Part shown: positions 1 through 64,000 of the stretch, one piece after another
Position numbering within the stretch: position 1 is the first letter of the stretch
Layout of the letters: every line of letters begins with the position of its first letter
NCBI RefSeq assembly: GCF_013817205.1
Contig: NZ_JACDDD010000006.1
Location: 14,282-78,281 of the forward strand
Direction of reading: 5' to 3'
DNA: 64,000 nt
Origin: Polaromonas sp.
Lineage (GTDB): Bacteria; Pseudomonadota; Gammaproteobacteria; Burkholderiales; Burkholderiaceae_C
Made by a program: the position numbers and the translations under genes
The notes under the pieces: generated by a model
Seen by the model: only the letters and a program-made list of their open reading frames with translations
Told to the model about the DNA's origin: nothing
Databases searched by the model: none

Positions 1-533
1 GCCTCATGCGCGATGGCCGAGACAGTCGGCATGTCCAGCACATCCAGCCCCGGGTTGCCGACGGTTTCGCCAAAAAACAGCTTGGTCTCGGGCCGGACCG
101 CCGCCCGCCAGCCGTCGATGTCGCCGGGTTTGACGAAGGTGGTCTCAATCCCGAAGCGCCGCATCGTGTAATGCAGCAGGTTCTGCGAGCCGCCGTAGAG
201 CGCAGTAGAGGCCACGATGTGGGACCCAGCGCCCATCAGCGTGGCAATCGACAAATGCAGCGCCGCCTGGCCGCTGGCGGTGGCGATGGACCCGATGCCG
301 CCTTCGAGTGCAGCCACCCGCTGCTCCAGCACCGCGTTGGTCGGGTTGCTGATGCGCGAGTAAACGTGACCCGCGCGCTCCAGGTTGAACAGGCTGGCCG
401 CATGGTCGCTGGACTCGAAAACAAAAGACGTGGTCAGGTGGATGGGCACGGCGCGTGCACCGGTGGCCGGGTCGGGCGCAGCGCCGGCGTGCAAAGCCAG
501 CGTGTCAAAGCCCGGGTCAGAGTAGCCAGACAT
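1..533 (-). CDS. metY: O-acetylhomoserine aminocarboxypropyltransferase / sulfhydrylase, 5' part (runs off window)
   Basis: Manual minus-strand translation MSGYSDPGFDTLALHAG...HVYSRISNPT...ATASGQAA...LYGGS...ETVGNP (Cys/Met metabolism PLP family); GGAG SD upstream. Absent from the ORF track because there is no stop in the window. Confidence 0.85.
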   Translation of the reverse strand, partial: MSGYSDPGFDTLALHAGAAPDPATGARAVPIHLTTSFVFESSDHAASLFNLERAGHVYSRISNPTNAVLEQRVAALEGGIGSIATASGQAALHLSIATLMGAGSHIVASTALYGGSQNLLHYTMRRFGIETTFVKPGDIDGWRAAVRPETKLFFGETVGNPGLDVLDMPTVSAIAHE

Positions 534-713
534 GGGGTCTCCAGTAGTCGTGGGTGGGAAGCTGCCCGCTCAAAAAGAGGAAGCGGCAAGCACCCTGAAA
601 CAAATCACGATGGCTTGCCCGGGCATTGTGGGCTATATTTGAACTGAATTGTCCCCGGGCGGCACCGGGGGGAAACCTGCAGACTGCAGAGAAAAACACC
701 AGAGGAGCGCCCC

Positions 714-1178
714 ATGAAAGTCCTTGATATCCTGCGCGTCAAAGGCAACACCCTGTACACCGTCAAGTCCGACGAACCGCTGGCCAAGGCTGCGGAGATC
801 ATGGCCGAGAAAGACATCGGCTCGCTGGTCGTGATGGACCACGGCGATCTGGTCGGCATGCTGACCTTCCGTGAAGTGATTCTGTGCATCGTCAAAAATG
901 GCGGAGAAATCGGCGCCACCCTGGTCCGTACCGCCATGGACGACGCGCCGCTGACCTGTACCCCCGAGACCGAAATCGACGAAGTCCGCCGCATGATGCT
1001 GGGCCGCCATGCGCGCTACATGCCGGTGCTCAACAAAAAGGTGCTCGAAGGCGTGATCTCGTTTTACGACGTGGCCAAGGCCGTGGTCGACGGCCAGAAC
1101 TTCGAGAACCGTATGCTCAAGGCCTATATCCGCGACTGGCCTTCTGAAGAAGACGAGACGCAAGATACCAAGCTCTGA
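714..1178 (+). CDS. CBS domain pair protein
   Basis: IGSLVVMD...GMLTFRE and RYMPVL...GVISFYD CBS motifs; GAGGAG SD. Confidence 0.9.
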   Translation: MKVLDILRVKGNTLYTVKSDEPLAKAAEIMAEKDIGSLVVMDHGDLVGMLTFREVILCIVKNGGEIGATLVRTAMDDAPLTCTPETEIDEVRRMMLGRHARYMPVLNKKVLEGVISFYDVAKAVVDGQNFENRMLKAYIRDWPSEEDETQDTKL

Positions 1179-1584
1179 AGCAGATTCGCCGTGCTGAATG
1201 CCCTGTTTGCCGGGTGGCGCGGAACCGGGTGATCGCTATCTTGAGTGTCTGTCCGGCTGCACGGCGGGACCCGGCAGACGATCAAAGTCGATGAAGTCGC
1301 CGCAAGGTTTTACCCCGCCGACCAGTATGCAACTGGTCTCCGTTTTGCGTGACTTGTTTCGGCGATGACAAGAACCCTGCAGAGAAACACGGCTCCAAAA
1401 GCCCTGAATCATTGGCGCTGCGGGGGCTCATATTGACGGGCCATCTCCCTCATGACCTTGGACCCCGTGAATGAATGGCCGATCGAAGGGAAAAACAGGG
1501 CCTTGATAGACAAATATCGCAGAGCAAGTAATATTTGGTGCATATATTGCGTGCAGCTCAGAGTTGGTACTACGGGGAGAAAAA

Positions 1585-3282
1585 ATGCCTGCTGATGGAT
1601 CCGGCAACACCTCGCCAAGACACGTCCTGGTCGTCGAGAACATCCTGGCGCAGGCCCAGATGTTGTGCCACATCCTCGAGGAGGAGGGCTACCGGGTCAG
1701 CATCGCCGACAACGGGAGATCCGCACTGGAAATGACCACCAGCCTGCTGCCTGCTCTGGTCGTCAGCGGGGTAAAAATTCCCGAAATGAGCGGCTACGAA
1801 CTGTGTCGCCAGATCAAGGTCGACCCGGCGCTGCGCCAGATTCCGGTAATCCTCGTGACCAGTCTGGTGGACCCCAATGAGGTGCTGCTGGGTCTGCAGT
1901 GTGGGGCCGACAGCTTCGTCATCAAACCCTATGAAAGAAGCCACATGCTGGCGCGGGTGGAGCACGCGCTGAGCACCCGTGACATCGACCAGGCGCCGGA
2001 GGCGAGCGCACCGGCGGAAATCTTCTTCCATGGTGAGCGCCACCACATCACCGCCAGCCGCACCCAGATCCTCAATCTGCTGATGTCCACCTACGACGCG
2101 GCCATGCAACGCAACGATGAATTGACCGAAAGCCGGGAGCTGCTCAGGGAGCGCACGGCGGAAGTGCTGAAGTCCAACCGCTTCCTGGACTCCATGATCG
2201 AGCACATTCCTGCGGCCGTTTACATCAAAGACGCGACCCACTTCAGGTACGTGCGTGTCAATCGCGCCGAAGAAGACATGGTGGGCAGGCCGCGTGAGGA
2301 AATAATTGGCAAATGCGTGCACGACATTTTTTCGAAAGAAGAAGCCGACAACTTTGCCGCGCAGGACCGGCGGGTTCTGGCAAGCGGCCTTCTCGAAGAC
2401 ATCCCGGAAGACCGGCTTTTGTCGGGGGCCAATGGTCCGCGCTTGCTGCACACCTGCAAGGTGCCGGTTTTTGGCGACGGCGCAGAGCCCACGCACGTGT
2501 TGGGCATCTCAGAAGACATTACCGTCAGGAGAGACCTTGAAAAAATGGTTGCCACGCTGCATGCCGCGCTGAAAATCCGCGTCGATGACCTGGAAACCAC
2601 CAACAAAAGCCTGGAGAGTTTTACCTCGGCGGCCTCACACGATCTGCGCTCACCGCTCAGCGTTATTGCCGGCTATGCCGGTCTGCTGGAGAAAAATTAC
2701 GCTGATCGACTGGATGAAAAAGGCTTGCACTACCTGTCTGTCATCCGTGCCCGAGTGACAAGCATGACCGGGCTGATCGAGGACCTGCTGACGTTTTCAC
2801 GGCTGACCCTGCAGGAGGTCGCCAAAACCCGGGTCGACATGAACGCACTGGTCGCGCAGGTGGCCGCCGAGATGCCCGGCTCAGGCCCGGACACCCCGCA
2901 GCCTGCCATCGCGCTCGGCCCCTTGCCGGATGCGCAAGCTGACCCGGCGCTGCTGCGTCAGGTATGGATCAACCTGCTCTCGAACGCGTTCAAGTACAGC
3001 AGTCGGGTCGCCAGCCCGCTGATCGAGATCAGCGGCCGCGTGGAAGATGCAGAAGCGATTTATTCGGTCCGCGACAACGGCGCCGGCTTCGACATGGCTT
3101 ACTACGACAAGCTCTTTGAGGTGTTCGAGCGACTGCACGGCGACGAGGAGTTTGCAGGCACGGGCGTCGGCCTGGCCACGGTGCGCCGCGTGATCATGCG
3201 GCATGGCGGGCGTCTCTGGGCGGAGGGCAAGGTGGGTGAGGGCGCGGTGTTTCACTTTGCGTTGCCGCTGCAGGGCGGTTGA
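1585..3282 (+). CDS. Hybrid sensor histidine kinase REC(degenerate)-PAS-HisKA-HATPase
   Basis: H-box SHDLRSPL, N-box NLLSNAFKY, G1 DNGAGFD, G2 GTGVGL; PAS AVYIKD...VNRAEE; N-terminal receiver fold; ATG 1585 after GGAG. Confidence 0.9.
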   Translation: MPADGSGNTSPRHVLVVENILAQAQMLCHILEEEGYRVSIADNGRSALEMTTSLLPALVVSGVKIPEMSGYELCRQIKVDPALRQIPVILVTSLVDPNEVLLGLQCGADSFVIKPYERSHMLARVEHALSTRDIDQAPEASAPAEIFFHGERHHITASRTQILNLLMSTYDAAMQRNDELTESRELLRERTAEVLKSNRFLDSMIEHIPAAVYIKDATHFRYVRVNRAEEDMVGRPREEIIGKCVHDIFSKEEADNFAAQDRRVLASGLLEDIPEDRLLSGANGPRLLHTCKVPVFGDGAEPTHVLGISEDITVRRDLEKMVATLHAALKIRVDDLETTNKSLESFTSAASHDLRSPLSVIAGYAGLLEKNYADRLDEKGLHYLSVIRARVTSMTGLIEDLLTFSRLTLQEVAKTRVDMNALVAQVAAEMPGSGPDTPQPAIALGPLPDAQADPALLRQVWINLLSNAFKYSSRVASPLIEISGRVEDAEAIYSVRDNGAGFDMAYYDKLFEVFERLHGDEEFAGTGVGLATVRRVIMRHGGRLWAEGKVGEGAVFHFALPLQGG

Positions 3283-3373
3283 CTGTGGGAGCCCGATCCT
3301 GCGATAGGGGAAGCATCCCGTCCCGGCCCGCGGCCGCGTTTCCACTCTGAAACCATCTGGGATAATCTCCCCC

Positions 3374-4468
3374 ATGAGCGGCAACACCTTCGGCACCTTA
3401 TTCGCAGTCACTAACTTCGGTGAATCCCACGGCCCGGCCATTGGCTGTGTGATTGACGGCTGCCCGCCGGGCATGGCCCTGAACGAAGCGGACATTCAGG
3501 TCGAGCTGGACCGGCGCCGTCCTGGCACCAGCAAGTTCGTCACGCAGCGCAACGAGCCGGATGCGGTGGAGATCCTGTCGGGCGTGTATGAGGGCAAAAC
3601 CACCGGCACGCCGATCTGCCTGCTGATCAAAAACACCGACCAGCGCAGCAAGGACTATGGTGACATCCTCAACACCTTCCGGCCCGGCCATGCCGACTAC
3701 AGCTATTTGCAGAAGTACGGCATCCGCGACCCGCGTGGTGGCGGACGTTCTTCGGCGCGGCTGACGGCGCCCACCGTGGCGGCCGGTGCAGTAGCGCGCA
3801 AGTGGCTCAAGGAAAAATATGGCACAACGTTTCGCGGCTGCATGACGCAAGTCGGAGACCTGCCGATTGCTTTCGAATCCTGGGAGCATGTTCCGAACAA
3901 TCCCTTCTTCGCCCCGGTGGCCAATGTCTCAAAGCTCGAAGCCTACATGGATGAGCTGCGCAAGGGCGGCGACTCCTGCGGCGCGCGCATCCGCGTGACG
4001 GCGAGTGGCATGCCGGTGGGTTTGGGCGAGCCGCTGTTCGACAAGCTGGACGCCGACATCGCCTTTGTCATGATGGGTCTGAACGCGGTCAAGGGTGTGG
4101 AAATCGGCGCCGGGTTTGCGAGTGTCACGCAACGCGGCAGCACGCATGGCGATGCGCTGTCGCCCGAAGGCTTCAAGTCGAACAACGCTGGCGGTGTGCT
4201 GGGCGGCATCAGCACCGGGCAGGACCTGGAAGTCTCCATCGCCATCAAGCCGACCAGCTCCATCCTGACGCCGCGCGAATCGATCGACATGGCCGGCCAG
4301 CCGACGTCCGTGATCACCAAGGGCCGGCACGACCCCTGCGTCGGCATACGCGCGACGCCGATTGCCGAAGCCCTGTTGGCGCTGGTAGTGATGGACCACG
4401 CCCTGCGGCACCGCGCGCAGTGCGGCGATGTGGTGTCACCGATGCGGGCCATCAACGGCGCAGCCTAA
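3374..4468 (+). CDS. aroC: Chorismate synthase
   Basis: [29 protein letters not shown] signatures. Confidence 0.97.
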
Positions 4469-4481
4469 GCCGGCGCTGACC

Positions 4482-5687
4482 ATGCCCGAAGCCGCCACAC
4501 GGCGCCGCCAGCTGGTGCCGTTTGCGGCGCTGTCGGCCAGCTACTTCGCCCACATCGGGTTTTTCAATCCCTACCTGCCGCTGTGGCTCAAGGAGCTGGG
4601 CTTCAGCATCCTGGCGATCAGCCTGCTGACCTCGGTGCAGGCAGCGACACGGCTGTTTGCGCCCTATGGTTGGGGTGCGCTCAGTGACCACACCGGAGAG
4701 CGTGTCAAGCTGCTGCGTTACGGCGCGACCGTGGCGTTGATCAGCTCCTGTGGCCTGTGGCTGGACTTCGATTCACGCTTCGGCATCTGGTGGCTGACGG
4801 CGGTGCTGCTGGTGATGTTTACCCACACCAGCGCCATGATGCCCATGAGTGAGGCGGCCATGGCGCACCTGATCAGCCAGGGCGGCGCCTTCGATGCGCG
4901 GCGCTATGGGCGGGTGCGTCTCTGGGGTTCGCTGGGTTTTCTGGTGACGGTGTTTGCGGCGGGCGCCTGGTTCGAGTGGTTCGGCATGAGGCACTTCCCG
5001 GCCTGGACATTTCTGTCGCTGCTGGCGGTGACGGTCAGCGTCTGGTGTCTGCCCAATCTGAAAGAGGCCGTCAACCCGCATGAAGAGAAAGTGCCGGTGC
5101 TGCCGATATTGCGCCTGCGCCCAGTGCAATGGTTTTTTGCGGCGGCGTTTTTCCATGTGCTGGCGCATATCGGCATCTATGTGTTTTTCTCGCTGTACCT
5201 CGACAGCATTGGCTACAGCAAGGCCATGATCGGCATCTTGTGGGCGGTTTCGGTGGTGGTCGAGATAGGCTGGTTCTACACCCAGGGCCGCTGGCTGCCC
5301 AAATTCAGCCTGACCGGCTGGCTGGTGATCTGCGCTGCCGCCACGACCTTGCGCATGGGGCTGACCGCCACCTATGCCGGCGTGCTGGCGGTGCTGGTGT
5401 TTGCGCAGATGCTGCATGCGCTGACCTTTGCGACCCACCACACGGTGTGCATCGCCTTGCTGTCGCACCATTTCCCCGGGCGTCTGCGCGGCCGGGGGCA
5501 GGCGCTCTACGTGGTGGTGGCTTATGGCATGCCGGGCGTGCTGGGCGGACTCGCGGGTGGGCTGTTGAGTTCGGCTTTTGGCCTGGTCAGCGTGTACTGG
5601 GCCTGCACCGTGGTCAGCCTGATGGCCACGGCTTGCGCCTTTGTGGCTTGGCGGCTGCAGCGCAGTCTCGAAGCTGCCGCTTCCTAA
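4482..5687 (+). CDS. MFS transporter (HcaT/MFS_1-like)
   Basis: About 12 hydrophobic segments, YGRVRLWGSLGF motif; start taken at ATG 4482 after the aroC stop. Confidence 0.85.
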   Translation: MPEAATRRRQLVPFAALSASYFAHIGFFNPYLPLWLKELGFSILAISLLTSVQAATRLFAPYGWGALSDHTGERVKLLRYGATVALISSCGLWLDFDSRFGIWWLTAVLLVMFTHTSAMMPMSEAAMAHLISQGGAFDARRYGRVRLWGSLGFLVTVFAAGAWFEWFGMRHFPAWTFLSLLAVTVSVWCLPNLKEAVNPHEEKVPVLPILRLRPVQWFFAAAFFHVLAHIGIYVFFSLYLDSIGYSKAMIGILWAVSVVVEIGWFYTQGRWLPKFSLTGWLVICAAATTLRMGLTATYAGVLAVLVFAQMLHALTFATHHTVCIALLSHHFPGRLRGRGQALYVVVAYGMPGVLGGLAGGLLSSAFGLVSVYWACTVVSLMATACAFVAWRLQRSLEAAAS

Positions 5688-5708
5688 AAAATCAAAAGTT
5701 TTTAAGCC

Positions 5709-5762
5709 TTTTAGGCGTGCAGCCCTTTATTGACGGGCACCAGCAGCTACAGAAATAATAGC
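5709..5762 (+). repeat. 54-bp dispersed repeat, family A, copy 1
   Basis: TTTTAGGC-GTGCA-GCCC-N9-GGGC-N7-GCTA-N9-TAGC. Confidence 0.85.
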
Positions 5763-5784
5763 GAATCGCTCGCGGGCGTGGTGC

Positions 5785-6780
5785 TTAATCGAGCTTGATC
5801 GCCTTTTTTGCAATCAACTCGCCATAGATGGCCGTGTCACTTTTCATTCTCTGCGCCAGTGCGGCAGGGGAGTTGTCTTCAGCTTTCCAGCCCAGAAGAA
5901 AAAGCTTTTGCCGCATCTCACGCGAGCCGAGAATTTTGCCGAGTTCGCTGCTCAGGCGCGCCCGATGAGCCGCCGGCATGCCGGAAGGAGCCATGACCGC
6001 GTTCCAGACTTCGATGTTGGTGGTTTTTGCACCGATCTCCTGCATCGAGGGCAGATCAGGCGCCAGCGGGCTGCGCCTGGCCGAAGTCACCGCCACCGCG
6101 GCGAGCTTGCCTGCTTGTACCAGCGGCATGACGGTTGATCCCGGCAGCAGCGTCATGTGCACTTGTCCGCCCATCATGGCATTGAGGATGGGCGGGCCGC
6201 CACTGAAGGGCACATGCAGGGGCTGGAGTCCCAGCTCTTCCTTGACCAGTTCCATCGCCAGGTGGCCGCCCGAGCCGGCACCGATGGAGCCGTAGGCGAG
6301 CTTGTCGCCGCTGGCGCGGGCCTGCTTGATGAAGTCCGCCGCTGAACCCGTGACCATCGCTTTGGGAGCGACCCAGACCAGCGGGGCCGCGCCTATGAGG
6401 GCGATGGGCGCCAGGTCTTTCAGCGGGTCGTAGGGTAGCTTGGCATAGAGAAATTTGGCGCTGGTCAGCGGGCCGTTGCCGATGACGCCGATGGTGTGGC
6501 CGTCTTCAGCCTTGGCCGTGAGATCGGCGCCGATGTTGCCGCCTGCACCGGGCTTGTTTTCCACAATGACGGACTGCCCCAAGGCTTTGGACAGCGGCTC
6601 GGCCAGCAGGCGCGCCTGCACGTCGGGTGACGAGCCGGCCGGGTAGCCCACGACGATACGCACCGACTTGCTGGGCCACGCAGCAGGTGCTTGCGCAATG
6701 GCTGCCAGTGGCAGCAGCGCAAGGCTCATCAGGGTCAGTCCGGTGCGGGTGATGAAGGCAGGTTTTACGCGGTTGGTCAT
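5785..6780 (-). CDS. Bug/TctC tripartite tricarboxylate transporter substrate-binding protein
   Basis: WPSKSVRIVVGYPAGSSPD, VENKPGAGG, YGSIGAGSGGHL, HVPFSGG. Confidence 0.92.
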   Translation of the reverse strand: MTNRVKPAFITRTGLTLMSLALLPLAAIAQAPAAWPSKSVRIVVGYPAGSSPDVQARLLAEPLSKALGQSVIVENKPGAGGNIGADLTAKAEDGHTIGVIGNGPLTSAKFLYAKLPYDPLKDLAPIALIGAAPLVWVAPKAMVTGSAADFIKQARASGDKLAYGSIGAGSGGHLAMELVKEELGLQPLHVPFSGGPPILNAMMGGQVHMTLLPGSTVMPLVQAGKLAAVAVTSARRSPLAPDLPSMQEIGAKTTNIEVWNAVMAPSGMPAAHRARLSSELGKILGSREMRQKLFLLGWKAEDNSPAALAQRMKSDTAIYGELIAKKAIKLD

Positions 6781-7541
6781 GGTTTGTCTCCTGGTGTTTT
6801 GAATGATTGAAACAGATGCGGGCGTGCCGGTTGGCGCGTGCTCAGGGGGCTGGCCAGCTCGTCCTGTCGGACCTGGCTTTGCAGCTCGAAAAAGGCGGGT
6901 ACCGACACCGGCGCGGCGACGTGCGCAAGCGTTTGCAGCAGCTCGTGTGTGCGGGCCTGCAGGGCGCCACGTTCCAGGCCCTGCAGCATCACGACGAAGT
7001 CTGTGCCGGGGCTGGTGGCCGCGGCTGCATCCGCACGGTTGGCAATCGGAAAACCATCAGAAGCCTCGACAGTTCCCCATTGAGCGCAGACAATGTGGCC
7101 CCGATTCACCAGGCCCTCCAGCACAGAAGCAGCCTGCGCGGAGAAGCGTGCGGAATCGCTGCGCAGATGCACGGTGGCCAGCTGAGTTGCGGTCGATTGG
7201 CCGCAGCTGCCTGACAGCGTGCAAGGCAGCCGCACAAAGTCGCGCAGCTCGGTGCGCATGCGGGCCGACCAGGGCGTGGGGTGGGTGAACACCTCACGGT
7301 ACTGCGCGCTGGCCAGGGCCGCGGTGGACGCCAGCCAGTAGCAGGTGAAGTAGCGGGGCGCTTGCCCCGGTGGTCCGTCAGCATCATGCGAGCGGTAGCG
7401 CCGCGCTTCGATGAAGCCCGGCAGGCCCACGCGCTCGGGTACGTGCTCCAGCGTGTGCCAGGCGTCGTACTCCGGCAGCAACTGCTTGCTGCTGATGCTG
7501 TTCCACAAAGCCAGAAAGGCCTGTGCGCCGGGGTGTGTCAT
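6777..7541 (-). CDS. Hypothetical protein, EthD/DUF4286-like alpha-beta barrel
   Basis: YDAWHTLEHVPERVGLPGF...RRY motif; overlaps both neighbours by 4 nt. Confidence 0.65.
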   Translation of the reverse strand: MTHPGAQAFLALWNSISSKQLLPEYDAWHTLEHVPERVGLPGFIEARRYRSHDADGPPGQAPRYFTCYWLASTAALASAQYREVFTHPTPWSARMRTELRDFVRLPCTLSGSCGQSTATQLATVHLRSDSARFSAQAASVLEGLVNRGHIVCAQWGTVEASDGFPIANRADAAAATSPGTDFVVMLQGLERGALQARTHELLQTLAHVAAPVSVPAFFELQSQVRQDELASPLSTRQPARPHLFQSFKTPGDKP

Positions 7542-8590
7542 GCAGCGCCTTCAGGCTCGGGCTGCACCAGAACCTTGGTGGCGACCTTGCTGCGTGCCAG
7601 CGCAAAGCCTTCGTACGCCTGTGCCAGCGGCAGGCGGTGCGTGATCATGTGGCGCAGGGTTTCCTGGTGGTGGCGCATGAATTCCACCACCTCGGACCAG
7701 GCCTGTTCCGGCGCGCGGTAGGAGCCGCGGATTTGCTGGTGCTGGCGAACCAGCGCCGTCAGGTCAATCGGCACCGGCGCCGCGTGGATGCCGGTGATGA
7801 CCAGAACGCCGTGGGTTTTGAGAGCCCGCAGCGCGGGGCCGATCACGGCGGCAGCGCCGGTGGCTTCGATCACCACATCAAACTTGCCTTCCTCCAGATA
7901 AGGCGCCAGACCTTGTTCCATGCCCAGACCCGCAAAATCAACCAGGGTGTTGAAGCCCATTTTTTTCAGCACGGTCAGCCGTGCGGTATCGCCATGGCCG
8001 GCCACCACCACCTCGCGCGCACCGGCAGCGCGCGCGAACAGGGCAATACCCTGGCCGATGTTGCCGGGGCCGAGCACTAGCACGCGATCGCCCGCCCGAA
8101 CACCGCCGGTGCGCACGGCTTCGTGGCTCACGGTCAGCGGCTCGGTGAGGGCGGCCACTTCAGCGTCCACGCCCGCGGGTATGGGCACGCAGTTGCGCGC
8201 CGGCACGTTTACCCAGGAAGCAAAGCCGCCGTCGCGCGTGACGCCGATGCCGCGCCGCGTGACGCAGGCGTCGGGCTGGCCCGCCAGGCAGGCTTCGCAA
8301 CTGCCGCACACCACCGAGGGCCGTACCGCCACCAGCTGCTGCAGCGCCAAGCCGTCAACCCCTTCGCCCAGGGCGGCAACCTCGCCGCTGAACTCGTGGC
8401 CCACGGTGACCGGCAGCGCGGCCGCTACAAAGTGGTAGCTGGTTGTCCATTCATCAATGTGAAGGTCGGTGCCGCAGACGCCGGCGGACCGAACCTTCAG
8501 CAGAACCTCGCCCGGGCCGGGCGGCGGCGGGCGCGCAATATCCTGGAGCTGCAGGCCGGGGCCTGGTTGAAGTTTGCGAAGGGATTGCAT
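7538..8590 (-). CDS. Zinc-dependent (MDR) dehydrogenase, sorbitol/threonine dehydrogenase-like
   Basis: CGTDLH, GHE, CGSCEAC...C, TEP, GPGNIG. Confidence 0.9.
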   Translation of the reverse strand: MQSLRKLQPGPGLQLQDIARPPPPGPGEVLLKVRSAGVCGTDLHIDEWTTSYHFVAAALPVTVGHEFSGEVAALGEGVDGLALQQLVAVRPSVVCGSCEACLAGQPDACVTRRGIGVTRDGGFASWVNVPARNCVPIPAGVDAEVAALTEPLTVSHEAVRTGGVRAGDRVLVLGPGNIGQGIALFARAAGAREVVVAGHGDTARLTVLKKMGFNTLVDFAGLGMEQGLAPYLEEGKFDVVIEATGAAAVIGPALRALKTHGVLVITGIHAAPVPIDLTALVRQHQQIRGSYRAPEQAWSEVVEFMRHHQETLRHMITHRLPLAQAYEGFALARSKVATKVLVQPEPEGAA

Positions 8591-8660
8591 CAGGGGTCAC
8601 GCCGGTGGAGAAGATGACCGAGTGTCGAATGCTGTGACTCATACGTCAAAGACCGAGTTT

Positions 8661-8686
8661 GTATTTGAAGCATACTTGAAAACTAT
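8661..8686. promoter_or_regulatory. Putative LysR-type boxes
   Basis: GTAT-N7-ATAC-N7-CTAT between the divergent dehydrogenase and LysR genes. Confidence 0.45.
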
Positions 8687-8712
8687 GGCAACCAGGTCAA
8701 GGAGGGCGAGTC

Positions 8713-9651
8713 ATGGAACTGCGGCATTTGCGTTATTTCGTCGGCGTGGCCGAACAGGGCAGCGTCAGCCGTGCTGCTGAAAAACTGTTCATCGCGCAGC
8801 CTGCACTGTCGGCGCAGATCCGCCAGCTGGAAGAGGAACTGGGCGTCAGCCTGTTTGTGCGCTTGCCTCGGGGTGTGCGGCTCACGCAGGCGGGCGAGTC
8901 TTTTCTGGCCGACGCGAAGGCGATTCTGTCGCGTGCCCAGCAAGCTACGGTTCGGGCGCGCGAGCGGCAGTCAGGCCAGCGGGCCACCCTTCGCCTGGGG
9001 CTGGTTCCTTCCACGACGCATTCCGTGCTGCCGGGACTGCTGCAGCGGGTGCGCGACTCAGGTCTGGCCGCCAACATCGAAGCGCGCGAGATGATCACTT
9101 CGCGGCAACTGCTGGCCCTGCACAATGACGAAATCGACCTCGGTTTTGCCCGCCCCGGCGAAGGCAACACGCCGGCGGAAACGGTGGCCGCCATCGACGA
9201 CCCCTATTGCCTGGTCGTGCCCGAGGGCAACGCCTTGGGCGCAAGCCGCGGGCCGCTCGCGCTGAAGCTGGCCGCTCATGAACACTTCGTGAGTTTTTCG
9301 CGTTACCAGGAGGCCGACTACTTTGACCGCACCGCCGCCCTGTGCCTGGAAGCCGGGTTCACGCCCGACATTCGCCACGAAGCGGGCCAGTTCGTCAATG
9401 TCATGGCGCTGGTGGCTTGCGGCCTGGGCGTGGCGATTGTGCCGGCATCGTTTGCCACGCTGCCGTTTGGCCGCGTGGTGTTTCGACGTCTTGAAGCCTC
9501 ACGCTATAAAAGCCAGCTGGTTATTTTGCGGGCGCAGCGTCAAAGCCAGGACGACTGGTCGTCGGAGATGACGCGTTTGGCGGTGGCGGAGCTCAACAGC
9601 CTGGCACAACGACTTGTAGCGGGTCTGGAGCCGAGTTTTACAGTAATTTAG
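8713..9651 (+). CDS. LysR family transcriptional regulator
   Basis: MELRHLRYF...AAEKLFIAQPALSAQIRQLE; GLGVAIVP. Confidence 0.95.
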   Translation: MELRHLRYFVGVAEQGSVSRAAEKLFIAQPALSAQIRQLEEELGVSLFVRLPRGVRLTQAGESFLADAKAILSRAQQATVRARERQSGQRATLRLGLVPSTTHSVLPGLLQRVRDSGLAANIEAREMITSRQLLALHNDEIDLGFARPGEGNTPAETVAAIDDPYCLVVPEGNALGASRGPLALKLAAHEHFVSFSRYQEADYFDRTAALCLEAGFTPDIRHEAGQFVNVMALVACGLGVAIVPASFATLPFGRVVFRRLEASRYKSQLVILRAQRQSQDDWSSEMTRLAVAELNSLAQRLVAGLEPSFTVI

Positions 9652-9699
9652 GCTCGTGGCCCTTATGGGACGGTCGAGAGCAGCTACTGATTTTATAGC
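9647..9699 (+). repeat. Family A repeat, copy 2 (contains the LysR stop codon)
   Basis: TTTAGGC-TCGTG-GCCC-N9-GGTC-N7-GCTA-N9-TAGC. Confidence 0.8.
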
Positions 9700-9726
9700 G
9701 AATGACTGCCCCGGAATAGCCCGCAT

Positions 9727-10617
9727 TCAAGAGTTGCGGGCAGTCTTGAAGGGGTTGAAACCGGTGATCAATGCCGTCGCGGTCAGCACCAGCACGCAGC
9801 CCGGCGCCATGCCCCAGGTGACCGGCTCGCCCAAAAACAGGCCGCCCCAGGCCACACCGAAAAGCGGGATCATGAAGGCGGCCGAGGTGGCTGCGCTGGC
9901 CGGAATCTCGCGCATCAGGCGCATGCTGATCCAGTACATCAGGCCCGAGGTGAAGAGGCCCAGCACCGCCACCGAGATCATCGCGCCGGTGCTGAAGGTC
10001 GCCGTCGGTACGCTGACGCCGGCCGGCACCAGCAGCAGCGCAACCGCCGCCACATGTACTGCGGCTGAAGCGGGCAGGGCGTCGTGCTCAAGTGTCGCGC
10101 GTTTCATCAGGATAGCGCCCACGCCATAGGCAGCGGCGGCGCCGGTGCAGGCCAGTGCGGCCAGCACCACCGGCGTGCTGACGGCCACCGGGCCCAGTTG
10201 CACCAGCAGTGCCACACCGGCAAAACCGATGGCGCAGCCCAGCAGGCGGCGGCCGCTGAGCCTTTCCTCACCCGCAGCGGCGGCCGCCAACACGCCGAAC
10301 AGCGGCGCAGTCGCGTTTAGCACCGCCGAATAACCGGCCGGGATCACCAGCGCGGCCCAATTGAACAGCACAAAGGGCGCGACCACCGTCAGCAGGCTCA
10401 ATAGCGCCAGCCTCGGCCAGGCGGCGCGCGCCGGCCACTTCTGGCGCAGTACCCGCATCAGCACCGCCAGCACCAGTGCCGCCAGCACGCAACGCAGGCC
10501 AGCCAGCAACCAGGGGCCCAGCGCGGGGCTGGCGATGCGCAGCAGCGGAAACGAGCCGCCCCAGAGGGCAGACAGGGCAATCAACTGGATGAAATGACGG
10601 GTTTGCATGGGATGCAA
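9727..10617 (-). CDS. DMT/EamA family transporter
   Basis: LWGGSF, PLFG repeats, about 10 TM segments. Confidence 0.9.
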   Translation of the reverse strand: MHPMQTRHFIQLIALSALWGGSFPLLRIASPALGPWLLAGLRCVLAALVLAVLMRVLRQKWPARAAWPRLALLSLLTVVAPFVLFNWAALVIPAGYSAVLNATAPLFGVLAAAAAGEERLSGRRLLGCAIGFAGVALLVQLGPVAVSTPVVLAALACTGAAAAYGVGAILMKRATLEHDALPASAAVHVAAVALLLVPAGVSVPTATFSTGAMISVAVLGLFTSGLMYWISMRLMREIPASAATSAAFMIPLFGVAWGGLFLGEPVTWGMAPGCVLVLTATALITGFNPFKTARNS

Positions 10618-10703
10618 GGATTGTGCGCGATCCGGTCAGCGGCTGCTGCCACCTCCACCTGCATGCCGGATAATCCCTTCTCACCCACTGAAAGCCTGAG
10701 TCC

Positions 10704-11150
10704 ATGAAAACAATCCTTGTCCTCAATGGTCCCAACCTCAACCTGCTTGGCACACGCGAGCCCGCGGTTTATGGGGCTCAGACGCTCGCTGATGTGGAAG
10801 CCCTGTGCGCAAAGGCCTGCGCGGCCCACGGCTTTTCGCTGGACTTCCGCCAGAGCAACCATGAGGGTGTGCTGGTCGACGCCATCCACGAAGCCGGGCG
10901 CGCCCAGGCGGACGGCACGCTGGCCGGCGTGGTGTTCAACGCCGGCGCCTACACCCACACCAGCGTGGCGCTGCATGACGCCGTCAAGGGCTCGGGCGTG
11001 AGCATGATCGAGCTGCACATCAGCAATGTGCATGCTCGTGAGGCATTTCGCCACCACTCTTATCTCTCGCCGGTCGCCAAGGGCGTGATGGCGGGTTTCG
11101 GTGTGCAGGGTTATGCACTGGCCATCGCCGCGCTGGCCGGCATGGGCTGA
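10704..11150 (+). CDS. aroQ: Type II 3-dehydroquinate dehydratase
   Basis: [48 protein letters not shown]. Confidence 0.97.
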
Positions 11151-11167
11151 CCGGCGCGGATTTTGCC

Positions 11168-11578
11168 ATGTCCACCTTGCCCAAATACCCGGTGGACGAG
11201 CGCGAGGTCGAGTTCAGCGCGATACGCGCACAGGGCGCTGGCGGGCAGAACGTCAACAAGGTGTCCAGCGCGATTCATTTGCGCTTTGACATCATGGCCT
11301 CCTCGCTGCCCGAGCAGATTCGCGAACGGCTGATGTGCCTGAGCGACAGCCGGATCACGCAGGAAGGTGTGTTTGTGCTGAAAGCGCAGCAGCACCGCAC
11401 CCAGGAGATGAACCGCGCAGACGCGCTGGCCCGCTTGCAGGAAGTCATTGATAGCGTGTCGGTGCCGCAAAAGGCACGGCGCGCCACCAAGCCGACCTAT
11501 GGCTCGAAGCAGCGGCGCCTGGCCGGCAAGAGCCAGCGATCCGAAATCAAGAGTTCGCGCGGAAAAGTCAGCGAATAG
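11168..11578 (+). CDS. arfB: Alternative ribosome-rescue peptidyl-tRNA hydrolase
   Basis: GAGGQNVNKV GGQ motif, basic tail RRATKPTYGSKQRRL. Confidence 0.95.
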   Translation: MSTLPKYPVDEREVEFSAIRAQGAGGQNVNKVSSAIHLRFDIMASSLPEQIRERLMCLSDSRITQEGVFVLKAQQHRTQEMNRADALARLQEVIDSVSVPQKARRATKPTYGSKQRRLAGKSQRSEIKSSRGKVSE

Positions 11579-11602
11579 GCCGCTTCACCGAAGTTCATGA
11601 TG

Positions 11603-11656
11603 TTTTGAGGCTCCAGCCCTCGTGGTACGGGCGTAAGTAGCTATCAAAACAATAGC
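11603..11656 (+). repeat. Family A repeat, copy 3
   Basis: TTTTGAGGC-TCCA-GCCC-N9-GGGC-N7-GCTA-N9-TAGC. Confidence 0.85.
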
Positions 11657-11702
11657 TATGTTGTGTGCCGATAATTGTGGTTTCGTGACTGGAGCCCATG
11701 AC

Positions 11703-12380
11703 ATGCCCGACCTTCCTCTTTCGTTTTTGCATCGTCCTGCAGATCCGTCGATTGCCGCGCCCTGGTTGTTGGTGCTGATGCACGGCGTGGGCAGCAACGA
11801 AAAAGACCTGTTCGGCCTCGCGCCTTATGTGCCGGAGAACTTTCATGTGCTCAGCCTGCGCGCACCGTACGCCATGGGAGCAGCAGCCTATGGCTGGTTT
11901 GCCTTCACCGTCGATGCCCGGGGCGAGCGAACCATCAACGAGGCCCAGGAAGCCGCCAGCCGGGGCGTCGTTGCGGCAACCCTTGCCGCCGCAGCGCAGC
12001 ACCTGGGCATTCCATCAGAGCGGGTGGTCGCCGGCGGTTTCAGCCAGGGCGGCATCATGGCGCTGTCGCTGCTGCTCACTCAACCGTATTTGATGCACGC
12101 CGCCATGGTGATGCACAGCCGCCTGCTGCAACAGGTTGTCGCGCTGGTGGCCCCGGCTGAGGATCTGCAAGGCAAAAAGCTCTGGCTCAGCCATGGCACG
12201 CACGACAACGTGATTCCGCTGGCTGCGGCGCATGTGATCCGGGGTTTGGTGAAGAAGTTGCCGCTTGAACTGACTTACGCCGAGTATCCGAGCGCGCACG
12301 AGATTGTTCAGGAGGAATTGAGGGCGGCGATGGCGTGGTTGCAGGGGCTGTTTGCAGTCCCCGCGGATTTGATGAAGTGA
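11703..12380 (+). CDS. Phospholipase/carboxylesterase (alpha/beta hydrolase)
   Basis: HGVGSN, GGFSQGG nucleophile, HGTHDNVI, HEI. Confidence 0.9.
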   Translation: MPDLPLSFLHRPADPSIAAPWLLVLMHGVGSNEKDLFGLAPYVPENFHVLSLRAPYAMGAAAYGWFAFTVDARGERTINEAQEAASRGVVAATLAAAAQHLGIPSERVVAGGFSQGGIMALSLLLTQPYLMHAAMVMHSRLLQQVVALVAPAEDLQGKKLWLSHGTHDNVIPLAAAHVIRGLVKKLPLELTYAEYPSAHEIVQEELRAAMAWLQGLFAVPADLMK

Positions 12381-12462
12381 CACTGCCGGCCTTCCTTTTT
12401 TATGGAAGACGTGCCCGCTGACGGCTACAACTGCTGGTCCGCAAACGCCCGCATCGGTGGGG

Positions 12463-12960
12463 CTACTTGGCAGCCTTCGCCTCGGCGATGGACTGTGCCA
12501 TGATAGCTTTCATTTTTTCCATCATGGGCGCCATGCGTACTTGCATGATGCTCATGGATTTTTCCATGACCACCGGCATCTTCCGGACGAATGCCTCGCC
12601 TGCGGGGCTTTGGTAGAAAGCAATCAGGCCGTTTATCTCTTCCTGTGTGAAACTTTCCTGGTAAATCTGGATATAGATGGGGCGCATCCTGGGCCAGTTC
12701 ATTTCTTCGCGCATGACCTGGATGAACTTGGCAGGCGCCGCGTCCAGAATGCGCATCTGTTGCGCCGAAAGCTTTTCTCCTGGGATGGCCGCCATCATGG
12801 ACTGGCGCATGGACTGCTCCATGTTCACAAACAGAGTGTCCATGACCGTGTCGGTTTTGGTGACGGCAAGAAGGGTGTGGATCGACGCTTCGCTCGGTGG
12901 CGCACAGTGGGCCGCGCAGGAAAAAGTGAAACAAGCGAAAAGAGCGATGATTTGACGCAT
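12463..12960 (-). CDS. DUF2059-family exported protein
   Basis: Signal peptide; IYQESFTQEEINGLIAFYQSPAG. Confidence 0.8.
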   Translation of the reverse strand: MRQIIALFACFTFSCAAHCAPPSEASIHTLLAVTKTDTVMDTLFVNMEQSMRQSMMAAIPGEKLSAQQMRILDAAPAKFIQVMREEMNWPRMRPIYIQIYQESFTQEEINGLIAFYQSPAGEAFVRKMPVVMEKSMSIMQVRMAPMMEKMKAIMAQSIAEAKAAK

Positions 12961-13039
12961 GAGTGGCTCCGGCAGGCGGTGAAGGTTTGTGCTCGGGCGT
13001 GTTGTTGTCCGCGAAAATGCCAACAAGGGCCCTGCCATT

Positions 13040-13855
13040 CTAGGCGGCACTGCGCCCCTGGCTATCCCCCAAACGGAGGAGAAAGCGCGATGCCAGCGCT
13101 TCACCGAGGCGCCACAACAAGCCCGGCACCGACGCCACGAGCAAGGCTGCCCCCGTCACTGTCAGCAGCCCCAGTACCACACTGCGAAAAGTTGCCTCGC
13201 TGATGCCGATGTAGAGCCGCGCGCCCAGCAGCGACGGAATCAGCATCGCTGGCGCAACGATGGCGAAGTAGGGCAGGGTGGCGGTGGTGACGACGCCGGT
13301 GGCGATGTAGCTGGCAAAGGTGACGGCCAGCAGGGCGAGGTTGAAGTTCTGGATGATGGCGCGCTGGCTGTCCTTGTCCATGCCGCGCAGGGTGCACCAG
13401 AGCGTCGGGACGACCCCGGTGAAGCCGCCGAAAGCGCCCGTAAAGCCGCCGCCCGCACCAATGAAGGCGTCGGCAATGCGCCCACCGCGGGTGATGCGCG
13501 GCAACTGCGCAGCGAACATCATGGCCGGGCAGGCGACCACCAGCAGGCTGCCCAGCAGGGCCTTGAACATCAGCACGTCCAGTCGGGGCAGCAGCAGCAG
13601 GCCCAGCGGCAGGCCCAGCAGGCCACCGAGCACAAAGGGCGCGAGTTTGTGGATATCAAAGCCACGCCGCACGGTGACGGCGGCGATGATCTGACCGGTC
13701 AGCGAGTCGAACACCGCCATGGCCGCGGCCAGGCGCGGGTCAATGGTCCAGGCCCAGAAGGACATGGACACCATGCCAAAGGCAAAGCCGGACAGGCCCT
13801 GCACAAACCCGGCCACGACGGCGCCCGCGATGATGATCAGCGTTTGTGCATCCAT
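13040..13855 (-). CDS. Sulfite exporter TauE/SafE family protein
   Basis: AGFVQGLSGFAFG and GGFTG repeats. Confidence 0.85.
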   Translation of the reverse strand: MDAQTLIIIAGAVVAGFVQGLSGFAFGMVSMSFWAWTIDPRLAAAMAVFDSLTGQIIAAVTVRRGFDIHKLAPFVLGGLLGLPLGLLLLPRLDVLMFKALLGSLLVVACPAMMFAAQLPRITRGGRIADAFIGAGGGFTGAFGGFTGVVPTLWCTLRGMDKDSQRAIIQNFNLALLAVTFASYIATGVVTTATLPYFAIVAPAMLIPSLLGARLYIGISEATFRSVVLGLLTVTGAALLVASVPGLLWRLGEALASRFLLRLGDSQGRSAA

Positions 13856-13873
13856 GCGGCAGCCGGCGCCGCG

Positions 13874-16846
<2,973 letters not shown>

Positions 16847-16947
16847 GACGAGGGACTTTCTAATGCCGTTCGCCATGAGCTTGTCGAAGGGTGCCATTAA
16901 AGAGGCAAGCTTCGACAGGCGCAGCCCGAACGGGGTGGAGAGGTGGT

Positions 16948-17316
16948 TTATGCGTTGGCGGCAAAGCTGGTGTAGGCAGCTTCATCCAGCAGCGAATCAA
17001 GCTGCGACTTGTCAGCCAGCTTGACCTTGAAGAACCAGCCGGCGCCAAGCGGGTCGCTATTGGCGAGTGAGGGGTCGTCCCGCAGGGCTTCGTTGACTTC
17101 AGTCACCTCGCCGCTGATCGGCATGAAGACGTCGGCGGCGGCCTTGACCGACTCGACCACGCCAGCCACCTCTTTCTGCGCAAAGCTGCTGCCGACCGAG
17201 GGCAGGTCCACAAACACCACATCACCGAGCGCATCCTGGGCGTGGGTGGTGATGCCGACGGTGGCAACGTCGCCGTCGAGCTTGATCCATTCGTGGTCTT
17301 CGGTGTACTTGAGCAT
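16948..17316 (-). CDS. gcvH: Glycine cleavage H protein
   Basis: [30 protein letters not shown] lipoyl lysine. Confidence 0.97.
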
Positions 17317-17354
17317 GGTCTTCTCCATTGAGTAAAAGTTGAAAGATGAAAATT

Positions 17355-18569
17355 TCAGCCGCGGAAGTAACGGGCGGGCACAAAAGGCATGGCCCTGACT
17401 TCCATGGGCACCGGCTTGCCGCGCACCATGGCATTGACCCGCGTACCGATGACTGCGAAGGCCGGCTCGACATAGGCCATGGCTACGGGTGTGTCTATCG
17501 TCGGCCCGAGCAGGCCGCTGGTGACTTCGCCGATGCAGCGACCTTCGGCATTGTGCAGTTCGGTGTGTTCACGCACAGGCACGCGCTCGAGTGCGATCAG
17601 GCCCACGCGCTTGCGGGCCAGGCTGGCGGGAGTGTCAAGCTGTGCCAGCACCTTCTCAGCGCCCGGGAAGCCGCCCGCACGTTCGCCGCCGGTGCGGCGC
17701 ACCTTCTGGATCGCCCAGTTCAGGCTGGCCTCGACAGGCGTGGTGCTGGTGTCGAGGTCGTTTCCGTAAAGGCACAGGCCCGCTTCCAGCCGCAGCGAGT
17801 TGCGCGCACCCAAGCCAATCGGTTTGACTTCAGGCTGGGCCAGCAAGGCGCGGGCCAGGGTATCGGCCTGGTCGGACGGCACGGAAATTTCAAAGCCGTC
17901 TTCTCCGGTGTAACCGCTGCGTGTGAGGAAGCAGTCGCAGCCGGCCACGGTAAAACGCCCGCCGGTCATGAACACCAGTTGTTCAACGCCAGGGGCCAGG
18001 CGCGCCAGCGCAGTGACCGCCTGCGGCCCCTGCAGAGCCAGCAGCGCCATGTCGGGCATGGGAATGACCTCGCATCGGCTGCCGATTTTTTGCTGGATGT
18101 GCGCGATGTCACCTACCTTGCAGGCGCCATTCACGATAACGAAGATATTGCCCCCACGCTTGCTCACTGCGTGTGGCTCGCTGCCTCCCGAGGGGGCGCT
18201 CGCGTCTTGGGGCGGCCCGGCGACGCTTCGGTCCTCCCCGAGATTAAAAAACATCAAGTCGTCGATGGTGCCGCCTTCGTCATTGAGCAGCAGGCCGTAG
18301 CGCTGCTTGCCGACGGCCAGGCCGATGACATCCACAGGGATCAGGCTCTCAAGCGCGGCGGCGGCATCGGGCCCCACCAGGCGCAACTGGCCCATGTGCG
18401 AGACGTCAAAGAGCCCGGCGGCGCTGCGGGTGTGATGATGTTCGGCCATCAGGCCGGCCGGGTACTGAACCGGCATCGAATAGCCCGCAAACGGGACCAT
18501 GCGGGCGCCCAGTTCCAGGTGCAAGGCATTCAGAGGTGTTTTTGACAGCGGGGTATCGGTGGCGGACAC
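17355..18569 (-). CDS. gcvT: Glycine cleavage aminomethyltransferase (T protein) with in-frame repeat insertion
   Basis: [33 protein letters not shown]; GTG start after GGAG. Confidence 0.97.
18150..18222. repeat. Palindromic element, family B, in frame inside gcvT
   Basis: GCCCCCACGCT...CACTGCGTG...TCGCTGCCTCCCGAGGGGGC...CTTGGGGCGGCCCGGCG. Confidence 0.9.
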
Positions 18570-18620
18570 AGGCGTTCTCCGGGGGCAAATAGACAACATG
18601 GCCATCAAACCATGGGCTGC

Positions 18621-18836
18621 CCCTGCTGTCCGGTTTACCTGAGAGATTCACCCGGCGATGCGGGCTTGCTCCTTCGGTGGACGGCCTGCGAGGCCGCCTC
18701 TCTCCAGTAGGGAACGCCCACCGCACGGGTGCCAGAGGGCGGTTGCCAGTCCTTTTGCCTGAGCGTTCAAAGCACCATTGGGGGTGACTCATGCGCCTTC
18801 GGCGGTTTTCACGCGAAAAACTCTCTCCTGACGCGG
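18621..18836 (-). ncRNA. Tandem glycine riboswitch
   Basis: Two aptamers on minus strand: CAGGAGAGA...CCGAAGGCGCA...CTCAGGCAAAAGGACTG and CTGGAGAGA...CCGAAGGAGCAA...CTCTCAGGTAAACCGGACAG, directly 5' of gcvT. Confidence 0.95.
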
Positions 18837-18858
18837 CAAGTGTAGCTGAAGGCCCGCC

Positions 18859-19437
18859 TCAGTCCGCCTGCTCATCAGGCAGCAGCATGGCGATGCGCTC
18901 GCTGATGGAGTCGGCCCGTTCGTGGCCCGTGATCTTCTCGATTTCCTCGATCATGCGGCGCGATGCGTCAAGCATGGCGTCGCGGTCCCGGGCGTCGCGC
19001 AAAGCATCGCGAAAGGTTGCGGCCAGTTCGGGATGCTTCCTGGAAAACATGCGTTCGCAGATATCAAAGAGGAACATGCGTGTAGTGGCCAGCGACCGCT
19101 TGCCATCAAACTGGTCCGCTGATACCCGGGCGGGCGCTGGTGGAACCGGATGGTTTCGGGAAAGCGGCAGGCTGCCAGGCATCGCGCGCTGCGGTTTTTC
19201 TGCCACTGGCTCCGGGGGGCGAGCATCCTCTGCCGCCTTGCCGGACTGGACCTGCAGAAAGCCTTCGCGCAACATGCGCAGGGCGATTTCCTCGCCGTCA
19301 CCGTTAAATAGCGGCCGGAAGTCCATCACGGACTTGTTGCCATCGGCCAGCAAAAGCAGCGTGCGCTCGCGCTGGCTCAGCGTGCGGTTTCCTGATTTGA
19401 GCTCGGCCCGGGCGCGATCTGTCTTGTGGAGCTGCAT
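18859..19437 (-). CDS. Hypothetical protein (possible N-terminal HTH-like segment, Pro-rich linker)
   Basis: 192-aa ORF filling the gap; no family recognised. Confidence 0.7.
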   Translation of the reverse strand: MQLHKTDRARAELKSGNRTLSQRERTLLLLADGNKSVMDFRPLFNGDGEEIALRMLREGFLQVQSGKAAEDARPPEPVAEKPQRAMPGSLPLSRNHPVPPAPARVSADQFDGKRSLATTRMFLFDICERMFSRKHPELAATFRDALRDARDRDAMLDASRRMIEEIEKITGHERADSISERIAMLLPDEQAD

Positions 19438-19615
19438 GGGTCGTCCTGAACGGTGAGGCCCCCATCATGCATACACAATATGACACCTGTGTGAAGCGTG
19501 GTCGCGTAGGTGGTACGCACCCGGCCGTCTGCCATCGGGTCAGCCGGCCCAAGGGCACCGGGTCTGGCATGGCCTGGTGCTGAGGCGCGGCGGTGTGGTG
19601 CGCGCCGCTGGGGCC

Positions 19616-21301
19616 TTACATGCCGCTGTAGTTGGGCCCGCCACCGCCTTCGGGCGTAACCCAGACGATGTTTTGCGTCGGGTCCTTGATGTCGCAGGTC
19701 TTGCAGTGAACGCAGTTCTGCGCGTTGATCTGCAGGCGGTCGCTGTTGTCCGGATTTTTGACAAACTCATACACGCCGGCAGGGCAGTAACGCGACTCGG
19801 GGCCGGCGTAAGTGGCCAGGTTGATCTGGACCGGCACGCTGGCGTCTTTTAGGGTCAGATGGGCGGGCTGGTGTTCTTCATGGTTGGTGTTGGAGACAAA
19901 CACCGAACTGAGGCGGTCGAAGGTGATCTTGTTGTCGGGCTTGGGATAAACAATCTGCGGGCACTCCGACGCCGGCTTGAGCTTGGCGTGGTCGGGCACC
20001 TTGTTGTGGATGGTCCAGGGCGGCGCCTTGAAACCGAGTTTGGGCAGCAGCCACAGTTCGATGCCGTTCATGATGGACGACAGGTACAGGCCTTTCTTCA
20101 TCCATTGCTTGGTGTTGCGCGACGCATCCAGTTCTTCAAACAGCCAGCTCTTCGCGAAAGCTTCAGGGTAGGCGGTGAGCTCATCATGCTGGCGCCCACC
20201 TGTCACCGCTGCGTACGCCGCTTCCGCTGCGAGCATACCGGTCTTCATGGCTGCGTGGCTGCCTTTGATGCGCGCAAAGTTGAGGAAACCCGCTTCGCAG
20301 CCCACCAGCGCTCCGCCGGGGAACACGGTTTTGGGCAAGCTCATCAAGCCGCCGCAGGTGATGGCGCGTGCGCCGTAGCTGATGCGTTTGCCGCCTTCAA
20401 GGTATTGGCGAATAGCAGGGTGGGTTTTCCAGCGCTGCATTTCTTCAAACGGGCTGAGCCATGGGTTGCTGTATTCAAGCCCGGTGATAAAACCCAGCGT
20501 GACCTTGTTGCCCTCAAGGTGGTAAAGAAAGCCGCCGCCGTAGGTCTGGTTGTCCATGGGCCAGCCGAGTGAGTGCACCACGTGGCCGGGTTTGGCTTTG
20601 GCCGGGTCAATCTCCCACAATTCTTTGATGCCAAGCGCATAGGTTTGCGGGTCTTTGCCGGCGTCGAGCTGAAACTTTGAGATCAGTTGCCGGCCCAGGT
20701 GCCCGCGTGAGCCTTCGGCAAAAATTGTGTACTTGCCATGCAGTTCCATACCTAGCTGAAAACTGTCGCCGGGCTGGCCGTCCTTGCCGATACCGAGGTT
20801 GCCGGTGGCCACACCTTTGACCGAGCCGTCCTCGTTGTACAGAACCTCGGCCGCGGAGAAGCCGGGAAAAATTTCAACGCCCAGAGCTTCGGCCTGCTGG
20901 CCCAGCCAGCGCACCACGTTGCCCAGACTGATGACGTAATTGCCTTCGTTATGCAGCGATTTGGGAATCAGGAATTGCGGCGTGCCGAGCTTGCCGGTTT
21001 GGCTGAGAAACAGCATCGCGTCGCCGGTGACGGGCTGGTTCAATGGTGCGCCGAGTTCTTTCCAGTTGGGAAACAACTCGTTCAGTGCGCGCGGGTCCAT
21101 CAGCGCACCACTCAAAATATGGGCGCCAGGCTCCGAGCCTTTTTCCAGCACCACCACTGACAGCTCCGTGCCTTTTTCGGCGGCAAGTTGCTTCAGGCGG
21201 ATGGCGGTCGCCAAGCCGCCGGGGCCGCCGCCGACCACGACCACGTCATATTCCATGGCTTCACGGGGACCGAATTGGGCGAGGATTTCTTGGTGGGTCA
21301 T
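19616..21301 (-). CDS. Electron transfer flavoprotein-ubiquinone oxidoreductase
   Basis: GGGPGGL FAD motif, EKGSEPGAHILSG, YCPAGVYE, NCVHCKTCDIKD 4Fe-4S. Confidence 0.96.
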   Translation of the reverse strand: MTHQEILAQFGPREAMEYDVVVVGGGPGGLATAIRLKQLAAEKGTELSVVVLEKGSEPGAHILSGALMDPRALNELFPNWKELGAPLNQPVTGDAMLFLSQTGKLGTPQFLIPKSLHNEGNYVISLGNVVRWLGQQAEALGVEIFPGFSAAEVLYNEDGSVKGVATGNLGIGKDGQPGDSFQLGMELHGKYTIFAEGSRGHLGRQLISKFQLDAGKDPQTYALGIKELWEIDPAKAKPGHVVHSLGWPMDNQTYGGGFLYHLEGNKVTLGFITGLEYSNPWLSPFEEMQRWKTHPAIRQYLEGGKRISYGARAITCGGLMSLPKTVFPGGALVGCEAGFLNFARIKGSHAAMKTGMLAAEAAYAAVTGGRQHDELTAYPEAFAKSWLFEELDASRNTKQWMKKGLYLSSIMNGIELWLLPKLGFKAPPWTIHNKVPDHAKLKPASECPQIVYPKPDNKITFDRLSSVFVSNTNHEEHQPAHLTLKDASVPVQINLATYAGPESRYCPAGVYEFVKNPDNSDRLQINAQNCVHCKTCDIKDPTQNIVWVTPEGGGGPNYSGM

Positions 21302-21425
21302 GGGGGGGCTCGCTGATAATGAATTGCGTAAGGTTTCGTTCGGGTTCACAGGTATAGCAACTGATTTTATTCTGCTAACGTCAGCCGCAGGTAAGACGCT
21401 AATCTCTAATCAACAGGAGTTTGCC

Positions 21426-22208
21426 ATGGCTTACAGCATGGATTTGTCGGGAAGGGTTGCCCTGGTGACAGGGGCCTCGGGAGGGCTGGGCGCGCAGTTT
21501 GCCAAAACCCTGAGCCGTGCTGGCGCGGCCGTGGTGCTCGCCAGCCGGCGCATGGACAAGCTAAAGGAGCTTCGGGCGCAGATCGAGGCCGAAGGCGGTG
21601 ATGCGCACGTGGTGATGCTGGATGTGACGGACACGGCCAGCATCAAATCAGCTGTGGCGCATGCCGAGACCGAGGTGGGCCCCATCGACATCCTGGTCAA
21701 CAATTCTGGCGTCAGCACCACGCAGCGCATCCAGGATGTGGGGGAGGAAGACTACGATTTCATCTTCAACACCAATGTCAAGGGCGCTTTTTTTGTTGCG
21801 CAGGAAGTGGGCAAGCGCATGCTGGCGCGTGCGCGTGGCACCGCGCCCGGTGCTTTCTCGGGTGGCCGCATCGTCAACATTGCCTCCATGGCGGGCTTGC
21901 GCGTCTTGCCGCAGATTGGCGTGTACTGCATGAGCAAGGCGGCGGTGGTGCAAATGACCAAGGCCATGGCGCTGGAGTGGGGCAAGTTCGGCATCAACGT
22001 CAATGCCATCTGCCCCGGCTACATCGACACCGAGATCAACCACCACCATTGGGAAACGGAGCAGGGCAAAAAGCTGGTGCAAATGCTCCCGCGCAAGCGC
22101 ATCGGCAAGCCTGAAGACCTCGACGCACTGCTGGTGATGCTGGCCAGTGGACAAAGCCATTTTGTCAACGGCGCGGTGATTGCCGCCGATGATGGTTTCG
22201 GTATCTGA
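21426..22208 (+). CDS. SDR family oxidoreductase
   Basis: TGASGGLG, NNSG, YCMSK; AGGAG SD before ATG 21426. Confidence 0.93.
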   Translation: MAYSMDLSGRVALVTGASGGLGAQFAKTLSRAGAAVVLASRRMDKLKELRAQIEAEGGDAHVVMLDVTDTASIKSAVAHAETEVGPIDILVNNSGVSTTQRIQDVGEEDYDFIFNTNVKGAFFVAQEVGKRMLARARGTAPGAFSGGRIVNIASMAGLRVLPQIGVYCMSKAAVVQMTKAMALEWGKFGINVNAICPGYIDTEINHHHWETEQGKKLVQMLPRKRIGKPEDLDALLVMLASGQSHFVNGAVIAADDGFGI

Positions 22209-22211
22209 CCC

Positions 22212-22631
22212 ATGAAAATAGAGATTCCCGAGAGCAAGAAGCTGGTCTTCGAGATGCGCCTGCCGATCCGCTGGGGCGACATGGATGCGATGGGCCATGT
22301 CAATAACGCCAGCTATTTCCGTTATCTGGAAACAGTGCGCATCGACTGGATGTATTCCATCGGCTGCGTGCCAGACCCGAAAGGCGAGGGCCCGGTCATC
22401 GTCAATGCCTTCTGCAATTTCTACAAACAACTGCAGTACCCAGGCGATGTGCTGGTCAAGATGTACGCCAGCGACCCGGGCCGCACAACGTTCGAAACCT
22501 GGGGCACGATGGAGCGCTCCGACCAGCCCGGTGTGATTTGCGCCGCTGGCGGCGCCACCACCATCTGGATAGACTTCCCGAGCCAGAAGGCCAAAACATT
22601 GCCTGCTTGGCTGCGTTCTCTCGTCACTTGA
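22212..22631 (+). CDS. Acyl-CoA thioesterase (4HBT hotdog fold)
   Basis: RWGDMDAMGHVNNASY. Confidence 0.92.
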   Translation: MKIEIPESKKLVFEMRLPIRWGDMDAMGHVNNASYFRYLETVRIDWMYSIGCVPDPKGEGPVIVNAFCNFYKQLQYPGDVLVKMYASDPGRTTFETWGTMERSDQPGVICAAGGATTIWIDFPSQKAKTLPAWLRSLVT

Positions 22632-22672
22632 AGCGAAATCGGCACTCCGCCCTTCATTTACGGCAATAGTTT

Positions 22673-22689
22673 GCTATAAAAAGAGTAGC
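22673..22689. repeat. Family A terminal box only
   Basis: GCTA-TAAAAAGAG-TAGC with degenerate flanks. Confidence 0.5.
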
Positions 22690-22717
22690 AAAAGAACTGT
22701 CTTGAATGGTACGGTGC

Positions 22718-23104
22718 TCAGGCTAAACCGGACCTGTCGGAAGTCTTGGCAGGGCGGGCCTTGCGCAGAAGCAGCACCGCCGCCGGGGGAAAGACCAGCC
22801 AGAACCCCGAGGCTGGCATCAGCACCACGCCCACGCACCCCAATACCAGCAAGGCCCAGCCAATTGGTTTCAGGGCCTGGGTGGCGTGTTGCTTTTCAAG
22901 TGCGGCAACCGTCAGACCCAGCATAAACAGCCCCGCACCGAACAGCACAAACCAGGTTGCTGCCGCGCGCTGCGGATCTCCAGCAATGCTGTTGTAAAAG
23001 CCGCGGCCCGCGATGTCGAGCAGCGGTCCGCCGTACTTCCAGGGGGCATACACGGTGTGCAGCAGCGCGATGGCCATCAGGCAGCGGCCGATGGATATCT
23101 TCAT
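22718..23104 (-). CDS. Small membrane protein (DUF6463-like)
   Basis: ALLHT...WFVLFG...MPASGFWL; overlaps upstream gene by 4 nt. Confidence 0.65.
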   Translation of the reverse strand: MKISIGRCLMAIALLHTVYAPWKYGGPLLDIAGRGFYNSIAGDPQRAAATWFVLFGAGLFMLGLTVAALEKQHATQALKPIGWALLVLGCVGVVLMPASGFWLVFPPAAVLLLRKARPAKTSDRSGLA

Positions 23105-23949
23105 GGTGTTTCTACGCTGGTTTTGCCAACGGCGCGCCATTGACCGGCCAGGGCGTCGCCGCTATCGCCGGTGGCGCTGGTTGCGTCGGATGGAGGCCCG
23201 CCAGGATGAAAACCCGGTTTGAAGTAAGCCAGCAAGGGCAGGGTGCAGCGCCAAGCTACGCCGTCCCGTCCGAAGAAAAAGGTTGTGGCGCTCCACCACG
23301 TGCTGGGCTTGAATAGCGACTTGTCTCGCCACAGGTTGAGCGTCGTCTGCACGCCGGCGTCCAGCGAGAACAAGACCAAAACGTAGGCAAACCAGAGCGA
23401 GCGGCGCAAGGTGCCGCCACCCAGGGCCTGGTACACGTCAAAGGCGACGGCCCTGTGCTCGGTTTCTTCAACCGCGTGCCAGCGCCACAGCGTGCGCATC
23501 TTCGGTTCAGCTGCGTCAAACCAACTGGGGTATCGCAAGGTGCCTTCGGCAAATACGGCGGTGCAATGCTCATACGCGGCCGTGATGGCCAGGTGGTGCA
23601 ACACATGCAGCCTGCGCGATTGTTCAATCCGCCAGGTGGCAAGACGGGCCCAGATGTTGCTGAGGCCCTGCTTTTCCAGCTGGGCGTTGTACAGCCCGTG
23701 CACATGCCGGTGCGTGGCCTCCTGGCCAATGAAGCCGCGGACCAGATCGTGCAATGGCTGGTGGACGGCATCTTGCGGCAGCAGCGCGGCTCCGGCGCGC
23801 ACCGAGTCCATAAAGTATTGCTCACCGACCGGGAAACTCATGGACAGCGCGATGTAGTACTGGCTGCGAAATGCGTCGCCCCCATGCCAGTGGCGGGCAA
23901 ACCCACCGGACAGGTCGATATTGAGCTTGCGAATGGTGAGTGTTGTCAT
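23101..23949 (-). CDS. So-called metal-dependent hydrolase family protein with diiron-type ExxH motifs
   Basis: SMSFPVGEQYF, QEATH, EHCTA, WHAVEETEH. Confidence 0.8.
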   Translation of the reverse strand: MTTLTIRKLNIDLSGGFARHWHGGDAFRSQYYIALSMSFPVGEQYFMDSVRAGAALLPQDAVHQPLHDLVRGFIGQEATHRHVHGLYNAQLEKQGLSNIWARLATWRIEQSRRLHVLHHLAITAAYEHCTAVFAEGTLRYPSWFDAAEPKMRTLWRWHAVEETEHRAVAFDVYQALGGGTLRRSLWFAYVLVLFSLDAGVQTTLNLWRDKSLFKPSTWWSATTFFFGRDGVAWRCTLPLLAYFKPGFHPGGPPSDATSATGDSGDALAGQWRAVGKTSVETP

Positions 23950-24044
23950 GAAGCCTTGTGTTTGCGTTGATTTATGAGCATTATTCAGTTTTGTACGCGC
24001 CCGGGCAACTCGCTTGTTGCTCAGTTTTTCTTCAACCTCCTGCC

Positions 24045-24680
24045 ATGAACAAAAAGCCCCCGACTCTCTCCCCTGAAGTGATGCGCAAAGCACCCACCCA
24101 GGAGCGTGCGCAGCGCACCATTCAGGCGATCTTTGAGGCAACTGCTCAGATTATGGAAAGCGAAGGCGAGGCAGGCCTGACGACCAACAAGGTCGCGCGG
24201 AAGGCGGGCTTTTCAATTGGCACGCTGTACCAGTATTTTCCGAGCAAGGAAGCCATCATTCTTGCCATGAGCCAGCGCGAGCGCCGCCGGGTGATGGATG
24301 ACATGCAAGCCATGATGACCCGCTCGGTGCAGGAGGGGCGTGACGCTGAAGAGGTGGTGCGCGAAATTATCCGCACCTTGATTGCGTCTTTTGCTGCAGG
24401 CCCCCGCTTGCGCCGCGCCATGGTTCGCATGGTCTGGCGGCTGGACCACCATGAACACATCACCGAGGCGCTGCGCGAAGCGGCCGAGCGCAATGCGATC
24501 GCGCTGGCCCAGCTCAACGATCGGCGGCTGCGCCCGCCCAATCCGGTGATGATGTTTGTCTCTACCCGTGCGGTGATGGGCGCGATTCGCAGCGCGTCAC
24601 TGGAAGACTCGCCCCTGCTCGGCACCCGCGAGTTCGAAGATGAACTCGTGCGCATGGTGTGGGGCGCCATGCAGGCCTGA
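24045..24680 (+). CDS. TetR/AcrR family regulator
   Basis: TTNKVARKAGFSIGTLYQYFPSKEAI. Confidence 0.93.
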   Translation: MNKKPPTLSPEVMRKAPTQERAQRTIQAIFEATAQIMESEGEAGLTTNKVARKAGFSIGTLYQYFPSKEAIILAMSQRERRRVMDDMQAMMTRSVQEGRDAEEVVREIIRTLIASFAAGPRLRRAMVRMVWRLDHHEHITEALREAAERNAIALAQLNDRRLRPPNPVMMFVSTRAVMGAIRSASLEDSPLLGTREFEDELVRMVWGAMQA

Positions 24681-24695
24681 CGACGTGATGCCGCG

Positions 24696-25280
24696 CTATT
24701 TCTGTTTGGGAACCCGGCCCATCAGGTAGAACTCGGGGTTGGGCATCATGCTGGAGAAGCTGGCGATGCGGTTGGACAGGCCGAAAAATGCGGTGATCGC
24801 CGCGATGTCCCAGATGTCTTCGTCGTTGAAGCCGTGCGCCTGCAGCGCGGCAAAGTCAGCCTCTTCAATCTCATGCGAGCGCTCGCAGACCTTCATCGCA
24901 AAGTCCAGCATGGCGCGCTGGCGCGGCGTGATGTCGGCCTTGCGGTAGTTCACTGCCACCTGGTCGGCCACCAGCGGTTTTTTCTCATAAATCCGCAGCA
25001 GCGCGCCATGCGCCACCACGCAGTACAGGCACTGGTTGGCGGCACTGGTGGTCGTGACAATCATCTCCCGGTCGCCTTTGGTCAGGCTCGACTCCTCGCG
25101 CAGCATCAGTGCGTCGTGATAAGCGAAGAAGGCGCGCCATTCAGCGGGCCTGCGCGCGAGTGCCAGAAACACGTTCGGCACAAAACCTGCTTTGTCCTGG
25201 ACTTCCAGAATTTTTGCGCGAATGTCCTCCGGCAAGTCCTTGAGCTCTGGTGCCGGGTAGCGTGCGTGTGTGGGTGTCAT
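24696..25280 (-). CDS. AhpD/CMD-like peroxidase-related enzyme
   Basis: REMIVTTTSAANQCLYCVVAHG CxxC-H motif. Confidence 0.9.
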   Translation of the reverse strand: MTPTHARYPAPELKDLPEDIRAKILEVQDKAGFVPNVFLALARRPAEWRAFFAYHDALMLREESSLTKGDREMIVTTTSAANQCLYCVVAHGALLRIYEKKPLVADQVAVNYRKADITPRQRAMLDFAMKVCERSHEIEEADFAALQAHGFNDEDIWDIAAITAFFGLSNRIASFSSMMPNPEFYLMGRVPKQK

Positions 25281-25750
25281 GGCGAGATGATGTTGAGTTT
25301 GGGAAAGTAAGTCTGAAAGCGTACCGCATCACGGGTCAGCAAGCGCATATTGCCCACCAGAGCGTGCGCGCCGATGTAAAAATCGGGCATGGGCGAGCGC
25401 TTGTTACCGCTGGCGGTGCGGTAGATCTTGAAGGCTTGCCCTGCCAGATAGGCGGCGTCCCAGGGCAGCGCTTCGCGTTTAAGGGGCAATAGTGAAAGGG
25501 CAGCTTCCAGGTCGGCAGCGCGGTCGAACCTCGGGCTGATCTCGGCCAGGATGATGGGGCTGATGACCAAGGGCGCTTGTTGACCGAGCAAGTCCAGTTT
25601 TTCAAGCGACCACTCTGCCCAGTCCGCGTCGTCGGCCAGCACGTCAATCAGCACGCAGCTATCAACCAGGGTCGGCGCAAGCAGATAACGCGGGTCAGCC
25701 TCTTGCACCTTGCTGGCGCCAGGTTTTTCAACACGTGCGCGACTAGCCAC
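25277..25750 (-). CDS. vapC: PIN-domain (VapC) toxin
   Basis: LVDSCVLID, ISPIILAE, MPDFYIGAHA, LLTRD. Confidence 0.9.
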   Translation of the reverse strand: MASRARVEKPGASKVQEADPRYLLAPTLVDSCVLIDVLADDADWAEWSLEKLDLLGQQAPLVISPIILAEISPRFDRAADLEAALSLLPLKREALPWDAAYLAGQAFKIYRTASGNKRSPMPDFYIGAHALVGNMRLLTRDAVRFQTYFPKLNIISP

Positions 25751-25982
25751 GGATGAACTTCATGAATTCGTCCGTGCCCATGCCTTTGAACTGCGCTGCA
25801 TTGGCGCTGCCACGCACCCGCTCAAACGCGCTGCGCAGGGGTGAGCCAGAATGCGCGGCGCGGCGCATGAGAACGTCGCCGTTGGCGCAGACCTCAAATT
25901 CGACTTCGCTGTGCGGCTGCAGGCCTGCCTTGTCGCGAACCGCTCGCGGAATGGTGACTTGGCCTTTGCTGGTGAGTCGCAT
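25743..25982 (-). CDS. vapB: AbrB/MazE-type (VapB) antitoxin
   Basis: MRLTSKGQVTIPRAVRD; overlaps toxin gene. Confidence 0.9.
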   Translation of the reverse strand: MRLTSKGQVTIPRAVRDKAGLQPHSEVEFEVCANGDVLMRRAAHSGSPLRSAFERVRGSANAAQFKGMGTDEFMKFIRG

Positions 25983-25983
25983 A

Positions 25984-26015
25984 ATTCTTACTCCTTGGAA
26001 GTAAGAATCTTACTT
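25984..26015. promoter_or_regulatory. vapBC operator palindromes
   Basis: AAGTAAGA-A-TCTTACTT (25999-26015) overlapping ATTCTTAC-N9-GTAAGAAT (25984-26008). Confidence 0.7.
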
Positions 26016-26029
26016 TTGTTTCGGGACCC

Positions 26030-26061
26030 ACGCAACAGGCGGCTCTGGCGGCCTGTTGCGT
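26030..26061 (-). terminator. Hairpin after katG
   Basis: ACGCAACAGGC-N10-GCCTGTTGCGT; no U-tract. Confidence 0.4.
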
Positions 26062-26065
26062 ATGG

Positions 26066-28252
<2,187 letters not shown>

Positions 28253-28314
28253 GAGGATTCTCCGTGATGGGGGCTGACGATGAGGGATAAACTGAGTCTA
28301 GGATTGGTTATTCG

Positions 28315-28360
28315 ATTGAACAAGTCAATGTTTCTTATATGGTTCATAGTTGAATGCAAT
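28315..28360. promoter_or_regulatory. Putative OxyR-type site upstream of katG
   Basis: ATTG-N7-CAAT (28315-28329) and ATAG-N7-CAAT (28346-28360), 31 bp apart. Confidence 0.55.
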
Positions 28361-28454
28361 CGATCGGCTTGATGGGGGTGGCGATCCCCAAAGCGCTGCC
28401 AAGCGGTGAGCAATCGCGCGGCGTTATGCTGGCGGTTTCATTTTGGAGAGACCC

Positions 28455-28832
28455 ATGAACGCGGCATATGACAAAGGCTTGGCCACACGCAAGCAGGTGA
28501 TGGGCGAAGACTTCGTAGCCAACGCTTTGGGCAATGCCACGGATTTCACGCGGCCGATCCAGGAGCACATTACCGCCAAGGCCTGGGGAGATGTCTGGCA
28601 GCGGCCCGGCCTGGACTTGAAGACGCGCAGCCTGATCACTGTGGCGATGCTGACGGCGCTGGGCAAGCAGCATGAACTCAAGGGTCATTTGCGCGGCGCC
28701 TTGAACAACGGCGCCACACCGGCCGAGCTTCAGGAAGTGCTGCTCCATGCCGCCGTTTACTGCGGCGTGCCAACCGCTGTGGACGCTTTCAGGACGGCGG
28801 CAGAAGTGGTAGACGGACCGAAGAATGCCTGA
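28455..28832 (+). CDS. Carboxymuconolactone decarboxylase family protein
   Basis: AWGDVWQRPGLDLKTRSLIT, HAAVYCGVP. Confidence 0.9.
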   Translation: MNAAYDKGLATRKQVMGEDFVANALGNATDFTRPIQEHITAKAWGDVWQRPGLDLKTRSLITVAMLTALGKQHELKGHLRGALNNGATPAELQEVLLHAAVYCGVPTAVDAFRTAAEVVDGPKNA

Positions 28833-28877
28833 CGCCGGCAGTTACGGCCCATTTCTCCGAATTCAAATATTTTAGTG

Positions 28878-28931
28878 TTTTAGGCCTCTAGCCCTTACGC
28901 AGCGGGCGTGAACAGCTATTGAAAACATAGC
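28878..28931 (+). repeat. Family A repeat, copy 4
   Basis: TTTTAGGC-CTCTA-GCCC-N9-GGGC-N7-GCTA-N9-TAGC. Confidence 0.9.
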
Positions 28932-28945
28932 ATCGAGGAGCCGGC

Positions 28946-29500
28946 TCAACCTTCCATCAGCTTGTGCACCAGGTCGGCAGTGGTGGACGCCTTGTACTTG
29001 CGCATCAGGCGGGCGCGGTAAATCTCTACGGTGCGGTGGCTGATGACCAGCGCGCGGCCGATTTCCTTGGAGGTCATGCCGTCCATCAGGTGCGCGGCGA
29101 CTTCGCGTTCGCGCGCCGTCAACTCAGCCTTGACCGGCCTGCGTGAGCTCAGGTCCTCAAAGGTCCAGATGCCGGACTCGTGCGGCGCGGCGCGGTTGAG
29201 CGCGCGGCCTGTGACGTGGCACCAGAAAGTCTCGCCCTTCAAGCGCCCGTCCACCCGTTTCATGATGCGGTCGTCGGCGTAGTGGCCCTTGGCATTGAGA
29301 ATGGGCAACATGCGCGCGCCTATGCGCTCGTACTCGGCGGCGCTGGGGTAGAGGACCTGGAAAGACTGGCCGATGAGCTGCTCGTGCGTAGCGCCAAACA
29401 TCTCGCAGAGGTGCTGGTTGCAGTCGACGATGCCGCGGTTGCGTGACAGCACCAGCCCGACCGGCGCCATGTTGAAGGCCAGACGGTAATCAATGTCCAT
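28946..29500 (-). CDS. PAS-LuxR(HTH) transcriptional regulator
   Basis: PAS (CNQHLCEMFG...LIGQSF); LTAREREV...TSKEIGRALVISHRTVEIYR. Confidence 0.9.
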   Translation of the reverse strand: MDIDYRLAFNMAPVGLVLSRNRGIVDCNQHLCEMFGATHEQLIGQSFQVLYPSAAEYERIGARMLPILNAKGHYADDRIMKRVDGRLKGETFWCHVTGRALNRAAPHESGIWTFEDLSSRRPVKAELTAREREVAAHLMDGMTSKEIGRALVISHRTVEIYRARLMRKYKASTTADLVHKLMEG

Positions 29501-29608
29501 CGGGTCGGTAAGAGGCACAGGGTTAAACTTTAGGGGTAACTACGTATGCGGATAGGTAGTATCGTACGGTTTTGACGTGTGTGTTGGAAGTTCTTCAGGA
29601 GATTTTTT

Positions 29609-30310
29609 GTGAATAAACTTTTTCCCTCCGCTGCCGAGGCCCTCAAGGGTGTCGTCAAGGACGGCCAGTTGATGGCTGTTGGCGGTTTTGGCCTGTGCGG
29701 CATCCCCGAGGCCCTGATCCAGGCGCTATGTGACAGCGGGACCAAAGACCTGACCGTCATTTCCAACAATGCTGGCGTCGACGGCTTTGGCCTGGGCAAA
29801 TTGCTCGAGACACGCCAGATCAAAAAAATGATTTCCAGCTATGTCGGCGAAAACAAGGAGTTTGAGCGCCAATACCTGGCCGGCGAGCTGGAGCTGGAAT
29901 TTACGCCGCAAGGCACGCTGGCCGAAAAGCTGCGCGCCGGCGGCGCAGGCATCCCGGCTTTTTTCACGAAGACCGGTGTCGGCACCCAGGTGGCCGAGGG
30001 CAAGGAGTTGCGCGAATTCGATGGCGAGACCTACGTCATGGAGCGTTCGCTGGTGCCCGACGTGGCGCTGGTCAAGGCAGCGGTGGCCGACAAGTCCGGC
30101 AACCTGCGCTTCAACCTCACCGCCCGCAACTTCAATCCGGCTGCCGCGATGGCCGGCAAGGTCTGCATCGTCGAAGTGGAAAAAATCGTCGAAGTGGGCG
30201 AACTGGCGCCGGACGACATTCACCTGCCGGGCATTTATGTGCACCGCATCGTGCTCAATGCCAGCCCTGAAAAACGCATCGAAAAACGCACCATCACCGA
30301 GAAAGCCTGA
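29609..30310 (+). CDS. scoA: 3-oxoacid CoA-transferase subunit A
   Basis: [29 protein letters not shown]; GTG start after AGGAG. Confidence 0.93.
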
Positions 30311-30311
30311 T

Positions 30312-30950
30312 ATGCCCTGGACCCAAGATCAAATGGCGGCGCGTGCCGCGCAGGAACTCGAAGACGGGTTCTACGTGAACCTCGGCATCGGCATACCGAC
30401 GCTGGTGGCCAACTTTGTGCCGGCCGACAAGGAAGTCTGGCTGCAGTCGGAAAACGGCATGCTGGGCATAGGCGCCTTCCCGACCGAAGACGAGGTCGAT
30501 GCCGACCTGATCAACGCCGGCAAGCAAACCGTCACTACCATCAAGGGCTCTTCCATCTTCGGCAGCCATGACAGCTTCGCGATGATTCGCGGCGGCAAGA
30601 TCAACCTGAGCATCCTGGGCGCCATGCAGGTCAGCGAGAAGGGCGACCTGGCCAACTGGATGATCCCCGGCAAGATGGTCAAAGGCATGGGCGGCGCGAT
30701 GGATCTGGTGGCCGGCGTCAAGCGCGTGATCGTGCTGATGGAGCACGTCGCGAAGAAAAAAGACGGCACCGAAGACCTGAAGATCCTCGAAAGCTGCACC
30801 CTGCCACTGACCGGACTGGCCGTGGTGGACCGCATCATCACCGACCTGGCCGTGATGGACGTGACGCCGAAAGGCCTGAAGGTGATCGAACTCGCACCCG
30901 GCGTGACGATGGAGGCCTTGCAGGCCAAAACCGGGTGCAAGCTGCATTGA
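30312..30950 (+). CDS. scoB: 3-oxoacid CoA-transferase subunit B
   Basis: [13 protein letters not shown] catalytic Glu, GMGGAMDL. Confidence 0.93.
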
Positions 30951-30990
30951 CGGCAAGAGCTTGTTCTGCGTTTCCCTGAGAGGGAGCCAC

Positions 30991-31018
30991 TAAAAAAGGC
31001 TCGGAAGGGCCTTTTTTA
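30991..31018. terminator. Bidirectional intrinsic terminator
   Basis: AAAAAAGGCTC-GGAA-GGGCCTTTTTT between convergent scoB and tRNA. Confidence 0.85.
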
Positions 31019-31023
31019 TGCGG

Positions 31024-31097
31024 TGGAGCGGGTGATGGGAATCGAACCCACGTTATTTGCTTGGGAAGCAAGAGTCCTACCATTGAACGACACCCGC
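31024..31097 (-). tRNA. tRNA-Gly(CCC)
   Basis: GCGGGTG/CACCCGC acceptor stem, TT-CCC-AA anticodon loop, GTTCGA T-loop, encoded CCA, 74 nt. Confidence 0.97.
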
Positions 31098-31146
31098 ATG
31101 CGTCGATTGTAGAACCACCGCGCGGGTGGTTCTCCGTCAAAAAAGC

Positions 31147-31595
31147 TCAGGGCCGCAGATAGGCCCAGCCGTCCTGCTGTTTCTTCATGATCTCCGTCAC
31201 ACCCGCAGGCACGTAGGCGATGGTGGGCAACATGTCGTCTTTGCCCAGCTTCTGGCCGCGCATCGTGTTCTCGCAGGCCACGACACGCACATTGGCTTTC
31301 GTAGCGTCGGCGACCCGTGCACCAGTCGGCGAGTCCATCTTCAGCATGCCGATACCGGGTCCATAGGCGACGATGGCGATATCCACGTTGGCGGCGCCCA
31401 CGTCGTCCTGCACGTTCTTCGCGTTGTTCAGGGCGAGGTTCCATTTGGCCGGGTCGTTGTCGCTGACCTGGATCACAATTTTATGACGTTTTTGGCCTGT
31501 AGCCCCCGCCCCTTGTGCGTGAGTAGCTATCAAAAACGGAGCAGACAGGGCGGCGGCGCCGACCATGCCGACTTGAAGAAGCATTCTGCGGTTCA

Positions 31596-31599
<4 letters not shown>
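31147..31599 (-). CDS. DsrE-family protein with Tat-like signal
   Basis: NRRMLL signal, VAYGPGI, VVACENTM, YVPAGV; ATGA overlap with gabD. Confidence 0.85.
31489..31542 (+). repeat. Family A repeat, copy 5, inside the DsrE coding sequence
   Basis: TTTTTGGC-CTGTA-GCCC-N9-GTGC-N7-GCTA-N9-GAGC; antisense reads APFLIATHAQGAGATGQK. Confidence 0.75.
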
Positions 31600-33074
<1,475 letters not shown>

Positions 33075-33189
33075 GTGAGTCTCCTGAGAAGATGGGGGAA
33101 TGGTGGGTGATTGTTGGGTTAACGGCAAAATTGCGTGCTCAGCTTTGGCAAGCCACTGTGAGAGTTAGGGGGTAATGCAAGCGACGCGG

Positions 33190-33861
33190 TCAGTTTTCGA
33201 TCACACGTCGGGCGAACCGCTCAAGGTAGTCCATCAATGCATCGGCGCCATGCATGGCCGCCTTTTCGTCGCCGGTGGCGATACCTTGGGCCAGTTCCAT
33301 GTGGTGGCGCGCACCTTCGGCAATTTCGCCTTCGTGCTGATAGGCGTACCAGAAGCGCCGGCATTGCACGACCAGCGGCACCACGCATTTGACCGCTGAA
33401 TGGTTTTGACTGGCATGGTGGTTGACCTCGTCGAGTTCATGGTCAGACCGCATGTAGTCCTCGAGGTGACCACGCGCCGCCGCCTTGACCATTTTTTCAG
33501 CACAACGAACAATCGCCTGACGCTGCGCTGCTGTTGCGCGGCGCGCAGAACATGCGGCAATGAGGCGTTCGAGTGCGCGACGCGTCTGGATCACATCCAG
33601 ATGGTCGGCCAGATCGATGTGGGAGACGAGCAGGCCGCGGCGTGGCTGCTGATCAATAAGTCCGATCGACACCATGCGCAACAGCGCTTCGCGTACCGGC
33701 GTACGACCCAGCTGGGTCAGCTCCACCAGTTCCGCCTCGACCACCGGGCTGCCCGGCTTGAGCTGCAGCGTAGAGATCAGTGCCTCGATCGCATCGTAGG
33801 CGAGATCCGCTGCGCGTCGCTTCATGGGGAAGGGTGGGCTGGGCATCGAGGGCTGTGGCAT
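33190..33861 (-). CDS. GntR (FCD) family regulator
   Basis: LGRTPVREAL, QPRRG; start uncertain (33861 or 33825). Confidence 0.9.
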   Translation of the reverse strand: MPQPSMPSPPFPMKRRAADLAYDAIEALISTLQLKPGSPVVEAELVELTQLGRTPVREALLRMVSIGLIDQQPRRGLLVSHIDLADHLDVIQTRRALERLIAACSARRATAAQRQAIVRCAEKMVKAAARGHLEDYMRSDHELDEVNHHASQNHSAVKCVVPLVVQCRRFWYAYQHEGEIAEGARHHMELAQGIATGDEKAAMHGADALMDYLERFARRVIEN

Positions 33862-34068
33862 GGTTGCGGTTGAGTTGTCGGCGTTGCAGCAGAGCTGCCA
33901 CTCACCGACCAGGCCTGTTCGCAAGAACGAGACACATACGATGAAGGTCAGGCCTTGAATGATTGTAGCGACGCCTACTGGCGACGGGGCCGCAGAAGTG
34001 TTTGATCGGCTTCCCGGTTTTGAGAATGGATTCTTTGCTCACAGTCGTGATCCGCTGGTTTCAGTGCT

Positions 34069-35349
34069 TTACTTTATGGGGTGAGGTAGTGCGAAGCTGC
34101 TGTGCGCCAGCGTGGCAATGCGTGCCGGCGAGATCGGCGTGCCTGGCGCGGGCTGTGGCCAGCCAAACAAAAACTGCGTGGCACCGCCGCAGACACGGCC
34201 CTGGCAAGCCCCCATGCCGCAGCGGCTGTGCAGCTTCGCCGCGGTCCAGCTCTCGAAGCCACACAGTTGCGCGTGGCTCACGTCTTCACAGCGGCACACC
34301 AGCGTGTCGGGCGCCGCCAGTTGTTTCAAGCCGGGATGAAGCGCGAAGCGGGTGTGCAAGCTTGTGGCGAAGGCCTCCCAGCGCTGCCGCTGGGGCCACA
34401 ACCGCCGGGCCTGATCCACTTGTCCCATGGCTGCATGGCCGGCAATGGCGCCCTGCACCAGGGCGCGTTCGCTGCCGCCGAAACCGGTGCATTCGCCGGC
34501 GGCGTAATGGTCGGGCAGACTGGTGGCTTGCCAGGCGTCTACCGCAATGGCGTGCTGCGCATTCAGGGCGCAGCCCAGCGCCTGGCCGAGTTGGGTGTTG
34601 GGAATCAGGCCGAAGCCGCAGGCCAGGCGGTCGCAAGCGACGTCCAGCGTACGCCCACCTTGCTGAAGGCGCACCGACTCCACGCGGCCCTGGCCCGAAG
34701 CGGCCACGACGTGGCTGGACAGGCGATAGCCCCGATGTATGAGCGTCAAGGCCTGCAGGGCTTTGCCGGGCCAGCGCACCAGCGAGGCGGCAAAAGCGGC
34801 CACCGCACTGACGGATGCCTGTTCGGCCACCCGCAACACCTGCGCACCGGCGGCCTGGGCCGCGGCCGCGACCGCCAGCAACAGCGGGCCGCTGCCCGCC
34901 ACCACGATGCGCTCGCCGCGCACCGGCAGGCCCCCTTTGATCAGGGCTTGCAGCCCGCCAGCACCCGTGACGCCGGGCAAGGTCCAGCCCGGAAACGGCA
35001 GCAGCAGTTCCCGCGCGCCGGTGCACACAATCAGCTTGTCATAGCCCAAGCTCCAGCCTCGATTGTCGTCTTCCAGCAGCAGCTGCCTGGGCTGCGGCAC
35101 CGCCACGATGCGGGTGCTGGACAGCAGCCGCACATTCGGGTGACTGGTCAGGGCTTCACGCCGCTGCAAAGCGGCCCGGGGCAGATGGGCGCCGGGGCCG
35201 TCGCGCCAGATCTGGCCGCCTGGGGCCGGGTTGTCGTCGATCAGCGTGATGGCCGCGCCCGTGGGGGCCGCCGCCAGTGCCGCAGCCATGCCCGCCGGGC
35301 CGGCGCCGACGATCAGCAGGTCGCAATGTTCCGGGGAAGGGGAGGTCAT
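34069..35349 (-). CDS. lhpE: FAD/NAD(P)-binding oxidoreductase, probable D-hydroxyproline dehydrogenase alpha subunit
   Basis: GAGPAG, TGARE, PGWTLPGV, VCRCEDV, CGMGACQGRVC; context. Confidence 0.75.
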   Translation of the reverse strand: MTSPSPEHCDLLIVGAGPAGMAAALAAAPTGAAITLIDDNPAPGGQIWRDGPGAHLPRAALQRREALTSHPNVRLLSSTRIVAVPQPRQLLLEDDNRGWSLGYDKLIVCTGARELLLPFPGWTLPGVTGAGGLQALIKGGLPVRGERIVVAGSGPLLLAVAAAAQAAGAQVLRVAEQASVSAVAAFAASLVRWPGKALQALTLIHRGYRLSSHVVAASGQGRVESVRLQQGGRTLDVACDRLACGFGLIPNTQLGQALGCALNAQHAIAVDAWQATSLPDHYAAGECTGFGGSERALVQGAIAGHAAMGQVDQARRLWPQRQRWEAFATSLHTRFALHPGLKQLAAPDTLVCRCEDVSHAQLCGFESWTAAKLHSRCGMGACQGRVCGGATQFLFGWPQPAPGTPISPARIATLAHSSFALPHPIK

Positions 35350-35353
35350 CAGT

Positions 35354-35620
35354 TCAGGCTCCCGCCATGGCTGCGGTCTGCACCGCCATGCCCTCGACGC
35401 ACAGCGTCTGGCAGGCCAGGCGGCGCTGACCGCTAATCAGCACCCGGCATTCCTGGCAGACACCCATGCCGCAGAACGCGGCGCGCCGCTCGCCGCTGGC
35501 GGAGATGCGCGTGATGCCGCTGCCCGCGATGGACAGCGCTGCGGCCACAGTGACACCGGCGGGCACGCGTTGTGGCTGGCCGTCAAGGCTGAATTCAATC
35601 GAACTGTTGATGTTGTTCAT
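35354..35620 (-). CDS. lhpF: 2Fe-2S protein, probable D-hydroxyproline dehydrogenase gamma subunit
   Basis: FCGMGVCQECRV...LACQT. Confidence 0.75.
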   Translation of the reverse strand: MNNINSSIEFSLDGQPQRVPAGVTVAAALSIAGSGITRISASGERRAAFCGMGVCQECRVLISGQRRLACQTLCVEGMAVQTAAMAGA

Positions 35621-36723
35621 GCGGCCATTTCGAAGCGCTGCGGCAAGTAGGGCGCTGGGTCGAGTTCTGCCCGGTGCCCGGTGATTTGTGCTGCCAGCAA
35701 GCGGGCGCTGGCGGGGGCAGTTGTTACGCCCAGGCCTTCGTGGCCCACGGCCAGCCAAAGCCCGGCGCGCTGCGGATGCGGCCCCAGCAGCGGCAGGCTG
35801 TCGGGGGTGGCGGCGCGCAGGCCGGTCCAGCAGCGGATGGCGTTGAGATCGGCCAGGGCGGGCATATAGCTCAGCGCGCGCTCCAGCATCTGCGCCAGCA
35901 TCTCGGCATCCACTTCTGGGGCGCTGTCATCAAACTGGCGAGACGAGCCGATCAGCAGTTGCCCGGTGGGGCGTGGCTGCAGGTTGAACGCCACGGAGGG
36001 CCCGGTGCAGTGGTGTGCGCTGGTGACATAGCCCAGTTCCACCAACTGGTGACGGACCTGGCCTGGGTAGCGGTCGGTGATCAGCAAATGACCCTTCTTC
36101 GGGCGTATCGGCAGCTCGGGGCACAGTTGCGTGGCATGGATGCCGTTGGCCAGCAGCACGGCGTTGGCGCCAAGCCAGTTGTTGCCGGCCAAGCGCACGC
36201 GTGAGCCGTCGATCCCCAGCACTTCGGCATGTTGCACACGGATCTGCTTCGGGTGCTGCGCCAGCAACCAGCGCGCCGCGTTGGGCGCATAGACCACGCT
36301 GTCGCCTGGCACATGCAAAGCGCCACACAGGCCGGGCCGCAGTGCAGGCTCCCAGGCCTGCAGTGTTGGCGCATCAATCAGATCGCAGCCCACATCGTGC
36401 GCGCGCAGTCGCTCCTGCTTTTCGTGAGCTGCTGTCATTTCCTCGTCGTTCGCGGCCAGCCACAGCGTGCCGCAGGGGTGCCACGCACAGTCCGCGGCCA
36501 TCGCGTCGGCCCATTGCCGCCATATGGCAAGCGAATGGCGGCTGAGTGCGAGCTCGGCGGGGTTGTCGTCCATAACCACCAGATGCCCCATGCCCGCCGC
36601 CGTGGCGCCGCCCCGGCGGTCGTCGAGCACCAGCACGTCCAGCCCGGCGCGTGCCAGCTCGTGTGCACAGGCGCTACCGACGATGCCGGCACCGATGACG
36701 ATGACATCCGCATCCATGGGCAT
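35617..36723 (-). CDS. lhpB: DadA-family FAD oxidoreductase, probable D-hydroxyproline dehydrogenase beta subunit
   Basis: GAGIVG, TAAGMGH, WTGLRAATPD, GHEGLG. Confidence 0.78.
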   Translation of the reverse strand: MPMDADVIVIGAGIVGSACAHELARAGLDVLVLDDRRGGATAAGMGHLVVMDDNPAELALSRHSLAIWRQWADAMAADCAWHPCGTLWLAANDEEMTAAHEKQERLRAHDVGCDLIDAPTLQAWEPALRPGLCGALHVPGDSVVYAPNAARWLLAQHPKQIRVQHAEVLGIDGSRVRLAGNNWLGANAVLLANGIHATQLCPELPIRPKKGHLLITDRYPGQVRHQLVELGYVTSAHHCTGPSVAFNLQPRPTGQLLIGSSRQFDDSAPEVDAEMLAQMLERALSYMPALADLNAIRCWTGLRAATPDSLPLLGPHPQRAGLWLAVGHEGLGVTTAPASARLLAAQITGHRAELDPAPYLPQRFEMAA

Positions 36724-36725
36724 GG

Positions 36726-37658
36726 TTAAAGGCGGATGCCCCATCCAAAGGGATCGTCGGCCTCGATCAGCAAGGTGGCTTCTGCGCTCATGTGGGCGCG
36801 CCCGCGCAGTGTGGGGATGATGTGCTCGCCATCGCGCTCATAGCTGGCTTCGAACTGGCTGCCGATCACGCTGGCCTGGCGCCAGATTTCTCCCGACGCG
36901 AGTTTTCCGTCGGCTGCCAGGCAGGCGATCTTGGCGCTGGTGCCGGTGCCACAGGGTGAGCGGTCGTAAGCCTTGCCAGGGCAGAGCACGAAATTACGGC
37001 TGTCGGCTATTTCATCGTCGGCGAATAATTCAATGTGATCAATCTCCGCGCCTTCGGCCCCGGTGATGCCCTGCGCCGCCAGTGCCTCGCGCAACGACCA
37101 GCTATAGGCAGTCAGTGCGTCCAGCTTATCGCTGGCCACGCGCTGTCCATGGTCACTGACGAGAAAGAACCAATTGCCGCCCCAGGCCACGTCGCCGCGC
37201 ACCGTACCGTGGCCAGGCACCTCAACCGCGACCTGGTGTCGATGCCGATAAGCCGGCACGTTGCGCACGCTGACCGAGCCGTCCCCGTGGAGCGTGGCGG
37301 TGACCGTGCCGACCGGTGTTTCGATGCGATGCTCGCCGGGCGGGATACGGCCCATATAGGCCAGCGATGCCACCAGCCCGATGGTGCCGTGCCCGCACAT
37401 TCCGAGGTAGCCGGTGTTGTTGAAGAAAATCACGCCGGCGGCATTGGTCGGGTCCACTGGCTTGCACAGCAGCGCACCCACCATCACATCGCTGCCGCGC
37501 GGCTCGAGCACCGTTGCGGCGCGCCAATCGTCGTGGCTTTGCTCCAACAGTGCACGCCGCTCGGCCATGCTGCCGGTGCCCAGGTCGGGAAAGCCGTCCA
37601 CAACCAGTCGGGTCGGTTCGCCGCCGGTGTGGGAGTCAATGATCTTGATGCGTTTCAT
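36726..37658 (-). CDS. lhpA: 4-hydroxyproline 2-epimerase (proline racemase family)
   Basis: [35 protein letters not shown]; both catalytic Cys present. Confidence 0.88.
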
Positions 37659-37800
37659 AGCGGGTCCGGGTCCTCCGTGGATGGTTCGAGCCGTGAAATC
37701 TGCAGGAAAGTACTAAAAGGAACAGAGCCACTGTCATGGCTCTTTACTGCTCTATTCCGTCAGGTCAGCGGCGCAGGAGCCGCTTCATAGCTCGGCAGCG

Positions 37801-38934
37801 TCAATAGCTCGCGAGTGGTGTTGGTACAGCGTTGCGGAAAGTGAAAACCGTGACGGGGGCCTGCTTCATATTGCCCTTTTCGTCATAGGCATAGGTGCCG
37901 GCAACGCCCTTGTAGCTTGATTTGTAGATTTCCGCGCCGACCTTGTTGGGGTCAATCGAATTGGCTTTTTGCATGGCCTCGCCAATGAACAGGGTCTGGT
38001 CGTAAAACGAAGCCGCATACGCGTCCGCGTCGAGGTTGAAACGTTTTTTGTATTTCGCCTTGAACGCGGGGCCTTCTGCAGCCTTTTCCAGGATCGAGCC
38101 GCCCTGCGCGCAAAAAACGGTGTCGTTGACGGCGTCTGCCGCCAGCTTTCCCATTTCTGGGCTGCACAGCGTGTCACCGCCCAACAACTTGGCGGGCATC
38201 GCCAACCGCTTCATTTGCCGCGTCATCGGTGCAGCTTGCGGGGCATAACCACCAAAGAAAATCACCTCTGGCTGCTTGGCTTTCAGGTTGGTCAATATGG
38301 ACGAGAAGTCAACCGATTTGTCCGTGGTGAATTCCTGCCCCACAACAGTGAGGCCCAGATTTTTGGCCTCTTTGACGAATTCTTCGGCAACCCCTTGTCC
38401 GAACGCCGTGCGGTCGTCAATCACGCCAACTTTCTTGGCCTTGAGTACGTTGGCTGCATAGGCCGCCATGCTGGCGCCAATCTGGCTGTCACCGGCAACG
38501 ATGCGGAACAGGTTTTTGTAGCCGCCCTGGGTGACTTTGGGGTTGGTGCCGACTGTGGACATCATGGTGCCACCTTCGTTATAAACCCGCGACGCGGGAA
38601 TGGCAACGCCGGAGCAGTAGGGCCCCATGACAAATTTCACACCGCTGTCCACCAGCTTCTGGGCGGCGCTGACGCCGGTTTTGGCGTCACATTGGTCATC
38701 TTCGGAGTGCAGTTCAAATTTGAGTGTCTTGCCAGCCACCACGATTTTTTTGGCATTGAGTTCTTCAATCGCCAGTCGCACGCCATTTTCATTGTCTTTC
38801 CCGGCAAACGCGTTGGCCCCTGACAGCGGGCCGGTGTGGCCAATTTTCACCACCTGTTCCTGGGCTTTCGCATTGCCTGCAAACGCAATCGCCATAACAC
38901 CAAGAAGCGGAATCATGTTCGGTTTGATTTTCAT
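37801..38934 (-). CDS. LivK/J-type ABC amino-acid substrate-binding protein (orphan)
   Basis: Signal peptide, GPLSGA, EDDQCD, GPYCSG, DDRTAFGQG. Confidence 0.9.
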   Translation of the reverse strand: MKIKPNMIPLLGVMAIAFAGNAKAQEQVVKIGHTGPLSGANAFAGKDNENGVRLAIEELNAKKIVVAGKTLKFELHSEDDQCDAKTGVSAAQKLVDSGVKFVMGPYCSGVAIPASRVYNEGGTMMSTVGTNPKVTQGGYKNLFRIVAGDSQIGASMAAYAANVLKAKKVGVIDDRTAFGQGVAEEFVKEAKNLGLTVVGQEFTTDKSVDFSSILTNLKAKQPEVIFFGGYAPQAAPMTRQMKRLAMPAKLLGGDTLCSPEMGKLAADAVNDTVFCAQGGSILEKAAEGPAFKAKYKKRFNLDADAYAASFYDQTLFIGEAMQKANSIDPNKVGAEIYKSSYKGVAGTYAYDEKGNMKQAPVTVFTFRNAVPTPLASY

Positions 38935-38986
38935 ACCTGTCTCCTAAAGTTTCGGGTAAATAAATGGGTGCCCAAAAGGGCTGTCG

Positions 38987-39205
38987 TCAGGCAACCGACT
39001 GGTATTGAGCCGGTCGTGTTGCCAGCACTTTGTTCACGAGGGGGTGCGGCCCAGCCCCTGTGCGCTCCGCCAACTCGGCCTCGACCACCGGACTCTCAGG
39101 CTCGAGTTGCAGCGTGGAGAGCAGCGCCTCGATGGCGTCGTAAGCGCCGTCGGCCGCGCGACGCTTGGGCGACGTGGTGGAAGCAGATGGAATGCGGGTG
39201 GACAT
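38987..39205 (-). pseudogene. Chimeric remnant: truncated gntR paralogue fused to the last 53 nt of a dapA-like gene
   Basis: KRRAADGAYDAIEALLSTLQLEPESPVVEAEL matches the 33190 GntR; VNKVLATRPAQYQSVA* matches the end of the 42170 gene (44/53 nt). Confidence 0.85.
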
Positions 39206-39225
39206 GAGAGGTGCGCTGGATCGGA

Positions 39226-40221
39226 TCAGAGTGAGGCGCCGACCTTGCGCAGTTCCGCGATCTGCGGCGCCTTGGGCAGCCAGAGCTTGTCGAACTCCTG
39301 GATGATCGGCGCAGGGTTGTAGCCCGAGTCGCTCTTGAAAGCGATGCCGCCCGTCTTGAATTTCTCGATCAGCCCGAGCTCGGTGGTGACAATGTCCTTG
39401 ATCTGCGCGTCGAGCGATTGCTTGACCAGATCGCGAATCAGATCCTTGTCCTTCGCGTCCAGCGTCTGCCAGATGCGGCCCGACACCAGTGGGGCGAAAG
39501 GCATGAAGAGCGCGTTCATCGGCAGTAGCACCTTCGACACCTTGTCGAAGCGCTGGTTCCACGAAAACTCGATGTCCGCCTCGAGGGCATCGACCTGGCC
39601 GTTGGCCATCGCTTCGAACACGGCGGGCGTGGGAATCGGGGTCGGCGCTGCGCCCACCAGTTGATAGAAGTCGCGGTAGACGGGCGTCGGGTTGATCCGC
39701 AGCTTCATGCCCTTGAGATCGTTGGGGCTCGAGATGTCCTTGGTCGAGAAAATCACCCGCATGCCGGTGATGCCCCAGCCCAGGCCGATGGTGCCGGTCT
39801 CGCGCGGCAGCACGTCGAGCAGCTTCAGCGCGGCCGGCGTGCGCACCAGCGATGCGACGTTGGTCGTCGAGCGCACGAGATAGGGCGCATTGATGGCAGC
39901 CACGCTCGCGACGCGCGAGCCCAGCTCGGCCGCCTGAATCCAGCCCATGTCCAGCGCGCCGGACTGCAGCTGCTGCATCATGGCCGACTCGTTGCCCAGC
40001 TGGCCCGAGTGGAACACCGTGACGCTGAGGCGGCCATTGGTGGCCTTCTTCAGCGATTCACCGAAGGCCAGCGCGGCGCGGTTCCACGAATGGCCGGCCG
40101 GCGTGATGAGGCCGAGGCGGAACTCTTTGGCCGTGGCCGCACGCGCAGTCGTGCTGAAAAGGAGTGAAGATGCGGCGGCGCCGGCCGCAGTTTGGACGAA
40201 GTGTCGGCGTGAGAGGGACAT
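39226..40221 (-). CDS. dctP: TRAP transporter substrate-binding protein with Tat-like signal
   Basis: SRRHF signal, SGQLGNE, GMKLR conserved Arg, GQVDALE. Confidence 0.9.
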   Translation of the reverse strand: MSLSRRHFVQTAAGAAASSLLFSTTARAATAKEFRLGLITPAGHSWNRAALAFGESLKKATNGRLSVTVFHSGQLGNESAMMQQLQSGALDMGWIQAAELGSRVASVAAINAPYLVRSTTNVASLVRTPAALKLLDVLPRETGTIGLGWGITGMRVIFSTKDISSPNDLKGMKLRINPTPVYRDFYQLVGAAPTPIPTPAVFEAMANGQVDALEADIEFSWNQRFDKVSKVLLPMNALFMPFAPLVSGRIWQTLDAKDKDLIRDLVKQSLDAQIKDIVTTELGLIEKFKTGGIAFKSDSGYNPAPIIQEFDKLWLPKAPQIAELRKVGASL

Positions 40222-40264
40222 GTGATGCTCCGGTTGAGGTGAAGGGACGGGGACGAGTAGATGC

Positions 40265-41530
40265 CTACTTGATGAGGGCGAGCGACAAACTCGGGAAGAT
40301 CGACAGCAGCACCAGGGCTGCGCAGCAGATGAGGAAGAAGGGCAGCGTGACCATGAACATCTTTCCGGGTTTGGCGCCGGTGACCGCAGCGGCCACGAAG
40401 AAGCTCAGGCCCACCGGCGGCGTCATCAACCCCAGCACGAGGTTGACCACCACCACCACGCCGAAGTGGCGCGGGTCGATGCCGTAGACCTCGGTTGCGA
40501 TGGGCAGCAGGATCGGCACCGTCATGATCAAACCCGGGATCCCGTCGATTACCGTGCCGATCACCAGCAGGATGACGTTTGTCAGCAGAAGAAACGTCAC
40601 CGGATCCTTCGCCACCGTCTGGATCCACGCGGCGGCGGCCTGGGGCACTTTGCCGTAGATCAGCAGCCACGAGAACACCGCCGCGGCAGCCACGAGGAAC
40701 AGCACGACCGCAGAGTAGATGGCCGACTTGAGCAGCATCTGCGGCATGGTCTTGAAACTGAACTCCTTGGTAACGTAGCGCCCGATCAGAGCCGCGGCCA
40801 GCGCGCCGACAGCAGCGGCCTCGGTCGGGTTGGCGAAGCCGGTGAGGATGGAGCCAACGATTACGATCGGAATCAACAGCGTGGGGGAGGATCTCGCGAT
40901 GGTGTGCAGCCGTTGCCTGATCGTGCGCTTCTCGGTGCGTGGGTAGTTGTAGATGTACCCCATGCACGCGATCACGACAAAGAAGAGCAGCGTGAGCACG
41001 ATGCCGGGCAGGATCCCGGCGATCAGCATGTCGCCGACCGCCACTTGCGCCAGCACGCTGTAGACCACGAACATCACCGAGGGCGGGATGATCGGGCCCA
41101 GCATGCCGCCGTACACGGTGAGCCCGGCCGCGAAGGTCTTGTCGTAGCCCTTCTTCTCCATCTCCGGCACCATGATCTGGCTCATGATCGCCACCTGCGC
41201 GGTGGCCGAACCGATGATGGACGACACCATCATGTTGGCCAGGATGTTGACGTAGGCGAGGCCGCCCTTGACCGAGCCGATGAAGGCCAGCGCCATATCG
41301 ATGAGGCGCTTGGTGATGCCGCCGCCGTTCATGATCTCGCCGATCAGGATGAACAGCGGGATGGCGATGAGACCGTAACTGTCGATGCCCGAGAACATCT
41401 GCAGCGGATACGACTGGAACAGCACCGTGTCCCCGGAGTTCAGGATGTAGACGATGCCAGCCAGGCACAGGCAGGCACCGATCGGCACCCCGACCAGCAT
41501 GATCACGAGAAAGAAGGCAGTGGTCAGCAT
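40265..41530 (-). CDS. dctM: TRAP transporter large permease
   Basis: AIPLFILIGEIM, LGPIIPPS, MTPPVG. Confidence 0.93.
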   Translation of the reverse strand: MLTTAFFLVIMLVGVPIGACLCLAGIVYILNSGDTVLFQSYPLQMFSGIDSYGLIAIPLFILIGEIMNGGGITKRLIDMALAFIGSVKGGLAYVNILANMMVSSIIGSATAQVAIMSQIMVPEMEKKGYDKTFAAGLTVYGGMLGPIIPPSVMFVVYSVLAQVAVGDMLIAGILPGIVLTLLFFVVIACMGYIYNYPRTEKRTIRQRLHTIARSSPTLLIPIVIVGSILTGFANPTEAAAVGALAAALIGRYVTKEFSFKTMPQMLLKSAIYSAVVLFLVAAAAVFSWLLIYGKVPQAAAAWIQTVAKDPVTFLLLTNVILLVIGTVIDGIPGLIMTVPILLPIATEVYGIDPRHFGVVVVVNLVLGLMTPPVGLSFFVAAAVTGAKPGKMFMVTLPFFLICCAALVLLSIFPSLSLALIK

Positions 41531-41531
41531 G

Positions 41532-42131
41532 TCAGTTCACCCTGTCGGCGTTGAGCACATGGAACTCGTGGTGCACTCGCCTGGGCTGCAATCCGAGGTC
41601 TTCGACCAGGTTGGACAGGGCATGCGCGCTGAGGGTCAGCGAGAAGATCGGCAAGATCAGCTGCACGACCCACATGGGCCAGTTCAGCGTCTGCGTGGTT
41701 TCGGTGTAGATGAAGTTGAAGGACTCGGCCGCGTAGCCCTTCGCGTCGAAGCCGTGGCTCGCGATCCCCACCGGATCCATCCAGATCCAGCACATCGCCA
41801 GCAGGCCCAAGCCGAGCAGCAGCACGACGCCCGAGGCGCAGGCCTTGACCACCGCCGCCGCTGTGGGGTTGAGCTTGTCAGTCAGCAGCGTCACGGCAAA
41901 GTCCAGCCGCAGCCGGGTCATCGCCGAGGCGCCGATGAAGGAGAGCCAGACCACAGAGTACACCGATGCCTCGTCCACCCAGTAGATGGGAATGCCCGAG
42001 TAGCGCGTGACCACGTTGAACAGGATCAGCGCCACGAGCAGGCCCATCAGCCCGGTGAGCAGATGGCGCTCGCAGAAAAGGATCCAGTCCGAAGCGTCGA
42101 GCACTCGGCGGGCGATGGCATTGTTTTTCAT
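41532..42131 (-). CDS. dctQ: TRAP transporter small permease
   Basis: VVTRY...WVDEASVY...WLSFIGA. Confidence 0.88.
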   Translation of the reverse strand: MKNNAIARRVLDASDWILFCERHLLTGLMGLLVALILFNVVTRYSGIPIYWVDEASVYSVVWLSFIGASAMTRLRLDFAVTLLTDKLNPTAAAVVKACASGVVLLLGLGLLAMCWIWMDPVGIASHGFDAKGYAAESFNFIYTETTQTLNWPMWVVQLILPIFSLTLSAHALSNLVEDLGLQPRRVHHEFHVLNADRVN

Positions 42132-42169
42132 GGCGTGCTTGTGGCCTTGTGGCGCGGACTGCGGCTGGA

Positions 42170-43084
42170 TCAGGCGACCGACTGGTACTGAATTGGCCGT
42201 GTCGCCAGTGCTTTGTTCACGATCGTTTCAATGGCTTCGCGCTCCGCGCCTATCAGCGGCAGGCGCGGGCGGCGCATGTGCTCGGTGCTGACACCGGCCA
42301 ATACGTCGATCAATTTGAGGTTTTGCACCAGCTTGGTGGAGACATCCAGGTGCAGCATGGGCGTCATCCACTGGTAGAGCTTGAGAGCCTCGGCGAATTT
42401 GCCGGCCTTCATCAGGTCATACAGCGCAACGGTTTCGCGCGGAAAGGTGCAGCCAACCCCGGCGAGCAGGCCGTCGCAGCCAAGCGCCAGGCCTTCATAG
42501 GCCAGGTCATCCACACCCAGAAAAAGCTGGTAGCGATCACCCAGCAGGTTGCGCAAATCGGTGATGCGGCGGATGTTGTCCGTGCTTTCCTTGATGGCGA
42601 CGATCCATTCGCAGTCGGCCAGCTCGGCCATGTGTTCGGGCTTGAGATCCACGCGGTAGGCGACTGGGTTGTTGTAGACCATGATCGGTTTTTTAGCGGC
42701 TTCCGCCATGGTGCGCACGTTCAGCATCGCCTCGCGCGCGTCGGCCACATAAATCACCGAGGGCATTACCATGAAACCGTCCACGCCGAGTTCGTTGGCG
42801 CCAAGGATGTAGCGCAGCGCTTCGCGGGTGCTGGTTTCAGAGACGTTGGCGAGTACCGGGACGCGGCCTTGGGTCGCCTTGATGGCGATGTCGGCAACCT
42901 GGAGCTTTTCTTCCAGTGTCAAGGTGCTGGCCTCACCCAGCGATCCGCAGGTGACGAGGCCGTGAATCCCGTTGCGGATCTGGAAATCGATGTGCTTGGC
43001 CGTGCCTTCGGCATCGATGCTCTCGTCGGCGTGGAATTTAGTGGTGATCGCGGGAAAAATTCCCTGCCAGCGTGGGTTGGTCAT
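42170..43084 (-). CDS. lhpC: DapA-family enzyme, probable 1-pyrroline-4-hydroxy-2-carboxylate deaminase
   Basis: GIFPAITT, GSLGE, MVYNNP, IKES Schiff-base Lys; context. Confidence 0.8.
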   Translation of the reverse strand: MTNPRWQGIFPAITTKFHADESIDAEGTAKHIDFQIRNGIHGLVTCGSLGEASTLTLEEKLQVADIAIKATQGRVPVLANVSETSTREALRYILGANELGVDGFMVMPSVIYVADAREAMLNVRTMAEAAKKPIMVYNNPVAYRVDLKPEHMAELADCEWIVAIKESTDNIRRITDLRNLLGDRYQLFLGVDDLAYEGLALGCDGLLAGVGCTFPRETVALYDLMKAGKFAEALKLYQWMTPMLHLDVSTKLVQNLKLIDVLAGVSTEHMRRPRLPLIGAEREAIETIVNKALATRPIQYQSVA

Positions 43085-43130
43085 GAGGTTGCTCTTTCTG
43101 TAATGAGGTTTGGAAGGGTTTGTTTGGTAG

Positions 43131-43165
43131 ATATTAATATATTAATAAGATATTTGCAATATCTT
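43131..43165 (-). promoter_or_regulatory. sigma70 promoter of the hydroxyproline operon overlapped by two palindromes
   Basis: Minus strand TTGCAA-N17-TAATAT; AAGATATT-N3-AATATCTT and TATTAATATATTAATA. Confidence 0.65.
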
Positions 43166-43371
43166 TATTGGGTATTCGGCAGTTTCCTGATTCGCCGTTT
43201 TGGTGTATTCGTGTGCCGGGTTACGGCCGCGGGCGCTTGTCGGCTACAAAGCAGCCTGCGCGCGAGGTCTTGCCTCCGACGTGGTGCGCCGTGGGGCCAG
43301 GGCGCAAAACCTATAATCGATTGTTCAAATAAATCAAGCAGTTAGCGCGATGGCGCGCCCTTTTCCACACC

Positions 43372-45996
43372 ATGAATCAACCCACCTTCACCGTCGCCGA
43401 TATCCGCAAAAGTTTCCTGGACTTTTTTGCATCCAAGGGCCACACCGTGGTGGCGTCCAGCTCGCTGGTGCCGGGTAATGATCCGACCTTGATGTTCACC
43501 AACTCGGGCATGGTGCAGTTCAAGGATGTGTTTCTAGGCAACGACAAACGCCCGTATGTGCGCGCCGCCTCGGTGCAGGCCTGCCTGCGTGCTGGCGGCA
43601 AACACAACGACCTGGAAAACGTGGGCTACACCGCGCGCCACCACACCTTTTTTGAGATGCTGGGCAACTGGAGCTTTGGCGACTATTTCAAGCGTGAATC
43701 GCTGAAGTGGGCCTGGGAGCTGTTGACCGAGGTTTACAAGCTGCCGCCCGAGCGCCTGCTGGCCACCGTGTACGAAGAGGACGACGAGGCCTACGACATC
43801 TGGACCAAAGAAATCGGCCTGCCGCCTGAGCGCGTGATCCGCATCGGCGACAACAAGGGCGGCCGCTACAAGTCCGACAACTTCTGGATGATGGCCGACA
43901 CCGGCCCCTGCGGCCCCTGCAGCGAAATTTTTTATGACCACGGCGACCACATCCCCGGCGGCCCGCCGGGTAGCCCAGATGAAGATGGCGACCGCTTCAT
44001 TGAAATCTGGAACAACGTGTTCATGCAGTTCGACATGGCGGCTGACGGTAGCGTCACCAAACTGCCAGCGCCTTGCGTGGACACCGGCATGGGGCTGGAG
44101 CGTCTGGCTGCCATCTTGCAGCACGTGCACAGCAACTATGAGATCGACATCTTTGCAGAGTTGATCAAGGCGGCATCACGCGAGACCGGCGAAAAAGACC
44201 TGGGCAACAAGAGCCTGTTCGTGATTGCCGATCACATTAGGGCCACAGCCTTTTTGGTGAGTGACGGCGTCAACCCGTCCAACGAAGGCCGCGGCTACGT
44301 ACAGCGCCGCATCATCCGCCGCGCGATTCGCCATGGCTACAAGCTTGGAAAAAAGACGCCGTTCTTCCACAAGCTGGTGGCCGATCTGGTCAAGCTGATG
44401 GGCGACGCCTATCCGCGCTTGAAGTCTGATGAAAAGCGCATCACCGAAGTCCTGCGGGTTGAAGAAGAGCGCTTTTTTGAGACGCTGGAAATCGGTATGA
44501 CGATTTTGGACGCAGCCCTTGTGGGTGATGCCAAAGTGTTGCCCGGCGACGTGGCATTCAAGTTGCACGACACCTATGGCTTTCCACTTGATCTGTCGGC
44601 CGATGTCTGCCGCGAGCGTGGGCTGGAGGTTGACGAGGCAGGCTTTCATGCTGCCATGGACAAACAGAAAAATCAGGCGCGCGCTGCAGGCAAGTTCAAG
44701 ATGGATCGCGCGCTGGAGTATTCAGGTGAAGGTCATGCGTTCACCGGCTACGAGCTGCTCGAAGAGCCTGCCAAGGTAGTGGCCTTGTACGCCGACGGTG
44801 TGGCCGTGCAAAGCCTGAATGCAGGGCAGAGCGGGGTCGTGGTTCTGAGCACCACCCCGTTTTATGCCGAGAGCGGTGGCCAAATCGGAGATCAGGGGCG
44901 TTTGACGGCATCCGGTGCAAGTTTTGCGGTGGATGACACTCTGAAAATCAAGGCCGACGTGTTTGGTCATCACGGCACGCAGCAAGAGGGAGTGCTCAAG
45001 GTAGGCGATACAGTCACGGCGCAAGTCAACACCGCTGTGCGCGCGGCCACGGTGCGCAACCACAGCGCCACCCATTTGATGCACAAGGCCTTGCGCGAAG
45101 TGCTCGGTGATCACGTTCAGCAAAAGGGCAGCCTGGTCAATGCCGAGCGCACCCGATTTGACTTTGCACACAACGCGCCGGTGACGGATGCGCAGATTCG
45201 CGAGATTGAGGCACGTGTCAACGCGGAAATTTTGTCCAACGTGGCCACCGATGCGAGCGAAATGGACATGGAGTCTGCGCAAAAGAGCGGCGCCATGATG
45301 CTGTTTGGCGAGAAGTATGGCGACAAGGTGCGTGTGCTCAGCATAGGCTCCAGCAAGGAGCTGTGCGGCGGTACCCACGTCGGACGCACCGGCGACATTG
45401 GCCTGTTCAAGATCGTTGCAGAGAGCGGTGTGGCCGCCGGCGTGCGCCGCGTGGAAGCTGTAACGGGTGACAACGCGTTGGCCTACGTGCAGGAGCTCGA
45501 AGCGCTCAGCGCAGCGATGAGTGGCTACCTTAAGGCCTCGCGAGGCGAACACTTGAGCCGTGTCGCGCAAGTGTTGGACCAAGTCCGCACGCTGGAAAAA
45601 GAAGTGGCCGCGCTCAAGGGCAAGCTGGCTTCGTCACAGGGTGATGAATTGATGTCGCAAGCAGTCGACATCAAGGGTCTCAAAGTTCTGGCTGCGAAGC
45701 TGGAAGGCGCTGACGCCAGGACCCTGCGCGAGACCATGGACAAACTGAAAGACAAGCTCAAGACGGCTGTCATCGTGCTGGCCGCGGTGGACGGAGACAA
45801 GGTGCAAATCGCAGCCGGTGTGACAGCCGACAGCGTGGGCAAGGTCAAGGCCGGAGAACTGGTCAACTTTGTGGCGCAACAAGTCGGCGGCAAGGGTGGC
45901 GGCAAAGCCGACATGGCCATGGCCGGCGGTACAGACGCTTCCCGCTTGCCAGCTGCGCTGCAGTCGGTACAAGCTTGGGTGGCCGAGCGGGCGTGA
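43372..45996 (+). CDS. alaS: Alanine--tRNA ligase
   Basis: [47 protein letters not shown]. Confidence 0.98.
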
Positions 45997-46016
45997 AATA
46001 GTGATGGTACCTCTCT

Positions 46017-46070
46017 GCTATAAAAATAATAGCTGGTAGCCCCCGTGAATACTGGGCTGAAGGCCATTTT
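46017..46070 (-). repeat. Family A repeat, copy 6, overlapping the start of the next gene
   Basis: Reverse complement: AAAATGGC-CTTCA-GCCC-N9-GGGG-N7-GCTA-N9-TAGC. Confidence 0.8.
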
Positions 46071-46902
46071 TGTTGTCAACTTGCTGCTGGCAGCGCTGCC
46101 AGGCGCCGCCGCACCGCGCGAGGTGTTCTTTGACAGCCTGGATGGCACCGTGATCAAGGCTTGGGTGTTCCAGCCCGAGGACAAGCTCGTAAAAGGCACC
46201 GTCAAAGGCACTGTGATTGCGCTGCACGGATGCGGCGGTCTCTACGCCAACGGTGGCCGCAACAAGGGCCAGTTCAATGCGCGACATCAGGCCATGGCCG
46301 ATCTGCTGGTTGCTGAGGGTTACACCGCCGTGTTTCCCGACAGCTTTACGCCGCGCGGCGAGTCCTCGATATGTGTCCAGAAAATCGGCACGCGCAAGAT
46401 TGACCAGAGTGAGCGCCGGGCCGACACCCTGGCCACGCTCGACTGGGTTGCCGCCCAGCCATGGGGGCAGGCCAAATACACGGCCTTGCTGGGCTGGTCT
46501 CACGGCGGCAGCGCCGTGCTGGCCGCCACCGACATGGCACGCGCCGATGTCAGTCGCCGCCCAGTGCAGCCCGCTGTTGGCATTGCGTTTTATCCCGGCT
46601 GCAGCGCAGCGCTGAAATCAGGCTACCGCGTGGGCGCGCCCTTGGTGATGATGCTGGCCGAAAAAGACGACTGGACGCCACCTGCGCCCTGCATCGAGCT
46701 GGGCAAGGCGGTTGGCGCTGAGGTTAACGTCTACCCCGACAGCTATCACGACTTTGACTCGCCCACAGGCCGCGTGCAATTGCGCAAGGACGTGCCCAAT
46801 GGCGTCAATCCGGGGCAGGGCGTTCACGCTGGCCCCAACCCGGCAGCGCGCGAGGCGGCTTATACACGCCTGCGCGAGGTTCTGCAAAAAAACCTGCAGT
46901 AA
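46045..46902 (+). CDS. Dienelactone hydrolase family protein, probably exported
   Basis: ALHGCGG, GWSHGG, FYPGC, EKDDWT, YHDFD; signal peptide. Confidence 0.88.
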   Translation: MNTGLKAIFVVNLLLAALPGAAAPREVFFDSLDGTVIKAWVFQPEDKLVKGTVKGTVIALHGCGGLYANGGRNKGQFNARHQAMADLLVAEGYTAVFPDSFTPRGESSICVQKIGTRKIDQSERRADTLATLDWVAAQPWGQAKYTALLGWSHGGSAVLAATDMARADVSRRPVQPAVGIAFYPGCSAALKSGYRVGAPLVMMLAEKDDWTPPAPCIELGKAVGAEVNVYPDSYHDFDSPTGRVQLRKDVPNGVNPGQGVHAGPNPAAREAAYTRLREVLQKNLQ

Positions 46903-46905
46903 GGA

Positions 46906-47409
46906 TCAGGCTACGGCCAACTCCTGCAACTCATGCAGTTGCTGCAAACTGGCAAGAGTTCGCACGCAGGCTTGTGCCACTTCCTTTCCCTTGACCAGAA
47001 AGTGCTCTGTGAAGAAGCGACGATGCTCTTCATGCTCGTGAAAATGCTGGGGTGTCAGCACCGCTGAAAACACCGGAACGCCGGTGTCAAGCTGCACCCG
47101 CATCAGGCCGCTGATGACCGCATCGGCCACAAACTCGTGGCGGTAGATGCCGCCGTCCACCACGAGCCCGCAGGCAACGATGGCTGCATACCGGCCAGAG
47201 CGTGCAAGCTGCTGCGCATGCAGCGGGATTTCAAACGCGCCTGGCACTTCAATGAGGTCAATGTTTTCAGGTGCTACACCTTGCACGCCCATCTCGGCCA
47301 CAAAGGCGTCGCGCCCCTTGTTGACAATGTCGGCATGCCAGCTGGCCTGAACAAAGCAGAATTTGGCGGGTTGCTGGGGCAACAAGGTTGAGGGGTGTCG
47401 ATGACTCAT
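46906..47409 (-). CDS. ribH: Lumazine synthase, RibH2-like
   Basis: SWHADIV, VPGAFEIP, GGIYRHEFVA, KGKEVA. Confidence 0.93.
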   Translation of the reverse strand: MSHRHPSTLLPQQPAKFCFVQASWHADIVNKGRDAFVAEMGVQGVAPENIDLIEVPGAFEIPLHAQQLARSGRYAAIVACGLVVDGGIYRHEFVADAVISGLMRVQLDTGVPVFSAVLTPQHFHEHEEHRRFFTEHFLVKGKEVAQACVRTLASLQQLHELQELAVA

Positions 47410-47512
47410 GGGCTTCTCCTGAAAACGGTTGAACGAAATTCAGGGCGCACGAGTCTGCAGCCCGCCACAAGCCGGCGCGCAAGCACCAGCCCGCAGCAGG
47501 GGCCGAAAACAC

Positions 47513-47664
47513 GCGCTCTCTTTCATCCGGACTGTGACCGTCGGCTTCGGGATTGAACCGAATCTGCTGACCCTGGCTTGCGGGAGCAAGCCAGGCGCTC
47601 GCGGGCTGATGCGTTTTGAATGCAAACACCGCCGGTGGGGAATTTCGCCCCGCCCTGAGAACGC
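47513..47664 (-). ncRNA. FMN riboswitch
   Basis: TCTCAGGGCGGGGCGAAATTCCCCACCGGCGGT...AGCCCGCGAGCGC...GTCAGCAGA...CCGACGGTCACAGTCCGGATGAAAGAGAG. Confidence 0.97.
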
Positions 47665-47766
47665 TGTGCCGGCGTAGTGGCCGACACGCATGAAGTTTAA
47701 GCGCTGTCCGAAACCCGGAGCTGCGCCCGGGCTATTGAATGATGTCTGCCATTTGAAAGCTGTGGC

Positions 47767-47808
47767 GCCGTCCTTGCAAGGGGGAGGAGGCGAAGCCTCC
47801 ACGGGGTG
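47767..47808 (+). repeat. Possible partial relative of family B
   Basis: GCCGTCCTTGCAAGGGGGA-GGAGGC[GAA]GCCTCC-ACGGGGTG; similar G-run, GNA hairpin, GGGG order. Confidence 0.4.
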
Positions 47809-47811
47809 TGC

Positions 47812-48276
47812 TTATTCCAGTTCGGCAATCATTTCAATCTCGACGCAGGCGCCCATGGGAATCTGCGCCACGCCAAATGCAGCGCGGGCATGGGCACCCC
47901 TGGCACCAAAGACGTCGCCGAACAGGTCGCTGGCACCGTTGGTCACCAGATGGTGTTCGGTGAAGTCAGCGGTGGAGTTGACGAGGCTCACCAGTTTGAC
48001 GATGCGTTTGACCTTGCCAAGGTCGCCGACCGCCGCGTGCAGCGTGCCCATCAGATCAATCGCAACCGCGCGCGCCGCTGCCTTGCCCTCGTCGGTCGTC
48101 ATGTTTTTGCCGAGCTGGCCGACCCATGGCTTGCCGTCTTTTTTGGCAATGTGCCCGCTCAGAAACACCAGCTTGCCGGTCTGCACAAAGGGCAGGTAGG
48201 CAGCGGCCGGCACGGCCACAGGCGGCAAGGTGATGCCCATGGTCTTGAGTTTGTCGTAAATCGGGGTGGTGCTCAT
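47812..48276 (-). CDS. RidA/YjgF family protein
   Basis: AAAYLPF...VFLSGH, GAHARAAFG, VEIE. Confidence 0.9.
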   Translation of the reverse strand: MSTTPIYDKLKTMGITLPPVAVPAAAYLPFVQTGKLVFLSGHIAKKDGKPWVGQLGKNMTTDEGKAAARAVAIDLMGTLHAAVGDLGKVKRIVKLVSLVNSTADFTEHHLVTNGASDLFGDVFGARGAHARAAFGVAQIPMGACVEIEMIAELE

Positions 48277-48317
48277 GGGAGTCTCCTGGTGCGGCAACAG
48301 GGTGCCGGTTGATGAAG

Positions 48318-48371
48318 AAAAAGGCCGCCAGCCCTTGACTGGCGGGCGAAAGCAGCTATTAAAAGAGTAGC
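48318..48371 (+). repeat. Family A repeat, copy 7
   Basis: AAAAAGGC-CGCCA-GCCC-N9-GGGC-N7-GCTA-N9-TAGC. Confidence 0.85.
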
Positions 48372-48467
48372 AATGACGCGCCGGGTGATCCTGCAATTCT
48401 AGCGCGCGATGCGCTGGCGCCGGTTTTCCGCCATCCCGGCTCAACCCTGCGCTCCCTGCGCGGATCG

Positions 48468-49436
48468 TCATTCAGGACGAATACCCGCCTTGCGCACGAC
48501 AGCACCCCACTGCTCGACCTCGTTGCGCATGAACGCGCGCAATTCATCGCGGCTCGAACCTTTGAGATCAATGCCCAGCGTCGTGAGTCGATCGCGGGTA
48601 GAGGGGTGCGCAAGGGCGGCCATGGCCTCCTTGCGCAACCGCTCGATGATCTCGATCGGTGTCGTGGCAGGCGCCACCAGGGCCCACCACTGGTTGAACT
48701 GCATGCCGGCAATCCCCGCTTCTTTGGCCGTGGGCACCTCGGGCAGGCCCGGAAGGCGGGAGGCTCCAGTCACCATCAATGCGGACAGCTTGCCGGCGGA
48801 CAGCAGAGAGTTCCCGCTGGCCATGGTGGCGAAATGGCCGGTCACCGTGCCGGCCACGACATCGGTCAGGGCCGGTGCGGAGCCCCGGTAGGGGATGGGG
48901 TTGATCTTCAGCCCGGTCGCGCCGGCAAACAACTCGCTGGAGAGATGGCTGATGGAGCCATTGCCGCTGTGCGCCAGGGCGAAGGGTGCATCCGAACCTT
49001 TGCCGTTTTTCAGGAAGGCCCTGATGTCACCGTTTTTGTATTGGGAGGCGCTGACAAAGAGCACCAGCGGTGATGAACCGACCATGGAAATGGGTGAAAA
49101 ATCGCGCAGCAGGTCATAAGGCATCTTCGCGAAAACCGCAGGCGCAATCGCATGGGGCAATTCGACGATGGCGAAGGTGTAACCGTCGGGCAGGGCCTTG
49201 GCTGCCGCTTCCGTGCCTATGCGGCCGGAGGCGCCGGAGCGGTTGTCTACGACGACACTCTGGCCCATGGTTTCGCTCATGCGCTGCGCGACTGCGCGGG
49301 CTATCGCATCGGTGCTGCCGCCCGGCGCCCAGGGCACGATCAGGCGAATGGGTTTGTCCGGGTAGGCAGCGTGGGCGCCTGCACCCGACAGACCGACCAG
49401 AGCGGAGATAAGGAGGGGCAGAAGTCGGTTCATCAT
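48468..49436 (-). CDS. Bug/TctC substrate-binding protein
   Basis: YPDKPIRLIVPWAPGGSTD, HSGNGSISHL, PYRGSAPA. Confidence 0.92.
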   Translation of the reverse strand: MMNRLLPLLISALVGLSGAGAHAAYPDKPIRLIVPWAPGGSTDAIARAVAQRMSETMGQSVVVDNRSGASGRIGTEAAAKALPDGYTFAIVELPHAIAPAVFAKMPYDLLRDFSPISMVGSSPLVLFVSASQYKNGDIRAFLKNGKGSDAPFALAHSGNGSISHLSSELFAGATGLKINPIPYRGSAPALTDVVAGTVTGHFATMASGNSLLSAGKLSALMVTGASRLPGLPEVPTAKEAGIAGMQFNQWWALVAPATTPIEIIERLRKEAMAALAHPSTRDRLTTLGIDLKGSSRDELRAFMRNEVEQWGAVVRKAGIRPE

Positions 49437-49469
49437 GGGTTGATTCCTTTCGGGAGGGTACACATCGGG

Positions 49470-50684
49470 TCAGGTAAGACAGCCGGGATTGGCAAGGGGA
49501 TCAAATGGGTCGCGGTCACCTTTGGCCGTCAGCACCAACAGGGCGTGTTCCGACGGGCCGACCTGGCCCTGTTCGCGCAATTGCTGCAGAGCGCTCAGGC
49601 AAGCCCCTGCGCAGAGCTCAACCCAGAAACCATGTGCGGCAAGCCTCGCTGTGCCTTCAATCGCAGCGGCGTCATTCACGACCACGGCGCCCCCACCGGA
49701 TCGCTGGACGGCCAGTTGCTGCTGCAAAGTCACGGTGCCGCCGGCGGTGGAGAATTGCGCGGTCTGCCCGCTGAACTCTGCTTGCGCCGAGGCCCCGGTC
49801 AGAACGTGGCTCAGGCGTGCAAAGGGCTCGACTGCCCACAAGCGCGGCATGTGGCCGATCAGCCCTGCGGTTCGCAGATCACGCAGGCCGCTGTAGATGC
49901 CCCACAGCAGATCGCCGCGGGCTGTCGGCACCAGGATATGGTCGGGCAGGCAACCGGCGGCCACGATCTCCAGTGCCACGGCGCGGTAGCCTTCCACCCC
50001 GAATACCGGGCTACCCACCGCCGGAACGCTGTAGTTGGTCAGGGCAAATGCACCCTCGCTTTCCACCAGCCGGCGCACGTAGTTCCAGCGCTGCGGTCCC
50101 TGGTCGAAGCTAAGCCTTTTTGCGCCCAGTTGATGCAGCGCCCGCGCGAAGGGCGTGGGCATGTCGTGGTAGGTGGCGATCTCGCAGCGCAAGCCTGCGG
50201 CTGCGCAGTAAGCTGCGGCTGAAACTGCGGCGTTGCCACTGGACGCCAGTACAACGGTTGTGGCGCCTACTTCCAGCGCGCGGCTGACGGCTTGGGCGGA
50301 CATCCTGTCCTTGTGCGAGCCGGTCGGGTTCATGCCCTCGTGCTTGATGCTGAGTTGGCCGACGCCAAGCGCATCCGCCAGCTTGGGCAGGTCCAGGCAG
50401 GGTGTGTCACCTTCGCCAAGGGAGATGCCCTGGGTGTACGGCAGCCAGTCGCCCCACATATAACCCGATCTCGCGGGTGACAGTGTTGCTGGCAGCTCAC
50501 TATAAACCGCCTCCAGGCTTGCCGGCATCCCCTGTGCAGCGCAATGGGGGCATCCGGCCGGCCGGTCCTGCAGTGGATATTGGCGAGCGCAAGAAATGCA
50601 ACGAAGGGCGGCCAGACGGGGATTTTGCCGCACGGTTGCTTGCCGGGCCGCCGATTGTTCTGGAACGAGAGACATACGGTTCAT
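49470..50684 (-). CDS. Threonine synthase-like PLP enzyme (fold II) with N-terminal Zn-ribbon
   Basis: CISC...CPHC, SLGEGDTP, NPTGSHKDR, ASSGNA. Confidence 0.85.
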   Translation of the reverse strand: MNRMSLVPEQSAARQATVRQNPRLAALRCISCARQYPLQDRPAGCPHCAAQGMPASLEAVYSELPATLSPARSGYMWGDWLPYTQGISLGEGDTPCLDLPKLADALGVGQLSIKHEGMNPTGSHKDRMSAQAVSRALEVGATTVVLASSGNAAVSAAAYCAAAGLRCEIATYHDMPTPFARALHQLGAKRLSFDQGPQRWNYVRRLVESEGAFALTNYSVPAVGSPVFGVEGYRAVALEIVAAGCLPDHILVPTARGDLLWGIYSGLRDLRTAGLIGHMPRLWAVEPFARLSHVLTGASAQAEFSGQTAQFSTAGGTVTLQQQLAVQRSGGGAVVVNDAAAIEGTARLAAHGFWVELCAGACLSALQQLREQGQVGPSEHALLVLTAKGDRDPFDPLANPGCLT

Positions 50685-50758
50685 GCGTTGAATGTTAAAG
50701 ACCTGCGCCCTTGCCGACATACCGCCGATAATGCGATTAATTAAGTAAAACTTATAGG

Positions 50759-51691
50759 GTGACCGCCATGCTGGAAGCCAGCACACGCCAGATTGAGGTA
50801 TTCCGCATGGTTATGCGGCTGGGCAGCGCCAACCGTGCCGCTGCTGCCCTGCACGTCAGCCAGCCTGCTGTCACGCAGATACTGCAGCAACTGGAGCTGC
50901 GCTCTGAACTGAAGCTGTTTGATCGACCCAAGGGGAAGTTGATGCCAACCCCGGAGGCCCATGCGCTGATGGAAGAAGTCGAGCGCGTGTACGAGGGTCT
51001 GGAGACGGTGCAGCGGAAAATTATGGCGCTGCGCTCTCACGAGGACGCCGTGCTGCGGATTGGCTCCTTGCACGCCATGGCGGCGAGTGTCATTCCTTGG
51101 GCATTGACCGAGTTCCAGCGCAGTTACCCGCGTACACGTTGCCTGCTGTCAGTGGACAGTTCCATCGCCCTGCGGGATGCGCTGTTCCAGGGGGCGGTGG
51201 ACTTGGCCTTCCTGGGTGACGAGGCCGATACAGGGGGGCTGGTCTCTTCTGTTTTTTACGAAGTGCCTGCGGTCTGCGTGATGCCTGCCGCTCACCCGCT
51301 GGCACGTCGGCCCCAGCTTGGCGCGGCGGATTTGCGCGATATTGCGCTGGTGGGACTGGCAGCGTCTGATCCCGCGCAGCGGCGCCTGGAGGCGGCGTTT
51401 GCGCAAGCGGGCATTCAGCCGCGCTTTGTGATTGAAACGCCTTACAGCGCCACCCAATGTTCGCTGGTGCTGGCTGGCGCCGGCCTGGCTGTGACCAACC
51501 CTCTTGTTGCGCGCGAGTATGTGGCGATGGGGCTGCGTTGTGTGCACTTCGTCGCGGGTGTGAGTTTTCGGGCTTTGCTGGCGTTCAAGCCGCGCCAGGC
51601 CCAGTCAGGTGCTGCACAGGAGTTCGTTGCGCTTTGCCGCCGTTACCTTTCAAACGGCCTGCCCGCCGGCCCGGTGCCTGATACGCCTTAG
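50759..51691 (+). CDS. LysR family regulator
   Basis: RQIEVF...AAAALHVSQPAVTQ; TAAG-N5-CTTA (T-N11-A) at 50732-50744. Confidence 0.93.
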   Translation: MTAMLEASTRQIEVFRMVMRLGSANRAAAALHVSQPAVTQILQQLELRSELKLFDRPKGKLMPTPEAHALMEEVERVYEGLETVQRKIMALRSHEDAVLRIGSLHAMAASVIPWALTEFQRSYPRTRCLLSVDSSIALRDALFQGAVDLAFLGDEADTGGLVSSVFYEVPAVCVMPAAHPLARRPQLGAADLRDIALVGLAASDPAQRRLEAAFAQAGIQPRFVIETPYSATQCSLVLAGAGLAVTNPLVAREYVAMGLRCVHFVAGVSFRALLAFKPRQAQSGAAQEFVALCRRYLSNGLPAGPVPDTP

Positions 51692-52620
51692 GCCACCTCG
51701 ACGGGCGTGACGGTAACGGCCACGTCCAACACATGGCGGGCACCGCCGCGGATCACGCCGCGCATGGGCGAGACGTCGAGGAAGTCGCGGCCGGTGGCCA
51801 GGGTCACATAGTCTTCGCCGGGGGCGCGGTTGTTGGTCGGGTCGAAGTCAAGCCACACGCCGGGGTTTTGCCCGACCGCCAGCCGCATGCGGGCGGCGTC
51901 GCTGGACAGCGGGCAATAGACCGACGCCCAGGCGTGCGAGGCGTCGCTGCCGATCAGGCGTGGCTTGCCGGGCGGCGGGTTGGTCAGCATGTAGCCGCTG
52001 ACGTAGCGCGCCGGAACACCCATGGCGCGGCAGCAGGCCACCATGATGTGGGCAAAGTCCTGGCACACACCTTTGCCAGACTGCAGCGCCTCCAGCGCCG
52101 GCGTGCCGACGTCGGTGCTGTCGCTCTCGTAAGTCATGCGGGCGTGAATCCGCTCCATCAGATCCTGGGCAACCTCGGGCAAGGGGCGCCCGGGGGTAAA
52201 GCTGGGGCGTGCAAACTCTGCAAAGGCGTCGTCGCGCGGTACATAAGGCGAGGCAAACACAAACTCGCAGGCGCTGTCGTAGGCGCCGCCTGCCTGATAG
52301 CGAAACTGCTCGCGCACCTGTTCCCACGGCAGGCCCCATGACAAGTCCTTGACGGCGCTGTTGACCGCAAGGGTGGAAACCACGCTCTCGGCGGTCACAG
52401 TCAGTGTGTCGTGCGGCACGCGCAGCGAGAAAAACGTGCGGGCATTGCCATACACGTCTGTCAGTTCCCGCAATTGCGTGGGCTCAGGGCTGATGGCGAG
52501 GCTGTGTTTCAGTAGTTGCTGGCCTGCGTGGCTGGCGGGCTTGAGATGCAACACATGATGCGCGTTCTCGACCTGCGGTTTATACCGGTAGCGGGTTTCG
52601 TGAACGAGGTGAAGCAGCAT
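51688..52620 (-). CDS. Transglutaminase-like protein
   Basis: HETRYRY N-domain; triad GVCQDFAH / SHAW / DFDPT. Confidence 0.92.
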   Translation of the reverse strand: MLLHLVHETRYRYKPQVENAHHVLHLKPASHAGQQLLKHSLAISPEPTQLRELTDVYGNARTFFSLRVPHDTLTVTAESVVSTLAVNSAVKDLSWGLPWEQVREQFRYQAGGAYDSACEFVFASPYVPRDDAFAEFARPSFTPGRPLPEVAQDLMERIHARMTYESDSTDVGTPALEALQSGKGVCQDFAHIMVACCRAMGVPARYVSGYMLTNPPPGKPRLIGSDASHAWASVYCPLSSDAARMRLAVGQNPGVWLDFDPTNNRAPGEDYVTLATGRDFLDVSPMRGVIRGGARHVLDVAVTVTPVEVA

Positions 52621-52661
52621 GACAAAAAAGATCGGTCGAGGCGGGAAACTGGGAAACGGGC

Positions 52662-55442
52662 TCAGGCGCCCAGGCTGTGGTCGCTGGATGCAGCGTGGCT
52701 GAAATAGCGTCGGCTGATCGCGTCAGACAGTTCAAAAGCGGCGCTGCAGCATTGCTCCAGCTGCGCCAGCAGCCCGGCGTGGCGCTCGCTTTCCATGCCG
52801 GGAATGGCGACGCTGAGGTCGGCCAGTTGCCAGCTGCCGGGGTTGGGCAGGGCGCTTGTCATGTCGGGCACGTCCTGCACCGCGCCTGCCGTATTGCGCG
52901 ACAGCTTGCTGAGCCGCTCGCGCAGTGTCTGGGTGACCCAGCCGAGTGAACGCGGGTTGTCGCGGTCCAGCACCAGTAGATCCAGCAAGGCCGGGACTTC
53001 GCGTTGTTGCTGGTACTGCGCGTGGAAAGTGATGGTGCTGTCAAAGAACGCAATGATGGCGTCGAATCCGCCCGCGTCATGCACGGCACCGGTTTCAAAG
53101 CCCAGGATCAGCGCGGCAGCCAGCGTGTTCAGACGCTCAATGTGGCGGCCTGTGCTCAGCAGGCGCCAGCCGTCGTCGCGTGTCATGCGGTCGGTTTGCG
53201 CGCCGGTCATGGCTGCCAGGAAACTGCTGGCAGACTCCAGCGCGCGCAGAGCTTCCACGGACGAATATTCAAGCGCCTGGGTGGCCGGATGCTCCGGACC
53301 GCTGAAAGACGCGCAGTGCCGGAAAAAATCTTCATCTGCCCGCACGATCACATGCCATTGCTCTTGCGACAGGCGCTCGCGCACGGCCGAGGCGGCGCTT
53401 TTGAGGGAGCGCAGGTTGTAGCCGACGCTGGCGGCTTGCTCGGTGTCGGCCAGCGCAGAAATCAGCGACCTCTCGAACACGCGGCGCGCCTGCGTGGCCG
53501 GTGGCACGGACTCCAGCACCAGACCATTGCGCACCGCCATCTCGGACAGCCAGGCCAGCAGGGGTTGAGACGACTGCTCCTCGCCGCTGAGTGATTGCAG
53601 TGTCAATTGGGCCAGGCGAATCGAGTTTTCGGTACGTTCGGTGTATCGGCCCAGCCAGAAGAGGTTCTCTGCCGCGCGGCTGGTCACCGGCGGTTTGTGG
53701 CGCGCAATTGGGGTGCTTGGGTTTAAAACGCCGGGTCGGGTGGTGGGCTCGGTAAAAGCTTTTGTTCCGCGAGTGCTCTGTGCTGCAGCAGGCTCAACGT
53801 CCGCGGCCAGTGCCCATACGTCGGCACTGCTGCCGCCTTGCTGCATGGACGCAATCTTGTTGTTGGGGCCGGCCAGCCGCGCCAGCCCGCCCGGCAAAAC
53901 CTGCCATTCGCCCGTACCATCAGCCACCGCAAAAACGCGCAGCATGGTGGACCGCGGCGCAAGCCGCTCGCCATGCCAGGTCGGCGTTTGCGACAGGGGC
54001 AGGTAGGCCTGCACGGTGTACTCCTCGCTATGCCGCATGATGCGGCCGGCCCATTCGTCCAGCTCACGGCGGGACAACATTTGTGCAATCACCGCCTCTG
54101 TGCCGGAGCCGGGGTAGGTGCCCTTGATGACGCAGTCTTTCAGACGGGGCAAGACCTCATGCAAGGCGGCCTGCTCGCCGCACCACCAGGTGGCCAGCGA
54201 GGGCAGGGCGAGCGGCTCGTTAAGCAGATGGCGCGAAAGCGCGGGCAAAAATCCCAGTAACGCACTGGACTCCAGAAAGGCCGAGCCCGGCGCGTTGGCC
54301 ACCAGCACATGGCCTGCCCGTATCACCTGCAGCAAACCGGGTACGCCCAGGGTGGAGTCGGAACGCAGCTCCAGCGGATCCAGAAACTCATCGTCCAGGC
54401 GCTTGAGCAAGCCGTGCACGGGCTCCAGTCCCTGAAGCGTCTTGAGATACAGTCGGTCGCCGCGCACCAGCAAGTCGCTGCCTTCCACCAGGGTCAGGCC
54501 AAGGTAACGCGCCAGGTAGGCGTGTTCAAAATAGGTTTCGTTGTACGGGCCGGGTGTCAGCAGCACGATACGGCTGTCCTCGCCATCAGCGCCCGCCTGG
54601 CAGCGCGCTTTCATGCCATCTATCAGGGTTTTGTAAGAGGCTGCGAGCCGCTGCACTTTCATCTCGCGAAAGGCTTGCGGGAACAGCCGCGAGATAGCGA
54701 GCCGGTTTTCCAGCAGGTAGCCCAGGCCAGATGGTGCCTGGGTACTTTGCGAGACCACCCACCAGCGCCCGTCGGGGCCGCGCGCCAGGTCAAAAGCCGC
54801 AATGTGCAGGAAGTTGCCCTCAGCGGGTTTTATGCCGTGCATCGCGCGCAGATAGCCCGGGTGGCCTTGCACCAGCGCCGCCGGCAACAGGCCTTGCGCC
54901 AGCAATTGCTGAGGGCCGTAAACGTCGGCCATGATGTGGTCCAGCAGGCGTGCGCGCTGACGGACACCGGTTTCGATGCCGGCCCACTCCTGGGCTGAGA
55001 GGATGACCGGAAACAGGTCCAGCGACCACGGCCGCTGCGGGCCATCAGCATCGGCATACACGTTGTAGGTCACGCCGTTGTCGCGGATCTGGCGCTGCAG
55101 ATTGGCGCTGCGGTGGTTCAGGTCATCAAAACCCTTGCCGCCCAACAATTCGAAAAAGCGGTTCCAGCTGGGTGACAGTGCGGCCTGGGCATCGGTTTTC
55201 TCGGCAGTTTTAGATGGGGCGGCTTGCACCTGAGCCGGTTCCGTACCCGCCATTTGCAGCGATGTGCGCTGGGTCTGGTTTTGACTGGCGGCGGGCGTGA
55301 TCGGCCCCGTGCCGATTGCTATGGCCGTGACGCCATGCAGCTCGTTAAAGTGGCCAGGATCAGCGGGCAGCGCCAGGGCGCGCGCAAGATCAACTGAGGT
55401 CTCCAGCGCTGCTGCCGCAAAAAGTGATTTGTTATTTTCCAC
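52662..55442 (-). CDS. Circularly permuted ATP-grasp ligase fused to alpha-E domain
   Basis: NGVTYNVY, QAPSGLGYLLENR, TPGPYNETYFEH, GGLAR, QQGGSSADVW; alpha-E AENLFWLGRYTER and GRHIER. Confidence 0.92.
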   Translation of the reverse strand: MENNKSLFAAAALETSVDLARALALPADPGHFNELHGVTAIAIGTGPITPAASQNQTQRTSLQMAGTEPAQVQAAPSKTAEKTDAQAALSPSWNRFFELLGGKGFDDLNHRSANLQRQIRDNGVTYNVYADADGPQRPWSLDLFPVILSAQEWAGIETGVRQRARLLDHIMADVYGPQQLLAQGLLPAALVQGHPGYLRAMHGIKPAEGNFLHIAAFDLARGPDGRWWVVSQSTQAPSGLGYLLENRLAISRLFPQAFREMKVQRLAASYKTLIDGMKARCQAGADGEDSRIVLLTPGPYNETYFEHAYLARYLGLTLVEGSDLLVRGDRLYLKTLQGLEPVHGLLKRLDDEFLDPLELRSDSTLGVPGLLQVIRAGHVLVANAPGSAFLESSALLGFLPALSRHLLNEPLALPSLATWWCGEQAALHEVLPRLKDCVIKGTYPGSGTEAVIAQMLSRRELDEWAGRIMRHSEEYTVQAYLPLSQTPTWHGERLAPRSTMLRVFAVADGTGEWQVLPGGLARLAGPNNKIASMQQGGSSADVWALAADVEPAAAQSTRGTKAFTEPTTRPGVLNPSTPIARHKPPVTSRAAENLFWLGRYTERTENSIRLAQLTLQSLSGEEQSSQPLLAWLSEMAVRNGLVLESVPPATQARRVFERSLISALADTEQAASVGYNLRSLKSAASAVRERLSQEQWHVIVRADEDFFRHCASFSGPEHPATQALEYSSVEALRALESASSFLAAMTGAQTDRMTRDDGWRLLSTGRHIERLNTLAAALILGFETGAVHDAGGFDAIIAFFDSTITFHAQYQQQREVPALLDLLVLDRDNPRSLGWVTQTLRERLSKLSRNTAGAVQDVPDMTSALPNPGSWQLADLSVAIPGMESERHAGLLAQLEQCCSAAFELSDAISRRYFSHAASSDHSLGA

Positions 55443-55564
55443 TGCTACCTTTGAACAGGCTCCAAGTATCCTTCATGGCCGGCCCGCCCCCGGCCTTGAC
55501 AGGCAAGACTGCCCGTATTCAATCCCCGGTGTCGCTACCATAAGACAAAGAAGGTGATTGTTCG

Positions 55565-56077
55565 ATGGCCGGTGTGAGCTTTACTGCCACTATTTTTTTG
55601 CAGGGCATCAACCCCTATGTGCTGGTGAGTGCCGCCAGGGCGCGCGCCATCCGACCGGAGTGGCGTAAACCGCTGCAGGTTCTTGCTCGTGTCAACGGCA
55701 AACCTGAACAGGCCTGGCGCGTCAACATGATGCCCGTGGGGAACGGCAGTTTTTACCTCTTCCTGCACGAAACCGTTCGCACCGCCTCCGGCACCGGCGT
55801 GGGTGACCGGGTGCGTATCGAGTTGGCGTTCGACGAGGCGTACGAAGGCGGCCCGGCCCATCCTGTTCCGGTCTGGTTTGAGCAGGCACTGTCAAGCAAC
55901 GCCGCGGCAGCAGCCAACTGGGCGGCGCTCAGTCCGAGCCGAAAGAAGGAAGTTCTGCGTTATTTCGCAGGCCTGAAAACTCAGGCGGCGCGAGAACGCA
56001 ATCTTGAAAAAGCCATGCTTGTGCTCTCGGGGCAGGCCGGACGGTTCATGGCGCGCAGCTGGGCGCAGGGCCGCTGA
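55565..56077 (+). CDS. DUF1905 + YdeI/OmpD-associated domain protein
   Basis: ARVNG...MMPVGNGSFYL, GVGDRV, WAALSPSRKKE...R...LEKA. Confidence 0.8.
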   Translation: MAGVSFTATIFLQGINPYVLVSAARARAIRPEWRKPLQVLARVNGKPEQAWRVNMMPVGNGSFYLFLHETVRTASGTGVGDRVRIELAFDEAYEGGPAHPVPVWFEQALSSNAAAAANWAALSPSRKKEVLRYFAGLKTQAARERNLEKAMLVLSGQAGRFMARSWAQGR

Positions 56078-56462
56078 GGATGTCATCGACCAGCCGCTGG
56101 TCTTCGTCGCACACCCAGCACTCCCTCAGGTTGCCGTCCTGCACGCGGTAACGCAGCAGTCGTTCCACCACCACGGTTTTTCCCTGGTGCTTAAACTGTT
56201 CAACCGCGATGATCGCGCCAAAGTGCTCGCCCACCAGTACGTCGCGGATGGCAAGCAGCTTGCGACTGGTTTTGTCCCGCACCTGCCTGAGAACGGCCAG
56301 GCAAGCGGCTTTTCCGCGATGCGTGCCTGCCAGCGGGTTGCGTCCGAAGTAGTGAAAAATCACCTCGTCGTGGTAGCTGTCCACCATGGTTTGCAGATCA
56401 TTCGCTTCCCAAGCGGCGGCGTAGCGTGTGACCGCTGCGGCGATTTGTTCCGTTTCACGCAT
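56046..56462 (-). CDS. NTF2/SnoaL-like protein
   Basis: YHDEVIFH, PLAGTHRGK, YRVQDGNLRE. Confidence 0.8.
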   Translation of the reverse strand: MRETEQIAAAVTRYAAAWEANDLQTMVDSYHDEVIFHYFGRNPLAGTHRGKAACLAVLRQVRDKTSRKLLAIRDVLVGEHFGAIIAVEQFKHQGKTVVVERLLRYRVQDGNLRECWVCDEDQRLVDDILSGPAPSCAP

Positions 56463-57195
56463 GCAAGGCCGATCGTGCAGTTGGCGCCAAGCGATGCGAC
56501 TCGGCGGTCTTGAGTAGATAGGCCGCAAGCTGAGGCGCGATCTTTTGCTGCCACGCCATCGACGCACCGAAAGTTTCATACGCGCGCACATCTTCAAAAA
56601 GCGCCAGGCCAACAAGCACACATTCGCCCGTGCGCACAGGCAGCCGTGTGAAGGTGTTTTCACTGGTCTCGTTGACATACCAGCCTTGCTGGATCGCTCC
56701 GCCTTCGCCTAAAACCTGCGCCATCTCTTGCCTGCAAAACGCCAGCAGATCAGCCGAAGCCGGCTGCTTCAAATAGAAAATCGTGAGGTCCACAAAGCCA
56801 CGCGGAATTGTCGACTCTCGCTTGTCCGCTCGCCCACGCAAGTCAACCGGAAAGTGTGCTCCCGCCCAGGCGGGACGCAACAGCAGTACGTTGTCAGAAT
56901 CAATCATCGTGGCATTCGCCACGTTGCGATGGGTTTGCCACACCGCGCCGCCGTAAAAGGCGGCGAGCGCATCGTGGCGTGTCTGCATGGTGCTGAAACC
57001 GCGCAGCCACACAAATCGGTTCGCGTCATCAAGATCACGAAACTGGCCGAGGACCGGCATGCCCACCGCATCTTGCGTCTCAAGAAATTCACGATCAAAC
57101 AAGTCGATGAGCACATCCCGTTTGTGAGGATGCAGGGTGTATTGCCTCAGTTCAAGGACATCCAGCGCATAGCGTTCAAGCAGAGAGTGATTCAT
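56455..57195 (-). CDS. NIPSNAP family protein
   Basis: ELRQYTLHP, GQFRD, FVWLRGF, NATMIDSDNVLLLRP. Confidence 0.85.
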   Translation of the reverse strand: MNHSLLERYALDVLELRQYTLHPHKRDVLIDLFDREFLETQDAVGMPVLGQFRDLDDANRFVWLRGFSTMQTRHDALAAFYGGAVWQTHRNVANATMIDSDNVLLLRPAWAGAHFPVDLRGRADKRESTIPRGFVDLTIFYLKQPASADLLAFCRQEMAQVLGEGGAIQQGWYVNETSENTFTRLPVRTGECVLVGLALFEDVRAYETFGASMAWQQKIAPQLAAYLLKTAESHRLAPTARSALHA

Positions 57196-57229
57196 ACAGT
57201 TCCAGTCAGTGGGTAGAAAAGGCGAGGCG

Positions 57230-58210
57230 CTAGGACTCCAGCCTGGTGTAGTTCATGGTCCAGTTGGGCTGCCAGGTCAGGCCCTCGTCAGCGGAAATGG
57301 CTTGCTCCCAGCGGGGCTGCGCGGTGTTCAGTCGCGACCATGTGTGGCGCAGTCGCACAGGCCGACCGTCGATTTGGTCATTGCCTTCCAGTACGCCCTG
57401 GCTGTCGCTGAATCCACCGGTCAGAGCTGGCTGCAACAGACCGTCTCGTGCGGAGACCCAGTAAGCCTTCCAGCGCTGCGCCGCCACGTCAAACAGATGG
57501 ACGGACAGGCCCAGCGGCACGCCTGCACCATCGCGCAATTCGTCATAGTTGGCCAAGCCGCCCAGCAGCGGCTCGCAGATTTGCAGGCCGTCAAAACTCT
57601 CCCACTCATTTCCGTTTTGTGGGGTGGGAAGCAGGCGACGGTTCTGCACCTTCCACTGGCCGAAGAAGAAATCGAAGTCGTGGTTGGCCGAAGGCAGCGC
57701 TTGTTGTGTCGGTGGTGCCGCGTCGCTGCGGGTGAAGGTCATGACCCAGTTGGTCTCCCAGGTCTTACCGTCGTCAGTGGAAAAGGCCTGTTTCCAGCGC
57801 GGCGTTGCGGTGTGTGTGCCCGACCAGGTGTAGCGCACCCGAACCGGCTGGCCTTCGTGGGTGTCCACCCCTTCAAAGACGCCAGTGCCATTGAAAAACT
57901 CGCCTGTAACTGGCGGCTGCAACAGGCCGTCCTCCGGGCTGACCCAATAGATATTCCACTGCCGGGTCTGCAGGTCAAGAAAGCGCAGCGACATGCCGAC
58001 CGGGCCGGCGTCATGAAGCATTTCATCGGTATTGCCCATGCCGCCCAGCAGCGGCTGGCAATACTGGGTGGCGTCAAACTCTTCCCAGTCGGTGCAGCGT
58101 TGCAGCCGCTGGCGCAAGCGCTGGTTGTGTACCCGCCAGTGGCCGAATAAAAAATCAAAATCATGCAGACCTTCGGTGGGGTCTGACGCGGCTTGTGCGG
58201 TTGCGCTCAT
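57230..58210 (-). CDS. Tandem two-domain Trp-rich beta-barrel-like protein (DUF1579-like)
   Basis: Two repeats HDFDF(L/F)FG(H/Q)W...YWVS...GLLQP...RW.QA.S.D.G.TW..NW.M..TR; AGGAGG SD. Confidence 0.75.
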   Translation of the reverse strand: MSATAQAASDPTEGLHDFDFLFGHWRVHNQRLRQRLQRCTDWEEFDATQYCQPLLGGMGNTDEMLHDAGPVGMSLRFLDLQTRQWNIYWVSPEDGLLQPPVTGEFFNGTGVFEGVDTHEGQPVRVRYTWSGTHTATPRWKQAFSTDDGKTWETNWVMTFTRSDAAPPTQQALPSANHDFDFFFGQWKVQNRRLLPTPQNGNEWESFDGLQICEPLLGGLANYDELRDGAGVPLGLSVHLFDVAAQRWKAYWVSARDGLLQPALTGGFSDSQGVLEGNDQIDGRPVRLRHTWSRLNTAQPRWEQAISADEGLTWQPNWTMNYTRLES

Positions 58211-58272
58211 GCATTTCCTCCTGTTGCCCGTTAGCCAAACCGGCCCCGGTCAAGCCAATGTAAAAGCGTAAT

Positions 58273-58289
58273 AGGGCGATATCGGCCCT
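58273..58289. promoter_or_regulatory. Putative operator of the WYL regulator
   Basis: AGGGC-GATATCG-GCCCT in the divergent gap; minus-strand -10-like TACATT at 58256-58261. Confidence 0.55.
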
Positions 58290-58311
58290 GATTAAGTTTT
58301 AAACTGCTTTC

Positions 58312-59256
58312 ATGTATTCACCCACCACACGCGTGCTCACGGTGCTGGAGCTTTTGCAAAGCCACGGCCGGATGAGTGGCGCCGATCTGGCACGTCGGCT
58401 GGACGTGGATGGCCGCACCTTGCGCCGCTACATCGCCAAATTGGAAGACCTGGGAATCCCCGTGGTGGCTGAGCGTGGCCGTTATGGCTGTTACAGCCTG
58501 ATTGCCGGTTTCAAGCTGCCACCCATGATGTTCACAGATGACGAGGCGCTGGCCTTGTCCATTGGCCTCGTGGCAGCACGCGGTCTGGGCCTGGCCGAAG
58601 CTGCTCCCGCAGTGCAAAGCGCGCAGGCCAAGCTGGAGCGGGTGATGCCCGGCAAACTCAAAAACCGCATTCGGGCCCTGGCCGAGACAGTCACGCTGGA
58701 CCTGGCCCGCTCGGTGGCGCAGGGAGACAACACGGCGCTGCTGGCCTTAAGCGATGCCGCCCACGGCTGCCAGCGTGTGCACCTGGACTACCGCTCAGCG
58801 GATGGCTCGGTGACCGAGCGGGACATGGACCCCTATGGGCTGGCTTTTCGGGGAGGGCGCTGGTATGTGGCCGGTTGGTGCCACTTGCGAAAGGATTTGC
58901 GCTCGTTTCGGCTCGACCGTGTGTTGCAGGTGCAGGCGCTCAATGCCGTGTTTACACCGCCGGCCGATTTCAACGCCGTGCAATACCTTGCGCTGGGCAT
59001 TGCCACCTTGCCGCGCGCCTTCAGTATTCGTGTCTTGCTGCATACCAACGTAGAAGCCGCGCAAGCCCAGCTGTTTGAAGGCATTGGTGTTTTTCAGCCC
59101 TGCGAGGAGGGTGTGGTGCTGCACGCGCAGGCCGACGACTTGCCCTGGTTTGCACGCCAGTTGGCCAGGCTGTCGTGTGACTTCGAGATCCGGCATCCAC
59201 CCGCTTTACGCAAGGCTCTGAAGGTTAGTGCCGAGCGGCTGCTCAAGCTGGTTTAG
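58312..59256 (+). CDS. YafY-family HTH-WYL-WCX regulator
   Basis: RTLRRYIAKLEDLGIPV, RGRYGCY, DPYGL...WYVAGWCHLRKDLRSFRLDRV. Confidence 0.93.
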   Translation: MYSPTTRVLTVLELLQSHGRMSGADLARRLDVDGRTLRRYIAKLEDLGIPVVAERGRYGCYSLIAGFKLPPMMFTDDEALALSIGLVAARGLGLAEAAPAVQSAQAKLERVMPGKLKNRIRALAETVTLDLARSVAQGDNTALLALSDAAHGCQRVHLDYRSADGSVTERDMDPYGLAFRGGRWYVAGWCHLRKDLRSFRLDRVLQVQALNAVFTPPADFNAVQYLALGIATLPRAFSIRVLLHTNVEAAQAQLFEGIGVFQPCEEGVVLHAQADDLPWFARQLARLSCDFEIRHPPALRKALKVSAERLLKLV

Positions 59257-59280
59257 ATCCAGCTCAAGCGGGCCCCAGCT

Positions 59281-62200
59281 CTAACGCAAATCCATCGTGA
59301 ACGGAAACTCACGGCTGGGCTGCGCTGGCTGGACCTGGATGCGCCCGGGCGTATGGCCCATCTGGAAAAAGCGGTTCAGGCGTCGGCTTTCGGCTTCGTA
59401 GGAGTTCACCGGCAGGGTGTCGTAGCTCAGGCCGCCCGGGTGCACCACATGGTATTGGCAGCCTCCCAATGAACGTTCCATCCAGGTGTCGACAATGTCA
59501 AAGGTCAGCGGCGCATGCACGCCCACCGAGGGGTGCAGGGCCGATGGCGGGTTCCAAGCCTTGTAGCGCACACCGGCCACGTATTCGCCCACCGTGCCCG
59601 TGTTTTGCAGTGGCAGCGTGCGGCCGTTAACCGTGATGACATAACGGTTGTCGTTGAGGCCGGTGACATGCACCTCGACACGTTCGAGCGATGAGTCCAC
59701 ATAACGCACGGTGCCGCCGGACGAGCCTTCCTCGCCCATGACGTGCCAGGGCTCCAGCGCGCTGCGCAAAGTCAGCTCGATGTTGTTGGCCTTGACTTGG
59801 CCGATCATCGGAAAGCGGAACTCGAAGTGCGGCTCGAACCAGGCCATGTCAAAACCGTAACCAGCCTCGTTGAGCTCGGTCAGCACATCGGCAAAGTCCT
59901 GTCGGACAAAGCCGGGTAACAGGAAGCGGTCATGGAGCTCTGTGCCCCAGCGCGTCATGCGGCCGTGATACGGCTTGTTCCAGAAACGCGCCACCAGCGC
60001 ACGCAGCAGCAACTGCTGCACGATGCTCATGCGGGCATGCGGTGGCATTTCAAAAGCGCGCAACTCCAGCAGGCCGAGGCGGCCCGTGGCCGAGTCGGGT
60101 GAGTACATCTTGTCGATGCAGAATTCGCTGCGGTGGGTGTTGCCAGTCACATCGACCAGGATGTTGCGCAGGGTGCGGTCAACGATCCACGGCGGCATGT
60201 CCTGGCCGTATTTCTGGCGGTTGGTGGTGATCTCGCGCAGCGCGATTTCCAGCTCGTACAGCTGGTCATTGCGCGCTTCATCAATCCGTGGCGCCTGGCT
60301 GGTAGGCCCGATGAACATGCCCGAGAACAAGTAGCTCAGTGACGGGTGGTTGTGCCAGTAGGCAATCAGGCTGCCCAGCATTTCTGGTTTGCGCAAAAAC
60401 GGGCTGTCGGGCGGTGTGGCACCGCCCATCACAAAGTGGTTGCCGCCGCCCGTGCCGGTGTGGCGGCCATCGGTCATGAACTTTTCAGCAGACAGCCGTG
60501 TTTCGTGCGCGATTTTGTAGAGAAACTCGGTGTGTTCAACCAGCTCGTTCCAGTTGTAGGCCGGGTGGATGTTGACTTCAATGACGCCGGGGTCGGGCGT
60601 GACCTGCAGCATTTTCAGGCGCGGGTCGCGCGGCGGTGGATAGCCCTCAAGCACGATCTGCAGATTCAGCGTTTGCGCACTGGCTTCGATCGCGGCCAGC
60701 AAGTCCAGGTATTCCTCGAGCCGCTCTACCGGCGGCATGAAGACGTAAAGCGCGCCGGTGGGCGGTTTGGTGCCGACCTCGCCCGCGGCGCGCTTGACTT
60801 TGGGCTCGTCCTTGGGTCCGTTGGCGCGGGCAGGGTCGCGCACTTCCACACACAGCGCAATGCGCGGCAGCCAGGGTGCCGACTGTTTGGACGCCGGCAT
60901 GCGGTCTGCATCTTTGGCAAGGGCGGCTGCGGCTGGTTCGACTGGAACCGCGGCGTCTGCGACCGCTGCACGTCGTTCGCTGATGGTTTCGGCGGAAGGC
61001 AGTTCCTCACGCGGCGCAAAGGGGTCGGCCTCGTTGACGCCGGGGTTGTCGGTTTTGGACACCCAGGGCATGGCGTCAAGTGGAAGGCGATAACCCATGG
61101 GCGAGTCGCCCGGGGCAAGGTACATGCGGTCATCCCGAAAGTACCAGGGACCGGTGGCCCACAACGGGCCCGTGGCCGGCGCGTTGTCTGATTCTTCCCG
61201 TACCTTGAGCGGCAGCACATAACCGACCACCGCATCCAGACCCTGCGAAAACACGCGGCGCAGGCGCTCGCGTTCCATCGCGTCGTCCAGCTTGGTGTCA
61301 AACGGGTCCACGTTGACGGGCAGGCGGCGCTCGCGCCAGAGGTAGTACCAGGTGTCTTCATACCCCGGTGTGATGTGCTGGGCAGACAGGCCGAGCTTGC
61401 CGGCCAGCGTTTCGGTGAAACGGCGCGCATCGTCGCTGGTGTAGCTGCAAGGCTGGCGCTCGTCGGTGAACAGCTCGGGGTTTTTCCAGACTGGCTGGCC
61501 ATCCTTGCGCCAGAAAATGCTGAGCGCCCAACGCGGCAATTGTTCACCGGGGTACCACTTGCCCTGGCCAAAATGCAAAAAGCCGCCCTGGCCGTACTCC
61601 GCGCGCAGCTTTTGCACCAGCTCCGTGGCGTAGCCGCGTTTGGTCGGGCCCAGGGCGTCGATGTTCCACTCTGCCGCGTCCCGGTCCTGCGTGGCAACAA
61701 AGGTTGGCTCGCCGCCCATGGTCAGACGCACATCGCCAGCGAGCAGATCCTGGTCCACCTGGTGACCCAGCTTGAGCACATCGGCCCATAACGCGTCGGT
61801 ATAGGGCTGGGTCACGCGTGGCGATTCGAAAATGCGCTGCACCCCCATGTGGTGGGCGAACTCCACTTCGCTTTTGTCGACGCCGCCTTCTATCGGCGCA
61901 GCGCTCGATGGCTCCGGCGTGCAGGCCAGCGGGATGTGGCCTTCACCCGCCATCAGACCGGACGTCGGGTCCAGGCCGACCCAGCCGGCGCCGGGCAGGA
62001 ACACCTCGCACCAGGCGTGCAGGTCGGTGAAGTCGCTTTCCGCACCGCTGGGACCGTCCAGCGACTTGACGTCAGCCTTGAGCTGGATCAGGTAGCCCGA
62101 GACAAAACGCGCCGCCAGCCCCAGATGCCGGAACAGCTGGACCATCAGCCAGCCGGTATCGCGGCAGGAGCCGATGGCGAGTTGCAGGGTTTCTTCTGGC

Positions 62201-62703
62201 GTCTGCACGCCGGGCTCCATGCGGATGGCGTATTTGATGTCGCCCTGCAACTTCTGGTTCAGCCCGACCAGGAAGTCGATGGTGCGTTTGGGCGTGCGGT
62301 CCACGCCGTTCAGGTAGGCCTTGAGCAGCGGCGTGAGCGTCTCGGTCGCTAGGTAGGGCGCCAGTTCGCGCGCCTGATCCTTGCTGTAGGTGAAGGGAAA
62401 CTCCTCTGCTTCGGGCTCGAGGAAGAAGTCAAAGGGGTTGAACACCGCCATCTCGACGACCAGGTCAACCGTGACCTTGAACTCCCGCGTGGGTTCAGGA
62501 AACACCAGCCGCGCCTGGTAGTTGGCAAACGGGTCCTGCTGCCAGTTGATGAAGTGGCCCTTGGGCTCGACGCTCAGCGAATAGGACAGCACCTTGGTGC
62601 GGCTGTGCGGGGCAGGGCGCAGGCGCACGACTTGGGGGCCGAGCTTGACCAGGCGGTCGTATTTGTAGTGGGTGATGTGGCTCAGGGCAACGTGGATGGA
62701 CAA
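59281..62703 (-). CDS. Transglutaminase + DUF2126 putative amidoligase
   Basis: GSCRD, DLHAW, GLDPT triad; LTMGGEPTFV, DPGVIEVN, GTGGGNH, WHNHPSLSYLF, GLLELRAFEMPP; TTG start. Confidence 0.92.
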   Translation of the reverse strand: MSIHVALSHITHYKYDRLVKLGPQVVRLRPAPHSRTKVLSYSLSVEPKGHFINWQQDPFANYQARLVFPEPTREFKVTVDLVVEMAVFNPFDFFLEPEAEEFPFTYSKDQARELAPYLATETLTPLLKAYLNGVDRTPKRTIDFLVGLNQKLQGDIKYAIRMEPGVQTPEETLQLAIGSCRDTGWLMVQLFRHLGLAARFVSGYLIQLKADVKSLDGPSGAESDFTDLHAWCEVFLPGAGWVGLDPTSGLMAGEGHIPLACTPEPSSAAPIEGGVDKSEVEFAHHMGVQRIFESPRVTQPYTDALWADVLKLGHQVDQDLLAGDVRLTMGGEPTFVATQDRDAAEWNIDALGPTKRGYATELVQKLRAEYGQGGFLHFGQGKWYPGEQLPRWALSIFWRKDGQPVWKNPELFTDERQPCSYTSDDARRFTETLAGKLGLSAQHITPGYEDTWYYLWRERRLPVNVDPFDTKLDDAMERERLRRVFSQGLDAVVGYVLPLKVREESDNAPATGPLWATGPWYFRDDRMYLAPGDSPMGYRLPLDAMPWVSKTDNPGVNEADPFAPREELPSAETISERRAAVADAAVPVEPAAAALAKDADRMPASKQSAPWLPRIALCVEVRDPARANGPKDEPKVKRAAGEVGTKPPTGALYVFMPPVERLEEYLDLLAAIEASAQTLNLQIVLEGYPPPRDPRLKMLQVTPDPGVIEVNIHPAYNWNELVEHTEFLYKIAHETRLSAEKFMTDGRHTGTGGGNHFVMGGATPPDSPFLRKPEMLGSLIAYWHNHPSLSYLFSGMFIGPTSQAPRIDEARNDQLYELEIALREITTNRQKYGQDMPPWIVDRTLRNILVDVTGNTHRSEFCIDKMYSPDSATGRLGLLELRAFEMPPHARMSIVQQLLLRALVARFWNKPYHGRMTRWGTELHDRFLLPGFVRQDFADVLTELNEAGYGFDMAWFEPHFEFRFPMIGQVKANNIELTLRSALEPWHVMGEEGSSGGTVRYVDSSLERVEVHVTGLNDNRYVITVNGRTLPLQNTGTVGEYVAGVRYKAWNPPSALHPSVGVHAPLTFDIVDTWMERSLGGCQYHVVHPGGLSYDTLPVNSYEAESRRLNRFFQMGHTPGRIQVQPAQPSREFPFTMDLR

Positions 62704-62813
62704 GTTCGGTCTCGCTTCTCAGAAATATCGGGGCGTTGTGGCAACTATGCCGCAGAAATCGCATGTTGGCCGTTTGCCGGCCTGCATTCAACGGTTTTTA
62801 TATCGCCGCTACA

Positions 62814-62830
62814 AGCAAGAGCTGCGCCAA
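62814..62830 (-). promoter_or_regulatory. sigma54 (-24/-12) promoter for the DUF2126 gene
   Basis: Minus strand TTGGCGCAGCTCTTGCT, GG-N10-GC. Confidence 0.75.
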
Positions 62831-62926
62831 AGGCCTGTTAGCCTGTCAGCGGATATGCGGGACTGGCCGTTGATCGTTGATAGATCTCGCCGCAGCACAC
62901 AAAAGAATATTCAACCAGGGAGGCAT

Positions 62927-64000
62927 GTGCGACCAGGGCTTTTAGCGACATCACCGGTCCGGGTGGCGGGTCTGGTTTTTTGCGGATTTGTCGCAGGCGC
63001 GGCCTTGCAGCTTCAGCAGCCCGTGTTGCACCCCGCCTGGGTGTATGGCGCATGGCTTGCCGCTTCGCTGATGGCCGCGCTGGTGACTGCGCGGGTGTAT
63101 CGCCGCATGCCACCGGGCGCGGTGCTCGCCTTGCAGGCCGCCGCCTTGTTGCTGGCGCTGGTGTTCGGCTTTGGTCTGACTGGGTTGCGTGCGGTCATCT
63201 TTCAGGCTGGCGCGTTGTCGCCAGCACTGGAAGGCCGCGACATCGAGGTCACGGGCCGGGTCCTGGCCATGCCTCAGCGCGGCGACTACGGCTTGCGTTT
63301 TCGCTTTGCCATTGAGTCAGCCCGGCTGGACGGTGCGCCGGTGGACTTGCCGCCCCGGGTTTACCTTGGCTGGTATACCGGTTTCGGTTTAAGGGAGCCC
63401 GCAGCCGGCACCGGCGGCCCCGACAATCCCGAGGTCGGCGCCAGCCCCACCGCCGCGCTGGCCTTGCAGCGCCAGCCGCCAGCCCTGCGCGCCGGCGAAC
63501 GCTGGCAAATGACGGTGCGCCTGAAAGCGCCGCATGGCAACAGCAACCCGCGTGGCTTCGACTACGAACTCTGGCTTTGGGAACAGGGTTTGCAGGCGAC
63601 CGGCTATGTGCGCGCCGGGCCGCGGGACCCCGCGCCACGGCTCATCTCTGACAGCTGGCGGCACCCGGTTGAACGTGCGCGGCAGGCGTTGCGCGATGCG
63701 GTCTACGCACGGGTGAGCGACCGCCACCTCGCCGGTGTGGTGGCGGCGCTGCTGATGGGCGACCAGAATGCCATCGACCGTGCTGACTGGGATGTGTTTC
63801 GCGCCACCGGCGTGGCGCACCTGATGTCCATCTCCGGTCTGCACATCACCATGTTCGCCTGGCTGGCGTCGCAGGGCGTGGGGTGGTTCTGGCGGCGCTC
63901 TGCGCGCTGGAGTCAGGCCCTGTGTCTGGCGCTGCCGGCGGGGGGCGCGGGGGCTTGGGGCGGCTTGCTGCTGGCGGCCGGCTATGCCTTGCTCTCGGGC
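62927..64000 (+). CDS. comEC: ComEC/Rec2 DNA-uptake channel, 5' part (runs off window)
   Basis: Manual translation: RLKAPHGNSNPRGFDYE...ATGVAHLMSISGLHIT; frame open to window end; GTG start uncertain. Confidence 0.9.
   Translation, partial: MRPGLLATSPVRVAGLVFCGFVAGAALQLQQPVLHPAWVYGAWLAASLMAALVTARVYRRMPPGAVLALQAAALLLALVFGFGLTGLRAVIFQAGALSPALEGRDIEVTGRVLAMPQRGDYGLRFRFAIESARLDGAPVDLPPRVYLGWYTGFGLREPAAGTGGPDNPEVGASPTAALALQRQPPALRAGERWQMTVRLKAPHGNSNPRGFDYELWLWEQGLQATGYVRAGPRDPAPRLISDSWRHPVERARQALRDAVYARVSDRHLAGVVAALLMGDQNAIDRADWDVFRATGVAHLMSISGLHITMFAWLASQGVGWFWRRSARWSQALCLALPAGGAGAWGGLLLAAGYALLSG

What the first reader, a model, noticed from the sequence alone, without database searches (positions are those of the whole stretch)
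5709..48371. 54-bp dispersed repeat with rigid 4-N9-4-N7-4-N9-4 geometry
Seven copies (5709, 9647, 11603, 28878, 31489, 46017 reversed, 48318) plus a lone box at 22673 share GGC...GCCC-N9-GGGC-N7-GCTA-N9-TAGC. Spacer sequence varies but spacer length is constant in all seven. That suggests protein recognition of duplex DNA (two 17-bp inverted boxes around a 7-bp core, as in recombinase or multimeric binder sites) more than an RNA hairpin. One copy per ~9 kb implies hundreds per genome if the window is typical (extrapolation). No mobiliser is encoded here. Possible roles: MITE/REP-like element, nucleoid-organising site, or DNA-uptake bias.
Basis: partly seen in the sequence, partly recalled or inferred. 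Interest (0 to 1): 0.65.

Follow-up and report, generated by a model that had tools for sequence, protein, structure and literature searches.

The report
Long DNA signal written over genes
A rigid 72-base DNA motif occurs about 550 times in this Polaromonas genome and in many related genera, often inside essential genes where it mostly rewrites existing codons instead of adding new ones, so it behaves like a recognition signal for an unknown DNA-binding factor and not like a jumping element or an RNA.

Summary
The window holds 9 copies, against 0.08 expected by chance. The genome (Polaromonas, 3.77 Mb) holds 109 strict and 553 profile-detected copies, all with fixed spacing.

It is not an RNA hairpin. 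The stems show no compensatory changes, and the 'GGGC' box is present in only 40% of copies.

It is not an active MITE or REP. No two copies differ at fewer than 12 of 72 positions, and the copies look like nearly independent draws from one position-weight matrix.

About a third of copies lie inside genes, in preferred reading frames. In PurK, GcvP, NIF3, an enoyl-CoA hydratase, TilS, MutS and PepN they replace native codons with no change in length, using AT-ending codons against the genome's bias. A few sit in loops that are 15-20 codons longer.

The same in-gene sites carry the motif in other genera of the family. There the sequence follows each genome's own 'dialect' (CGGGCG, CAAGCGCT or ATATGCG).

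Best reading: a duplex-DNA signal recognised by a lineage-specific factor and maintained in place by a transmission bias or by selection. In behaviour it is closest to DNA uptake sequences, but it is about six times longer and about seven times sparser. The factor and the function remain unknown.

The parts
5698..5766 (+). Motif copy filling the 97-bp gap between convergent genes (4428..5687 + and 5785..6780 -)
   Evidence: R1 model 40.1 bits; exact 4-box pattern. A copy lies directly after the orthologous gene's stop codon in G009, G006, G008, G011 and G023; the boxes are kept and the spacers differ.
9635..9703 (+). Motif copy overlapping the stop codon of a LysR-type regulator gene (8713..9651) and abutting the 3' end of 9727..10617 (-)
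   Evidence: 42.1 bits; Pfam HTH_1 and LysR_substrate for the ORF.
11593..11656 (+). Motif copy just after the stop of an ArfB-like GGQ protein gene (11168..11578)
   Evidence: 48.2 bits. Relatives carry a copy after the same gene at different offsets, and G045 has it in the opposite orientation, which indicates turnover of intergenic copies.
15593..15636 (+). Motif copy inside gcvP (13874..16897, -), antisense to the gene, written over native codons (aa 420-435, [16 protein letters not shown])
   Evidence: 30.5 bits. The Pfam GDC-P match covers protein 38-465 against profile 2-429, so there is no insertion. The same site carries the motif in G116, G051 and G068. Motif-free G049 has ordinary sequence of the same length.
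22630..22692 (+).
   Evidence: 15.1 bits, E=0.0011; 2 mismatches to the 4-box pattern.
28867..28933 (+). Motif copy between convergent genes (CMD-family 28443..28832 + and PAS-LuxR regulator 28946..29518 -)
   Evidence: 50.6 bits; Pfam for both ORFs.
31478..31544 (+). Motif copy antisense in the 5' part of a DsrE-like ORF (31147..31620, -). It lies upstream of the domain, so it is either a coded N-terminal extension or 5' untranslated DNA
   Evidence: 38.7 bits. The DsrE domain starts at aa 47 and the motif covers aa 25-47.
46016..46081 (-). Reverse-orientation copy in the 48-bp gap after alaS (43372..45996), overlapping the predicted start of a dienelactone-hydrolase-family gene (46045..46902)
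   Evidence: 40.4 bits; Pfam tRNA-synt_2c and DLH, with the DLH domain starting at aa 79.
48309..48374 (+). Best window copy, antisense in the N-terminal extension of a YjgF/RidA-like ORF (47812..48471, -)
   Evidence: 53.8 bits. The domain starts at aa 74 and the motif covers aa 32-54.

Best explanation
The element is an asymmetric duplex-DNA recognition signal of about 72 bp and about 60 bits. Its consensus is TT-N4-g.CAAAT.GGCCTCCAGCCC-N11-GCG-N5-AGCTAY-N7-RTAGCA. An as yet unidentified, lineage-specific DNA-binding factor reads it, probably a multimer touching four or five short boxes and phased A/T tracts along one stretch of helix. Copies are not produced by ongoing transposition. They are held, retuned and at least partly created in place by base substitution, in intergenic DNA next to gene 3' ends and inside coding sequence. 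This happens because DNA that matches the factor's preference is favoured. My preferred form of that advantage is a copy-by-copy transmission or repair bias (a molecular drive), as for DNA uptake sequences. The alternative is direct selection for binding, for example by an architectural or topological chromosome protein. Shown here: rigid geometry; no RNA or hairpin signature; no recent copying; overprinting of native codons against codon bias; conservation of position across species and genera; genome-specific dialects followed at orthologous sites. Inferred: that a protein reads the signal, and the nature of the advantage (drive or selection). About 0.8 of my belief is that it is a trans-recognised signal maintained in place. 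About 0.35-0.4 is specifically for an uptake-sequence-like drive.
For: 1. Geometry. There are 109 exact copies with spacers 9/7/9 and essentially none with other spacers. There are 553 profile hits carrying about 60 bits over 72 bp.
2. Not a hairpin. Covariation is below the shuffled controls, and inner stem-1 pairs are unpaired in 32-37% of copies. Mutual information exists only between neighbouring columns, for example AAA versus TTT. Fold z-scores range from +0.5 to -2.2, with a different structure in each copy. Nothing at the copies reaches an Rfam gathering score.
3. Not recently copied. Among 441 copies the nearest neighbour differs at 20.2 of 72 positions, against 22.0 in column-shuffled sets. 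The closest pair differs at 12 positions.
4. In genes. By a crude GC3-based gene call, 191 of 553 copies lie inside ORFs. Frames are strongly preferred: 84 of 114 sense copies and 57 of 77 antisense copies use one frame each. GC3 is 0.46 in the element and 0.78-0.79 in the flanks, n=147.
5. No length change in PurK across 27 genomes. Motif-free species have ordinary GC-rich codons at the same residues.
6. No length change in GcvP, ECH_2, YhhN and NIF3 by Pfam span.
7. None of 30 copies tested against paralogues shows a full-length gap.
8. TilS, MCC-beta, a TrpD-like protein, MutS, PepN and a DadA-like protein keep the motif at the same codons in five relatives with no indel in the motif.
9. 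DNA-level constraint. At columns where the amino acid is conserved, codons are identical in all genomes in 58% of motif columns (GC3 0.39) and in 35% of flank columns (GC3 0.83), p=5.5e-4.
10. Family-wide, with dialects. The model hits 52 of 121 genera of the family. The dialects are CGGGCG here, ATATGCGTGAG in G116 and CAAGCGCT(A/G)GC in G068 and G155.
11. Orthologous PurL, PurK and ECH sites follow the host genome's dialect and drag the protein along: PurK reads RAR here, KAL in G068 and QAL in G155.
12. Placement. Gene 3' ends pile up at both edges of the motif, and divergent intergenic regions are depleted, with 31 copies against 119 in convergent ones.
13. Patchy within the genus, from 0 to 148 strict copies. 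In low-copy G018 the PurK site looks like an ameliorated remnant: motif-type residues (SIAS) are now coded by GC-rich codons. In G018 and G015 the TrmJ-like loop is short.
Against: No binding factor has been identified. Some in-gene copies do coincide with extra length. A TrmJ/SpoU-like loop is 20 codons longer than in motif-free orthologues. AMP-binding_C is 15 residues longer and HemD 16 residues longer than the profile. So insertion, or growth of variable loops, has also occurred, and an ancient mobile origin is not excluded. Against the uptake-type drive: the signal is several times longer and about seven times sparser than any known uptake sequence. Its codons are non-preferred, whereas USS frames favour preferred codons (PMC2817400). 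ComEC is almost universal in the family and so does not discriminate. It is missing in motif-rich G109 and is fragmented across three frames in motif-rich G052. Against per-site selection: about 550 redundant sites should each matter little, and close relatives have lost the whole family.
Confidence: 0.6

Rival explanations
1. This is an ancient REP/MITE-like mobile element. It was spread long ago by a transposase, for example the RAYT-like Y1 enzyme, and is now immobile. Its boxes are retained because the host uses them.
For: Copies sit mostly downstream of genes and between convergent or tandem genes, as REPs do (PMC3733652). A few in-gene copies add 15-20 codons relative to orthologues or profiles. 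A single RAYT-like Y1_Tnp gene exists at C109:19919-20617, and such genes are commoner in motif-rich genomes (26 of 30) than in motif-free ones (38 of 69), p=0.003. Five head-to-head pairs with a fixed spacing of 85-93 bp exist.
Against: There is no stem of 5 bp or more and no compensatory change. The tag is ATAGC rather than GTAG; G precedes TAGC in 40 of 109 strict copies. No near-identical copies exist. There is no correlation between left and right flanks that would indicate target duplication. Many in-gene copies add no length at all, which an insertion cannot explain. Orthologous copies follow genome-specific dialects, which would require re-insertion at identical codons in each lineage. 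The RAYT-like gene is 6.7 kb from the nearest copy, and 38 motif-free genomes also carry one.
Confidence: 0.15
2. These are binding sites for an architectural or topology-managing chromosome protein, such as a nucleoid-associated tetramer or strong gyrase/topoisomerase sites. Ordinary purifying selection keeps them, with no transmission bias.
For: The motif has a multi-box geometry of 54-72 bp with phased A/T tracts. Copies are enriched between convergent genes and at 3' ends. Density is one per 5.5-6.8 kb with a spacing CV of 0.85. Close pairs are under-represented (3% closer than 500 bp against 8.7% expected), only one gap exceeds 25 kb, and only one contig over 20 kb has no copy. The stringent pattern has 0 matches in 2.9 million viral contigs against 48 in this genome.
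Against: It is hard for selection on any one of about 550 redundant sites to outweigh amino-acid and codon costs inside conserved enzymes. The whole family has been lost repeatedly among close relatives. The spacing statistics are also largely explained by the preference for intergenic DNA.
Confidence: 0.3
3. The element is transcribed and acts as RNA, for example as a terminator, an mRNA 3'-end stabiliser or a small RNA.
For: Most intergenic copies lie within about 50 bp of stop codons. The two short self-complementary boxes could form small hairpins.
Against: There is no covariation, and no fold stability beyond shuffled sequence, with a different fold in each copy. No T-run or terminator-like site lies at copies in window 1-20000. 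Both orientations relative to the neighbouring genes are common. The first 'stem' is absent in 60% of copies and in other genera. There is no Rfam match.
Confidence: 0.04
4. The element is a polar chromosome-orienting or recombination signal of the Chi or KOPS type.
For: There is a weak association of orientation with local GC skew in this genome (166/118 against 129/140). There is also a midpoint split of 6+/14- against 18+/6- in the closed genome G155.
Against: The bias is only about 55% here. It is not significant where the skew is strong. In G155 it does not line up with skew-defined replichores (11+/12- against 13+/8-). To my knowledge, known polar signals are short and strongly skewed.
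Confidence: 0.03

Closest known systems
DNA uptake sequences: USS of Pasteurellaceae and DUS of Neisseriaceae (Findlay & Redfield 2009, PMC2817400; Frye et al. 2013, PMC3630211)
   Same: Both occur as hundreds to thousands of dispersed copies on both strands. A third to two thirds of copies lie inside coding regions, in preferred reading frames, and arise by substitution rather than insertion. Both show lineage-specific 'dialects' conserved within a genome. Both are frequent at gene 3' ends. Uptake sequences are absent from genes without homologues in relatives (PMC2817400); the one 36-kb contig without a copy here ends in what reads like an integrase-led island, but that was judged by eye only.
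   Different: This motif is about 72 bp and 60 bits with five boxes, against a 9-12 bp core (up to about 30 bp with flanks). It occurs once per 6.8 kb rather than about once per 1.2 kb. It uses non-preferred AT-ending codons. I know of no reported natural competence or uptake specificity for these genera, and two motif-rich genomes lack an intact comEC.
REP/BIME/REPIN elements with RAYT transposases, including intragenic REPs (Di Nocera et al. 2013, PMC3733652)
   Same: Both are small, high-copy elements lying mostly downstream of genes and between convergent or unidirectional ORFs. Some copies are inside genes. A RAYT-like gene is present in this genome.
   Different: This motif has no stable palindromic stem, no conserved GTAG or CGTC tag and no clusters of near-identical copies. 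The RAYT-like gene is not flanked by copies. Published intragenic REPs are insertions that add 20-30 residues, whereas most tested copies here add none.
Spaced motif pair ATAGCT(N)22CAAAAG of Polaromonas naphthalenivorans CJ2 (Tong, Schliekelman & Mrazek 2017, PMC5217627)
   Same: It comes from the same genus, shares the ATAGCT box and has a fixed spacer with variable sequence. It has 125 copies, mostly intergenic near gene ends, 14% in genes, and no known function. It is probably a sister dialect or a related family.
   Different: The geometry differs. This genome has one copy of that pair against 103 copies of ATAGCT-N32-ATTTG, which is the present motif read on the other strand. The paper reports only counts and locations.
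Rickettsia palindromic elements (RPE), from my own knowledge and as cited in PMC3733652
   Same: Both are repeats found in frame inside functional protein genes.
   Different: RPEs are palindromic insertions that add a peptide segment. Here native residues are mostly recoded in place.
Beta-proteobacterial repeat element BRE (Hot et al. 2011, PMC3110155)
   Same: BRE is reported in Polaromonas and other Comamonadaceae, with some copies inside coding sequences.
   Different: BRE is about 90 bp and 69% G+C, occurs in tandem arrays (a VNTR) and has at most 29 copies per genome. The present motif is AT-enriched (0.42-0.55 G+C), occurs singly and has about 550 copies. The BRE sequence itself was not available for comparison.

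Membership tests
REP / REPIN (RAYT-mobilised) | Imperfect palindrome forming a stem of at least 5 bp, kept by compensatory changes | tested here: not met
   The stems are 4-5 bp. Covariation is below the shuffled controls. 32-37% of the inner stem-1 pairs are unpaired. The first stem is absent in other genera.
REP / REPIN (RAYT-mobilised) | Conserved GTAG (or CGTC) tetranucleotide at one end | tested here: not met
   The consensus is ATAGC. G precedes TAGC in 40 of 109 strict copies, and C follows GCTA in 22 of 109.
REP / REPIN (RAYT-mobilised) | RAYT gene flanked by its REPs and co-distributed with them | tested here: not met
   The own RAYT-like gene (C109:19919-20617) has no copy within 6.7 kb. 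38 of 69 motif-free genomes have such a gene and 4 of 30 motif-rich genomes lack it.
REP / REPIN (RAYT-mobilised) | Populations of identical or near-identical copies | tested here: not met
   The closest pair differs at 12 of 72 positions. The nearest-neighbour distance is close to that of column-shuffled sets.
MITE | Terminal inverted repeats, target-site duplication, and empty versus filled sites differing by the element length | tested here: not met
   There is no correlation between left- and right-flank columns. The ends (TT..CAAAT and ATAGCA) are not inverted repeats. Most orthologous motif-free sites have the same length. One loop differs by 60 nt.
DNA uptake sequence (USS/DUS) | Genome-wide over-representation on both strands, including coding regions, with reading-frame preference and origin by substitution | tested here: met
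   553 copies, 284 on + and 269 on -; frame bias; length-neutral overprinting.
DNA uptake sequence (USS/DUS) | Lineage-specific dialects that are uniform within a genome | tested here: met
   Three dialects in four other genera, followed at orthologous sites.
DNA uptake sequence (USS/DUS) | Short core (9-12 bp) at a density near one per kb | tested here: not met
   About 72 bp, about 60 bits, one per 6.8 kb.
DNA uptake sequence (USS/DUS) | Competent cells preferentially bind and take up motif-bearing DNA through a dedicated receptor | not testable with these tools
   Only the presence of comEC could be checked. It is present here and in 114 of 121 family genomes, absent in motif-rich G109 and fragmented in motif-rich G052.
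Structured RNA / intrinsic terminator | Conserved secondary structure with covariation; for terminators, a G+C-rich hairpin followed by a T-run | tested here: not met
Polar chromosome signals (Chi, KOPS) | Strong co-orientation with the direction of replication | tested here: not met
   About 55% concordance with GC skew here. In closed genome G155 there is no agreement with skew-defined replichores.

The most novel reading that the evidence does not exclude
The motif may mark an undescribed sequence-directed rewriting process. A trans-acting factor would recognise near-matches and bias repair, recombination or templated conversion towards its own preferred 72-bp sequence. Hundreds of loci, including codons of conserved enzymes, would then be overwritten and retuned together whenever the factor's specificity drifts. 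That would be a chromosomal 'dialect' engine distinct from transposition and from DNA uptake.
Probability: 0.12. Interest if true: 0.95.

Novelty: new variant of a known kind. Interest (0 to 1): 0.8.

Why it matters
If the reading holds, a large and ecologically important family of freshwater and soil bacteria (Comamonadaceae: Polaromonas, Acidovorax and, by a named MAG, Candidatus Aalborgicola) carries a genomic signal of unusual length and information content. The signal is strong enough to recode conserved enzymes against codon bias and to change their amino acids in step with a lineage-specific dialect. That makes three questions directly testable. Which protein reads a 72-bp signal? Do these bacteria have self-specific DNA uptake or another transmission bias? 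How much protein evolution is driven by DNA-level signals rather than by protein function? There are practical consequences too. The motif confounds gene and repeat annotation, because it looks like a MITE. It offers a lineage marker. It is also a ready-made bait for identifying the factor.

Tried and rejected
- Rfam at gathering thresholds found only an FMN riboswitch, two glycine riboswitch aptamers and a tRNA. Nothing matched at the copies.
- The hairpin model was rejected by pair counts, mutual information and folding of four window copies on both strands.
- The terminator and promoter scan found no terminator-like sites at the copies. One promoter-like hit inside copy 5698-5766 is explained by the AT-rich spacers.
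- The recent-transposition test (nearest-neighbour distances) was negative.
- I first thought the in-gene copies were RPE-like in-frame insertions. I dropped that after the PurK and PurL alignments.
- Three motif pairs spaced 425-429 bp looked like a composite element, but their interiors are unrelated.
- Orientation against GC skew gave a weak association. In closed genome G155 an apparent half-genome split does not match the skew-defined replichores.
- RAYT (PF01797) co-distribution was weak, and there is no flanking by copies.
- ComEC (PF03772) is near-universal and so uninformative, apart from two motif-rich genomes without an intact copy.
- The stringent pattern gave 0 hits in IMG/VR.
- BRE (PMC3110155) has different properties.
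- The Tong et al. pair has a different geometry.
- No unbiased search for the binding factor was possible, because only this genome could be downloaded.

Full report
**Observation.** The claimed pattern GCCC-N9-GGGC-N7-GCTA-N9-TAGC occurs 9 times in the window with up to 2 mismatches. Chance expectation is 0.08, and none of 100 shuffles reaches 9. The direct reads agree.

The window lies on contig C104 of a 3.77-Mb, 62% G+C assembly. PurL similarity places the genome in Polaromonas, with 91% identity to P. eurypsychrophila.

Genome-wide there are 109 exact matches with spacers 9/7/9. Changing any spacer gives 0-1 matches, apart from 10 copies with 11/5, which keeps the same total length. A profile built from the strict copies finds 553 copies at E<0.01, 284 on the + strand and 269 on the - strand, about one per 6.8 kb. 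A sequence-only covariance model gives 8 strong copies and 1 weak copy in the window, including one inside gcvP that the finding did not list.

**Anatomy.** The conserved unit is about 72 bp: TT, then g.CAAAT.GGCCTCCAGCCC, 11 variable bases, GCG, 5 bases, AGCTAY, 7 A/T-rich bases, RTAGCA. It carries about 60 bits against the genome background.

- Exact boxes over all 553 copies: GCCC 88%, GCTA 86%, TAGC 76%, but GGGC only 40%.
- The invariant part of that third box is GCG. The variants are CGGGCG (164 copies), CAAGCG (57) and TGGGCG (35), among others.
- So the first 'palindrome' is a local habit and not a defining feature.

**Not RNA and not a hairpin.**

- Mutual information is high only between adjacent columns, for example AAA versus TTT tracts.
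- On a 100-copy ungapped alignment, the two proposed stems show less covariation than 497-499 of 500 shuffles. When a partner changes, the pair simply breaks.
- Folding four window copies on both strands gives z-scores from +0.5 to -2.2 and a different structure each time.
- No terminator-like site coincides with a copy in window 1-20000.
- No Rfam family matches at the copies.

**Not an active mobile element.** Among 441 full-length copies, the nearest neighbour differs at 20.2 of 72 positions on average. Column-shuffled controls give 22.0 +/- 0.09. The closest pair in the genome differs at 12 positions. The copies therefore behave as nearly independent draws from one position-weight matrix, unlike MITE or REPIN populations.

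- No left-right flank correlation, which would indicate target duplication, appears.
- One RAYT-like Y1_Tnp gene exists at C109:19919-20617, but the nearest copy is 6.7 kb away.
- Across 121 genera of the family, such genes occur in 26 of 30 motif-rich genomes and in 38 of 69 motif-free genomes. That is a weak association and not corrected for phylogeny.
- A stringent 24-base version of the motif has 48 matches in this genome and none in 2.9 million viral contigs.

**Placement.** I used a crude GC3-based gene call (3,330 ORFs, 87% coverage).

- 345 copies are intergenic, 191 lie wholly inside ORFs and 17 are at contig edges.
- Intergenic copies are enriched between convergent genes (119) and depleted between divergent genes (31), although the two classes offer similar total length.
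- Stop codons of neighbouring genes pile up within about 50 bp of either edge of the motif, whatever its orientation. In some genes the GCTA box supplies the TAG stop on the other strand.
- Spacing is close to random: mean 5.5 kb, CV 0.85, few pairs closer than 500 bp and one gap over 25 kb.
- Orientation correlates only weakly with GC skew.
- In a closed relative (G155), an apparent half-genome split (p=0.006) does not match the skew-defined replichores.

**In-gene copies.** I first read these as RPE-like in-frame insertions. The reading frame with high GC3 continues on both sides, while GC3 drops inside the element. Over 147 deep copies, GC3 is 0.46 in the element and 0.78-0.79 in the flanks. 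Alignments changed that view.

- *PurK.* The motif overlies a native helix of the ATP-grasp domain (..AYEGNMPSALAQRARTATKLIANHIGYVGV..). There is no length difference in the 24 of 27 Polaromonas genomes that align full-length. Motif-bearing species read GCC CTT GCA CAG CGG GCG CGA ACA GCT ACG AAA TTG ATA GCA. Motif-free species (G007, G044, G018, G010, G020, G043) read ordinary GC-rich codons for homologous residues.
- *Pfam spans.* The matched protein span is within 0-6 residues of the profile span, far short of the 22-24 residues a full element would add, for ATP-grasp, ECH_2 and YhhN, GcvP in the window (protein 38-465 against profile 2-429) and NIF3.
- *Paralogues.* Of 30 in-gene copies with a spanning paralogue, none shows a 21-23-residue gap, and 20 have a net gap of 3 or fewer.
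- *Frames.* 84 of 114 sense copies use the frame that reads ..N.a.Ala.RAQaAI..IA... 57 of 77 antisense copies use the frame that reads ..AinsIAa.Ar.trA.gqFDa. Where a frame would put TAG in phase, the box becomes GAGC.

Some copies do coincide with extra length.

- A TrmJ/SpoU-like loop is 60 nt (20 codons) longer than in motif-free G044.
- The AMP-binding_C match is 15 residues longer, and the HemD match 16 residues longer, than their profiles.
- Several copies sit in inter-domain linkers, for example in MutL, DnaX and AceE.

So most tested in-gene copies are overprints, and a minority are associated with loop expansion. In G018, which has few copies, the PurK site keeps motif-type residues (SIAS) in GC-rich codons. 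In G018 and G015 the TrmJ-like loop is short. Both look like decay after loss of whatever maintains the motif.

**Conservation and dialects.**

- In the genus, strict counts range from 0 to 148 per genome.
- The sequence-only model finds the motif in 52 of 121 genera of the same GTDB family.
- Named PurL loci show the motif at the same PurL site in Polaromonas, Acidovorax temperans, A. facilis and Candidatus Aalborgicola.
- Other genera use different variants of the third box: ATATGCGTGAG in G116 and CAAGCGCT(A/G)GC in G068 and G155, against CGGGCG here.
- A chimeric query recovered the orthologous PurL, PurK, GcvP, ECH and NIF3 sites from six genomes of other genera. The five motif-rich genomes carry the motif at the same codons at most of these sites. 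Motif-free G049 has ordinary sequence, of the same length in PurK and GcvP.
- At the PurL, PurK and ECH sites, the sequence follows the host genome's dialect and changes the protein with it. PurK reads CGG GCG CGA (RAR) here, AAA GCG CTG (KAL) in G068 and CAA GCG CTG (QAL) in G155.
- Six further in-gene copies (TilS, MCC-beta, a TrpD-like protein, MutS, PepN, a DadA-like protein) are kept at the same positions in five Polaromonas species, without indels in the motif.
- At columns where the amino acid is conserved, codons are identical in all genomes in 58% of motif columns (GC3 0.39) against 35% of flank columns (GC3 0.83), p=5.5e-4. That is constraint on the DNA itself, against codon bias.
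- Intergenic copies are less fixed. After the ArfB-like gene, relatives carry a copy at different offsets, and G045 has it inverted. After the gene at 4428..5687, six species keep a copy whose boxes are conserved and whose spacers differ.

**Interpretation.** The rigid geometry, conserved boxes with free spacers, phased A/T tracts, lack of pairing, use of both strands, site-by-site conservation and genome-wide dialects fit recognition of duplex DNA by a trans-acting, lineage-specific factor. The dialects rule out simple inheritance of old insertions: the same codons have changed in step with hundreds of other loci. Ectopic gene conversion is unlikely, because the longest shared identical runs are only 8-12 bp. 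This last point is my inference from the alignment and from what I know of homology requirements.

What favours a good match is not shown. I prefer a transmission or repair bias acting on every copy, the logic established for uptake sequences. Those sequences also sit in preferred frames in genes, come in dialects and are missing from recently acquired genes (PMC2817400, PMC3630211). My reason is that selection on any one of about 550 redundant sites seems too weak to recode conserved enzymes, and that relatives lose the whole family without obvious harm.

Against an uptake mechanism:

- the motif's size and its sevenfold lower density;
- its non-preferred codons;
- two motif-rich genomes without an intact comEC.

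A selected architectural or topological binding site is the main rival. An ancient mobile origin for some copies is not excluded.

**Comparison with the literature.**

- A statistical survey listed ATAGCT(N)22CAAAAG in P. naphthalenivorans (125 copies, 14% in genes) and noted that Rhodoferax ferrireducens has the most spaced pairs of 569 genomes, without explanation (PMC5217627). That pair occurs once here, whereas ATAGCT-N32-ATTTG, the present motif on the other strand, occurs 103 times. It is a related but differently spaced signal.
- BRE (PMC3110155) is GC-rich and occurs in tandem arrays, so it differs.
- REPs, including intragenic ones, are tagged palindromes that interrupt ORFs as insertions (PMC3733652).

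**Earlier notes of this scan.** Notes from related genomes describe the same phenomenon. I reached the overprinting conclusion before reading the notes on other genomes. The same-genome notes seen had already mentioned the repeat supplying coding sequence. I used the notes only for the pointer to PMC5217627 and the two uptake-sequence papers, which I then checked myself.

**Limits.**

- Gene calls are my own crude ones.
- Counts per genome are capped at 41.
- No factor was identified.

Noticed in passing
window 62672-64000 (continues to C104:79805): The 951-aa ORF at the right edge of the window is comEC/rec2. The Pfam Competence domain hit is at C104:78030-78944, which is window 63749 onward. 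A motif copy lies antisense inside it, just beyond the window end (C104:78501-78563).
   Followed up: partly
window 14508-14579 and 18150-18222 (also 14540-14554): A second, G+C-rich palindromic element (GCCCCCCGAGGGGGC followed by TGTTTTT) lies inside gcvP and, according to another first-stage note, inside gcvT. It is unrelated to the motif studied here. It may be the published BRE or a similar in-frame repeat. Similar Pro/Gly/Arg-rich inserts appear in an acyl-CoA synthetase (C76) and after the gene orthologous to 4428..5687 in G008.
   Followed up: no
genome contigs C144:12502-12672, C36:47843-48018, C7:846-1020, C82:90017-90196, C87:25633-25808: Five head-to-head inverted pairs of the motif have a nearly fixed anchor spacing of 85-93 bp. 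Each forms a palindrome of about 170 bp in intergenic DNA. This may be a dimeric binding arrangement.
   Followed up: no
genome contig C70 (35,952 bp): This is the only contig over 20 kb without a copy. Its first part carries ribosomal protein genes and rpoB/rpoC. Its second part starts with what reads like a P4-type integrase, followed by large hypothetical, helicase-like genes with lower GC3, so it may be a recently acquired island. I judged this by eye only.
   Followed up: partly
relative genome G052:C1:1836740-1837544: comEC matches in three consecutive pieces in different frames, so it is probably a frameshifted pseudogene. The genome is closed and motif-rich. Motif-rich G109 (100% complete) has no Competence-domain match at all.
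   Followed up: no
window 47511-47666 (-), 18616-18840 (-), 31024-31097 (-): An FMN riboswitch, a tandem glycine riboswitch upstream of the gcv genes, and tRNA-Gly(CCC). All are ordinary Rfam/ARAGORN hits.
   Followed up: no
relative genome G155 (closed, 3.36 Mb): Motif orientation switches near 1.55 Mb and 3.05 Mb (6+/14- against 18+/6-). That is about a quarter-turn out of phase with the GC-skew sign changes near 0.5 and 2.1 Mb. It could be chance or a domain-scale effect.
   Followed up: partly
PurL locus L001:3201-3270 (own genome C96): PurL carries a second in-gene motif copy (55.7 bits) in another variable segment. It is shared with P. eurypsychrophila, Candidatus Aalborgicola and others. 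Several relatives also have a copy just after the purL stop codon.
   Followed up: partly

Follow-up and report, generated by a model that had tools for sequence, protein, structure and literature searches.

Genes at the hydroxyproline locus

The window (the whole 64,000-nucleotide stretch of Polaromonas sp. DNA analysed here) carries, beside alaS, a set of genes whose predicted content is that of an L-hydroxyproline catabolic operon. Bacterial clusters of this kind, known from work on Pseudomonas and Azospirillum, contain a 4-hydroxyproline epimerase, a D-hydroxyproline dehydrogenase, a DHDPS-like Pyr4H2C deaminase and a KGSA dehydrogenase. The gene set in the window is complete by profile, with matches to NF010577, DAO, Fer2_4, Pyr_redox_2, DHDPS and the Aldedh/SSADH subfamily. 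Relatives, designated here by L numbers, have either a T-type layout, in which dapA is followed by TRAP transporter genes, or an L-type layout, in which it is followed by livK. The genes were called with Pfam and NCBIfam profiles.

43372-45996 (+): alaS, the divergent left flank common to both parental layouts (alaS-dapA adjacency in L028, L029, L033, L110, L118, L120 and Acidovorax loci)
42170-43084 (-): intact dapA-like gene of the DHDPS family (Pfam PF00701, E = 9e-53); its last 53 nt are copy c1
42132-42169 (-): dapA-dctQ spacer of the T-type layout, collinear with L110 (34/38) and alignable with Variovorax dapA-dctQ spacers
42131-41532 (-): dctQ, TRAP transporter (Pfam DctQ), GC3 90%
41530-40265 (-): dctM, TRAP transporter (Pfam DctM), GC3 91%
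40221-39226 (-): dctP, TRAP transporter (Pfam DctP), GC3 87%
38934-37801 (-): livK-like binding protein, start of the L-type module (34069-38934)
37658-36726 (-): hypE, 4-hydroxyproline epimerase (NF010577 equivalog, 558.7 bits against a 442 cut-off)
36744-35617 (-): dhpB, D-hydroxyproline dehydrogenase-like subunit
35620-35354 (-): small 2Fe-2S subunit, D-hydroxyproline dehydrogenase-like (called as Fer2_4 in L107)
35349-34069 (-): dhpA, D-hydroxyproline dehydrogenase-like subunit
33861-33190 (-): intact gntR, GntR/FCD regulator, right flank common to both parental layouts
33128-31596 (-): aldehyde dehydrogenase of the KGSADH/SSADH type, also right flank common to both layouts

The dapA-like gene scores 168 bits with TIGR00674, under the 206-bit cut-off and so below the threshold for a true DapA; by context, its product is predicted to be of the pyrroline-4-hydroxy-2-carboxylate deaminase type. 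The L-type module is collinear with L028 at 87.3%, and together with the flanks it matches the pathway in gene content. The composite operon differs from the usual clusters in having two kinds of uptake genes, an orphan LivK-type binding protein and a complete TRAP transporter. The nearest L-type relatives, L028 and L120, keep a full LIV-type ABC transporter, and L110 has the TRAP genes only.

Structure of the scar

The interval between dctP and livK is 291 nt long (39225-38935, minus strand). Sequence comparison resolves it into two gene pieces, the start of a gntR gene (gntR') and the end of a dapA-like gene ('dapA), followed by a spacer.

39040-39225 (-): dctP-gntR spacer (20 nt) and gntR 5' fragment (166 nt, ATG at 39205)
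38987-39039 (-): relic of a second dapA-like gene (copy c2), the last 53 nt including the stop codon
38987-39205 (-): chimeric open frame of 72 codons (gntR N-terminus, then a frameshift, then the 17 C-terminal residues of dapA)
38935-38986 (-): L-type spacer between dapA and livK, carrying the ribosome-binding site of livK; it aligns with its counterparts in L028, L027, L119 and L120

The first-pass annotation had reported a gntR 5' part and a 53-nt dapA copy at this place, and both were confirmed. Over 127 nt the gntR fragment aligns locally with the beginning of the intact gene (33924-33190), about 79% identical with an indel, and 35/42 amino acids, counted from the translations after frame correction, are the same. 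Its extra G falls in a GGGG run (39055-39058); six gntR homologues (the intact copy, L110, L111, L117, L092 and L017) have one base fewer there. Copy c2 matches the 3' end of the dapA-like gene (42222-42170) at 44/53 positions, gap-free and with the stop codon included. The spacer behind c2 is unrelated, by alignment, to the dapA-dctQ spacer. The joint lies between 39040 and 39039, where gntR +165 meets dapA -53, the sequences being otherwise unrelated. When the whole 3.77-Mb genome was searched with the scar interval, only gntR and dapA matched besides the interval itself (E = 4e-18 and 1e-8).

In total the scar measures 219 bases, in which the beginning of the regulator gene runs directly into the terminal 53 bases of the enzyme gene. 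It is on the same strand as the operon, which, on this reading of the sequence, is read through it. The chimeric frame is annotated as a 72-aa gene in two other assemblies; it had no match in Pfam or NCBIfam profile searches and is probably meaningless. A promoter and terminator scan of 38700-43500 found none within the scar on the coding strand, and the scar probably has no function of its own.

Because three independently assembled contigs (Logan SRR11719873, GCA_030856895.1 and GCA_030154745.1) span the same junction at 99.97-100% identity, the scar is not an assembly artefact. Misassembly is also ruled out by the lack of a shared repeat at the joint. An exact junction search of JGI metagenome contigs gave no match. 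No second cluster and no second copy of the scar were found in a search of the whole source genome.

CGTG at 39035-39038 had been proposed as microhomology at the joint. The closest TRAP-linked gntR, L111, reads CACCCCC followed by GTGCGCGAA, and the scar reads CACCCCC followed by TCGTGAAC. Since this alignment gives a blunt joint, CGTG is only a similarity near it. Against L017, up to 6 nt (CGTGAA) could overlap, which needs extra indels. Both relatives are only stand-ins for the true parent, whose sequence sets the real length within 0-6 nt.

Both parental layouts occur in relatives

The scar had been read as a join of a dapA-dctQMP-gntR and a dapA-livK module, and both orders are found intact in relatives. 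The T-type layout, alaS and then dapA-dctQMP-gntR-KGSADH, is present in L110 and L092. The L-type layout, alaS and then dapA-livK-hypE-dhpBGA-gntR, is present in L028 and L118-L120, also with ABC genes before gntR-KGSADH. Collinearity of the window with L110 extends from alaS as far as the joint. T-type alignments end at 39041 (L110, 91.8%; L092, 83%), L-type alignments (L028, L118, L120) begin at 39039, and the two sets abut at 39040. Copy c2 is contiguous with an L-type spacer and livK, as in L028, L118, L119 and L120. Both layouts open with alaS-dapA and close with gntR-KGSADH, which supplies the homologous anchor that donor and recipient would share on one side of the insert.

Two complete clusters in tandem would have spoken for a deletion between paralogues, the alternative named in the first-pass annotation. 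No tandem pair of dapA-like genes was found in about 115 related loci, with up to 10 kb of flank examined. L017, from another genus, has the order dapA-dctQMP-livK, and was rejected as a carrier of a scar remnant by its clean 44-nt dctP-livK spacer.

The two halves of the scar region carry different alleles

The two 53-nt copies are not the product of an in-place duplication because they differ allelically. Compared with the dapA 3' end of L120, which has no TRAP insert, c2 differs at 2/53 nt and c1 at 7/53. Against L118 the pattern is reversed, with 4 differences for c1 and 9 for c2. Distinct alleles are what a two-parent model predicts. Of the differences between c1 and c2, 4 fall within the first 28 nt and 5 within the remaining 25; over those final 25 nt, c2 is identical to L120 and c1 carries TRAP-linked or L118-type variants. 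The G at -18 and the C at -6, in the final ~20 nt of c1, were considered as a donor signature and rejected, as the L-type locus L118 has the same variants.

The gntR relic retains the T-type 20-nt dctP-gntR spacer. Over the leader and the initial ~15 codons it shares 86% identity with L110. The rest is closest to the TRAP-linked gntR genes of L111, L117 and L017 (82-83%) and only 76% identical to the intact gntR of its own genome; the 125-nt core is 77% identical to L110.

The TRAP genes are foreign in composition

Over 39226-42131, where a check of GC3 had been proposed, the TRAP genes are outliers at the very top of the genome's GC3 range, with 87-91% against a genome mean of 78.3% (SD 4.5); dctM is the top long ORF. 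They are also rare within the genus, no dctP orthologue being found in 203 other Polaromonas species genomes. Their dS to L110 is 0.12-0.15, compared with 0.48-0.53 for alaS, dapA, gntR and KGSADH. The intact gntR and KGSADH products are 96% and 95% identical to those of L110 (dS 0.53 and 0.50).

The mosaic signal anticipated within dapA did not appear. Nucleotide identity is uniform (~90-91% to L028 and L120, 89.9% to L110), and a scan of 75-150-nt segments against ~105 homologues, including L028, L029, L027, L110, L118 and L120, found no breakpoint. None was seen in the 300 nt of the alaS 5' end that were open to comparison. Because dapA is uniformly ~9-10% divergent from L028, L110 and L120, any homologous crossover would lie outside dapA, within its last ~25 nt, or be undetectable with the available comparators, the closest of which are only ~90% identical to the window. 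The proximate TRAP-carrying parent would be a close relative and not a distant genus, because it had a Polaromonas-type dapA already.

No transposase or integrase ORF lies between alaS and KGSADH. Transposon or integron-type insertion was rejected on this ground, together with the lack of matches to the scar interval elsewhere in the genome; the repeat is not a target duplication because it is 53 nt long and allelic. The genome encodes ComEC and DprA homologues, but the same families match 10-11/14 control genomes, including non-transformable ones, so they are uninformative on transformation.

Origin of the scar

We give about an even chance to the explanation that the window is a recombinant of a T-type and an L-type hydroxyproline locus, formed through one homologous and one illegitimate joint with the TRAP genes incoming. 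Two allelic versions of the alaS-linked locus circulate among Polaromonas-like Comamonadaceae. On the left, within dapA or upstream of it, DNA from a T-type relative would have undergone homologous pairing with an L-type chromosome. The other end of that DNA, ~165 nt inside the T-type gntR, would have been attached illegitimately to the resident dapA at a point 53 nt short of the stop. The recipient would thus have gained dctQMP and lost no L-type gene, and the gntR'::'dapA scar left behind would have acquired its +1 G later. We infer a single step, homology-facilitated illegitimate recombination (HFIR) in the broad sense, and an L-type genome as the recipient. The model of one homologous and one illegitimate crossover had already been put forward in the first-pass annotation; it fits the junction, the layouts and the alleles, and its homologous crossover is assumed, no breakpoint being visible in dapA or in the compared part of alaS.

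Every gene from dapA to dhpA is kept relative to L-type relatives, and the terminal 53 nt of dapA occur in two copies. This sits uneasily with experimental HFIR, which usually deletes recipient DNA; a lack of deletion is compatible with HFIR only for a joint located within the stretch of anchor homology. The same sequence could also arise in two steps. A whole second cluster would first come to stand next to the resident cluster, as could happen when a circularised fragment integrates through one crossover, giving alaS and then dapA-dctQMP-gntR-KGSADH-dapA-livK and so on, and an illegitimate deletion from gntR +165 to dapA -53 would then drop the redundant middle. Single-crossover integration of recircularised DNA was far commoner than HFIR in E. 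coli conjugation (PMC3240628). Several Variovorax genomes have both cluster types, far apart or on separate contigs (NBRC 15149, at 0.65 and 5.09 Mb; LT1R20; GB1P17; KBW07). This route needs one more rare event, however, and neither the tandem genes among the related loci nor the second copy in the source genome that it would lead one to look for was found; it is unlikely, though worth keeping in mind. We regard as improbable, at about half the weight of that route, a Campbell-type insertion, in which a donor fragment from dapA -53 to gntR +165 was end-joined into a circle and entered through one homologous crossover located in the 53-nt stretch of dapA. It accounts directly for exactly 53 nt as direct repeats bordering the insert, its crossover could lie near position 28 given the differences between c1 and c2, and such duplications predominated in E. 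coli experiments (PMC3240628). Against this, 53 nt is very short for RecA-dependent integration; too few informative sites separate it from HFIR, both halves of both copies being Polaromonas-like.

The product is symmetrical: an identical sequence would result if an L-type fragment ('dapA-livK-hypE-dhpBGA-gntR and beyond) were grafted into an L110-like T-type genome by a homologous crossover in gntR-KGSADH at its right end and an illegitimate joint at its left end. The T-type contig L110 is as close as any L-type relative in alaS, dapA, gntR and KGSADH (dS ~0.5), and livK and the intact gntR have GC3 low for the genome (67 and 69%, 5th percentile 70). An L110-like resident predicts an L110-like gntR relic, yet the relic core is closer to other TRAP-linked gntR genes than to L110. 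The gntR of L110 is itself a T/resident mosaic, which makes L110 a derived state, and it is the TRAP genes, not the L-type genes, that are absent from the rest of the genus and compositionally extreme. We consider this reversal of direction rather unlikely. Least credible, with only a very slight chance, is an internal rearrangement of the Acidovorax-type cluster dapA-livK-hypE-dhpBGA-dctQMP-gntR, an order found in L013, L016, L023, L090, L093, L095, L099 and L106. Its tandem duplication would make precisely the gntR'::'dapA joint, but two reciprocal deletions must follow, three events in all. It is strongly disfavoured by the allelic differences between the 53-nt copies and between the gntR pieces; the dapA-dctQ spacer is homologous to those of free-standing T-type clusters, and the TRAP genes are unlike the rest of the operon in composition and dS.

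Comparison with known systems

HFIR, with one homologous and one illegitimate end and usually 3-10 bp of microhomology, has been shown experimentally in Acinetobacter baylyi, Streptococcus pneumoniae and Pseudomonas stutzeri and is very rare in E. coli conjugation (PMC3240628). The locus resembles it in having one common homologous flank, one non-homologous joint inside coding sequence, a gain of a few kb of genes, and a GC-rich setting of the joint, where similarity spans a few bases at most. It differs in that the crossover is not located, no recipient DNA was lost and 53 nt were duplicated, and the event is deduced from a natural genome instead of being observed. HFIR has been invoked for natural, relic-leaving displacements at Vibrio T6SS and Rhs loci (PMC5361080). 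As in the orphan effector-immunity arrays of the Vibrio cholerae T6SS and the orphan Rhs 3' ends, a module with upstream homology would have been inserted, leaving a 3' stub downstream. Here the setting is a catabolic operon without a conflict system, nothing functional is orphaned, and the stub is only 53 nt and fused to the stub of the incoming regulator. The scar is a natural example of known illegitimate joining, a new instance and not a new mechanism.

Illegitimate transfer joints are well studied in the laboratory and rarely caught in wild genomes with both parental arrangements identifiable. Here the position of the joint is known to within one base, the layouts of the donor type and of the recipient type are both sampled, and L110 adds a third, of the kind that homologous recombination would make from the same pieces. 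The three document, as a short series, the exchange or stacking of uptake systems in a catabolic operon. The locus could be used in teaching and for benchmarking breakpoint-detection methods, and testable predictions on hydroxyproline uptake follow from it.

A possible second use of the scar in L110

The gntR of the metagenomic contig L110 is relic-type over the leader and first ~15 codons (86%) and then resident-type (91% to the intact gntR), with the switch at AAGCGNCGCGC. The TRAP genes of L110 (dS ~0.13) come out 3-4 times younger than its own flanks (dS ~0.5). L110 could alternatively descend from an ancestor with the scar that lost, by deletion, what lay between its two gntR copies. Tentatively, we suggest that the gntR' stub may act as a second homology arm, making the block from the dapA 3' end through dctQMP to gntR' mobile into other L-type Polaromonas by double homologous recombination, and that L110 may be a product of this. 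If so, one rare illegitimate event would have given a foreign transporter the form of a cassette free to recombine throughout the genus.

Anatomy of the recombination scar

In the window, the hydroxyproline genes form a single long minus-strand row that diverges from alaS.

43372-45996, plus strand: alaS, left flank
43084-42170, minus strand: dapA-like gene, DHDPS family
42131-41532, minus strand: dctQ
41530-40265, minus strand: dctM
40221-39226, minus strand: dctP
dctP-livK interval, 291 nt, minus strand: holds the scar
38934-37801, minus strand: livK-like binding protein
37658-36726, minus strand: 4-hydroxyproline epimerase
36744-34069, minus strand: three D-hydroxyproline-dehydrogenase-like subunits, one of them small with 2Fe-2S
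33861-33190, minus strand: GntR/FCD regulator (intact gntR)
33128-31596, minus strand: aldehyde dehydrogenase (KGSADH)

The dctP-livK interval consists of a 20-nt spacer, an ATG at 39205, 166 nt homologous to the 5' part of gntR (gntR'), a 53-nt dapA relic (c2; 39039-38987, stop included) and a 52-nt spacer before livK. The relic directly abuts the end of gntR'. It matches the last 53 nt of the intact dapA-like gene (c1) at 44 of 53 positions, gap-free, and gntR' is ~79% identical to the intact gntR. A search of the 3.77-Mb genome with the interval returned the intact gntR (4e-18) and the dapA 3' end (1e-8) as sole matches. Three independent assemblies span the entire scar at 99.97-100% identity, and the joint has no repeat that could have caused a misassembly, so the junction is present in the DNA. 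The recombination scar is real and precisely placed, and the gntR fragment joined to a 53-nt dapA copy is as the first-pass annotation described it. In a comparison with L111, a related locus with a TRAP-linked gntR, the joint is blunt (CACCCCC/TCGTGAAC against CACCCCC/GTGCGCGAA, the slash marking the joint); the CGTG microhomology proposed in that annotation is putative.

The extra G also noticed at first pass was confirmed against six gntR homologues, in the run 39055-39058. Without it, the gntR' frame would end right at the joint, where a TGA arises (CCC TCG TGA). The G brings the dapA tail into its native frame, and the result is a chimeric ORF of 72 codons (38987-39205, minus strand), for which family searches found no match. 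Gene callers annotate this ORF; nothing indicates that either product matters. No promoter-like or terminator-like signals were found on the coding strand of the scar, and livK has a ribosome-binding site of its own. Most likely the scar is inert filler that is transcribed with the operon.

Two cluster layouts meet at the scar

About 115 related loci were surveyed for layout, and both gene orders that the first-pass annotation had proposed to compare were found. The L-type layout, alaS followed by dapA-livK-hypE-dhpBGA-...-gntR, occurs in a Polaromonas MAG (LC052; L028), in strain OV174 (L027), in three metagenomic contigs (L118, L119 and L120) and in many Variovorax. The T-type layout, dapA-dctQMP-gntR, occurs in a Variovorax MAG (L092) and in L110 (contig JAWVHH010017285.1), where the order is alaS, dapA-dctQMP-gntR-KGSADH. 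With BLASTN, the window aligns to L110 unbroken from inside alaS to 39041 (91.8%) and to L092 from 43185 to 39041 (83%). Against L028, L118 and L120, the downstream alignment begins at 39039 and continues through livK and beyond at 86-87%; the 52-nt spacer that holds the livK ribosome-binding site is of the L-type. Since the T-type and L-type alignments abut at the joint, the scar is the seam at which a left half of T-type meets a right half of L-type. A distance of 20 nt separates dctP from gntR in every T-type relative, as it does dctP from the gntR' stub. The composite operon is the product of two allelic cluster types.

The two 53-nt copies were compared with the same segment in L-type relatives.

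Differences of L-type relatives from the two 53-nt copies
L120 (empty-site relative): 2 from c2, 7 from c1
L119: 4 from c2, 9 from c1
L028: 5 from c2, 6 from c1
L118: 9 from c2, 4 from c1

L119 is identical to c2 over the last 33 nt. On this comparison, c1 and c2 are different alleles. Had the segment been duplicated in place, fewer changes would be expected in c1, which is under selection, than in the neutral relic c2; the opposite is seen. The allele differences thus support a two-parent origin, and they argue against both a target-site-like duplication of 53 nt and an internal rearrangement of one cluster. As repeats, the two copies could allow the insert to be excised.

A homologous crossover within the resident dapA, as suggested at first pass, would leave a mosaic gene. 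None was seen: identity is 90.8% to L028 and L120, 89.9% to L110 and 83% to L092, with every segment in line with the overall value; the closer of these comparators are about 10% divergent. Two variants at the end of c1 that resemble TRAP-linked sequences were considered as a donor mark; they also occur in the L-type L118. The proximate T-type parent, like L110, therefore carried a dapA of Polaromonas type already. The crossover lies either upstream of dapA or in its last ~25 nt, or is invisible at ~10% divergence.

Origin and age of the TRAP module

GC3 over 39226-42131, the check proposed with the first-pass annotation, marked the TRAP genes as unusual. It is 90% in dctQ, 91% in dctM and 87% in dctP, compared with 78% in dapA, 67% in livK and 74% in alaS. 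The genome's 1,373 long ORFs average 78.3 (SD 4.5), with dctM above all others. None of 203 other Polaromonas species genomes yielded a dctP orthologue (E <= 1e-100). Among the family's species genomes, the best dctP matches were in G165 (91%) and Variovorax paradoxus (89%); a larger protein collection gave L110 (96%) and L111 and L117 (92%).

dS between the window and L110
alaS: 0.48
dapA: 0.49
dctQ: 0.12
dctM: 0.15
dctP: 0.14
intact gntR: 0.53
KGSADH: 0.50

Slower TRAP evolution does not explain this 3-4-fold gap, since in other relatives the TRAP genes evolve at only about 0.6-0.8 of the dapA rate. By these divergences, the last exchange of the TRAP block postdates that of its flanks. Over its 125-nt core, gntR' shares 82-83% identity with the gntRs that accompany TRAP genes in L111, L117 and L017 (a locus of G165, from another genus) and only 76-77% with the intact gntR and that of L110. 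Thus gntR' belongs to the TRAP module as its regulator and was not copied from the resident gene; an incoming piece made of TRAP plus gntR' is favoured.

Possible routes

The product requires one illegitimate joint plus homology elsewhere. Of the earlier model of one homologous and one illegitimate crossover, the T/L seam, the two alleles and the TRAP GC3 speak for it, and the breakpoint in dapA did not appear. Homology-facilitated illegitimate recombination (HFIR) has one homologous and one illegitimate end and inserts a few kilobases (PMC3240628), and displacements in nature that left relics at T6SS and Rhs loci have been proposed to result from it (PMC5361080). The window agrees in outline, but is atypical in that no recipient DNA was lost and 53 nt were duplicated. 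A one-step HFIR-like event with TRAP incoming ranks first of four routes, and we would give it an even chance. ComEC and DprA are present in the genome, as in most bacteria, and are thus uninformative on natural transformation.

The end product alone cannot tell the routes apart. A tandem intermediate followed by deletion, the alternative raised at first pass, would give the same product. None of the about 115 loci has tandem clusters, and Variovorax strains with both types keep them far apart. This route seems unlikely. We consider an event in the reverse direction, TRAP no longer being the incoming part, somewhat less probable still. Integration within the 53 nt of a small circle running from dapA -53 to gntR +165 would also give this product, and in E. 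coli recircularised fragments that integrate by a single crossover, with duplication of the homologous segment, can far outnumber HFIR events (PMC3240628); here it is the least probable of the four. Whichever applies, the mechanism is of a known kind and the window is a new example of a known process.

Repeated exchange and uptake systems

The gntR of L110 (L110:4464-5155) is itself a mosaic that resembles the window relic in the leader and first ~15 codons (64/74) and fits the intact gntR better than the relic in the remainder (114/125 versus 96/125), with the switch point at AAGCGNCGCGC. L110 could have arisen by double homologous replacement of L-type genes by the TRAP cassette, with the right crossover inside gntR, or by a deletion in an ancestor that bore the scar, running from one of its gntR copies to the other. 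In both cases, recombination has acted on these pieces repeatedly in this group. Relative to L028 and L120, dS is 0.28-0.74 in the hydroxyproline genes (dapA 0.41-0.45) and 0.93-1.06 in alaS, and genes of the cluster differ among themselves by about 2.5-fold. That these genes are closer than alaS, and unevenly so, suggests that Polaromonas species have repeatedly exchanged parts of the cluster by homologous recombination.

In L028 and L120, the L-type loci closest to the window, dhpA and gntR are separated by livGF-livK2-livHM (L120:15926-20672), a five-gene LIV-type ABC transporter with two ATPases, a second binding protein and two permeases. The window has only a spacer of about 145 nt there (33925-34068), which leaves its livK-like binding protein orphaned and TRAP as the sole complete transporter in the operon. 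In effect, the uptake system has been swapped. The closest solved homologue of DctP is 4PAF, with 4PAI and 4PBH also matching (E = 1e-71).

Three further observations concern the surroundings of the cluster. The alaS-dapA intergenic region (43085-43371), likely the operator and promoter of the operon, is 72% identical to L110, with gaps, versus about 90% in the genes on either side, and is probably fast-evolving or replaced. L017 shares the gene order of the window (alaS..dapA-dctQMP-livK-hypE-dhpBA..gntR) with a clean 44-nt dctP-livK spacer and no scar, so the TRAP-before-livK order has arisen or been tidied more than once. In Polaromonas sp. OV174, contigs NZ_FOKZ01000003.1 (L027:1-900) and NZ_FOKZ01000019.1 (L030:10006-10905) overlap by 900 nt at 100% identity in the dapA-like gene, within which one contig ends and the other begins, and alaS is missing from the upstream contig. 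Either the gene is present as an exact repeat (two loci, one dapA allele) or the overlap is an assembly quirk.

Follow-up and report, generated by a model that had tools for sequence, protein, structure and literature searches.

Gene clusters encoding a transglutaminase-DUF2126 protein, a circularly permuted ATP-grasp (cpATP-grasp)-alpha-E protein, and a small transglutaminase (TGase) were predicted computationally by Iyer, Burroughs, and Aravind in 2008 (PMC2588565) and by Iyer et al. in 2009 (Mol Biosyst 5:1636, as cited in PMC5666114), as the original prediction had stated. In profile searches, the Rv2566 family fell within the carboxylate-amine ligase superfamily, to which the DUF2126 domain is reported to belong together with the Pup ligase PafA, Dop, and GCS2 (YbdK) (PMC2588565). 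Tested as candidates, Rv2411c and Rv2567 made no GABA-trehalose, and the preprint does not characterize them (bioRxiv 10.64898/2026.04.15.718621). The DUF2126 domain family is large, with at least 8000 clusters at 90% identity and 6248 representatives at 50% identity. The earlier statement that the biochemistry of these clusters is uncharacterized agreed with our survey: in the literature searched, no paper was found that establishes it or that identifies the substrate or product of any cluster member. Solving the cluster would thus close a genuine gap in the understanding of bacterial nitrogen physiology.

Under nitrogen limitation, the cluster is among the top-induced genes in both model organisms measured. 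In Burkholderia cenocepacia, BCAM1233-1236 are sigma-54-dependent and rank with the genes that rely most heavily on sigma-54/NtrC at nitrogen limitation; loss of ntrC lowers their expression by log2 6-9.4 (PMC5491218). In Pseudomonas putida, PP_2686-2688 were up 11-37-fold under nitrogen limitation (PMC7801951). The latter genes belong to the canonical Anbu operon (cpATP-grasp, alpha-E, TGase, and Anbu), which is found in P. putida (PP_2685-2688), P. aeruginosa, and Yersinia bercovieri (PMC5666114, PMC6376114, PMC7801951).

The locus studied here lies in a 64,000-nucleotide stretch of DNA, which is referred to as the window, and its closest named homologues are from Polaromonas (Comamonadaceae genome); the cultured Polaromonas strain JS666 carries orthologues in an intact operon. 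The main features are as follows.

51688..52620, minus strand: small transglutaminase-like protein, 310 aa (Pfam Bact_transglu_N and Transglut_core)
52662..55442, minus strand: ATP-grasp/alpha-E fusion protein, 926 aa (Pfam)
59281..62703, minus strand: DUF2126 protein, 1140 aa, with DUF2126 preceded by a fused N-terminal transglutaminase-like domain (Pfam)
62814..62829, minus strand: predicted sigma-54 (-24/-12) promoter TGGCGCagctcTTGCT, upstream of the DUF2126 gene and in the correct orientation
62855..64000, plus strand: 5' portion of comEC, whose start is uncertain; divergent from the DUF2126 gene

The three core proteins and their architectures resemble those of the Rv2566/Rv2567/Rv2569c-type cluster of Mycobacterium tuberculosis, whose members we take to be orthologues of the three core genes. 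The gene order is also alike in all close relatives of this genome, whereas here the operon is broken by a five-gene cassette. The locus is an unremarkable member, with a local disruption, of a system that is known but functionally unsolved. It is probably the orthologue of the widespread TGase-DUF2126/cpATP-grasp-alpha-E/small TGase cluster, split in this genome, with predicted nitrogen/NtrC control and, much less certainly, amide-bond chemistry.

Pfam domains confirmed that two different putative ligases and two transglutaminase-fold domains are encoded on one strand, as originally proposed. In the 1140-aa protein, PF08379 (Bact_transglu_N, 5e-27) and PF01841 (Transglut_core, 1e-14) were followed by PF09899 (DUF2126, E=0), with the whole model (1-826) covered. 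The start codon of its gene is TTG, GTG, or ATG at the same position across the genus alignment. The 926-aa fusion matched PF14403 (ATP-grasp, 1e-144) over the full length of the model and PF04168 (Alpha-E, 8e-58), with the circularly permuted ATP-grasp at about 145-524 and alpha-E at about 587-914; ER motifs occur in the alpha-E part at residues 598-603 and 765-770. Its nearest homologue is P0121 (94% identity), and residues 113-545 matched PDB 3N6X in the ATP-grasp part (8e-83), indicating that the ATP-grasp fold is present; ligase catalysis is predicted. The Cys-His-Asp triads that had been described as intact were found in both transglutaminase-like domains, namely C180/H229/D245 in the 1140-aa protein, without variation across 44 homologues (alignment A6), and C186/H229/D260 in the 310-aa protein, whose Cys and Asp motifs line up with those of PDB 3ISR (1e-13). 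None of the three core proteins matched an NCBIfam model, and no RNA family was matched in an Rfam scan of 51-64 kb.

The assignment of DUF2126 as a putative carboxylate-amine ligase rests on the published profile searches (PMC2588565). When DUF2126 was aligned with GCS2 by hhalign, the match was statistically weak (E 0.033, probability 1.5%), and this same weak alignment paired GGNHxxxGG and LELRAFE with GCS2 GQHVHVG and IEIRVFD in co-linear order. PDB searches returned no ligase for the DUF2126 part, whether the query was one sequence, a shallow profile, or a more diverse profile made from the 50%-identity representatives; the profile searches recovered the transglutaminase domain only. Among 40 diverse family members scanned with Pfam at E values up to 5, none matched a ligase family. 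The AF2 models, made from alignments of homologues at least 68% identical only, were poor, with pLDDT 59 and pTM 0.46 for the DUF2126 protein and pLDDT 47 for the ATP-grasp-alpha-E fusion; a Foldseek search of the PDB with the poor DUF2126 model (pLDDT 59) recovered the transglutaminase domain alone.

The original prediction included a -24/-12 promoter upstream of the DUF2126 gene. We scored a GG-N10-GC pattern with TGGCAC-N5-TTGCW-like elements and found TGGCGCagctcTTGCT at 62814-62829, about 110 nt before the DUF2126 start codon, with agreement at 10 of 12 consensus positions. Taken by itself, the match is not beyond chance, since the pattern occurred twice in the window against 0.65 expected and a looser form occurred 179 times genome-wide; these counts speak for an accidental match, with the gene read from an ordinary promoter. 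However, the -24/-12 block is retained in register in all 13 genus genomes while its flanks diverge (alignment A1; mean column identity of the upstream alignment, 36%), a near-identical motif precedes a paralogous module in nine genomes, and the orthologous cluster is sigma-54-dependent (PMC5491218). An accidental match is therefore highly improbable, and TGGCGCagctcTTGCT is judged to be a real sigma-54 promoter on the strength of its conservation rather than of the match alone. The motif was not evident in two relatives, G022 and G024.

Enhancer-dependent, nitrogen-linked control, which had been suggested earlier, is supported by this conserved block, by rpoN, which is present as a single copy, by an NtrC equivalog encoded on the contig of the locus (TIGR01818, 672 bits), and by the published Burkholderia and Pseudomonas data. 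Besides this NtrC equivalog, the genome encodes just two true enhancer-binding proteins. A search of the 220 nt upstream of the promoter gave no canonical NtrC box (GCAC-N7-GTGC), although one was found at a different promoter of the same genome, and no conserved region that could represent an upstream activator site was seen above the promoter across the genus alignment. NtrC is thus assigned as the activator by precedent and elimination only; it would activate the cluster promoters, and the genes would therefore be induced by nitrogen limitation.

The description of the span 51688-62830 had implied a single contiguous system. This did not hold for this genome, in which the three genes fail to form one contiguous operon: about 3.7 kb (about 55562-59280), or about one third of the span, separates the DUF2126 gene from the ATP-grasp/alpha-E gene and carries five unrelated genes, two of them on the opposite strand. 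The inserted genes and the adjoining native sequence are as follows.

58312..59256, plus strand: HTH-WYL-WCX transcription regulator (Pfam WYL 4e-23, HTH_11, WCX)
57230..58210, minus strand: 326-aa protein of two tandem halves (ORF call)
56455..57195, minus strand: NIPSNAP-like protein (Pfam NIPSNAP 1.4e-6)
56046..56462, minus strand: SnoaL-like protein (Pfam SnoaL_2 2e-10, residues 83-185 of a long ORF)
55565..56077, plus strand: DUF1905/YdeI (OmdA)-like protein (Pfam OmdA 1e-12, DUF1905 2e-8)
55443..55561, minus strand: remainder of the native intergenic region between the DUF2126 and ATP-grasp genes (alignment with relatives)

The junctions, mapped against relatives, place the insertion point directly after the DUF2126 stop codon, and the retained intergenic part aligns with the relatives' intergenic region starting at 'TTTGTCTTA'. 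In the closest relative (92% identity), the operon is uninterrupted with a 78-nt intergenic region, and the three genes are contiguous in at least nine further relatives (G006, G009, G008, G010, G018, G015, G004, G022, and G024); the DUF2126-to-ATP-grasp distance in relatives is 40-130 nt. These genome comparisons show that the ancestral state was a three-gene operon read from the conserved sigma-54 promoter, and that a 3.7-kb five-gene cassette was inserted after the DUF2126 stop in this genome. The G+C content of the insert is lower, and a search for mobile-element signatures revealed neither terminal inverted repeats nor a target duplication nor a transposase. The WYL regulator gene, which is convergent with the DUF2126 gene (24 nt between them), is missing at the corresponding site in relatives, and a 74% identical copy is present at another locus in G009. 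The gene for the 326-aa protein has an internal repeat with 483-nt spacing (D1), and its product matched no family in Pfam or NCBIfam. The start of the SnoaL-like gene was assigned to an internal Met overlapping the NIPSNAP stop, and the DUF1905/YdeI-like gene is divergent from the ATP-grasp gene.

Sigma-54 control can accordingly be kept for only part of the predicted system. The promoter stands for the DUF2126 gene. The insert places 3.7 kb between that gene and those of the second ligase and second transglutaminase, which have no motif of their own: no sigma-54 motif was found in 55443..55561, upstream of the ATP-grasp/TGase pair. With two opposite-strand genes also lying in between, the promoter cannot be assumed for this downstream pair. 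That the entire span is one sigma-54-driven transcription unit by read-through would agree with two findings: no terminator-like hairpin was found between the DUF2126 stop and the insert, and purifying selection persists on the downstream genes. Such a transcript would, however, have to cross 3.7 kb, in place of the 40-130 nt in relatives, and run antisense to the WYL regulator and DUF1905/YdeI genes, which makes this arrangement improbable. Capture of the ATP-grasp/alpha-E and small TGase genes by cassette regulation, with read-through from a WYL-controlled 326-aa/NIPSNAP/SnoaL promoter, is a tentative possibility. The three cassette genes lie directly upstream on the same strand, the WYL regulator is divergent from them, and no promoter motif was found in the 122 nt that precede the ATP-grasp gene; yet the opposite-strand DUF1905/YdeI gene intervenes between the trio and the ATP-grasp gene, and sigma-70 promoter prediction performs poorly at the high G+C content of this genome (0 in 11.7 kb). 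In our preferred reading of a split orthologous cluster, the promoter at 62814-62829 would now directly serve the DUF2126 gene alone, and the ATP-grasp/alpha-E and TGase genes would rely on another promoter or on read-through from the cassette.

On its other side, the DUF2126 cluster is separated by comEC (full gene L026; Pfam DUF4131, Competence, and Lactamase_B) from a paralogous module located just beyond the window end, and the same layout was found in relatives. This third ligase/transglutaminase module, which the original prediction missed along with its promoter and the unlinked Anbu gene described below, consists of paralogous ATP-grasp, alpha-E, and transglutaminase genes. Its predicted sigma-54 promoter, TTGGCGCAT..CTTGCTAAGCT, is retained in all nine genus genomes compared, and in G021, which belongs to another family, the equivalent module is preceded by a perfect TGGCACaaccgTTGCA. 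The conserved layout and motifs show that the cluster is paired, across comEC, with a paralogous module having its own conserved sigma-54 promoter. The cluster of B. cenocepacia H111 (I35_5080-5083, corresponding to BCAM1233-1236), also of the Burkholderiales, contains the same four protein types according to the published annotations, namely DUF404/407 (cpATP-grasp), DUF403 (alpha-E), TGase, and a large TGase protein (PMC5491218). A sigma-54 promoter is probably common to both. In B. cenocepacia, a single cluster holds both the stand-alone module and the large protein, whereas here they are separated by comEC, each with a predicted promoter of its own.

The second module shares its first three genes, their order, and the link to nitrogen limitation with the canonical Anbu operon, while the genes in the window represent a DUF2126-type variant in which ATP-grasp and alpha-E are fused. 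In contrast to the canonical operon, Anbu is encoded outside it, on another contig. As the original prediction had noted, the window contains no Anbu peptidase gene, and none lies beside the DUF2126 cluster or the second module; the only Anbu gene of the genome (C127:1028-1855; E 3e-93 to 5LOY) is directly 3' of mutS.

The description of these genes as "writer-eraser pairs" is a reading of their predicted domain content. In its protein-tagging form, the ligases would attach an amino acid or peptide to, or amidate Glu on, target proteins or alpha-E, the transglutaminase-like domains would erase the mark, and the unlinked Anbu would degrade tagged proteins in nitrogen starvation, as a proteobacterial analogue of pupylation. 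The assignment of DUF2126 to the superfamily of PafA (PMC2588565), the frequent association of a related operon with Anbu and its induction by nitrogen starvation (PMC5666114, PMC6376114), and the Anbu gene in this genome would all agree with this. However, no small Pup-like ORF was found, Anbu is unlinked and directly downstream of mutS, Iyer et al. preferred peptide-metabolite synthesis over protein conjugation (PMC2588565), and when the Yersinia operon proteins were co-expressed and used in pull-downs, neither complexes nor activity was seen (PMC6376114). Compared with the Pup system, the locus also lacks a Pup-like substrate gene and a proteasome ATPase. Protein tagging is therefore unlikely here. 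More doubtful again is the wider proposal that the three modules around comEC and the unlinked Anbu constitute an NtrC-induced pathway that covalently marks proteins or a Glu-rich alpha-E, which are recycled for nitrogen. If this is true, proteobacteria would possess a counterpart of pupylation; the genes for its writer, eraser, and protease have been known since 2008, but the three have never been connected biochemically.

Within the preferred reading, the chemistry can be sketched with low confidence. Two cytoplasmic ATP-dependent carboxylate-amine ligases might make gamma-glutamyl- or peptide-type amide bonds, which the papain-fold domains with their Cys-His-Asp triads might cut or transfer. 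The substrate could be a small peptide-like metabolite or an alpha-E partner, within nitrogen scavenging or recycling. The nitrogen-storage peptide that had been offered as an alternative would be a poor fit with induction by nitrogen starvation.

The locus itself gives little leverage on these questions, as its regulation agrees with that published for Burkholderia and Pseudomonas, which are better experimental systems. Its only local peculiarity is the natural split, in which the DUF2126 gene keeps the nitrogen promoter and the ATP-grasp/alpha-E and TGase genes have lost it. Against the closest relative, dN/dS was 0.07 for the DUF2126 gene, 0.12 for the ATP-grasp/alpha-E gene, and 0.11 for the 310-aa TGase gene; from these values, all three core genes are read as still under purifying selection and thus still functional. 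The persistence of purifying selection despite the split hints that the two halves of the cluster need no fixed production ratio.

The cluster encodes three core proteins, which were assigned by domain search as follows:

59281-62703, minus strand, 1140-aa protein with Bact_transglu_N, Transglut_core, and full-length DUF2126
52662-55442, minus strand, 926-aa fusion of a circularly permuted ATP-grasp and alpha-E
51688-52620, minus strand, 310-aa protein with Bact_transglu_N and Transglut_core (small TGase)

The papain-type triads of the large protein (C180/H229/D245, invariant in 44 homologues) and of the small TGase (C186/H229/D260) were intact, and the small TGase could be aligned with the solved structure 3ISR at its Cys and Asp motifs. 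The alpha-E part of the fusion kept both 'ER' motifs, and its ATP-grasp part matched the structural-genomics entry 3N6X (8e-83). All three core genes were intact, and their dN/dS values against the closest relative, 0.07 (DUF2126 gene), 0.12 (ATP-grasp/alpha-E), and 0.11 (small TGase), point to purifying selection. The domains and triads thus agreed with the original prediction of ligase-type and transglutaminase domains with Cys-His-Asp triads.

The original prediction also implied one contiguous span. Left unmentioned was a 3.7 kb insert (about 55562-59280) that separates the DUF2126 gene from the ATP-grasp/alpha-E gene and contains five unrelated genes:

HTH-WYL-WCX regulator, plus strand, ending 24 nt from the DUF2126 stop
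57230-58210, minus strand, 326-aa protein of no known family (no Pfam/NCBIfam match)
NIPSNAP-like protein
SnoaL-like protein
DUF1905/YdeI-like protein, plus strand, divergent from the ATP-grasp gene

The three core genes were contiguous, with a 78 nt spacer, in the closest relative found (large protein 92% identical). The same was true for relatives G006, G009, G008, G010, G018, G015, and G004 and for two genomes from other families of the order (G022 and G024), and spacers in relatives were as short as 40-55 nt. Junction alignments placed the start of the insert immediately after the DUF2126 stop codon and the return to native intergenic sequence at 'TTTGTCTTA', 120 nt 5' of the ATP-grasp start. 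The G+C content of the insert was below that of the flanking genes, and neither inverted-repeat ends nor a transposase was found in it. The regulator and the 326-aa gene were present at another locus in G009 (74% identity), and G011, another member of the genus, carried a different insert of ~1.2 kb (L015:13930-15155), containing an unknown ORF on the minus strand, at the same intergenic site, which seems prone to insertion. Because of this contiguity in relatives, the junctions, the lower G+C content, and the G009 and G011 cases, the cassette is, judging from sequence comparison, a lineage-specific insertion into an ancestral operon. Its 326-aa protein consists of two homologous halves with a repeat spacing of 483 nt and gave only a sub-threshold BNR/Asp-box match. 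Between the small TGase and a YjgF/RidA gene, 48468-51691 is occupied by a LysR gene (plus strand, convergent, overlapping the small TGase stop by 4 nt), a PLP-dependent enzyme, and a TctC-type receptor. RidA comes straight after the small TGase in the closest relative, and this stretch looks like a second insertion of ~3.2 kb adjoining the cluster.

A putative promoter precedes the DUF2126 gene on the correct strand:

62814-62829, minus strand, sigma-54 -24/-12 motif TGGCGCagctcTTGCT

The motif lies about 110 nt upstream of the start codon, the position of which is conserved with TTG, GTG, and ATG interchangeable. The pattern by itself was not significant (2 matches in the window vs 0.65 expected); the second exact TGGCRC-N5-TTGCW match (47763-47778, plus strand, opposite the YjgF/RidA gene) is probably due to chance, since it has no convincing downstream gene. 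When 17 orthologous upstream regions were aligned (mean column identity 36%), the -24/-12 block was retained in 13/13 genomes of the genus. Six genomes shared a block, TTTCTGCGGCATAGT, in the 5' leader (62704-62813, minus strand), and most of the genus shared a TCAACGG block, a possible IHF-type site, ~40 nt upstream of the -24 element (region 62830-62900, minus strand). Further upstream, G004, G015, G016, and G018 had a CATGC-N7-GCATG palindrome that is absent from the window.

The precedent for NtrC control of homologues is strong. Under nitrogen limitation, an ntrC mutant of Burkholderia cenocepacia H111 showed a drop of log2 6.0 to 9.4 for BCAM1233 (DUF404/407), BCAM1234 (DUF403), BCAM1235 (TGase), and BCAM1236 (large TGase protein), which were listed as common sigma-54/NtrC targets (PMC5491218). 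Pseudomonas putida PP_2686-2688 were 11-37-fold up under nitrogen limitation (PMC7801951), a response also cited in the Anbu papers (PMC5666114, PMC6376114). The genome contains a single rpoN and just three true enhancer-binding proteins, including an NtrC equivalog on the same contig (TIGR01818, 672 bits vs a cut-off of 559). Because neither a canonical NtrC box within 220 nt upstream of the promoter nor a conserved activator site in the genus alignment was found, NtrC can be proposed as the activator only by precedent and elimination. The predicted enhancer-dependent, nitrogen-linked control is supported by the genus-wide -24/-12 conservation and by the homologues, for which it is already published.

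Reaching the downstream pair from the 62.8-kb promoter would require an antisense route through two genes. Because of this, and because the 860 nt preceding the ATP-grasp/alpha-E gene contained no sigma-54-like motif of at least 10/12 on that gene's strand, the promoter presumably now serves the DUF2126 gene only. A sigma-70 promoter scan was uninformative in this G+C-rich DNA (0 predicted in 11.7 kb). The ATP-grasp/alpha-E and small TGase pair is evidently still in use, given its intact genes and low dN/dS values; it could be read from another promoter or via read-through from same-strand cassette genes. The proposal of two writer-eraser pairs under one sigma-54 promoter fails in this genome, the downstream pair being cut off by the insert.

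No paper was found that establishes what the cluster does. The Anbu papers reported neither activity nor complexes (PMC5666114, PMC6376114). Protease activity was reported in one paper for Rv2569c, probably the homologue of the small TGase. Rv2411c and Rv2567 were expressed only as candidates for another reaction, which failed (2026 preprint, bioRxiv 10.64898/2026.04.15.718621). Iyer, Burroughs and Aravind (PMC2588565) used profile searches to assign the Rv2566 family to the carboxylate-amine ligase superfamily, and they considered synthesis of glutathione-like peptide metabolites more likely than protein conjugation. The AF2 model of the DUF2126 protein was poor (pLDDT 59), and Foldseek with this model and PDB/Pfam profile searches for the ligase fold recovered the transglutaminase domain only. 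An hhalign alignment of DUF2126 with GCS2 had a probability of 1.5%; it placed 'GGNHFVMGG' opposite 'GQHVHVG' and 'LLELRAFEMPP' opposite 'TIEIRVFDTPL' co-linearly. With low confidence, we suggest that nitrogen starvation would induce, in the cytoplasm, ATP-dependent formation of gamma-glutamyl- or peptide-type amide bonds, together with their thiol-dependent cleavage or transfer. The substrate would more probably be a small peptide-like molecule or alpha-E than cellular proteins in general. For genes induced by nitrogen shortage, the originally proposed nitrogen-storage peptide or polymer seems an unlikely product. The locus is a locally disrupted member of a known, functionally unsolved system whose regulation is already published for homologues.

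Anbu and a paralogous module were found outside the window:

C127:1028-1855 (another contig), minus strand, Anbu (proteasome beta-like), 275 aa, MTYCV..., 3e-93 to designed Anbu 5LOY
L026:3828-7406 (= C104:79828-83406), module 2: stand-alone cpATP-grasp (518 aa), alpha-E (319 aa), and a third small TGase (272 aa)
L026:7411-10775, 3' of module 2, MltB-like lytic transglycosylase, then TgpA-type (TgpA_N and Transglut_core) membrane TGase

The Anbu gene was not linked to the ligase modules: mutS ends 15 nt upstream of it, and an alpha/beta hydrolase gene comes next. Module 2 shares the cluster's contig and lies beyond comEC, about 1.5-5 kb outside the window. Upstream of the module is a sigma-54 motif, TGGCGCattccTTGCT, which 9 genus genomes keep as TTGGCGCAT..CTTGCTAAGCT, ~45 nt before a GGAGA-ATG start. 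The ATG at L026:3884 (MSGAKF...) is probably where the module truly starts. A perfect TGGCACaaccgTTGCA occupied the equivalent place in G021, from another family. In G024 and G021, a stand-alone cpATP-grasp gene shares the strand of the DUF2126 gene and lies ~2.4-3.5 kb upstream of it, an arrangement that matches the B. cenocepacia four-gene cluster. Counting the TgpA-type protein, four transglutaminase-fold proteins are encoded within 35 kb.

Follow-up and report, generated by a model that had tools for sequence, protein, structure and literature searches.

Genes of the locus and their setting

The locus was analyzed within a window of 64,000 nucleotides from a Polaromonas genome, the window being the whole stretch of DNA studied. 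ORF calls and Pfam searches recovered all genes of the cassette outlined in a previous sequence-only reading, on the strands assigned there and in the order described: a YafY-type WYL regulator, a divergent leftward run and a convergent YdeI gene (Table 1). Only the proposed two DUF1579-like genes had to be amended. A pair of DUF1579-like domains is present, but both domains, which are 52% identical, belong to one polypeptide, and therefore the leftward operon has three cargo genes. An AGGAGG sequence lies 6 nt upstream of the ATG of the barrel gene, 34 nt separate this gene from the NIPSNAP gene, and 8 nt are shared by the end of the NIPSNAP gene and the start of SnoaL. The 3' ends of the YdeI-like and SnoaL genes overlap by 32 nt.

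Table 1. Positions of genes and predicted promoter features in the window
Feature	Position	Strand	Remarks
Circularly permuted (CP) ATP-grasp + alpha-E protein	52662..55442	-	Flank; Pfam
DUF1905+OmdA (YdeI-like) gene	55565..56077	+	Convergent with SnoaL, outside the conserved module; Pfam
SnoaL_2/NTF2-like protein, 138 aa	56046..56462	-	Lineage-specific passenger; Pfam
NIPSNAP-family protein, 246 aa	56455..57195	-	Frequent barrel partner; Pfam
Tandem (2x) DUF1579-like 10-stranded beta-barrel protein, 326 aa	57230..58210	-	First gene of the regulated operon
Predicted -10 hexamer TACATT of the cargo promoter	58257..58262	-	11 nt from operator half-site
Operator palindrome AGGGC-N7-GCCCT	58273..58289	.	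Common to both divergent promoters; conserved in 43 loci
Mirror -10 hexamer TAAACT, regulator side	58300..58305	+	Other half-site 11 nt away; followed after 6 nt by the WYL ATG
HTH_11-WYL-WCX transcription factor, 314 aa	58312..59256	+	PafBC/SiwR/DriD class; Pfam
Transglutaminase-N/core + DUF2126 protein	59281..62703	-	Flank; Pfam E = 0

The regulator consists of an N-terminal winged HTH, a central WYL and a C-terminal WCX domain (Pfam matches: HTH_11, 2.5e-14; WYL, 4.2e-23; WCX, 4.5e-9). Its best solved relatives were PafBC (6sj9, 4.3e-19), PafB/PafC (7p5x), CapW, DriD (8tp8) and BrxR, the match to DriD being weak (E = 3.4e-5). In the alignment the segment R197-S-F199-R200 (Arg-x-Phe-Arg) falls on FRL(D/S)R of PafB and PafC, so that the regulator has the arginine pair and phenylalanine that mark the WYL beta4-beta5 loop of the PafBC/DriD/SiwR class. 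In a set made up of the window regulator and 64 regulators co-located with barrel homologues, both arginines were found in at least 95% and the phenylalanine in at least 80% of the sequences. PafBC and SiwR depend on this motif for function or nucleic-acid sensing, and its retention supports the first reading in this respect. In PafBC, double-arginine mutants lost viability under DNA stress (PMC6789036, PMC8635444, PMC11804915), and the residues replaced in the R204A-R207A variant of SiwR were described by its authors as responsible for nucleic-acid sensing (PMC10693628).

The product of the first cargo gene is probably a remote DUF1579 relative outside the Pfam model. Neither the whole protein nor either half matched DUF1579 (PF07617) at E <= 10; one homologue scored 21.1 bits, the gathering threshold being 25.2, and precomputed PF07617 matches exist for many tandem barrel homologues. 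About 1,800 clusters of homologues were found, most of them unnamed or hypothetical, and none of the 120 clusters listed had a Pfam domain. An AlphaFold2 (AF2) model of the N-terminal domain (pLDDT 92.8) showed a 10-stranded barrel, for which Foldseek returned the OssO/OlmO spirocyclases (TM 0.72–0.81) followed by nitrobindins (about 0.6). The predicted fold is thus common to the barrel domain, OlmO/OssO and nitrobindins (PDB 7sfn, 7sfp, 2a13, 3ia8), but identity is only 8–15% and, unlike OlmO/OssO, the barrel is encoded outside any polyketide cluster; membership of the spirocyclase or the nitrobindin family is not claimed for the modelled protein. A haem barrel of the nitrobindin/THAP4 type was considered and rejected: the fold fits, but no invariant or near-invariant His was present among 71 sequences. 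Conserved His or Cys residues were absent from the same set, and a ligand was not identifiable from it. Signal peptides of Sec, lipoprotein or Tat-like type are present in many homologues, which therefore act outside the cytoplasm; exported barrels of this kind would fit poorly with a purely intracellular DNA-damage role.

The remaining cargo was assigned by Pfam. NIPSNAP (PF07978) scored 28.8 bits (cut-off 22.3), with only the N-terminal half of the protein matched, and SnoaL_2 (PF12680) scored 41.7 bits (cut-off 27), whereas the convergent gene encodes DUF1905 (34.8 bits) and OmdA (47.8 bits), both above their cut-offs. Together with the barrel model, these families bear out the view of the cargo as pocket-forming folds.

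The flanking genes are neighbors in other Polaromonas. The DUF2126 gene adjoins the CP-ATP-grasp gene in same-genus relatives, with gaps of 130 nt (G006) and 182 nt (G013), and the distance from DUF2126 to transglutaminase is 2.6–3.1 kb in about 13 of 15 relatives versus 6.7 kb in the window. The block thus separates genes that are normally adjacent, as had been proposed, and the corresponding site is empty in same-genus relatives. The closest relative carries an alpha/beta hydrolase there. Different Polaromonas carry the module in at least three versions at precisely this position, namely with a WYL gene, a single barrel and LysE (L029), with the tandem barrel alone, co-directional (L111, L114, L118), and as in the window; LysE and FMN-reductase genes partner the module in other Polaromonas. 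Close homologues accompanied by a WYL regulator are also found at unrelated sites (L109, L112, L117).

In agreement with the first inspection, ORF and repeat searches around the cassette found no integrase or transposase ORF and no flanking direct repeat or target duplication, and an integrative mobile element or genomic island was discarded on these grounds. Slightly lower G+C (0.58–0.61 vs 0.62–0.65) and variable content of the site in relatives are the only hints of such an element. A sigma54-like site (TGGCGCAGCTCTTGCT, one mismatch) lies at 62814–62829 on the minus strand, 111 nt upstream of DUF2126; such matches are no commoner across the window than expected by chance. The suggestion that the block cuts the downstream genes off from this promoter was not upheld: the barrel operon and the ATP-grasp gene read in one direction, and a scan of the minus strand between SnoaL and the ATP-grasp gene found no terminator-like site. 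The barrel operon could instead supply a new promoter.

A conserved regulator, operator and barrel

Of 80 loci with a barrel homologue, 64 had an HTH-WYL-WCX gene no more than 8 kb away and 16 had no nearby WYL gene; the pairing was seen in Proteobacteria, Actinomycetota, Acidobacteriota and Myxococcota. Given 4 WYL genes in the 3.77-Mb genome, about 2% would be expected by chance. Three WYL lineages, with 38–84%, about 33% and 27–31% identity to the window regulator, stand beside the same cargo, and each has a palindrome of its own ahead of a -10-like hexamer. NIPSNAP adjoins the barrel gene in 32 of the 80 loci, and barrel-barrel-NIPSNAP fusion proteins exist in some organisms; one of these (P0149) is collinear with the tandem barrel plus NIPSNAP and 40% identical to each. 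The WYL regulator and NIPSNAP are the only recurrent neighbors of the barrel. Neither SnoaL nor YdeI was present in any of the 80 homologous loci; both are local passengers rather than conserved partners. The closest SnoaL homologues lie elsewhere, in AraC-VOC-SRPBCC-SnoaL cassettes, and in a close metagenomic relative (L125) the gene is present but frameshifted. The co-occurrence expected by the sequence-only reading therefore holds for the regulator, the barrel and, in part of the loci, NIPSNAP, and fails for SnoaL and YdeI, so that its four ligand-binding folds do not form a unit.

A palindrome had been noticed about where the -35 of the leftward promoter would be. This position was confirmed, and the sequence, AGGGC-gatatcg-GCCCT in the window, proved to be conserved in loci from several phyla. 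In a genome-wide PWM scan it was the sole strong match, far above chance (28.6 bits versus 17.3 for the next distinct site). A TAnnnT hexamer is located exactly 11 nt from the palindrome in 42 of 43 loci. The best match to a -35 element was at most 3/6 in 47 of 49 distinct cargo promoters, a TGn motif was absent from all 49, and a consensus scan of the region found no sigma70 promoter. On the other side, the short distance between the mirror -10 and the WYL start codon predicts a leaderless regulator mRNA. At the same regulator-side spacing a TAnnnT was observed in seven related loci; its place is taken by TTGACT or TTCACT in loci of the Gaiellaceae type. At the window locus the divergent promoter is mirror-symmetric. 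Both operator and -10 are retained in L111, L114 and L118, where the regulator gene is missing from the site. As read from the DNA, a putative specific operator of fixed phasing, unique in the genome, lies beside the regulated promoter. The conserved pairing, the conserved operator at fixed -10 phasing and the single genomic site strongly support control of the divergent cargo operon by the WYL protein, in line with the initial proposal.

Proposed mechanism and alternatives

The reading we favor, which we hold to be probable though well short of certain, is that of a local, SiwR/DriD-like nucleic-acid-sensing WYL activator of a small-molecule-handling operon. A homodimeric HTH-WYL-WCX factor would bind AGGGC-N7-GCCCT, around which a compact bidirectional promoter is arranged with mirror symmetry. 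Towards the cargo genes the palindrome, centered near -31, would take the place of the missing -35, with 11 nt between it and the -10. The WYL domains would bind a nucleic-acid fragment, probably ssDNA arising from genotoxic stress, and the ligand-bound factor would most likely activate sigma70 RNA polymerase in the "sigma adaptation" manner of PafBC and SiwR, turning on the tandem-barrel, NIPSNAP and SnoaL genes. The operator would also stand about 10 nt upstream of the -10 that serves the regulator gene itself, whose mRNA is probably leaderless; this arrangement implies autoregulation. Judging from their fusion in some organisms, barrel and NIPSNAP proteins may act together, most likely to bind or convert a hydrophobic small molecule, and the variable third genes (LysE exporter, FMN reductase, SnoaL) suggest that a toxic compound is handled or exported. 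The module would have entered the normally empty DUF2126/CP-ATP-grasp site in a Polaromonas sublineage. For damage as the signal and for a role in detoxification, both inferred, the model draws on the analogy with SiwR, DriD and PafBC; WYL ligands other than ssDNA are possible.

Two alternatives concern the regulator. It might be a CapW/BrxR-like repressor that blocks RNA polymerase at the promoter and leaves on ligand binding, as would suit an operator overlapping both the core promoter, centered near -31, and the regulator's own promoter, and a protein of which CapW and BrxR are detectable relatives. However, promoters with neither a -35 nor an extended -10 should be weak unaided, the nearly invariant 11-nt phasing is expected of a factor contacting RNA polymerase rather than of simple occlusion, and the nearest solved relative, PafBC, is an activator, as are SiwR and DriD; activation is thus inferred, and repression is considered unlikely, if worth keeping in view. 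We also regard as rather unlikely that the factor senses the small molecule handled by the cargo, or a derivative, in a detoxification or catabolic operon that is induced by its substrate and has nothing to do with DNA damage. Small-molecule partners (LysE exporter, FMN reductase, SnoaL), the export of many barrels and a single genomic operator, as for a dedicated local regulator, would all accord with such an operon, but the regulators keep the Arg-x-Phe-Arg loop on which PafBC and SiwR depend, and PafBC, DriD and SiwR, three WYL transcription factors with a defined ligand, all bind ssDNA (PMC11804915, PMC10853764, PMC10693628).

Two others concern the surroundings. The presence of several module versions at exactly this Polaromonas site, and a barrel operon reading towards the ATP-grasp gene with no terminator-like site found between them, could mean that the module is tied to the DUF2126/CP-ATP-grasp/transglutaminase ligase, its WYL promoter driving the downstream ATP-grasp and transglutaminase genes or its barrel binding the ligase product. 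This is improbable: DUF2126 and ATP-grasp are both missing from the 8-kb surroundings of the other 79 loci, outside Polaromonas, the close homologues with a WYL gene at unrelated sites do without the ligase site, the ligase genes occur without a barrel in most genomes of the genus, and the alpha/beta hydrolase of the closest relative suggests a site that tolerates insertions. An anti-phage defence or toxin-antitoxin cassette under the guard of the WYL regulator, as in BREX/CBASS islands, is very improbable, even though BrxR- and CapW-type regulators guard defence systems and PADLOC WYL models match the regulator. PADLOC matches were absent for all four non-regulator proteins, so that the anti-toxin part of the original proposal found no support; no nuclease, NTPase or membrane-effector domain appeared among the gene calls and neighbor annotations examined, the conserved neighbors are the WYL regulator and NIPSNAP only, and the flanking genes are metabolic.

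Comparison with known WYL systems

The favored activator model resembles SiwR of Mycobacterium smegmatis, a homodimeric WYL factor whose gene diverges from two small DinB-like ones; SiwR binds ssDNA, responds to H2O2 and zeocin, and recognizes a 19-bp palindrome between -35 and -10, depending on the -26 region (PMC10693628; Keller, Flattich & Weber-Ban 2023). The window locus likewise combines a predicted homodimer-type, locally acting HTH-WYL-WCX factor carrying the Arg pair in the WYL loop, a divergent short operon of small proteins from a poorly understood enzyme/ligand-binding superfamily, and a palindromic operator in the -35 to -10 interval. [quoted passage not shown]

DriD of Caulobacter crescentus, an ssDNA-activated activator, has a box ATACGAC-N7-GTCGTAT located about 17 nt before driD start codons (PMC9186387, PMC10853764). 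Shared with the window are the domain order, a palindrome with GC-rich half-sites, an N7 gap and an A/T-rich spacer, and a copy about 17–21 nt before the regulator's own start codon. DriD differs in its low sequence similarity to the window regulator and in its multi-gene damage regulon (didA, recA, recJ, bapE, dnaG), the window genome having one operator. PafBC of actinobacteria, the closest solved sequence relative, is ssDNA-activated and binds its target promoters at -26, beside the -10 (PMC6789036, PMC8635444, PMC11804915), much as predicted here; yet it is a heterodimer or fusion that recognizes a non-palindromic motif and controls about 150 genes, whereas the window regulator is encoded by one gene and has a palindromic site and a single predicted target nearby. 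CapW and BrxR are WYL regulators that likewise act locally, through palindromic operators in the promoter of the operon beside them (PMC9122588, PMC9122601), but they repress phage-defence systems, and the window cargo has no defence signature and its promoter no -35. Within this family, the WYL regulator, palindrome and barrel would add a new case, open to experiment, to a type of stress switch already known.

Composition of the module

Gene order and domain content of the block, as first read from the sequence alone, agreed with the results of ORF calling and Pfam searches (see the table). That reading had also placed two DUF1579-like units at the start of the leftward operon; two related domains are present, but in one polypeptide (hereafter the barrel protein) whose halves are 52% identical, and not in two genes. 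The window protein gave no match to Pfam DUF1579. One barrel homologue scored just under the threshold of that family and many tandem homologues carry precomputed PF07617 matches, so that this remote relative may fairly be called "DUF1579-like". The regulator is separated from the leftward operon by a 101-nt gap and the barrel gene from the NIPSNAP gene by 34 nt; the NIPSNAP and SnoaL genes share 8 nt, from the SnoaL ATG to the NIPSNAP stop, and the YdeI-like gene converges on SnoaL with a 32-nt overlap of 3' ends.

Positions of the features discussed (window coordinates, unless a fetched locus, L, is named)
Feature	Position	Strand	Basis
HTH_11-WYL-WCX regulator	58312-59256	+	ORF + Pfam
Barrel ORF, 326 aa, first gene of leftward operon	57230-58210	-	ORF calling
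NIPSNAP gene	56455-57195	-	ORF + Pfam
SnoaL_2 gene, 138 aa, last in operon	56046-56462	-	ORF + Pfam
DUF1905+OmdA (YdeI-like) gene	55565-56077	+	ORF + Pfam
Transglutaminase-DUF2126 gene, one flank	59281-62703	-	ORF + Pfam
Circularly permuted (CP) ATP-grasp/alpha-E gene, other flank	52662-55442	-	ORF + Pfam
Operator half-site AGGGC	58273-58277		
Operator half-site GCCCT	58285-58289		
Cargo -10 TACATT, facing barrel gene	58257-58262 (+ strand coordinates)		
Mirror hexamer TAAACT, 11 nt from other half-site, 6 nt before regulator ATG	58300-58305		
Sigma54-like -24/-12 match	62814-62829	-	
Conserved stretch before CP-ATP-grasp gene	55443-55490; L022 7320-7372; L023 4570-4607; L029 9258-9285		
Insert of closest relative, 340-aa ORF	L022 6244-7266		By eye
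LysE-family exporter and Flavodoxin_2/FMN reductase after barrel	L109 8698-9282, 7983-8633		
LysE-family exporter after barrel	L117 4491-5150; L029 about 8470-9129		

A barrel-domain profile was scanned against one genome per species, which gave more than 587 confirmed matches, and the best 80 loci were kept with 8-kb flanks. Among these best 80 of >587, a WYL regulator homologue lay within the flanks in 64 and NIPSNAP was adjacent in 32; SnoaL and YdeI were each found within the flanks of 0/80. The WYL gene was divergent and adjacent, without NIPSNAP, in 37 loci, divergent with NIPSNAP in 5, and divergent but further away, with NIPSNAP, in 4; barrel, NIPSNAP and then WYL were co-directional in 18, NIPSNAP alone was present in 5, and 11 loci had neither partner. 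Unsupervised clustering of all neighbour ORFs returned only the WYL and NIPSNAP families as recurrent, the remaining recurrent clusters seemingly being ORFs that overlap these genes or run antisense to them. Since the window's 3.77-Mb genome contains four WYL genes, a given gene would have one within 8 kb by chance in about 2% of cases. The WYL genes beside this cargo belong to three lineages, which are 38-84%, about 33% and 27-31% identical to the window regulator.

Single-chain barrel-barrel-NIPSNAP fusions occur in two metagenomic proteins of 561-566 aa (P0147 and P0149), one of which (P0149, 566 aa) aligns collinearly with the window's tandem barrel and NIPSNAP proteins at 40% identity; the existence of such fusions argues that barrel and NIPSNAP work together. 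A 2.75-kb metagenome contig (L125) repeats the window order, with a WYL fragment, a tandem barrel, NIPSNAP and then a frameshifted SnoaL-like stretch, so the window version is not unique but lineage-specific. Its WYL fragment is 95% identical to that of the window and its tandem barrel 74%, an uneven divergence which suggests that recombination may have occurred within the module. SnoaL has its nearest homologues (70% identical) in Variovorax and Acidovorax (L121-L124), at the end of conserved AraC-glyoxalase(VOC)-SRPBCC-SnoaL cassettes. These cassettes converge on an FAD monooxygenase and represent another run of small ligand-binding-fold proteins with a different regulator. Elsewhere in Polaromonas a LysE-family exporter takes the place of NIPSNAP-SnoaL after the barrel (L109, L117 and L029), joined in L109 by a Flavodoxin_2/FMN reductase.

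The proposal that the four folds form one co-occurring cassette was thus not borne out, WYL and NIPSNAP alone being recurrent. The predicted module is a WYL regulator, its operator and the barrel gene, with an optional NIPSNAP and interchangeable passengers. The annotation is to be corrected accordingly: the four-fold cassette is modular in its assembly, and SnoaL and YdeI should not count as system components.

Operator, promoter and regulator

The intergenic DNA of loci with a divergent regulator contains a conserved palindrome (consensus GATAGAGGGCGgAAAcCGCCCTATTT, core GGGC-N7-GCCC). A strict pattern, RGGRC-N7-GYCCY, matched 34 of the 80 loci and missed CGGGC variants; with a relaxed pattern the palindrome was seen in 43. 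These loci extend from Polaromonas as far as Gaiellaceae and Acidobacteriota, at a regulator identity of only 38%. A TAnnnT hexamer facing the barrel gene starts exactly 11 nt after GCCC in 42 of these 43 loci. The best -35 match at 16-18-nt spacing reached at most 3/6 in 47 of 49 distinct promoters, no better than background; the TGn motif was absent from all 49 promoters examined, and a sigma70 consensus scan found no promoter in the whole block. AGGAGG sits 6 nt ahead of the barrel ATG. On the other side of the operator, the closeness of the mirror hexamer to the regulator ATG implies that the regulator mRNA would be leaderless and that the operator would be common to both directions. Mirror symmetry was also present in seven related loci, and Gaiellaceae-type loci carry TTGACT or TTCACT at the mirror-hexamer position.

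When the genome was scanned with a position weight matrix built from the 43 sites, a single strong match was obtained, the window operator (28.6 bits), which indicates a local regulon; the next distinct site scored 17.3 bits and was terminator-like in appearance. Where Polaromonas loci lack a regulator gene at the site, operator and cargo -10 are still present, immediately following the stop codon of DUF2126. Different palindromes, ATACCTGCCA...TGGCAGGTAT and CTGCTGACA...TGTCAGCAG, occur in Acidovorax-type and Lysobacter-type loci respectively, each just upstream of a -10-like hexamer; the Lysobacter/Pseudoxanthomonas loci using the latter (L050, L054, L057, L059, L065, L084 and similar) have co-directional WYL regulators.

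Control of the divergent operon by the WYL protein, proposed in the sequence-only reading, found comparative support in the pairing (64/80), the conserved operator (43/80), the fixed -10 phasing and the single genomic site. The barrel gene is very probably the target of this regulator through this operator, a relation well supported by the comparisons. The missing -35 and the rigid phasing of operator and -10 favour activation, which is somewhat more probable than repression.

Among solved structures, sequence relatives of the window regulator were PafBC (6sj9, E 4.3e-19), PafB/PafC in RNA polymerase complex (7p5x, E 4.8e-12 and 7.8e-8), CapW (E about 8e-6), DriD (8tp8, E 3.4e-5) and BrxR (E about 1e-3). 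Its segment LRSFRLDRV lines up with FRL(D/S)R in PafB and PafC; across the 64 co-located regulators and the window's own, R197 and R200 of this WYL-loop motif are conserved in at least 95% and F199 in at least 80%. Mutants of the PafBC beta4/beta5 loop (two Arg and a Phe) lose viability when both WYL domains are mutated (PMC6789036, PMC8635444, PMC11804915), and the R204A-R207A variant of SiwR alters residues its authors call responsible for nucleic-acid sensing (PMC10693628). Judged by the conserved loop, there would be an even chance that single-stranded DNA is the regulator's signal.

The site between DUF2126 and ATP-grasp genes

The best matches to the window barrel protein bear the genus name Polaromonas. 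A barrel homologue was found in only 1 of 24 same-genus genomes, there at a different locus. The flanking DUF2126 and ATP-grasp genes, described beforehand as often adjacent, are indeed directly so in two relatives (G006, gap 130 nt; G013, gap 182 nt), and about 13 of 15 relatives have DUF2126 and the small transglutaminase 2.6-3.1 kb apart, versus 6.7 kb in the window. In the closest relative (G023, locus L022; DUF2126 94% identical) the same spot holds an unrelated alpha/beta hydrolase, an ORF recognized as such by eye and not by domain search, and G011 carries about 1 kb of extra DNA there. This spot seems especially prone to small insertions. Neither an integrase gene nor a flanking repeat was found around the block by inspection of ORFs and repeat comparison, in agreement with the earlier reading, and an interpretation of the block as a mobile element was rejected on these grounds. 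Its G+C is slightly below that of the flanks.

Exactly the same site holds a WYL regulator, a single barrel and a LysE exporter in a further Polaromonas (L029), and a tandem barrel alone, co-directional with the ligase genes and with no regulator gene at the site, in L111 (strain YR568), L114 and L118. Close barrel homologues paired with a WYL gene also occupy unrelated sites (L109, L112, L117). A tree of tandem barrel proteins did not separate one colonisation of the site from several.

All site versions share a conserved stretch just upstream of the CP-ATP-grasp start (core CATrAAGGmATACTTGGrGCC), which marks the right-hand limit of insertions. Its length differs between pairs, from about 30 nt at the shortest to as much as about 50 nt for the closest pair. 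As a sigma54 promoter this stretch was rejected, its GG-to-GC spacing being 9 nt by manual count and not 10. A sigma54-like match with one mismatch, TGGCGCAGCTCTTGCT, is found 111 nt ahead of the DUF2126 start; such matches occur window-wide at chance frequency (59 found versus 57.9 expected). The barrel operon is on the same strand as the ATP-grasp gene, and a scan showed no terminator-like site between them. The insertion may shut the ATP-grasp genes off from upstream transcription, or it may provide them with a promoter of its own.

Barrel family and relation to known WYL systems

AlphaFold2, given a 71-sequence alignment, modelled the first barrel domain with ten strands and a pLDDT of 92.8. 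The fold search was needed because the family profile had found no relative by sequence among solved structures, merely chance Asp-box matches to sialidases. Foldseek against the PDB placed the spirocyclases OssO and OlmO at the top (E 2.7e-8 to 2.4e-5, TM 0.72-0.81), followed by nitrobindins and Rv2717c (TM about 0.55-0.66). The 71-sequence alignment contains no conserved His or Cys, which makes nitrobindin-type haem binding unlikely; conserved positions include many Trp and several acidic or polar residues. The family comprises about 1,800 single-barrel clusters (E <= 1e-10) and about 1,700 of tandem length (E <= 1e-20), mostly unnamed or "hypothetical", and none of the 120 single-barrel matches listed has a Pfam domain. 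Many homologues carry Sec, lipoprotein or Tat-like signals; the window protein has no signal peptide. Apparent Tat-like N-termini (Arg-Arg, then an Ala-rich hydrophobic stretch) were noted in the Lysobacter/Pseudoxanthomonas barrels, and Sec or lipoprotein-like signals at some loci with window-type WYL genes (L034, L040, L083, L099).

With respect to function, a defence system was considered and rejected, as no cargo protein matched any PADLOC defence model. Capture or detoxification of small molecules by barrel and NIPSNAP is plausible, if tentative. A fuller reading, slightly less probable still and rather unlikely as a whole, would make the pair a widespread effector, hitherto unrecognised, of a genotoxic-stress response independent of SOS, in which a dedicated ssDNA-sensing WYL activator would drive a -35-less, mirror-symmetric bidirectional promoter, the products would capture or inactivate a class of DNA-damaging small molecules in the cytoplasm (or the periplasm, if exported), and in some Polaromonas the promoter would also make the ATP-grasp/transglutaminase ligase genes respond to damage.

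WYL transcription factors are common and, to our knowledge, few have known targets, namely PafBC, DriD, SiwR, CapW and BrxR. In our literature search no publication connected WYL with DUF1579 or NIPSNAP, and DUF1579 was not mentioned in any. The locus adds a conserved regulator-operator-target triplet across several phyla, provides a first functional handle on a large barrel family, and offers, in a DNA motif that is sharply defined and has a fixed place in the promoter, a way to test the generality of "sigma adaptation" outside actinobacteria.

The closest analogue of the module is SiwR of M. smegmatis, a WYL homodimer encoded divergently from two small DinB-like genes, which binds ssDNA, responds to H2O2 and zeocin, and has as its site a 19-bp imperfect palindrome between -35 and -10, with the -26 region needed (PMC10693628). 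PafBC acts at the -26 position, adjoining the -10 (PMC6789036, PMC8635444, PMC11804915). The DriD box, ATACGAC-N7-GTCGTAT, is carried by homologues about 17 nt before their own start codons (PMC9186387, PMC10853764), and resembles the window operator in its N7 geometry, its A/T-rich gap and its placement ahead of the regulator start. Compared with SiwR, DriD and PafBC, the module follows the same logic with a different operator and a different, uncharacterised cargo, and the mirror-symmetric divergent promoter is a feature of the window module.
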